From: a virus
Lineage: Duplodnaviria; Caudoviricetes
Length of the DNA stretch: 26,865 nt
Direction: 5' to 3' (one strand)
Virus record (IMG/VR): IMGVR_UViG_3300002101_000022
Location: 1 to 26,865 of that record
Below are positions 1 to 26,865 of this stretch, piece after piece. Under the pieces are notes generated by a model. That model searched no databases. It was given only the letters and a program-made list of their open reading frames with translations, and was not told where the DNA came from. Numbering within the stretch: position 1 is the stretch's first letter; the number at the start of each line of letters is the position of its first letter. A program made the translations under genes and the position numbers.

Positions 1-420
1 ATATAAAAATAATAAATTTACCTCTCACTATTAAATTTTCCCTTCGCTAACTCTTCGATAAAACCCACTACTACCAACACTTTCACATAAATATAAAAAC
101 ACTAAAACAAACAATAATAATCTCATAAATAAATTATAATTACTATCCAACTACTAATCATCCATAACTAAACATCCATCAAACTCACTATCCATAATGC
201 TTTCAGCCCTTATCAATTATCATAATCTTCGCTGGTATTAATCTATAATCATAAAATATAACACCATTTACCGAACACATTTTATACTAAAATACAATCA
301 TCCTAAATCTATAATAAACCACCCAAGATCAATAATAAATTATACTAATAACACCATCTAAACCCTTACTACTCCTACATTCCATCCCAATATCAAATCA
401 CTAAATAATCTTCCTTCTAT
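1..420. other. Non-coding, extremely G-poor (strand-skewed) region
   Basis: About 9 G in the first 420 nt by manual count; no ORF in the track; contains three copies of the 6-11-6 palindrome. Confidence 0.8.
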
Positions 421-556
421 TATAAGGGGCATACTTTTACACAATTATCGAATCAATTATCCATACCCTACGACACCCATAAAAATGAGCAGATAAATTT
501 AACTAACTATTATTTCCATCTATAATAAATTTTATACAAATAATATATAATTTAAT

Positions 557-585
557 TTGACTTCAACCTTATAATATGGTATAAT
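557..585 (+). promoter_or_regulatory. SigA-type promoter with extended -10
   Basis: TTGACT (557-562), 17 nt spacer, TATAAT (580-585) preceded by TG. Confidence 0.8.
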
Positions 586-896
586 TCTTTATAGACTTAT
601 TTTATAAATTTAATTGGAGGAATTAATATATGGATTAAAATAAAGAATATAAAACCTGTGGACATTTGGAACAAATGGATGCAGAGACAATAAAATGTGC
701 CAACATTTTTTGGCTATCGTTCCCCTTTACATTTTAAACTTTTTATACAATATATATAATATCTTTTAGAATTCTTTTGTTCACGAGAAGAACCTGTAAA
801 CCCTGTATCCATGCACCTTTCATTTTCATTTGGGAAAGTGAATTTTCCCAACCTCATAAAATAACAATAAATTTAACAGAAAGAAGGGATAACTAC

Positions 897-2114
897 ATGT
901 GTAAAATTAGAGTTATTGACATGATTATGGGTGGAGGTAAAAGTACCTTCTGTCATAATACAATGATGGAGAATAAAGATAAAAAATACATATACATAAC
1001 TCCTTACCTTGATGAAATTAAAAGACTCATTGGTGATAAGGATAATAGAACAGAATTCTATACTGAAAGGAGGTTCAGAGAACCAATACATTTAGGAGAA
1101 GGAAAACTTGAAGGTCTTCATGAACTCCTAATTAGAGAAAATAGTATTGCTACTACTCATGCATTGTTCAGAATGACTACTACAGAAACTATTGACCTTA
1201 TTGCATCAGGTGAATATACACTTATGCTAGATGAATCTTTAGACGTTGTAGATATGTTTGATATCGGATTACAAGATTATGATATGTTGCTGAATAATAA
1301 TCTAATTGAAATTGATGAAAAAGGATTTGTTGAATGGATTGATAATGATTATGATGGCAAATTTAATGAATTTAAAACCCTATGTAAAAATGGTACAGTA
1401 GCTAAAATTAAAACAACTCAGAAAGTACAATTTCTTGCATGGAACTTTAGTGCTGAATCATTTAATGCTTTTAAAGAAGTTTACATATTCACTTATCTAT
1501 TTGAAGGATCTTTTATGAAATGCTATTTTGACATGAACAATATTGAATATGATAAATATACTATTGAGGATAATGAATTGGTATTGTTTGCAGATAAAAA
1601 ACCATATAATAAAAAGAAGATTAAAGATTCAGTACATATTTATGAAGGGAATCTAAATCTAATTGGCAATAAAGATACAGCATTATCTATGAATTGGTTT
1701 AAAAATTACATAGACCTAAGAATTAAATTAAAAGGGAATGTCTTGAATTATTTCAAGCATATAGTTAAGGCAAAAGCAGAAACAATTATATGGACTACAT
1801 TTAAAAGTAGTAAAAAGAATCTCCAAGGTGCAGGATATAGCAGACGTTGGATTTCATGTAATACTAGGGCTACTAATAAATATAAGGACTGCTACAATTT
1901 AGCTTATTGCTGTAATAGATTTATGAGTCCAGATTATGTCCTATATTTTCAAAAACATGGTGTAAATGTAGATGAAGAATTGTATGCTCTATCTGAGCTG
2001 TTGCAATGGGTATGGCGTAGTAGGATCAGAGAAGGTAAAGAAATCAATATTTATATTCCATCGCAGAGAATGAGAAATATATTAATTGATTGGTTGGACA
2101 ATGAGAATATATAG
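897..2114 (+). CDS. yonV: YonV-like SF2 helicase-fold protein (405 aa)
   Basis: Walker A-like DMIMGGGKS, Walker B LMLDES, C-terminal LLQWVWRSRIR; RBS AGAAGGGA favours ATG 897 over 777; upstream of YonO as in SPbeta. Confidence 0.65.
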   Translation: MCKIRVIDMIMGGGKSTFCHNTMMENKDKKYIYITPYLDEIKRLIGDKDNRTEFYTERRFREPIHLGEGKLEGLHELLIRENSIATTHALFRMTTTETIDLIASGEYTLMLDESLDVVDMFDIGLQDYDMLLNNNLIEIDEKGFVEWIDNDYDGKFNEFKTLCKNGTVAKIKTTQKVQFLAWNFSAESFNAFKEVYIFTYLFEGSFMKCYFDMNNIEYDKYTIEDNELVLFADKKPYNKKKIKDSVHIYEGNLNLIGNKDTALSMNWFKNYIDLRIKLKGNVLNYFKHIVKAKAETIIWTTFKSSKKNLQGAGYSRRWISCNTRATNKYKDCYNLAYCCNRFMSPDYVLYFQKHGVNVDEELYALSELLQWVWRSRIREGKEINIYIPSQRMRNILIDWLDNENI

Positions 2115-2149
2115 TATAACCAATATACAACTATAATATAATATTTATC

Positions 2150-2178
2150 TTGTGTTTATTTAGTTTCTATGGTATAAT
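2150..2178 (+). promoter_or_regulatory. SigA-type promoter with extended -10
   Basis: TTGTGT, 17 nt, TATAAT with TG; shares ATGGTATAATTCTT with the promoter at 557-585. Confidence 0.65.
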
Positions 2179-2425
2179 TCTTGTATAAGGTGGTAGAGGG
2201 ACGTACATAAACATCTAAACATTAACCTCCCTCCAACACTATACCCCATATAGAAAGGATGTGATTATTAATTGGCAACATACTTGTGAATATCAATTCT
2301 AAGCTCAGATTCCATTAGTACAATAGGTGAATTTACATATAACTATAAGGTGTGGCACAATCTACTATCCGAATATAATATTGTTTAATACATATAGTAA
2401 AATAAATAAATTGAGGTGAAAGAAA

Positions 2426-2821
2426 ACGAACAGATTTATTGGAAAATATACAGTTTTTAGTTGTTTAAATACTGATGGCACTATCAGTAAAAATCTTAAT
2501 GATACTTTTCTCAAGGGCAGACAGAACAGTGAAATATATTTTCATAATGATACCACTGTTGCAATATATCTTCCTAACGCTGCAACTGTAAAATCTCTTA
2601 TGCAGAAGTTTGAAGAATCTGGTATTAAAGTTACTGAATACATAATGTGCGATGAAGCAGTATTGCATTTTGATCTCGTTGATATTGACAGGGTACATAA
2701 GATCCTTCATTTTCAAATCAAAGGTAAAAACGAACAAGCTAAAATTCTCAAGGATAAAATCAAAGCTGATAAATTAAAACTCAAACTTAAAGAAGAAAAA
2801 GCTAAAAACAAGAGTAAATAA
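2426..2821 (+). CDS. Hypothetical protein, about 131 aa, apparent ACG start, Lys-rich tail
   Basis: Frame of ORF 2600..2821 is open back to 2420; RBS GAGGTGA (2413-2419) lies 6 nt before ACG 2426. Confidence 0.6.
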   Translation, partial: TNRFIGKYTVFSCLNTDGTISKNLNDTFLKGRQNSEIYFHNDTTVAIYLPNAATVKSLMQKFEESGIKVTEYIMCDEAVLHFDLVDIDRVHKILHFQIKGKNEQAKILKDKIKADKLKLKLKEEKAKNKSK

Positions 2822-3110
2822 TATAATACATATAGGACGCTATTTCACTAAAACGACTCTCAAATCCATTAGAATTAACTCAAGGTAAGATTATGAGGGG
2901 TACATATTTTGCGATGATTCTAGACACGTTTTGATAGCACAAAAGCACACACATATAATCGCTGTATCCCTTGTGGCAGTAGGGTTTTAGGGTTGTTTAG
3001 TAAAATTATAGAAATGCACATGATTTCCTTACATCGACCCCACTATATTAGGTGGTTTTAGAAATCCATAGTAAGAATAATAAATAATATAAATAGAAAG
3101 AGGTTATAAA

Positions 3111-3488
3111 ATGTCAGAATTAAAATGCTTCATGGGTACATTAACATTATCAGATAAAGAACAGGATATGCCTAGAATGAATTATGGCGTGGTCGATCTA
3201 GTCACTAGTGAATTTCACTCAATCACAGATGAGTTAGAAAGGATTTATAATTCAAGTTTAAACTTAGTGAGAGTAATCGTGCGTGTTTTTAACAGCAATC
3301 ACTCAATCAACCGAATGGGTTCATTACATATGGGATTAGATAAAGATGGAATCCTTGGTTGGTTCATTGGGTCTTATCCACTTGATAAAGAATTGGATGA
3401 ATTAAATAGGGACGGTAATGTGGACATTGAGATATACATTGAAGATTTTACTACTATGAATGATGAGGTGCAGGTACATGTTTCATAA
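3111..3488 (+). CDS. Hypothetical phage protein
   Basis: 125 aa ORF, RBS AAAGAGG. Confidence 0.8.
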   Translation: MSELKCFMGTLTLSDKEQDMPRMNYGVVDLVTSEFHSITDELERIYNSSLNLVRVIVRVFNSNHSINRMGSLHMGLDKDGILGWFIGSYPLDKELDELNRDGNVDIEIYIEDFTTMNDEVQVHVS

Positions 3489-3642
3489 TAATAACGATTA
3501 CATAAGTGAGAACTGTCATATTTGCAATACCATATTATTACACACAAAAGACATTAGAGTCGATATTAAAACAGATGCATACTTGTGTGTAGACTGTGCT
3601 GAATATAATAATATAGAAACATCTGAATGTGCTGAATATTAA
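3478..3642 (+). CDS. Small Zn-finger protein (54 aa)
   Basis: CHIC...CVDC; RBS GAGGTG before ATG 3478, overlapping the upstream stop. Confidence 0.7.
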   Translation: MFHNNNDYISENCHICNTILLHTKDIRVDIKTDAYLCVDCAEYNNIETSECAEY

Positions 3643-3665
3643 AATTAGAAAGAAGGAATTTAATT

Positions 3666-4100
3666 ATGGATAAGAATTTTATTGTTACAGAATTGGATTT
3701 AGATGAAATGGAGGTCGATTTGACTGAAAGAATAGAAGCGTTCATTGAAGAAAAACTAGGAATGATTGCTTCCAGACAAACAGAAGTTACAGTTGAATAT
3801 CAAGAATATATGGATGAAGGAATGAAATGTTTTAAAGATCAATTGAGAAGTGAATTATGGGTAGATGTTAAATTTAATCAATATAAATACGAGAATATTA
3901 AACATGGAGAACAAATAGAAAGTATTGGTGCAGTTTTTGAATATAAGGGGCAAAAGCCATTTTATATTGATGGCAAATTTGTTTCTAGGAATGTATTTGA
4001 ATGGATACAAGGAATGGTTAGTCAAAAAAGTGACGTAATTTATGGAGTTAAGAAAGATAAATTGTATGATATGATTCAAGATTTAATAATGGATTGTTAG
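3666..4100 (+). CDS. Hypothetical acidic protein
   Basis: 144 aa ORF, RBS AGAAGGA. Confidence 0.8.
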   Translation: MDKNFIVTELDLDEMEVDLTERIEAFIEEKLGMIASRQTEVTVEYQEYMDEGMKCFKDQLRSELWVDVKFNQYKYENIKHGEQIESIGAVFEYKGQKPFYIDGKFVSRNVFEWIQGMVSQKSDVIYGVKKDKLYDMIQDLIMDC

Positions 4101-4136
4101 GGGTGCGGAGAGTATTTCTCTCCTACCCTATTATTT
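4098..4136 (+). terminator. Stem-loop immediately upstream of yonO, possible terminator or attenuator
   Basis: TAGGGGTGCGGAGAG-TATTT-CTCTCCTACCCTA followed by TTATTT. Confidence 0.55.
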
Positions 4137-4155
4137 AAAAATAACATAAAGGAGT

Positions 4156-6780
4156 TTGATTACTATAAATTTAAACAAGCAAATTCATATTTTTTCGGTA
4201 GACACTTCAAGTTTCTATAATAAAGAAGAATCAAGGATACATAAATACTTAGGAAAACTATATAGATACAAGCAAAACCTACATAAAAAAAGGGATAAAT
4301 TAAAGGGAAAAGATGATATTTTAGGTGAATATTACACAAAACACATCAGTAATGCTAATAAAATGCTTAAAAAATTAAAAGACAAATTATACATAGAATT
4401 CAATAAAAATACAGACATAAGGAATTTGCATCCTGAGTCATTAAATAAACGCAACATAATTTCAGTCTTTGATTCTGTACTAACTAGGACAATGCAAATT
4501 CCAGAGGATACATTAACTACGGATATTTTAATTGTACAAACATTTTTCTTTGATGTGATTGAAGACATTATTATAGATGGGTTTATGTATGGAGAAGATA
4601 AATATGTTTGTCTAACAGCTAGTGCTGGGCAGATCAGAACAAAGAAAACTGTGTTTATTAAAGAAAGTATTCTACTAAAATATCAAAATACATTAATGTG
4701 CGGTTTGACCATAAAGGAGATTAATAAATTAGGTGGGGTCAACGTCAACAAGTACTTAGCTTATCTGGCACTCTGCAATTCAGCAACATCTATATGGGAA
4801 GGATTTGATATTAAGAAATCAATTGTAGTTGAGGATTTTGAAACTATGGTTAGAGGTACTGTTGACTTTATAGATGATGAAACATATGAAATTATTAGAA
4901 AGGAAATGGATATTCCAATTAGTCATACTGATGGATGTGGGATTTATTTACCAAAAGTAAGTAAGAAAAGTATGATGGTTAGATTGCCTTGGGTAAAGGG
5001 GTTATTAACACCATTTGCTTTTGACAAGTTTATCAGAGAAGCAAATAAGAATAGTGAAGGAAATAAATATGGTGTAGTCACAGATATATATGGTAAATCT
5101 CATGACATTTTAAAAGAAGGAATCGAGATAATCTTTACTAAAAGTCAATTCAAGATGTATAAGTATTTTGAAGACTGGGAGCAATATATAAGTAATTATA
5201 TAAAGTATAATTGTCATGCTGGAATGTGTAATGAAGAAGAAGATATATTTAAAAATGCTAAGATAAACTATCAGATGCTTCAGACATTGACAGATATGAA
5301 AGATGAAGAATTAGAAATTATTTGTTCACAAACTAAAAGCAATATTATCAATATTGGCAGAGATAGAAAAACAATGCTTAAAGTATTAGGTGTCACTGAA
5401 TCAAATATTAATAAAAACTACATACAACAAGCATTAGAGATTTATCCTGAATTATTAAATGATACATATAGTAGAGAAATATTGAAACAAGTTAAAAAGA
5501 GTATGGTTAAAAATGCTAGGGCCGGGAAACTTGGCATCAATGGGAAATATACATTTATCATCCCAGACTTGTACGCATTTTGTGAATATTTAATACTAGG
5601 AGACTTAAATCCAAAGGGACTAATTAAAGATGGAGATGTATATTGTAGTCTATATAAAAATGAACCTAAATTAGATTGTTTACGCTCTCCCCATCTTTTT
5701 TTGGAACACGCTGTCCGAAATAATGTAATTGATAGTGAAAAAGGTAAGTGGTTTACTACTAAAGGTTTATACGCCTCCTGTCATGATCTAATCTCAAAGG
5801 TTCTTCAGTATGATGTAGATGGGGATAAGAGTTTGATTGTGGCAGACCATACAGAAATTCTTGTTGCAGAACGCAATATGGAAGGTATTGTGCCACTATA
5901 CTATAATATGAGAAAAGCAGATGCAGAATTAATCACCAATCATAGTATTTATAATGGATTAAAAACAGCATATACAGGAGGGAACATTGGGACAGTTAGT
6001 AATAACATCACAAAGATATGGAATAGTGGAAATGTGAATCTTGATGTAGTTAAACTTTTATGCATGGAAAATAATTTTACTATTGATTTTGCTAAAACGC
6101 TATATAAACCAGAAAGACCAAAAGCTCAAAAAACATTAATCAATAGTTACACCAAGTCAAAGACTCCCCACTTCTTTGTATATGCCAAGGATAAAGAAAA
6201 AGACAAATGTGAAAAAGCTAACAATAGTGTCGTTAACAAACTTGAAAAGATGATCCCTAATCCTAATATTAATTTCAATGCATTAAATTTAGGTAAATTC
6301 AATTACAAAATGCTTATGAATAAGAAAAAAGTTGAACTAGATGATATAATCATAAAAAAATACACAGAACTTGATTTGAAGAATCACTTTATGATTAGTA
6401 AAATATCAGATGATGAGATTGGCAATAGGGTTTATTTGTATAAAGATATTAGAAGTCAGATACTAGAAATTAATGGAGATATAAATTATGTTGTGGATGT
6501 TTTAATTGAATATCTGTACGCACATAAAAAGTCTAACTTTAAAACTACATTTTGGGAGTGCTTTGGAGATATAGTTGTTGAAAATCTAAAGAGTAATATT
6601 AAAATGAGTTTAGATGATGGAAATATGCTTTGTGAAAGTTGTGGAACTAGAATTGAACAAACCAATAACAATATAAAGTACTGTTTATCTTGTGCAAAGT
6701 CCATTAAATTGGAAAAAGATAGACAAATTCAACGGATTAGATATAATATTTCTCGTAAACAGAAAAATGCTACAACGTAG
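4156..6780 (+). CDS. yonO: YonO-type single-subunit (double-psi-barrel) DNA-dependent RNA polymerase with C-terminal Zn finger
   Basis: 874 aa; catalytic QYDVDGDKS (DxDGD, about 5812-5826), HTDGCG, SAGQIR and LRSPH motifs; RBS AAGGAG + TTG; C-terminal CESC..CLSC; SPbeta-like synteny. Confidence 0.9.
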   Translation: MITINLNKQIHIFSVDTSSFYNKEESRIHKYLGKLYRYKQNLHKKRDKLKGKDDILGEYYTKHISNANKMLKKLKDKLYIEFNKNTDIRNLHPESLNKRNIISVFDSVLTRTMQIPEDTLTTDILIVQTFFFDVIEDIIIDGFMYGEDKYVCLTASAGQIRTKKTVFIKESILLKYQNTLMCGLTIKEINKLGGVNVNKYLAYLALCNSATSIWEGFDIKKSIVVEDFETMVRGTVDFIDDETYEIIRKEMDIPISHTDGCGIYLPKVSKKSMMVRLPWVKGLLTPFAFDKFIREANKNSEGNKYGVVTDIYGKSHDILKEGIEIIFTKSQFKMYKYFEDWEQYISNYIKYNCHAGMCNEEEDIFKNAKINYQMLQTLTDMKDEELEIICSQTKSNIINIGRDRKTMLKVLGVTESNINKNYIQQALEIYPELLNDTYSREILKQVKKSMVKNARAGKLGINGKYTFIIPDLYAFCEYLILGDLNPKGLIKDGDVYCSLYKNEPKLDCLRSPHLFLEHAVRNNVIDSEKGKWFTTKGLYASCHDLISKVLQYDVDGDKSLIVADHTEILVAERNMEGIVPLYYNMRKADAELITNHSIYNGLKTAYTGGNIGTVSNNITKIWNSGNVNLDVVKLLCMENNFTIDFAKTLYKPERPKAQKTLINSYTKSKTPHFFVYAKDKEKDKCEKANNSVVNKLEKMIPNPNINFNALNLGKFNYKMLMNKKKVELDDIIIKKYTELDLKNHFMISKISDDEIGNRVYLYKDIRSQILEINGDINYVVDVLIEYLYAHKKSNFKTTFWECFGDIVVENLKSNIKMSLDDGNMLCESCGTRIEQTNNNIKYCLSCAKSIKLEKDRQIQRIRYNISRKQKNATT

Positions 6781-6858
6781 TCATACCAACGGTTGTGGGT
6801 ATCTGATTTTTATTAATAATTTAATAATATTGCTACAACCGTTGGTACACTAGATGTA
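6773..6858. repeat. Pair of 6-11-6 imperfect palindromes that also form an inverted repeat
   Basis: TACCAACGGTTGT (6784-6796) and ACAACCGTTGGTA (6835-6847). Confidence 0.75.
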
Positions 6859-6983
6859 CAGTGGTTATCCATAAATACCCTATAAGGGGAAACATGGTCT
6901 AATATACAAAGTTTAAGAGGTATGCAACCCTTTTTAAGAAGGGTGTAATTAAAAAGAATTATGCCCTTAATTTATTCTAAGAT

Positions 6984-7009
6984 TAAATTGTGTGGTCGAT
7001 CACAATTTA
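6984..7009 (+). promoter_or_regulatory. Hairpin with TGGTCGAT loop (1 of 4)
   Basis: TAAATTGTG-TGGTCGAT-CACAATTTA. Confidence 0.7.
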
Positions 7010-7060
7010 TATTTTTCATATTAATCATAAATAATAAACTCCAAAGGAGATTACATAAAC

Positions 7061-7300
7061 TTGCAAAAGATATCAAAAATTCAGATGGATACTCTCATCT
7101 CAAAAGGAATTCTCAAACTCTCAAAACAGGGTAATTTCGGAGACCAACTGGTAGTAGTCAATAAACAAGGTTCTGGAAAAGAAAAAACAAGGTTTATTAA
7201 TGACAATATTTATAATCAACTACTAAGGATGGAATCTCAATCAAAGGTTAATCCAGAAACAGTAAAACACAATCAAACATATCTGCTTAGTGCCTTGTAA
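7061..7300 (+). CDS. Small hypothetical protein, homolog of 22183..22416
   Basis: RBS AAAGGAG + TTG; shares KQGNFGDQLVVVNKQGSGKEKTRF with the second copy. Confidence 0.85.
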   Translation: MQKISKIQMDTLISKGILKLSKQGNFGDQLVVVNKQGSGKEKTRFINDNIYNQLLRMESQSKVNPETVKHNQTYLLSAL

Positions 7301-7337
7301 AATGTAGACAAAATAAAGAGTAGAGGAATGATACATA

Positions 7338-8558
7338 TTGCCAAATAAGGTATATGTAGACACAAATATCTTATTAAATCAAAACTTTAAGTTTGAAGAT
7401 TATGAAGAAGTTGCGATTAGTATTGTAAGTTTAGAAGAAATTGACGGACTTAAAAAGAGTCCAGATGTAGGATATAAAGCAAGATCAGCTACTAAAAGAA
7501 TTAAGAGTGCTACTAATGTAGATATCAAAATTGACTATGATTTCTCTTTTGAGAATAGATTCCTTGAGCATAAGGCAGATAATTTTATTTTAGGATTTGG
7601 ATGGCAGGTTTATAAAGAAGATAGCGAGTTTATATTCCTAACAGATGATTATAATTTATATATTAAAGCATATGCCATTGGACTTCCTTGTGATTTGTTC
7701 CAATACAAAGATACCGAGGACGATAACTATAAGGGATATCGAGAAGTTACATTTACTGATTCGGAATTAGCATCGTTTTATGAGAATAAAAAACTTAATG
7801 ATATAGGATTATTGACAAACGAATATGTTTTCATTAAAAATAAAGATGGAGAAATTGTTGATAAACAAAGATGGAACGGGAATGAATTCTTCAAGGTAAT
7901 TTTTGAAAGTAAGAAAGGTAAACTTGATTTTACTTATACAGATAAAATTAAGCCAAGGAATGATCAACAAGAATTAGCTTTTGACTTGTTTCAAAACAGA
8001 TTAATAACCATAAAGGCTGTTTTCGGTAAGGCGGGGTCAGGAAAAGATTTAATTATGGCTACCCATGCACTTTCTATGATAAAACAAGGCGTATTTGATA
8101 AGTTAGTATTTGTGAGAAACAACATTGAGGTTTTAGGAAGCAAGCCATTAGGATTCCTACCCGGAAGTTCTGATGATAAATTAATTTCATATGCTATGCC
8201 TTTAGCAGACCATGTTGGAGGAGTAGAAGGATTAACTAAGTTAATTGATGATGGAATAATTGTATTGCAACATCTAGGATTTATGCGCGGACGCGATATA
8301 AAACGCTCAATTATTTACTGTACAGAAGCAGAAAATATGAGCAAAGAACATATTCAATTACTTATTGGACGTTTAGCAGAGGGTAGTGTTTTGTGGTTAA
8401 ATGGAGACTTTAAGCAAATTGATGATAAGTTATTTGAAAGAAACAATGGACTAAAGCAAGTTATAAATAAGCTAAAGGGGCAAGAATTATTTGGCTGCGT
8501 AGAGTTAAACGTCACAGAGCGAAGTAAGTCTGCTGAATTAGCTGATCTATTAGATTAA
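7338..8558 (+). CDS. phoH: PIN-PhoH (PhoH2/YlaK-like) RNase-ATPase
   Basis: PIN motifs VDTN, EEIDGLK, DNFIL, TDDYNL; Walker A GKAGSGK, GFLPG, RGR, GDFKQID. Confidence 0.88.
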   Translation: MPNKVYVDTNILLNQNFKFEDYEEVAISIVSLEEIDGLKKSPDVGYKARSATKRIKSATNVDIKIDYDFSFENRFLEHKADNFILGFGWQVYKEDSEFIFLTDDYNLYIKAYAIGLPCDLFQYKDTEDDNYKGYREVTFTDSELASFYENKKLNDIGLLTNEYVFIKNKDGEIVDKQRWNGNEFFKVIFESKKGKLDFTYTDKIKPRNDQQELAFDLFQNRLITIKAVFGKAGSGKDLIMATHALSMIKQGVFDKLVFVRNNIEVLGSKPLGFLPGSSDDKLISYAMPLADHVGGVEGLTKLIDDGIIVLQHLGFMRGRDIKRSIIYCTEAENMSKEHIQLLIGRLAEGSVLWLNGDFKQIDDKLFERNNGLKQVINKLKGQELFGCVELNVTERSKSAELADLLD

Positions 8559-8593
8559 TAAAATAAACAGAATAAAAGGAGTTAATATATACC

Positions 8594-8872
8594 ATGAATA
8601 AGCAAGAATTAGTAGCATCAGTTGCTATTAAAGCAGATATGACCAAAAAGGATTCAGAAAAAGCAGTTGTAGCAGTTTTTGACGTTATCACAGAGGCATT
8701 AGCAAATGGCGAGAAAGTTTCTCTAGTCAATTTTGGTACATTTGAGACTCGTGATCGAGAAGCTAGGATTGGTCGCAATCCCTCCACACAAGAACCTATT
8801 TCCATTCCAGCAAAGCGTGTTCCTGCTTTTAAATCAGGCAAAGGACTTAAAGCAATCGTCAAGGGACTGTAA
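8594..8872 (+). CDS. hup: HU family DNA-binding protein (YonN-like)
   Basis: MNKQEL...FGTF...GRNPST...IPAKRVPAFKSGK. Confidence 0.95.
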   Translation: MNKQELVASVAIKADMTKKDSEKAVVAVFDVITEALANGEKVSLVNFGTFETRDREARIGRNPSTQEPISIPAKRVPAFKSGKGLKAIVKGL

Positions 8873-8904
8873 AACAAAATAAATAATAAGGTGGAATATA
8901 ATTA

Positions 8905-9105
8905 ATGTCAGTAAAAACAGAGAAGTTAGAAAGTGTTAAATTCAGTGCTAAAGGTATTCTAAAATCAGTTGATGAATTAGGATTTCATATTGAAGATGAA
9001 AAATCTGGAGATATTGAAGTTCTAACATTAGAAGATATTCAAACTCTTGTTGGCAAATCAGTTACTATTGCTTTTGCAAATAAGGAAGAGATTGAACCAG
9101 AATAG
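8905..9105 (+). CDS. YonK-like small acidic protein
   Basis: 66 aa, RBS AAGGTGG; size and position between HU and YonJ as in SPbeta. Confidence 0.55.
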   Translation: MSVKTEKLESVKFSAKGILKSVDELGFHIEDEKSGDIEVLTLEDIQTLVGKSVTIAFANKEEIEPE

Positions 9106-9322
9106 ATAATTTCATGAGGAGATAAATCTTTTATTAACTTATCCTCTCTCCTCTTCTATATAAACAGATGGGAAACATAGCAATGACAACATTGGACACT
9201 CATCTAGGTGTTTAAGATGTGGGCTGTGTGTGCTGATATTTGGTATTGGGTTAGGTCAGCTTATTACTATAAAAATACTAAACTAAATAGGTTTTGCAGT
9301 GATATCTTATATAAAAACTGCG

Positions 9323-9409
9323 TTAGAAAAACTTTGTAGGATGAGTTTTGTATATACCGCGATGAATGAATAAAATCATTTAATGGCGTTCTAGTTTTAA
9401 ATTCCTACT
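9323..9409 (+). ncRNA. Candidate 87-nt structured RNA upstream of the tRNA pair (copy 1)
   Basis: 81/87 identical to 24284..24370 with unrelated flanks; compensatory A-U to G-C pair. Confidence 0.6.
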
Positions 9410-9421
9410 CTCTCCTATTAT

Positions 9422-9497
9422 TCCGTGATAGCTCAATTGGTGGAGCAATCGGCTGTTAACCGATAGGTTGTAGATTCGAATTCTACTCGCGGAGCCA
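9422..9497 (+). tRNA. tRNA-Asn(GTT), CCA encoded
   Basis: Acceptor TCCGTGA/TCGCGGA, anticodon arm ATCGG-CTGTTAA-CCGAT, TTCGAA T loop. Confidence 0.95.
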
Positions 9498-9498
9498 T

Positions 9499-9574
9499 GC
9501 CGAAGTAGCTCAGTTGGTAGAGCAGATGATTTGTAATCATCAGGTCGCAGGTTCGACTCCTGTCTTCGGCTCCA
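9499..9574 (+). tRNA. tRNA-Thr(TGT), CCA encoded
   Basis: Acceptor GCCGAAG/CTTCGGC, anticodon arm GATGA-TTTGTAA-TCATC, GGTTCGACTCC. Confidence 0.96.
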
Positions 9575-9619
9575 AACTATACTCCCTATTCTCTTTAAAT
9601 TAAAGGAGGATTTTTTATT

Positions 9620-9763
9620 ATGGAAAAATTGAATATTGATCCTAAAATTTCAGATACCACCTGCCCATGTTGTAAAAATGAGAAGAACAGATTCTACATA
9701 AAGTTCTATTATGATAAAACATTTCTTCGTTGTGAAGATTGCGGATTCTTTCAAGAAATTTAA
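9620..9763 (+). CDS. 47 aa Zn-ribbon protein (below the ORF-track cutoff)
   Basis: RBS AAAGGAGG; MEKLNID...CPCC...CEDCGF; homolog at 24577. Confidence 0.8.
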   Translation: MEKLNIDPKISDTTCPCCKNEKNRFYIKFYYDKTFLRCEDCGFFQEI

Positions 9764-9765
9764 AA

Positions 9766-9784
9766 TCACATTGGTCGATTGTGA
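9766..9784 (+). promoter_or_regulatory. Hairpin with TTGGTCGAT loop (2 of 4)
   Basis: TCACA-TTGGTCGAT-TGTGA. Confidence 0.6.
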
Positions 9785-9820
9785 ATTAATAACGAAAATA
9801 AATATTGATTGAGGTTATGA

Positions 9821-11143
9821 ATGAATAGTAATCTAATAGATATTTGCTATAAAAAATATAATAAACAACTGAATATGAGCTGGGATTTAATCGCGAGTGA
9901 AAATAACTATGTTTCGGGTGAGGCATTGCGTAGTAAATTTAAAAAGTATCGCAAAGCAAATGGTAATGTTGCTCCAGAACAAGAAGTGGCTATGGTAATA
10001 GATAATGTTGAAGTTAAACCTGAAGTAATCTCTCCTATTCCCCAATACAAATCTTCGACAGAAGTAAAAAATGATGGTTCTCAAATTTCTGATAAACTTA
10101 TTGCTATGTCAAATGAAGAATCTAAAGATGTAAAATTCATCTTAGAATCTCATGGATATAATCCTCAAGGATGGGAATTGACATCTGCAAAAAATAGTAT
10201 TTGGAATGTAAATACTAAAGAAGATGGAATTAAGACTCTTTACTCTTCCAAGATTGCAGTAAAACCTAAAACTGCATACGCATGGAATGAAGAAGATGCT
10301 AAAAAAGTCTTTGCTAGTTTAAAAACAGATACAAATAATAAAGTAAATATAAAACCATTACAATATAAACAGAATGGAAAATTATTAGTCCTCCCTATTG
10401 CTGATTTTCATTTGAATCTATTGTCAGATAAATTATCAACAGGAAACGATTATAATATGGAGATTGCAGAAGAATTATTCTTCCATGTAATTAATGATGT
10501 AATAGATAGAGTTGATAATAAATCTTATGAAAAGGTTTTATTTGTTGTTGGAAATGATTTTGTCAATGCTGATAATTTGAGTGGCACTACTACTCATGGA
10601 ACTCCACAAGATAACTCAAGTTCATGGTTTAAAGCAGTAGAAAAAGCTACACAATTAATTATTAAAGCAACTGACATGTTGACTCTAATTGCTCCTGTAG
10701 ATGTTGTTCTAGTGCCTTCTAATCATGATTTACATACGATGTTTGGAGTAATGCAGACAATTGAAGCATGGTACAGAAATGATAAGAATGTGAGTATTGA
10801 TTCTAGTCCTTTACCAAGAAAATATTACAAGTTTGGTAAGATGTTAATTGCTTTATCTCACGATATGAAGGTAAAAGATGCTTTAAGGATTATTACTACT
10901 GAAGCAAAAAGTATGTGGAGTGATTGTGAGCATATTGTACTTTTATTGGCCCATTTACATCAGAGTATGGAATATGAAAAGCAAGGATATTTAGAGATAT
11001 TAAGATTGCCTTGTATTTCTGGTTGGTCAAGATGGAGCAATGACAAAGGCTATGTTCAGACTGAAAAGAAGAATCAGACATTTAATGTTGATAGTCAATT
11101 AGGTATTACTGATATTTTGAATACTGTAATTGAGTTGGGTTAA
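9821..11143 (+). CDS. YonJ-like calcineurin-type metallophosphoesterase
   Basis: ADFH, GND, SNHD, SHD and HLH metal-ligand motifs. Confidence 0.8.
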   Translation: MNSNLIDICYKKYNKQLNMSWDLIASENNYVSGEALRSKFKKYRKANGNVAPEQEVAMVIDNVEVKPEVISPIPQYKSSTEVKNDGSQISDKLIAMSNEESKDVKFILESHGYNPQGWELTSAKNSIWNVNTKEDGIKTLYSSKIAVKPKTAYAWNEEDAKKVFASLKTDTNNKVNIKPLQYKQNGKLLVLPIADFHLNLLSDKLSTGNDYNMEIAEELFFHVINDVIDRVDNKSYEKVLFVVGNDFVNADNLSGTTTHGTPQDNSSSWFKAVEKATQLIIKATDMLTLIAPVDVVLVPSNHDLHTMFGVMQTIEAWYRNDKNVSIDSSPLPRKYYKFGKMLIALSHDMKVKDALRIITTEAKSMWSDCEHIVLLLAHLHQSMEYEKQGYLEILRLPCISGWSRWSNDKGYVQTEKKNQTFNVDSQLGITDILNTVIELG

Positions 11144-11175
11144 ATAAAATTAAAAGATAGAGTGAGGATTAACTT

Positions 11176-11775
11176 ATGGCTGAAATGGGTGCTCTTGATA
11201 TTAATGAACTTGTTGCACAATTAAGTGAAAGTGCTGACCCAGTAATGTATCAGTATTTCAAGAATCTTAATAAAAGAACTATTATCATTAATGAAGGAAT
11301 TTCAGATACAGTAATTGAAACTGTATGCTTGCCTTTAATGGAAATGGATACTGATGGTACTGGGAAAGAAATTAATATTCTTCTCAACAGCGTAGGGGGC
11401 GAAGTTCACAACGGATTATTTCTCTGCGACTTAATATCTAAACTTAAAACAAAGACAACTATTACTGTAATGGCTTATGCGTACAGCATGGGTAGTCTTA
11501 TAATCATGGCAGGATTTAATAATCCAAATGTAACTGTAAAATGTCATTATTTCACAACAGCATTAATCCATAGTGGGAGCACATATTTAGAAGGTACTAC
11601 CACTCAAGTAAAGGATTACTTTAAATTCAGTGAGAAATATGAGGGTAAAATTAAAGAATATATTCTCTCTCATACAAAAATTACTGAAGAACAATATGAA
11701 AAAATGTCTCGGTATGAGTGGTACATGACAAGTGAAGAAATGTTAGAATATGGACTTGTAGACGAGATTCTTTAA
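11176..11775 (+). CDS. clpP: ClpP-family protease
   Basis: LNSVGG, AYSMGS (catalytic Ser), LIH (His), YGLVDEI. Confidence 0.85.
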   Translation: MAEMGALDINELVAQLSESADPVMYQYFKNLNKRTIIINEGISDTVIETVCLPLMEMDTDGTGKEINILLNSVGGEVHNGLFLCDLISKLKTKTTITVMAYAYSMGSLIIMAGFNNPNVTVKCHYFTTALIHSGSTYLEGTTTQVKDYFKFSEKYEGKIKEYILSHTKITEEQYEKMSRYEWYMTSEEMLEYGLVDEIL

Positions 11776-11830
11776 GTTTGCTGTAATTAATTACATTAAA
11801 ATAAAATAATAAAAGGTGGATAATATAAAT

Positions 11831-12328
11831 ATGCGTATCTTCAAAAATGAATCAATCTTCAATCAAGAAACTCAGGACTGGGAAGAGTATTACTCAATTG
11901 ATTCAGAACAGGTATCGGTTGACGTTTATAGTGAACAAGTAGAAATTGAAGAGCTTGCTACTGAAGATGATAACATTGAGAATGTAATTCCTTGTGATTG
12001 CGTATTCTGCCAACATCAACGTGAATTAGAGCGTCAGGATGAAGTACAAGAGCAAGAAGAAATTCAACCGTCATGTGATGGGAATTGTGCTGAGTGTGAT
12101 AGTGAGGACAGAGAAGAAGATTATCCAGATTGTGAATGCGAAGAATGCAAAGCAGAAAGAAAAGTTGATCTTTTAGCAGAAGCAGTTAGTAATATTTTAG
12201 AGGGAGTCTGTTGCCCTCAATGTTTGTTTGAGTTGCTTGAAAATGTTTATGATATTGCTCATTTAGAAGGTTTTGATGAAGGTGTGCAAACGATTAAAGA
12301 TGAGATACATGAATTTATTGGTGGCTAG
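11831..12328 (+). CDS. Very acidic, Cys-rich hypothetical protein
   Basis: RBS AAGGTGG favours ATG 11831; CDCVFC, CDGNCAEC, CECEEC, CCPQC. Confidence 0.75.
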   Translation: MRIFKNESIFNQETQDWEEYYSIDSEQVSVDVYSEQVEIEELATEDDNIENVIPCDCVFCQHQRELERQDEVQEQEEIQPSCDGNCAECDSEDREEDYPDCECEECKAERKVDLLAEAVSNILEGVCCPQCLFELLENVYDIAHLEGFDEGVQTIKDEIHEFIGG

Positions 12329-12362
12329 GCTTTAACTTAAAATAAAAGGAGGTTGAATCCCG

Positions 12363-12587
12363 ATGAAAGAAATTGAGGTTCAAACTGAGAATAGTGATAA
12401 AGAGATAATAAAGAGTAGCATTATTAAGATTGATGAGAATTCTGATAGGATTAAAGTTATTGTTTCTGTTGATGGCAATTTAGAATATCTTACTAAAATT
12501 CATGCACATATTGTAAAAGCACTTGAGGATAATTCAAAGGTCATTACAGTTCCTAGTTTTGTAAAGATTAATACGATTAAGGTATAA
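12363..12587 (+). CDS. Hypothetical protein
   Basis: 74 aa, RBS AAGGAGG. Confidence 0.8.
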   Translation: MKEIEVQTENSDKEIIKSSIIKIDENSDRIKVIVSVDGNLEYLTKIHAHIVKALEDNSKVITVPSFVKINTIKV

Positions 12588-12617
12588 GGTTATAGTTTTT
12601 GTAGTTTTGTGAGTTAT

Positions 12618-12645
12618 AAGGAGCTTGAGAAATCAGGCTTCTTTT
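12618..12645 (+). terminator. Intrinsic terminator
   Basis: AAGGAGCTTGA-GAAA-TCAGGCTTCTT then T-rich. Confidence 0.65.
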
Positions 12646-12672
12646 GTGTTTACAAAAATATTTGTGGACTAG

Positions 12673-12766
12673 GAAGATAGGTATAGATTCGGGGTCATGT
12701 CTGAGTCTCTGCACACCTATCTTCTTTATATTTTTAAGTGCAGATAAATAAATGTGCAGAAAGAGG
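12673..12766 (+). promoter_or_regulatory. Structured leader of the HNH-like gene
   Basis: GAAGATAGGT/ACCTATCTTC outer stem, AGATTCGG/CTGAGTCT inner stem, TCTGCACA complementary to TGTGCAGA beside the RBS. Confidence 0.55.
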
Positions 12767-12774
12767 TTTTTAAA

Positions 12775-13818
12775 ATGAGCAAAAGTAAGAATAGTGTTGA
12801 TTGGTCTGATAATGATTTACAGATTATTAGAGATAATTATGATTTCAAAACTACCAAAGAAATAATACCATTATTGTCTACGAAGCGAACTGAAAGAGCA
12901 GTTAGGCATAAGGTGCAAATATTGGGATTAAGAAAGATGGAAAGTTATATAGGTGACTATGAGAATCTAAAATATAAAATTATAGATAATAATCTTAATA
13001 AATATTGTAAGTCGTGTAAGAGATATCTACCTATGGCATATGATTATTTCCCAAAAGATACACATTGCACTGACAGTTTTAGGAATGTTTGTAGGGAATG
13101 TAAAGGAGGAAATTTTAGGATTGAATCTAATATTCATATATGGACAGAGGTAGAATGTCATTTATTGATGAAACATTATCCTAACTTTTCTAATAAGGAA
13201 CTTATTAATACATATTTCAATTGTATAAATATCGCCCAAATAGTTCGTAAAGCTTACCAATTAAAAATTCAAAAAAGTAAAGATACTTTAGATAAAATGT
13301 ATAAGGAAATCGGTAAATTTAATTCTGATAGATTAGAAGGAACGGATAAGTGGAAAAGTGAAGACAATCCTCAGTATAATAGCAAAAGATTCGGTTCAAT
13401 AAATCATAATTATAATGGTGGAATTAGTGCATTATATCAGGAATTGAGAAGGAACATAAAGCAATGGAAGATAGACAGCATAGAGAATGGAAATTATGTT
13501 AGCGTCTTAACTGGTAACAGATTCGATGTTGTACACCATCTGTATTCATTTGGTAATATCGTTAAAGACACTTTAACTGAAACTGGATTGCCATTATATG
13601 AAGACATATCTTTCTATTCAAATGAAGAGATAAAACAGTTAATAGACAAATGTATTGAGATTCATTATAGGCATCCTCTAGGAGTTTGTTTAGAAGAAAA
13701 GTATCATGCTAAATTCCATGAAGAATTTGGATATGGAAGTAATACGGAAGATCAATTTTATGAGTTCCTAGATAATTATTATAATGGAAAATATAAATAT
13801 TTAGAGGAAATAATCTAA
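12775..13818 (+). CDS. Free-standing HNH-like endonuclease with Myb-like repeats and a Zn finger
   Basis: WSDNDL and WTEVEC repeats, CKSC..CREC, C-terminal VHHL...GVCL...HAKFH; RBS AAAGAGG before ATG 12775. Confidence 0.65.
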   Translation: MSKSKNSVDWSDNDLQIIRDNYDFKTTKEIIPLLSTKRTERAVRHKVQILGLRKMESYIGDYENLKYKIIDNNLNKYCKSCKRYLPMAYDYFPKDTHCTDSFRNVCRECKGGNFRIESNIHIWTEVECHLLMKHYPNFSNKELINTYFNCINIAQIVRKAYQLKIQKSKDTLDKMYKEIGKFNSDRLEGTDKWKSEDNPQYNSKRFGSINHNYNGGISALYQELRRNIKQWKIDSIENGNYVSVLTGNRFDVVHHLYSFGNIVKDTLTETGLPLYEDISFYSNEEIKQLIDKCIEIHYRHPLGVCLEEKYHAKFHEEFGYGSNTEDQFYEFLDNYYNGKYKYLEEII

Positions 13819-13832
13819 GGGAGAAATAATAT

Positions 13833-14669
13833 ATGGCAACAAAACTTAAAATTAAACGCAATGAAATTACTTGCACTAAATGTGGAATAATTAGAACTAC
13901 AAATATAACTAACTACTTTAAAACAGAGAACCCTTTATATAACGGATTCTTTCCTACATGTAAAAGTTGTATATACGAACTATATCTCTCTCATATAGAA
14001 GATGGTTTAAATGCTAGAGAAGCAACAATTAAAATTTGTGAATTATTAGACAAACCATATATAAACGATGTTTTCTATAGTACATATGAAAAGGATAAAG
14101 ATAGTGAAAAAATTTTAGGTATTTATTTTAAAAATTCCTCAATGCCACAATATCGCAAACAAGGGCTTCTAAGATATAAAGATAGTATATTTGAAACACA
14201 AAATTCTAATAGCCATTCAAATACGACAGATATACAACAAGGTAATGGAGAAAAAACATATAGTAAACTTTGGATGGGTAATTATGTAAGAACAGATATT
14301 GAGTATTTGGACAACTATCTAAGAGGACTGCATAGTGATTTTAAAATCGTAACAGAAAATCATAAAGACTATGCAAAAAAGATAGCAAAAGCTAGTTTAC
14401 ATATGGATAAATGTTTTCAAGAGATGCTATTGGGTACTCCACAGTCCGACAAAAGATATAAAGACGCTAGGGAAACATTCGATACACTATCCAAATCAGC
14501 TCAATTTTCAGAGCAAACTAGAGGACAGAATGATATTAGTTTAGGTTGTTTTGGAGTTTTATTTGAAAGAGTAGAACAAAAGAAATGGGTACACCAACAT
14601 ACACCTGTAGAAAAAGATGATTATGATAAAATGATTGAATATTTTTCAACCATTAATAAGTCCGTTTAA
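13833..14669 (+). CDS. YonG-like Zn-finger protein, putative terminase small subunit
   Basis: CTKC..CKSC; directly upstream of the large terminase. Confidence 0.55.
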   Translation: MATKLKIKRNEITCTKCGIIRTTNITNYFKTENPLYNGFFPTCKSCIYELYLSHIEDGLNAREATIKICELLDKPYINDVFYSTYEKDKDSEKILGIYFKNSSMPQYRKQGLLRYKDSIFETQNSNSHSNTTDIQQGNGEKTYSKLWMGNYVRTDIEYLDNYLRGLHSDFKIVTENHKDYAKKIAKASLHMDKCFQEMLLGTPQSDKRYKDARETFDTLSKSAQFSEQTRGQNDISLGCFGVLFERVEQKKWVHQHTPVEKDDYDKMIEYFSTINKSV

Positions 14670-14681
14670 GGATGTGGTATT

Positions 14682-15918
14682 TTGACTATACATTCTAATT
14701 TCAGCAAGAAGAGTAGAATAGTAAAAGACGGATCAATGGATGATTTTGATAGTGCAATGAGTCATGACCCCATGAATGAAGAGAATATAAATATTGATGA
14801 ATGGGTAGAATTCATATCTTATTATCGCTATTACATAGATGAATTTGCAGTAGATGTTTTAGGATTGAGATTATATCCATTCCAGCGTCTTATATTAAGG
14901 GCTATGGCTAGATATCAGAACTCTATGTTTATTGCTTGTCGTGGCCTCGGTAAAAGTTACTTGACAGCAGTATTTTTCATATGTATAGCTATTCTCTACC
15001 CAAATATCAAGCTTGGCATAGCTAGTGGAAATGGACAGCAAGCACGTAATGTAATTATCCAAAAAATAAAAGGTGAATTAATAAAGAATGAGAATATATC
15101 AAGAGAAATAAATTTTCCAATTAAAACAGGTTCAGATGATTGTGTTGTTTGCTTTAAAAATGGTTCTGAAATTAGAGCAATTGTATTGGCTCAGAATCAA
15201 GGTGGAGACTCAGCTCGTTCGTGGAGATTTTCATATATATTAATAGATGAAGCAAAATTGGTTCGAGATTCTATCACAGAAGAAATCCTAATTCCGATGA
15301 CAAAGACTAAGAGACAGGCTGCTATATATCATAATATGCCTGAAAAAGGTAAAGTTATTTTTATATCATCTGCTCATTTGAAAATAACAGACTTATATAA
15401 GAGGTTTATATATCACTATAATAAAATGACAGAAGGGTCAAAGGATTATTATGTTTGCACTTTGCCTTATCAGGTTGGAGTTCAAGCTGGAATATTTGAA
15501 GAGGATGACATTTTAAAAGAGTTAGACAAACCTACAATGTCAAAAGATAAGTTTGATTATGAGTATAACGCAGTATTTGTAGGGTCTAGTGGTGAGAGTT
15601 ATTATCCCTATGAATTAACTAGCCCATGTAGGAAGCTTGAGAAGTGTGAATCTGAACAACCTAAAAAAACCACTAATCAATATATTATAGTACATGACGT
15701 TGCTATATCTAAATCAAAAGGTTCGGATAATGCATCAACTCACGTAATAAAATTAAAACCTAAACCAAACGGAACATATATTAAGGAAGTTGTATATAGT
15801 AAAATTCAAAATGGAATGCCATTACCTAAACAAATGGAATTTCTACGCGAATTAGTACATATCAAATTTCCAAACTGCATCAAGCTAGTAATTGATGTTA
15901 GAGGCAATGGAGAACCAT
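14682..15918 (+). CDS. terL: Terminase large subunit (YonF-like), exon 1
   Basis: LYPFQ, Walker A CRGLGKS, Walker B ILIDEA, FISSA, nuclease HDVA and DVRGNG. Confidence 0.9.
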
Positions 15919-17257
15919 TAACAGTAGTGGCGTAAGTCAGTGATGACTTAATGAAAACCTCGTGAATTTCTGGAAAGTCCTATTATATATTCTTTAATCC
16001 TACATATGATATAATATGGAGGAAGGAGGTATTTATAATGCTAGAAAACACTAAAAAGTGTAATAGATGCAATAATAAATATCCTGCTACAAAAGAATTT
16101 TTCTATTCCGATAAATCTAAAAAAGATGGGTTAACAACACTTTGCAAAACTTGTAAGGCTAATAGGGAAGTTATATATTCTGAAAACGATATTGGTAAAA
16201 TAATAGATTCTAGTGATACTTGTAAAGTTGGTATTTATAAAATAACCAACCTTAAAAATAACTTAATTTATATTGGAAGTACCGTAAATTTATATAGAAG
16301 GAAAAATGAGCATTTAAAAGAATTGAGAAATAATAAGCATCATAATGCTCATATACAAAATTCCTTTAATAAATACGGAGAAGATATATTTGAATTTACA
16401 ATTCAAGATATTGTTTTTGACTTAGAGTTCCTTATAGAAAGGGAACAGTTTTGGATTGATTTTTATAAAAGCAATGATAAAACTATAGGATATAACATTA
16501 GAGAAAAAGCCGAAAGTAATGTTAATTTACTTGCTTCAGATACAACAAGGCAAAGAATATCTAACGCAAATAAAGGTCATATAGTAAGTGAAGAAACAAA
16601 AATAAAATTATCAATTGCTAATAAGGGTAAAAGTCGTACAAAATCTAAAGAAACAAGGCTTAAATTGTCAATTGCGAATAAAGGAAAAGTATTTTCTCAG
16701 GATACTAAATATAAAATGAGTGTAGCTAGAAAAGAATATCTTACCAAGAACCCTATTACCGATAACGAGAGAAAAGCTAGAAGTAAAAGAATGGTGGGAG
16801 AAAATAATCCTAATTATGGCAAGACTGCTTCTGATGAAACTATTTTAAAGTATAGCAAACAAGTATTGCAATATGATAAGGATAACAATTTTATCAGAGA
16901 GTATATAAGTATAAATGCCACCAAACAATATGGATTTGACCCATCTTCGGTTGCAAAATGTTGTAAAAGTAAATTAAAACATCATAAAGGATATTATTGG
17001 GTATATAAGGATAATCAGAAGCCAAGCTCCTTAACAGGAGAAGGTTCAACGACTATCGAAAACACTAATTGACAACAGGTAAATAATAAGGTCGATTAGG
17101 AAGTGAGTAGAGTACACCATAAGCGATTGATGGTGGAAGTGCGAGGGTTCTTATCTTTAACCTAATAGATAAGAATATGATATAGTCTGACCTTTATAGG
17201 TAACTATAAGAAGTTATAAAACTATATAGATTTAGCGATTCTATATGAACATACGTG
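15919..17257 (+). mobile_element. Group I intron (IA-like, 1339 nt) in terL
   Basis: 5' exon ends in U, intron ends in G; IGS GTAGTGG pairs with ligated CCAT|TAC; P7 GACTA (17051)/TAGTC (17183); P3 ACCTCGT/GCGAGGG; splicing restores the frame. Confidence 0.9.
16038..17072 (+). CDS. Intron-encoded GIY-YIG homing endonuclease
   Basis: GIYKI...IYIGS, EREQFWI, NUMOD3-like SEETKIKLSIANKG repeats, NUMOD1-like C-terminus, N-terminal CNRC..CKTC; RBS AAGGAGG. Confidence 0.92.
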   Translation: MLENTKKCNRCNNKYPATKEFFYSDKSKKDGLTTLCKTCKANREVIYSENDIGKIIDSSDTCKVGIYKITNLKNNLIYIGSTVNLYRRKNEHLKELRNNKHHNAHIQNSFNKYGEDIFEFTIQDIVFDLEFLIEREQFWIDFYKSNDKTIGYNIREKAESNVNLLASDTTRQRISNANKGHIVSEETKIKLSIANKGKSRTKSKETRLKLSIANKGKVFSQDTKYKMSVARKEYLTKNPITDNERKARSKRMVGENNPNYGKTASDETILKYSKQVLQYDKDNNFIREYISINATKQYGFDPSSVAKCCKSKLKHHKGYYWVYKDNQKPSSLTGEGSTTIENTN

Positions 17258-17775
17258 TACCTTCATTATTCTATGAAACTTGGGAATATACAGACCCTAA
17301 AACAAAAGTAGTGACAGAGTTCCCTCCATTAGTTTTAGAAGATGACCCAGATGGCTTATCTTTAGTCGGTGCAATTCCTCTTATTAAGGGAATTACAGCA
17401 ACTGTCATCAGTAATAATACAATGTATTCTTATCTTAAAGCATGTTTTGAAGATATGTCTATACGTCTACTATTACCTTCTGAAGAAGTTGACTCTTTAT
17501 ATAAAATGGGAGATATGACTGCTGAAGAAATGGTAAATTATATTCAGACAGATATATTAATGCAGGAATTAAGCAATATAAAACAAGACGTAAGTGGTAA
17601 ATCAAATAATATAATTTATGATCGTATTGTTCAAACTAAAAAGCGTGATAGGGTAACTTCACTTGCATACGGTATGTCATTAGTATGTGAAATGGAAATG
17701 GAAAATAGAAAATCATTACACCAAGACCATTCTGATGCTTTTGAAACTTTAGCATCTTATACTATGTTCTTTTAG
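17258..17775 (+). CDS. terL: Terminase large subunit, exon 2 (spliced product 584 aa)
   Basis: Join reads GNGEP-L-PSLFYETW; KRDRVTSLAY nuclease Asp motif. Confidence 0.88.
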
Positions 17776-17797
17776 CAATACAGAAAGGAGGTAAATA

Positions 17798-19399
17798 ATG
17801 GCTAGAAAGAAAATCACAGAAACCATCTCCCCTTCGGTAGAGACTATTTCAGAAGAAGAGGCATGGGATGTAATTTCCTTCGCAAAACAAATGTCTGGAA
17901 TGTACAATAATATATATACTCCTGATTTAGTAAATGCTAGTATGAGAGATATAAACCTTAATCCCATAGCAGGGACTCAAGATTCTATTGAAAAAGCTTT
18001 AGCAAATCCTAAAGAAAATGAAAAAGAATTAAGAGGTCTTTCTGAATACTTTGAAATGATAGATATGCTGTATAAGCGTCAAATTCAATTCTTAGGAAAT
18101 ATGCTTTCATGGGATTTAACGTATACTTGTACTAATGCTGATAAGAAAGATTATAATACTCCTGCTTATAAAAAAGACGAGAAAATATTAGAAGACTTTT
18201 TACAAAAATTTAATTATAAAAAAGAATTTAAGTCTATTTTACGTCAACTAATTCGTAGAGAAACCATGTATTGTGTTTTTCGTGAAGATGGAGATAAATA
18301 TCTTCTTCAGGAGTTGAATACTGATTATTGCAAAATAACTGGACGATGGGATTCAGGATTCTTATGGGATTTTGACTATACTTACTTCCTATCTCAACCG
18401 GGAGTAGATATTCAGATGTATCCAAAAGTAATGCAAAAGCAATATTTAGGAATGCTGAAAACTAATAGTCAAAAATATATTCCTCACAATTCGATAGAAA
18501 GTAGAAATTCTTCTTTTATTTACTGGAGACAGACTAGCCCAGTAGATGGATTTTGGTGCTTTAAATTTAATCCAGAACTTGCTACGAATGTGCCATTTTT
18601 TGCCCCTCTATTTTCAGAGTTAGTAATTAGACCAATGGTTCGTAAACTTCAAACATCAAAATATATTGTTGAAGCAAGCAAAGTTTTAATTGGTTTGATA
18701 GGATTCAATAAAGATACAAAGAGTGGTACTGTAAAAGACGCTTTGCAATTAAGTCCTGAGACTGCTGGAAAATTTGCGTCTCTAGTTAGACAAGGATTAG
18801 CAAAGGAAATCAATTTTGCAATAGCACCTTTTGAAGATATTAAATCATTTGAATTTAAGGGTTCTGATAATAACATATTAGACCAATATAATAAAGTAGC
18901 AGTTGCTAGTAGTGGAAATAATTCACGTTTATTATATACTACAGACCGTACTAATGCAGAAGAAAGTCGCAATAGTTTATCTATTGATGAACAAGTTGTT
19001 ACTTTTATGTATCCATATTTTGAAGAATTTATGAATTACTTTGTTAATAGAAAAACACGTAAGTTTAAATTTTCTATCCATTTTGAGGGTACGGAAATGC
19101 CATCAAGTAGAAAAGAAAGACTGGACAACGCAACTGCATTAGCTACAATGGGTATTGTTCTGCCACAGAGCTTCGCAGCCGCACTAGGAAAAAATCCCTT
19201 CACTTTCGAGCGTCAATTAGAAATGGCTAAGGCTAAAGGTTTTGTGGATGGTCTTACTCCTATACTGATGGCTTCTCAAATGAGTGGCAAAGATAGTAAA
19301 GATAATGGTAGACCACAAGCAAAAGCAGGAGAATTAGGAGATTCTGGAACGGCAACTAGAGATGCTGGAAGCAATATTGATAAGGGAGGAAAGGTATGA
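17798..19399 (+). CDS. Portal protein (YonE-like)
   Basis: 533 aa directly after terL; low-complexity C-terminal GRP tail; RBS AAGGAGG. Confidence 0.75.
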   Translation: MARKKITETISPSVETISEEEAWDVISFAKQMSGMYNNIYTPDLVNASMRDINLNPIAGTQDSIEKALANPKENEKELRGLSEYFEMIDMLYKRQIQFLGNMLSWDLTYTCTNADKKDYNTPAYKKDEKILEDFLQKFNYKKEFKSILRQLIRRETMYCVFREDGDKYLLQELNTDYCKITGRWDSGFLWDFDYTYFLSQPGVDIQMYPKVMQKQYLGMLKTNSQKYIPHNSIESRNSSFIYWRQTSPVDGFWCFKFNPELATNVPFFAPLFSELVIRPMVRKLQTSKYIVEASKVLIGLIGFNKDTKSGTVKDALQLSPETAGKFASLVRQGLAKEINFAIAPFEDIKSFEFKGSDNNILDQYNKVAVASSGNNSRLLYTTDRTNAEESRNSLSIDEQVVTFMYPYFEEFMNYFVNRKTRKFKFSIHFEGTEMPSSRKERLDNATALATMGIVLPQSFAAALGKNPFTFERQLEMAKAKGFVDGLTPILMASQMSGKDSKDNGRPQAKAGELGDSGTATRDAGSNIDKGGKV

Positions 19400-19887
19400 T
19401 TGAACGTGAAAAGCGTTGGAAATTAAAATCAGATCCTCCCTCATCTGATATAAAAGACAAATACACAATCGAACAGACATATGCTAATTTTTCTCCTGAT
19501 GTTCGTATCCGTAAAATCACTAGTTCTGATAATCAAGATACATATTTCCATACAGTCAAGTATCAACTTCAGGATAATACCAGAGAAGAATTAGAACATC
19601 GTATAAGTAAGGAAAGATATGACCGTATTTTTGAAGTTATTGGGAAAACTCCAGTTGTAAAAGAACGAACTATTATTGAATTAAGTGATAGTTTAGTCGC
19701 AGAAATGGATTGCTTTCTTGATACTGGAGATACGATTGTTGAGGTTGAATTTCCGTCTGAAGAATCTATGAATGACTTTGTTGCTCCCGATTGGTTTGGG
19801 AAAGAACTTGAGAAAAACAAATCATTTAGTGTAGAAGAGTTCTGTAGAATTAATAATATTAAGGGTAGTTTGTGGGGTGATTTATAA
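19396..19887 (+). CDS. CYTH-domain (triphosphate tunnel) protein
   Basis: N-terminal ExExxW, RIRK, K.R, VEVEF, PDWFGKE; ATGA overlap with the portal. Confidence 0.85.
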   Translation: MIEREKRWKLKSDPPSSDIKDKYTIEQTYANFSPDVRIRKITSSDNQDTYFHTVKYQLQDNTREELEHRISKERYDRIFEVIGKTPVVKERTIIELSDSLVAEMDCFLDTGDTIVEVEFPSEESMNDFVAPDWFGKELEKNKSFSVEEFCRINNIKGSLWGDL

Positions 19888-20102
19888 TGTTTATCACTAA
19901 TCCATCTTCTCTCTCCTCTTTATCTAATATTTTTAAAACTAAATCAAAAACAGTTAATAACTATCTAATCAAAAATAATATTCCACTTCTATCTCAAGAT
20001 GAAAGTGGCTTTTATTTTAGTGACACAAATAACCTTAAACAGATTATAGATAATGCACCCTTCTGGATTAAGATTTTGTGCCGAGAGGAGGTGAAAAATT
20101 GA
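19887..20102 (+). CDS. Small hypothetical protein
   Basis: 71 aa, translationally coupled on both sides. Confidence 0.7.
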   Translation: MFITNPSSLSSLSNIFKTKSKTVNNYLIKNNIPLLSQDESGFYFSDTNNLKQIIDNAPFWIKILCREEVKN

Positions 20103-21580
20103 ATAAGTTATCGTTCGCAATAAGTAAATTTGATTTAATGGAAGAAGCATCTAATAGCGAACTTATGAAGGTCCGCTTATGGATAGTATCCGAAGGTGAT
20201 AATCAACATCAAAAACCTATTCCTTGGACAGCAATTGAAAAAGCAAGGTCAACTTTAGTAGGTAAGCCAATTGTAGCAAAATATGATCGTTATAGTAAAG
20301 ATTTAATGGGTCATGAATTTGATGAAATTGCAGTTGGAGTAATCTTAGCTGATAGCGATATCTTTTATGAAACTGATGAAGAAGGTAAAAGATGGCTTTG
20401 TGCTGATGGAATTATATGGTGCAGATATGCCAAGGATGTAGCTTTCGTTTTAGATAGAGACCAAATTAAAAATTTAAGTATGGAAATTATTATTTTGGAA
20501 TCTGGAGAAAACGATTCTATTGAATTATTTTCTTTTAGCGGAATTACTTTGATTGGAACTGCTCCTGCAATTCCTAATGCTAGGGTAGAAGTTTTATCTT
20601 TTTCTATTGTAAAGGAAGAAATCGAACACCTTATGTATGATTTTAAGATTCCAGATAGCGTTAAACAAAATGCTAAAAAGGGTTTAGGTCTGGATGATTG
20701 TAAGAATTGTACGGCTGTAAATATCTCGATTGCAAATCAACTTATAAATAATGAATTTGCAAGTCTAGATTTATTACATAATATAGTTAAGTTTTCATCT
20801 AAGACAAATACTGAGTCTTCCGTATATTTATTAGGGGGGCTAGAGTCTTTAGAATGGGCAGAAAACATTATAAAACCACAAACAGAAGAAACTAAAAAGG
20901 AGGAAGATATAATGCCTACAGAGGATACAATACCTACAAAAGATACTGAAAAATGCGAAGTAGAACAAGAATCAATGGGATCTGATGCTAATGTTGAGGC
21001 AGTTGCTCAAACAGTAGAAGCTGATAAACAAGCCGAAGTAGATAAAGAAATCGTTGAAGAAAAACAAGAAGCAATGGCAGAAGTAATTGTAGTAGAAGTG
21101 GAAGTAGTTGTACCAGAAGATGAAGAAACTGGTGAAGAAATAGAAACAACTGAAGACACTATTCCAGAAGACTATCAAGCTAAATTTGCAGAAATGGTAA
21201 CAAAATGTTCCGCATTAGAAGCTAAAATGTCTGAAATGACTATGAAAATGAGTGCGTCAGAAGAAAAAATGGCAGTTTACATGTCTGAAAATGAACAACT
21301 CAAGAAATTCAAATCAGATATTCAAGAGAAAGAAATGTTATCTGTGATTGAATATACCCTTTCAGAAGTTATGGAGTCAATGCCATCCGAAAAAATGGAA
21401 GAATTGCGTGAAGAAGCAAAAAGTTTCTCTGCTGAAAACGTGAATATTTGGGTTAATAAAGTTAAAGCAGAGGCATTTAGTTTTTCTAAGGGTAAGACTA
21501 GTGAAGGGTTTATCAGAGTTGGACTTCCATTTAATAACGTAGCTAAAAAAGAATCCAATAGTTTGTGGGATAAGATTTAA
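20099..21580 (+). CDS. Prohead protease/scaffold (YonD-like)
   Basis: RBS GAGGAGG + TTG 20099; GKPIV..GHE and LSMEI..PA protease-like motifs; acidic coiled-coil C-terminus. Confidence 0.75.
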   Translation: MNKLSFAISKFDLMEEASNSELMKVRLWIVSEGDNQHQKPIPWTAIEKARSTLVGKPIVAKYDRYSKDLMGHEFDEIAVGVILADSDIFYETDEEGKRWLCADGIIWCRYAKDVAFVLDRDQIKNLSMEIIILESGENDSIELFSFSGITLIGTAPAIPNARVEVLSFSIVKEEIEHLMYDFKIPDSVKQNAKKGLGLDDCKNCTAVNISIANQLINNEFASLDLLHNIVKFSSKTNTESSVYLLGGLESLEWAENIIKPQTEETKKEEDIMPTEDTIPTKDTEKCEVEQESMGSDANVEAVAQTVEADKQAEVDKEIVEEKQEAMAEVIVVEVEVVVPEDEETGEEIETTEDTIPEDYQAKFAEMVTKCSALEAKMSEMTMKMSASEEKMAVYMSENEQLKKFKSDIQEKEMLSVIEYTLSEVMESMPSEKMEELREEAKSFSAENVNIWVNKVKAEAFSFSKGKTSEGFIRVGLPFNNVAKKESNSLWDKI

Positions 21581-21658
21581 TCCAATATGTCAAATAGTTT
21601 TACTTGGATTATTAAATATATATAGATACAAAAATAAAAAGAAATGAGGCAACAAATA

Positions 21659-21814
21659 ATGAGTAATGCAATCTTAATTCAAAACGCAGTTACTGCTACG
21701 CATATCGACGCTCTAAATAGAAGTGTAATTGCTACGGCAGACATCCAAAACGGTAATGTCTTCAATCTGAATGGTCAATCTGCAACGGCAGGACAATCTG
21801 AGGTATGGAAGTAG
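21659..21814 (+). pseudogene. 5' fragment (51 aa) of a probable head structural gene, cut at the module junction
   Basis: RBS GAGG; MSNAILIQNAV...DIQNGNVF...EVWK*; Ala/Asn/Thr-rich; follows the scaffold gene. Confidence 0.6.
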
Positions 21815-22008
21815 TTTTAACTGTTAGTAATTTTAGAAATTTTGTCTATGAGTATTTAAGATGGAAAGGTGAAAATATTCGTAATTGTGTAAAATGTAAT
21901 ATCTTATTTGCACCTACAAATAACCGTCAAAAATACTGCAACGTATGTAATGTTGAAGTTAATAGAGAAAAAACTAAAGAAAATATGAAAATTAATAGGA
22001 ATGTTTGA
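21805..22008 (+). pseudogene. 3' fragment of a Zn-finger gene from the second module
   Basis: CVKC..TNNRQKYCNVC resembles the YonO C-terminal CESC..TNNNIKYCLSC and occupies the equivalent position; no well-spaced RBS. Confidence 0.55.
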
Positions 22009-22011
22009 TTT

Positions 22012-22114
22012 AGAAAACACTTGAAACCCTTACACACCAACGGTTTCAAGTGTTTCTCTAGTTATCCTAATGTGGAGAGTATTATACCCTCTAACCCTTG
22101 CTATATAAGCGTTT
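22012..22114. repeat. Pair of 6-11-6 palindromes, the first within a longer inverted repeat
   Basis: AAACACTTGAAACC...GGTTTCAAGTGTTT; second copy TAACCC-N11-GCGTTT (22092-22114). Confidence 0.7.
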
Positions 22115-22131
22115 GGTCGATACGCTTATAT
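22103..22131 (+). promoter_or_regulatory. Hairpin with TTGGTCGAT loop (3 of 4)
   Basis: ATATAAGCGT-TTGGTCGAT-ACGCTTATAT. Confidence 0.7.
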
Positions 22132-22182
22132 TAATTTTTTTATACATAATAAATAATATACTCCAAAGGAGAATAAATAGAC

Positions 22183-22416
22183 TTGCAAAAGATATCTAAA
22201 ATAGAAATGGATTTTTTAATTTCTAGTGGTACGTTGGAATTAAATAAACAAGGTAACTTCGGTGACCAACTAGTAGTAGTCAATAAACAAGGTTCTGGAA
22301 AAGAAAAAACTAGATTTGTAAATGATCATGTATATAGCAAACTTCAGTTTCTTAAATCCAAAGAAAAAATCAATTCAGAAACTATTAAACATAATCAGAT
22401 GTATCTAGTCATGTAG
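22183..22416 (+). CDS. Small hypothetical protein, homolog of 7061..7300
   Basis: Direct similarity, RBS AAAGGAG + TTG. Confidence 0.85.
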   Translation: MQKISKIEMDFLISSGTLELNKQGNFGDQLVVVNKQGSGKEKTRFVNDHVYSKLQFLKSKEKINSETIKHNQMYLVM

Positions 22417-22454
22417 TACGGTAGATAAAATAAAGAGCAGAGGAATGGTTTGTA

Positions 22455-23678
22455 TTGACCGTTAAACCATATATAGACTCAAATATATTCATGGATTATT
22501 CTAAGGAATTACTTGAAGAATTTGATCATATCTACCTCCCCGGATATGTAGCAGGAGAATTAGATAATTTAAGACATAACGGCAAATCTGAAGAAGCAAA
22601 ATATCAAGCAAGACGAGCAAGCCGTGATATTGACGCTAACGAAGATAAAATTACATATATTATCAATGAAACTAGTTGTGATAATCTCCCATCCCACTAT
22701 GATAAAGATAATATGGATAATAAAATAATTTCAGTATTAATTGATTTATATGCCAAGGATAAAGATTTTATTGCTTATAGTAATGATATCTTATTCAGGC
22801 AAAAGTGCAAAGAACTTAAAATTCCTTATAAAAAGTATGGAGACAAAAGTAAAAATGATGGAACTTATTTAGGTCATAAAAATCTTAGTGGTGATACGAA
22901 TTTTATTAATAATCTGTTTGATAATGTAAATAAAGAGATAACAGAACATAGTTTTGTTGCTAATGAATATCTAATCTTAAATAATACAGACACAAATAAA
23001 ACTTCAGAACATCGTTTTGATGGATATAAATTTGTAGACTTGAGATTGCCTAACTCAAAGGTTATTAAAGGCATGAATCCTCTCCAGAGATGTGCTCTTG
23101 ACCTTTTGAACAACAAATCTATTCCAATTAAAATCATAGCGGGAGGATTTGGTTCAGGTAAAACAATTCTATCAGTAAAAGTTGGATTAGATATGGTAGT
23201 TGCAAAAGAAGACTATAAAACACTACTGTTTTTGAGAAATCCTGTTCCTAGTGATGGAGCAGACATTGGATTCCTTCCGGGGGATAAAGCAGAAAAGATT
23301 GCAGACTACTGTAGACCATTCCTACAATATATAGAAGACCCTAAGAATCAATTTTACTCTGAGAATTTAATCAGAGATGAAAAGATTAAGATGGATGTTA
23401 CAACTTTCCTAAAAGGTGTATCCATTGATGATAGCTTTGTCATTATGGATGAAGCAGAAGACTTAAATACTAAATTAATAAAACTTGTTGGCTCAAGGAT
23501 TGGGAAAACATCATGTGTAGTATTTACTGGTGATTGTAAACAATCTGAGAGCAAGTATAAACAAGACAATGGATTAATGAAGTTGATTAAGTGTGGTAAA
23601 GGCAATCCATTAGTTGGTATAGTAGTACTAGAGGACGATTTAAGGTCTGACGCTAGTAAAGTATTCGCAGAAATGTGA
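22455..23678 (+). CDS. phoH: PIN-PhoH protein (second, divergent copy)
   Basis: IDSN, ELDNL, DNKII, SND; GGFGSGKT, GFLPG, DEAE, GDCKQ. Confidence 0.87.
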   Translation: MTVKPYIDSNIFMDYSKELLEEFDHIYLPGYVAGELDNLRHNGKSEEAKYQARRASRDIDANEDKITYIINETSCDNLPSHYDKDNMDNKIISVLIDLYAKDKDFIAYSNDILFRQKCKELKIPYKKYGDKSKNDGTYLGHKNLSGDTNFINNLFDNVNKEITEHSFVANEYLILNNTDTNKTSEHRFDGYKFVDLRLPNSKVIKGMNPLQRCALDLLNNKSIPIKIIAGGFGSGKTILSVKVGLDMVVAKEDYKTLLFLRNPVPSDGADIGFLPGDKAEKIADYCRPFLQYIEDPKNQFYSENLIRDEKIKMDVTTFLKGVSIDDSFVIMDEAEDLNTKLIKLVGSRIGKTSCVVFTGDCKQSESKYKQDNGLMKLIKCGKGNPLVGIVVLEDDLRSDASKVFAEM

Positions 23679-23716
23679 TATATAAAATAAACAGAATAAA
23701 AGGAGTTAATACAAAA

Positions 23717-23992
23717 ATGACCAGACAAGATATTATCGCAAAAATGGCAGAACTATCGGAAACTAGCAAGGTTGAATCAGAGAAACATTTATCAGCATTT
23801 CTAGGAGCACTAGAATTTGCAGTAGAGAATAAAGAAGAGTTTAAATTAATGGGTTATTTTTCAATGGATGTTGTAGAAAGAGCTGAACGAGTTGGGACTA
23901 ATCCTCAGACAAAAGAGAAAATTAATATCCCTGCTACAAAAGCAGTTAAGACTAAGATTTTCAAGAAACTCAAGGATTTAGCAAAAGCGTAA
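23717..23992 (+). CDS. hup: HU family protein (second, divergent copy)
   Basis: RBS AAAGGAG before ATG 23717; RAERVGTNPQTKEKINIPA. Confidence 0.88.
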   Translation: MTRQDIIAKMAELSETSKVESEKHLSAFLGALEFAVENKEEFKLMGYFSMDVVERAERVGTNPQTKEKINIPATKAVKTKIFKKLKDLAKA

Positions 23993-24027
23993 ATAAAAAT
24001 AAATAATAAGGTGGAATTTAATAATAT

Positions 24028-24186
24028 ATGTCAATTATTAATAATGAACATTGTTCTAGTTGTGCAAAAATTACAGTCTGTGAGTGGAATAAGAAAATTG
24101 AAGCACTATCTGGCACTGAGAAAAAGCCAATTCTTCTTGACTTAACTATTAATGAATGTGGAGAATTTCTTCAAGTTGCAGAATAA
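24028..24186 (+). CDS. 52 aa Cys-containing protein (below the ORF-track cutoff)
   Basis: RBS AAGGTGG; MSIINNEHCSSCAKITVC...C; occupies the YonK-like slot. Confidence 0.75.
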   Translation: MSIINNEHCSSCAKITVCEWNKKIEALSGTEKKPILLDLTINECGEFLQVAE

Positions 24187-24283
24187 GAATAGATAACTTT
24201 TTGGAGGGATAAATCAATTATTTAAAATTAATCTCCCTCCTTCCTATTATATAGGGTGCTCATTACGTTCGTGTGGGCATCCA

Positions 24284-24370
24284 TTAGAAAAACTATGTAG
24301 GATAAGTTTTGCATATACCGCGATGAATGGATAAAACCATTTGATGGCGTTCTAGTTTTAAATTCCTACT
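24284..24370 (+). ncRNA. Candidate 87-nt structured RNA (copy 2)
   Basis: 81/87 identical to 9323..9409. Confidence 0.6.
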
Positions 24371-24375
24371 TTTAT

Positions 24376-24450
24376 AGTTTAGTAGCTCAATGGTGGAGCA
24401 ACACTCTGTTAAAGTGAAGGTTGTAGGTTCGAGTCCTACCTAAACTGCCA
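24376..24450 (+). tRNA. tRNA-Asn(GTT), atypical A1-U72, CCA encoded
   Basis: Acceptor AGTTTAG/CTAAACT, anticodon arm CACT-CTGTTAA-AGTG, GGTTCGAGTCC. Confidence 0.9.
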
Positions 24451-24453
24451 AAT

Positions 24454-24529
24454 GCCGAAGTAGCTCAGTTGGTAGAGCAGATGATTTGTAATCATCAGGT
24501 CGCAGGTTCGACTCCTGTCTTCGGCTCCA
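24454..24529 (+). tRNA. tRNA-Thr(TGT), identical to 9499..9574
   Basis: 76/76 identity. Confidence 0.96.
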
Positions 24530-24576
24530 AACTATGCTACCCTATTCTCTTTAAATTAAAGGAGGATTTTTTTATT

Positions 24577-24714
24577 ATGGAAAAATTGAATATTGATTTA
24601 GAAGATACTACTTGCCCTAGCATTGTTTGTGGGAAACAAAGATACTTCTTTAAAATGTATTGTGGAAAAGAAATATTTTACTGTCAAGATTGTGGGTTTT
24701 GGGAATACATATAA
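24577..24714 (+). CDS. 45 aa Zn-ribbon protein
   Basis: RBS AAAGGAGG; MEKLNID...CPSIVC...CQDCGF. Confidence 0.8.
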   Translation: MEKLNIDLEDTTCPSIVCGKQRYFFKMYCGKEIFYCQDCGFWEYI

Positions 24715-24734
24715 TCCTGTTGGTCGATAGGATT
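24713..24734 (+). promoter_or_regulatory. Hairpin with TTGGTCGA(T) loop (4 of 4)
   Basis: AATCCT-GTTGGTCGAT-AGGATT. Confidence 0.6.
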
Positions 24735-24770
24735 TTGATAAACGAAAATAAATTACATTGGAGTGCATAA

Positions 24771-25979
24771 ATGAAGTATCTAAGATTAGATGACGAAAGT
24801 GTAAAATCATATAAAATAAGGCTCTTTGATAATAAAGAATTGTACGACTTAAAATCTCAAGAAATAGCAGATTTAATTAATAAAGAATCTGGAGATACAT
24901 ATACAGAATCTACATATAGGAAATGGTATCGGGCATATGCAGAAGGTGTTGTTGATACTAAAGTCAATAGCATTTCAGATGATGAAGTATTAAAAGCATA
25001 TGACGCACAAAAACGTGAGGTATATAAGGAAAGACAAAAACTCAGAGATGAGAAAAGTGAATATTTTGCTTGGCTTAAAGAACAATCTAGAGAAGAGTTA
25101 TTCTATGAAAGAATAGATGAATCAGTTCTAAAATTAATAGGCAGAAAAAGTAGATCACTCCCCTCTCCTATCTCAATTCAAGAAGGCTCAGATGAATTAT
25201 TTAGTGCATTTGCTGATGCTCATTATGGTTGTGAATTTTCTATAAAAGGATTTAATGGTGAAGTTCTTAATGAGTACAATGCTGATATTTTCAAACGTAG
25301 AATGATTGAATATAGAGATGAATTAATTGATTTTGGTAGCAAACATAATGTAAAAAAGTTATCTCTTACTGATTTAGGTGATAGCGTAGAAGGAATTTTA
25401 CATATCTCTCAAATTAAATCATTAAAAGGAAATATTGTTGATGTAATTTTAGACTATGCTGATTTTATTGAGGACATTTTATTCTCATTAAGTACATATT
25501 TCAGTATTGATTTCTATACTTCAGAAGGCAATCATTCAGATTTACGATTATTAACAGGTAAAAAAGGTGACTTCCCTCATGAAAATCTAGAAAGAATCTA
25601 TACAAGAACATTAAAGAAAGCATTTAGAAATAATCCAAATGTAAATATTTGTGATAGTTTAGATGGACTAAATTACTTTAGTGTTAATGGATATAATTTT
25701 TTGACATCTCATGGTAATAAGGAAAGTAATCTTAAAAATAGTATTAAAGATTATGAAGATACATATGGCATTAAAGTTGATTACCTAGTAATTGGACACC
25801 TTCATTGCAAAAATGAATTTGAAGTAGCAAGAGGCAAGGAAGTTATTCAAGTGCGCTCGATAATGGGAATGAATGACTATGCCAAGGATATCAAAAAGAG
25901 TTCTAATTCAGGTGCTACTATGTTTGTTGTGCGTAAGGACTATGGTAGGAAATATATTAATGATGTTAAATTAACGTAA
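24771..25979 (+). CDS. YonJ-like metallophosphoesterase (second copy)
   Basis: ADAH, LGD, GNH, SHG and GHLH motifs. Confidence 0.82.
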   Translation: MKYLRLDDESVKSYKIRLFDNKELYDLKSQEIADLINKESGDTYTESTYRKWYRAYAEGVVDTKVNSISDDEVLKAYDAQKREVYKERQKLRDEKSEYFAWLKEQSREELFYERIDESVLKLIGRKSRSLPSPISIQEGSDELFSAFADAHYGCEFSIKGFNGEVLNEYNADIFKRRMIEYRDELIDFGSKHNVKKLSLTDLGDSVEGILHISQIKSLKGNIVDVILDYADFIEDILFSLSTYFSIDFYTSEGNHSDLRLLTGKKGDFPHENLERIYTRTLKKAFRNNPNVNICDSLDGLNYFSVNGYNFLTSHGNKESNLKNSIKDYEDTYGIKVDYLVIGHLHCKNEFEVARGKEVIQVRSIMGMNDYAKDIKKSSNSGATMFVVRKDYGRKYINDVKLT

Positions 25980-26081
25980 TAAATAATATCCTCCTTTAGA
26001 CTGTTTCTCTATGTGGAGGTTTGGATGGCAGAATGTTTCTCTGCCATCTCTTTTGTTTGTAAAAATAAAGGAGATGGGGAT

Positions 26082-26813
26082 GTGAGTCAAAGCAATATTA
26101 GTGGGATTTATAAAATAGAGAACTTAGTTAATGGAAAAATGTATGTTGGCTCTGCTGTAGATATTAAAAATAGATGGAGTAGACATAAGTCTGATTTAAG
26201 AAAGAATAAACATCACTCAAGATATCTACAAAGATCATGGAATAAATATTCAGAAGAACAATTTGAATTTACAATAATAGAAGAAGTAAAAGATGTATCT
26301 GAATTGTTGGAACGAGAACAATATTGGCTTGATTATTATAAAAGTTATGATTATAAAATAGGATATAACTCCTACCCAACAGCAGGTAGTCCATTAGGAG
26401 CAAAACATTCTAGGGAGACTATATTAAAATCTAAACATACAATTCCAGTATTACAAATTGATCTTGAAGGCAATGTAATTAAAGAGTGGTATGGTGCTAG
26501 AGAAGCATCTAATGTATTAAAAATAAAACAAGATTGTATTTGGAATTGTTGTCATTATCATAGAAAAACGTACAAAGGATACATTTGGATTTTTAAAACA
26601 GAATATGAGCAGGGTTTTGATCTTAATTACTATGAAAATTTAACAAAACCAATACAAATAAATCAATATGGCTTAAATAATGAGTTCATAAAAACTTGGA
26701 GTGGCTCTTATGGTGCATCAAAGGAACTAGATATTGATAATAGTTCTATCACGAAATGCTGTAAAGGAAAATACAAAACAGCAGGTGGATACATATGGTC
26801 ATATGCGTCATAG
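26082..26813 (+). CDS. Free-standing GIY-YIG homing endonuclease with two NUMOD1-like repeats
   Basis: GIYKIEN...MYVGS, EREQYWL; RBS AAAGGAG/GGGG favours GTG 26082. Confidence 0.88.
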   Translation: MSQSNISGIYKIENLVNGKMYVGSAVDIKNRWSRHKSDLRKNKHHSRYLQRSWNKYSEEQFEFTIIEEVKDVSELLEREQYWLDYYKSYDYKIGYNSYPTAGSPLGAKHSRETILKSKHTIPVLQIDLEGNVIKEWYGAREASNVLKIKQDCIWNCCHYHRKTYKGYIWIFKTEYEQGFDLNYYENLTKPIQINQYGLNNEFIKTWSGSYGASKELDIDNSSITKCCKGKYKTAGGYIWSYAS

Positions 26814-26852
26814 TAATAAAATAAAATTTAAAGATAGAGTGAGGATTAACTT

Positions 26853-26865
26853 ATGAGTCTATTAA
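26853..26865 (+). CDS. Start of the next gene (ClpP slot), cut by the window end
   Basis: 26-nt leader AAAGATAGAGTGAGGATTAACTTATG identical to the one before clpP. Confidence 0.5.

Follow-up and report, generated by a model that had tools for sequence, protein, structure and literature searches.

Several short hairpins of phages have an assigned function. The hairpin of T4 gene 43 and the coat operator of MS2 are translational operators, and the nut site of lambda contains the RNA hairpin boxB, which acts with the N protein. The N4 hairpin is formed on the template strand and has a small loop. It is described as an extruded single-stranded DNA promoter that is bound by the phage's own polymerase (PMC13434306). 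In SPbeta, a transcription start of the single-chain RNA polymerase YonO has been mapped (PMC5467207). The literature covered here (subscription papers and supplements lay largely outside its scope) describes neither the hairpin motif reported below nor a YonO promoter sequence. An earlier note on this DNA did not recognise the motif as a described one.

The DNA analysed, referred to as the window, is a stretch of 26,865 nucleotides from a virus of the Caudoviricetes (IMG/VR record IMGVR_UViG_3300002101_000022). It contains, on the plus strand, four hairpins with the loop TGGTCGAT, each of which was found where the earlier note had placed it (Table 1). They represent two positions, P1 and P2, in two homologous modules, in which positions 6990-7372 and 22111-22489 are 73% identical and positions 9323-9640 and 24284-24597 are 87% identical. 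The distances of 52, 37, 52 and 37 nt from stem end to start codon, previously read as preserved, were reproduced; given the homology of the modules, their equality is partly a matter of descent. TGGTCGAT is the sole 8-mer that stems close in four copies within the window, where a stem of at least 5 bp closes 2.45% of positions as background. The loop alone is not enriched (13 found vs 10.4 expected with one mismatch allowed), and a fifth exact copy at position 3190 has no stem. All four sites lie downstream of yonO by position, as had been claimed, but module 2 derives from a phage whose polymerase was of a different type, and the ORF remnant ahead of the second P1 marks it as foreign.

Table 1. 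Coordinates of the hairpins and of the surrounding features in the window.
Feature	Position	Strand	Remarks
YonO-type two-barrel RNA polymerase	4156..6780	+	51.5% identical to SPbeta YonO
Two degenerate dyads past the polymerase gene	6782..6856		one also at about 22013-22056
TAAGGRRA box, candidate YonO promoter	6864..6915	+	first conserved G at 6886; tracks YonO; absent from module 2
Hairpin P1, module 1	6984..7009	+	9-bp stem; loop TGGTCGAT at 6993-7000; RNA fold -7.1 kcal/mol; matches model R1
Spacer and Shine-Dalgarno region of ORF79	7010..7060	+	A-rich, G-poor; CTCC-AAA-GGAG at 7038-7049
ORF79	7061..7300	+	small and basic, without a named family; candidate hairpin binder
PIN-PhoH, HU, ORF66 and two tRNAs between P1 and P2	7338-8558, 8594-8872, 8905-9105, 9422-9494 and 9499-9571	+	
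CxxC zinc-ribbon ORF	9620..9763	+	47 aa; second candidate binder; clade-limited
Hairpin P2, module 1	9766..9784	+	-3.9 kcal/mol; just past the stop of the 47-aa zinc-ribbon ORF; 37 nt ahead of the yonJ-like gene
GAAAATAAAT box	9794..9803, also 24744-24753	+	between P2 and the Shine-Dalgarno sequence
yonJ-like phosphoesterase/exonuclease gene	9821..11143	+	first gene after P2; phrog_704 and phrog_284
C-terminal remnant of an ORF of about 280 aa that follows non-YonO polymerases	21805..22008	+	phrog_30716, positions 197-257 of 276
Hairpin P1, module 2	22103..22131	+	10-bp stem, 9-nt loop; -9.8 kcal/mol
ORF77, homologue of ORF79	22183..22416	+	70% identical
Hairpin P2, module 2	24713..24734	+	overlaps the stop of a 45-aa zinc-ribbon ORF (24577-24714)
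Second yonJ-like gene	24771..25979	+	phrog_284; 90% identical to a gene in G005

Related loci of these SPbeta-like phages yielded 48 distinct hairpin copies, 45 of them with a stem score of at least 6. The loop core reads GGTCGAT in 46 copies and GGTCGGT in two, and it is carried by 29 different inner stems; the loop measures 8-12 nt, with the additional bases mainly on the 5' side and a 5' T in 45 of the 48. In the P1 alignment, all nine pairs vary on both sides, and the covariation amounts to 0.65 as opposed to 0.20 in shuffled and 0.11-0.16 in slid alignments. Pairing of a copy's own arms also exceeded that of swapped arms, with 8.6 vs 2.7 at P1 and 6.5 vs 3.3 at P2, where this test replaced RNAalifold, which predicted no pairs on a MAFFT alignment of 16 copies differing in register. 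The covariation, the arm-swap test and the invariant core on varied stems support the proposal that selection acts on both the structure and the loop sequence. A model derived from P1 (R1) missed the P2 copies of the window at E values up to 5. The pattern GGTCGAT-gap-ACTCCAA matched about 6600 stretches and was thus too unspecific for more than an estimate of chance, for which 2 of 120 examined stretches had stems. A relative of 154 kb (G005, 92% complete) contains only two hairpin matches, and in a host genome (G004) the two matches among 150 scored of 3354 candidates both lie on the prophage contig.

With G.T and A.C mismatches scored symmetrically, the 445 stem cells contain on the sense strand 20 G.T or T.G, no A.C or C.A and 12 other mismatches, which shows that the sense strand folds, with the reservation that the G.T cells are not independent events and several are common by descent. 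We infer that the folded strand is RNA and not non-template DNA. DNA folding energies hardly distinguish the strands (17 vs 9 of 35). G.T wobbles are tolerated in single-stranded DNA as well, which leaves some chance for a hairpin of non-template DNA.

As the loop sequence GUCGAU can pair with itself, with a wobble at either end, P1 and P2, or two transcripts, might pair loop to loop. Two copies per genome and a sole loop variant (A to G) that preserves a wobble pair would agree with such kissing, but that variant leaves just two Watson-Crick pairs, the perfect palindrome occurs in 0 of 48 copies and some genomes are without P2, which makes this reading extremely improbable.

Comparison with known elements did not provide an identity. 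Rfam, a match to which would have refuted the reading of the earlier note, gave none at the hairpins; the window returned tRNAs and weak YrlA overlaps on tRNAs (E up to 1), seven related loci only tRNAs and the SPbeta region only DUF3800-VIII. Intrinsic terminators, which consist of a GC-rich stem and a U-tract, were rejected, as neither hairpin of module 1 was listed in a terminator scan of positions 2200-13000 and an A-rich sequence follows most copies. Sigma-70 promoters were not enriched in a scan (61 vs 61.3), and none of the sites accounted for the hairpins. An antisense target for the loop was likewise dismissed, the six minus-strand GGTCGA in the clade loci having no common position.

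In its headline interpretation, the earlier note proposed a cis-signal of YonO, for example a hairpin promoter of the N4 type that this polymerase would read directly; the hairpin would then be expected to co-occur with yonO. The distribution contradicts this in both directions. The hairpin is present in 19 of the 69 YonO rows of the tree, all in one clade, and absent from the other 50, and it is found unchanged behind three non-YonO polymerase types (the G005, G008 and BUCT082 types), which are 20-25% identical to YonO; the four types are also 20-25% identical to each other. The hairpin is thus independent of the polymerase type. Within the YonO phages, the hairpin and ORF79 form one clade, with a single change on the tree (support 52), so that their co-occurrence there counts as little more than a single event. 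Outside the clade, about 34 YonO loci encode distant ORF79 relatives without this loop. A comparison of limited power across 175 leaders brought out no other loop that stays invariant while its stems vary. A few of the distant ORF79 relatives have other upstream hairpins, some of them terminator-like.

What speaks for a promoter read by YonO is the position at the head of the late region and a coincidence in SPbeta, where a hairpin with a TGGTCA loop ends 9 nt before the published start; by chance, 5.5% of positions fall 4-15 nt after any such stem. A start-site signature at a fixed distance was not found among the copies examined. The published start sits in a long RNA stem, and both this start and the SPbeta hairpin are missing from the natural relatives SPbetaL2, SPbetaL7 and L115, which keep yonO, whereas BUCT082 retains the hairpin with a polymerase that is 24% identical. 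Raw RNA reads at the SPbeta-identical locus L128 comprised 10 records in one of four runs. The wobbles, furthermore, favour the non-template strand. Together with the distribution, this leaves a hairpin promoter read by YonO very improbable.

The TAAGGRRA box is a better candidate for the YonO promoter than the hairpin. This box, located upstream of yonN, accompanies YonO in phages across the Bacillota and is gone when the polymerase is swapped. A pac function of this box after yonO was ruled out, because the pac site is located between yonR and yonP (bioRxiv 2021.11.22.469490). Transcription would begin upstream of the hairpin, in YonO phages at the TAAGGRRA box and in the remaining phages at other signals. 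In L171, L174, L179 and L234, the box and the hairpin are separated by structured-RNA inserts of 300-500 nt, while the loop-to-Shine-Dalgarno distance is 48-92 nt in the 18 loci measured; the hairpin therefore keeps to the translation start and not to the promoter candidate.

The partner suggested by this position is ORF79. In loci fetched by ORF79, a test blind to stems, the hairpin lies at most 160 nt upstream of the gene in 40 of 41 cases. The family comprises 194 relatives at E 0.001 or better, with K6, K35, K42 and R44 conserved, and the predicted structure is compact and confident (pLDDT 92). Pfam, PHROG, PDB-sequence and Atlas searches gave no assignment and the fold comparison nothing at E 0.001; its best rows point weakly to DNA binders of the MerR/Xis type (Z up to 3.4, rmsd 2.2, 43 aligned).

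These fold rows would suit another reading, in which ORF79 binds a DNA hairpin of the non-template strand and recruits whichever phage polymerase is present, with a start about 9 nt past the stem. The SPbeta start lies at just this distance from its TGGTCA-loop stem, between HU and yonK/yonJ like P2, and according to the peer-review file of PMC5467207 its authors failed to make initiation specific in vitro and held a DNA structure, supercoiling or additional factors to be possible causes. Against this stand the SPbeta-type loci, which have no ORF79 relative, the SPbeta hairpin, which is not scored by model R1, the lack of a conserved purine at a fixed distance past the loop (0.54 at the SPbeta-equivalent +21/+22 in 35 copies), and the AT-rich stems of 6-7 bp with loops of 8-12 nt, which are poor cruciforms (mean DNA hairpin of -3.4 kcal/mol at P2). 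We give this reading a small chance only, and a similarly small one to its wider form, a polymerase-independent late start signal in which ORF79, reading the loop on the non-template strand, would be the specificity factor of swappable enzymes and let the four barely related polymerases initiate one late operon, and the SPbeta hairpin would be a distant version.

The best explanation, which we hold tentatively and at a little short of an even chance, is that the late transcript contains an RNA operator, to which ORF79 likely binds and which sets the expression of the next gene. An RNA operator or processing site was the third option of the earlier note, and this option is supported. The hairpin stands 37 to about 100 bases ahead of two start codons that head the late region, and it combines an invariant loop on a covarying sense-strand stem with a tie to translation starts, including that of the candidate regulator itself. 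The late transcript would fold a hairpin whose stem is interchangeable and whose loop is GGUCGAU; as the protein that the late leader yields first, ORF79 may then bind P1 and limit its own synthesis by feedback, and bind P2 and tune the yonJ-like gene that heads the packaging and structural block. We infer ORF79 to be the binder, and the direction of its effect on expression is the weakest step of the mechanism. Across the relatives, the stem neither overlaps nor abuts the ribosome-binding site but ends 30-64 nt before the Shine-Dalgarno sequence at P1 and 18-28 nt before it at P2, so that steric repression is a strained assumption. The P1 spacers are poor in G (15 G in 722 nt from 19 copies). 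Of 17 contexts with the zinc-ribbon ORF, 4 have no P2 behind it, or 4 of 9 when only those not fetched by the hairpin pattern are counted.

The same distances, which place both stems just beyond the ribosome footprint, would also suit a processing or protection signal, in which the bare or protein-bound hairpin indicates where the RNA is cut or prevents 5'-to-3' decay and gives late mRNAs stable 5' ends after upstream tRNAs or structured RNAs are excised, along the lines of the behaviour of RNase J1 and RNase Z in Bacillota. P2 follows two tRNAs, P1 follows structured-RNA inserts in several relatives, and the module encodes a PIN-PhoH protein and a yonJ-like nuclease. However, the P2 stems are weak, with -3.9 kcal/mol in the window, L234 carries the hairpin without a PhoH match and the shortest leaders have no structured RNA upstream, and we therefore consider processing unlikely.

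A boxB/nut-like antitermination site that loads ORF79 onto the transcribing polymerase appears less probable still. Among 18 loci, 14 have P1 57-108 nt past the TAAGGRRA box (390-550 nt in the other four), a small basic protein comes next, as the N gene follows nutL, and a second copy is found farther down. Yet an identical site would have to serve four polymerases that are 20-25% alike, the inserts part the hairpin from the promoter candidate, the only nearby terminator-like hairpin (6939-6968) is upstream of P1, and YonO shows little pausing in vitro (PMC5467207).

In the operator reading, which we prefer, the hairpin is an RNA motif that acts in cis and is not represented in Rfam, and ORF79, whose protein family is uncharacterised, is its candidate partner. 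Four single-chain two-barrel polymerases, only 20-25% alike, have been exchanged ahead of one conserved late-leader module. The question of the YonO promoter is also sharpened, as the SPbeta start is missing from natural relatives that have yonO, whereas the TAAGGRRA box follows YonO.

Compared with the described systems, the hairpin resembles the promoters of the N4 virion RNA polymerase in having a conserved loop beside the gene of a phage single-chain polymerase, but it differs in its loops of 8-12 nt, its AT-rich stems and its exchangeable polymerase, and it folds on the sense strand (20 G.T vs 0 A.C) instead of the template strand. With the hairpin at the SPbeta YonO promoter it shares a TGGTC-containing loop, a G.T-tolerant stem and the location between HU and yonJ (PMC5467207). 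The SPbeta hairpin differs in that its loop is TGGTCA and not GGTCGAT, it abuts a 23-bp RNA stem in an ncRNA array, no ORF79 accompanies it, and it is dispensable in natural relatives. As in lambda boxB, an RNA hairpin soon after a probable start is followed by the gene of a small basic protein, with a second copy elsewhere; unlike in lambda, no boxA-like partner is shown, the hairpin tracks translation starts, the polymerases are of phage type and ORF79 is a folded domain. The T4 gene 43 and MS2 operators differ from the hairpin in that its stem lies 18-64 nt before the Shine-Dalgarno sequence instead of covering it, its candidate binder belongs to no named family and it is not in Rfam; what it has in common with them is a short stem with a sequence-specific loop near a ribosome-binding site and a copy immediately before the gene of the proposed binder.

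The four intergenic hairpins described in the earlier note, and their offsets to the start codons, were all recovered on re-examination, and they occupy two positions in each of two homologous modules: P1 before ORF79, a small basic protein, and P2 before the yonJ-like gene. Their loop sequence TGGTCGAT is the sole 8-mer of the window with four stem-closed copies (background, 2.45% of positions closed by such a stem); a fifth copy has no stem. The window, 26.9 kb long, is part of the genome of an SPbeta-like phage, and in it the polymerase is followed by ORF79, PIN-PhoH, HU, ORF66, two tRNAs, a 47-aa zinc-ribbon ORF, the yonJ-like gene, a Clp-type protease, terminase and portal, with a second copy of the ORF79-to-yonJ-like block further on. 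The terminase large subunit gene is split, probably by a group I intron, in the vicinity of a GIY-YIG homing endonuclease, and a second GIY-YIG gene lies at the window end.

Coordinates of the features discussed (window positions unless a locus or genome is named)
Feature	Position	Remark
Stemless TGGTCGAT copy	3190	
YonO-type polymerase	4156-6780	PF05183; 51.5% identity with SPbeta YonO
AAACCCTTG-n5-CAAGGGTTT-type dyads	6782-6856; 22013-22056; about 2960-2990	also L104, L110, L544, many others
TAAGGRRA box region	6864-6915	box at 6886, then weaker CTAATWTACAAA..AAGAG tract
Three-segment repeat	6927-6968	
P1 hairpins	6984-7009; 22103-22131	
CTCC-AAA-GGAG	7038-7049; 22160-22171	
ORF79	7061-7300 (+)	module 2 homologue ORF77, 22183-22416 (+)
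P2 hairpins	9766-9784; 24713-24734	
Interrupted terminase gene	14682-17775	
Truncated ORF	21644-21814	
Remnant	21805-22008	
Second ORF79-to-yonJ-like block	22183-25979	
Second GIY-YIG gene	26013-26813	
Long-hairpin inserts, 300-500 nt, between box and P1	L234:3591-4170; L171:4816-5235; L174:6508-7077; L179:2163-2689	also L501, about 300 nt before P1
Non-YonO polymerase	G005:C1 about 145400-148000	
SPbeta 23-bp stem region	L007, NC_001884 about 60460-60370	read by eye from sequence

About 240 YonO loci were fetched for comparison, and P1 was found in those at least 64% identical to the window's YonO, 170-210 nt past the yonO stop or, with intervening inserts, 500-920 nt past it. A stem-blind scan for the loop and a downstream GAAAATAAA box, with 103 distinct sites read, placed 11 near module genes, seven with at least six Watson-Crick pairs and one (L406) stemless and resembling a chance match; of the 92 sites elsewhere, four had stems and apparently represent this element where a contig breaks off. 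With a looser pattern, 2 of 120 sites had stems. The union comprises 48 distinct copies (29 P1, selected by position before ORF79, and 19 P2, selected partly by pattern), with the loop core GGTCGAT in 46 and GGTCGGT in two, a stem score of at least 6 in 45, and 29 different inner stems. That the hairpins act as kissing loops is hardly probable at all.

In the alignment of 19 P1 copies, both sides change at all nine pairs, and covariation reached 0.65 as opposed to 0.20 when shuffled and at most 0.16 when slid; each arm also pairs far better with its own partner than with the arm of another copy. Mismatches in 445 stem cells comprised 20 G.T or T.G, no A.C or C.A and 12 others, several of the wobbles being shared by descent, and this asymmetry points to folding of the sense strand, as RNA or non-template DNA. 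A non-template DNA hairpin read by ORF79 is improbable.

When 69 YonO rows were placed on a tree, the 19 hairpin-bearing ones formed one group, reflecting one change (support 52), and the nearest row outside it (L091) has neither hairpin nor ORF79. Outside the clade, a P1-built model scored nothing below E 0.35 among 61 loci, of which SPbeta is one, and in an unbiased loop 6-mer count over 175 leaders, of limited power, no other clade showed a comparable motif. Four genomes reached via P2, G005 (153,759 bp, 92% complete), G006, G007 and G008, contain P1, ORF79 and P2 and no YonO orthologue; upstream of the module they carry other two-barrel polymerases of 856-936 aa, and the four polymerase types, YonO among them, share 20-25% mutual identity, each with a DxDxD-like motif. 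The yonO slot in these genomes and L249 is taken by at least three other types of single-chain two-barrel polymerase with 20-25% identity to YonO, most being followed by a 260-300-aa ORF that ends in a zinc ribbon like the C-terminus of YonO. Among 41 loci fetched by ORF79 alone, 38 have GGTCGAT and two GGTCGGT hairpins at most 160 nt upstream, the exception being the divergent L543; of 30 distinct leaders, 11 follow YonO and 10 other polymerase types, and nine could not be assigned to a type.

Module 2 is of non-YonO origin, because a remnant matches the ~280-aa ORF found after non-YonO polymerases, together with L511 at 75%. At the junction near 21800, a truncated ORF meets a fragment from a phage whose polymerase is of another type, and the late-leader module is thereby duplicated, either in a recombinant or in an assembly chimera; L509 has the identical sequence over the junction and adds no independent support. 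The hairpins behind non-YonO polymerases, the 40 of 41 ORF79 loci and the origin of module 2 together indicate that the hairpin is part of the ORF79 module and not of YonO. The earlier reading as a YonO cis-signal or promoter was thus not borne out, nor was co-occurrence with yonO, as the hairpin is present in only 19 of 69 YonO rows and also in the four genomes lacking a YonO orthologue.

The YonO start of SPbeta lies at B. subtilis 168 position 2225998 in the mapping of Forrest et al. (PMC5467207), who left the promoter undefined; in the review file of the article, they suspected a DNA structure or extra factors. One offset fits eight gene ends between the coordinates of PMC4838370 and NC_001884 and puts the start at 60451; a stem with TGGTCA in its loop ends 9 nt before it. 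This spacing gives a promoter role its strongest support. However, direct reading of the hairpin by YonO is very unlikely, since SPbetaL2, SPbetaL7 and L115 keep yonO and lack both SPbeta hairpin and start, and BUCT082, whose polymerase is 24% identical, retains the hairpin. The mapped start lies ~10 nt inside a 23-bp stem and may therefore be a processed end; for the hairpin itself, a processing or protection signal is unlikely. ORF79 relatives were not found in SPbeta-type loci, and the SPbeta hairpin is best treated as an analogue of uncertain relation. A second, similar stem lies just upstream of the 23-bp stem, and natural relatives keeping yonO (compared: L252, L253, L115) have lost the entire stretch. 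In L035 and L226, a different stem with an ATGGCTA loop replaces the TGGTCA hairpin, again adjoining a long stem.

A better candidate for the YonO promoter is a TAAGGRRA box, a median of 127 nt past the yonO stop. A leader-trained matrix found it in 175 of 193 loci; in 110 of these 175 it was the top-ranked site of its locus, under leave-one-out testing that retained close relatives. It occurs in 10 of 11 YonO leaders versus 0 of 10 leaders of other polymerase types, and is absent from BUCT082 and module 2. An AT-rich stretch followed by a purine run beginning with G resembles T7-type starts. A pac site was ruled out for the box. The hairpin follows the box at 57-108 nt in 14 of 18 loci and, where structured-RNA inserts intervene, at 390-550 nt in the other four; loop-to-SD distance is steady at 48-92 nt, and no conserved purine is fixed after the hairpin at the SPbeta-equivalent distance. 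The hairpin thus keeps to translation starts and probably lies inside the transcript. An antitermination site has a low probability.

The spacer after the hairpin contains 2% G. The long-hairpin inserts are possible ncRNA arrays like those of SPbeta; scans of three of them (L234, L171, L174) against Rfam gave no match. Upstream of P1, a three-segment repeat can form either of two hairpins; some members of the clade have it, as do L091 and L242, and others do not. CTCC-AAA-GGAG could mask the ORF79 SD in a 4-bp stem, ACTCCAAA is kept in most P1 leaders, and the start codon of ORF79 is TTG in nearly all copies. Degenerate dyads follow immediately on the polymerase gene, of whichever type it is, and may represent operators or core sites for a recombinase.

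The leading reading, held tentatively, is of the hairpin as an RNA operator that binds a protein of the module. ORF79 (194 family representatives) has a predicted compact strand-helix-strand-strand-helix structure (pLDDT 92) with its conserved basic residues on the protein's hairpin, and family and fold searches gave no significant match. It would bind the loop, limiting its own synthesis at P1 and tuning the yonJ-like gene at P2. Against this reading, the stems are far from the SD for steric repression, 4 of 17 contexts have no P2, this loop is not present with distant ORF79 relatives, and a second candidate binder exists in the zinc-ribbon ORF. The distant relatives (L197, L015, L189, L105, L072, L235, L236, L022) are often preceded by hairpins of other kinds; some of these share a GAT..AC loop on rewritten stems and some are terminator-like.

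The hairpin matched no Rfam family and no description was found in the literature searched; the earlier note did not recognise it as a described motif. It is a real new motif and very probably not the YonO promoter. The systems for comparison are T4 gene 43, MS2 and lambda boxB. In its way of working the hairpin would resemble phage RNA operators, as a candidate member of that group; the overlap with the RBS that is a feature of them is absent.
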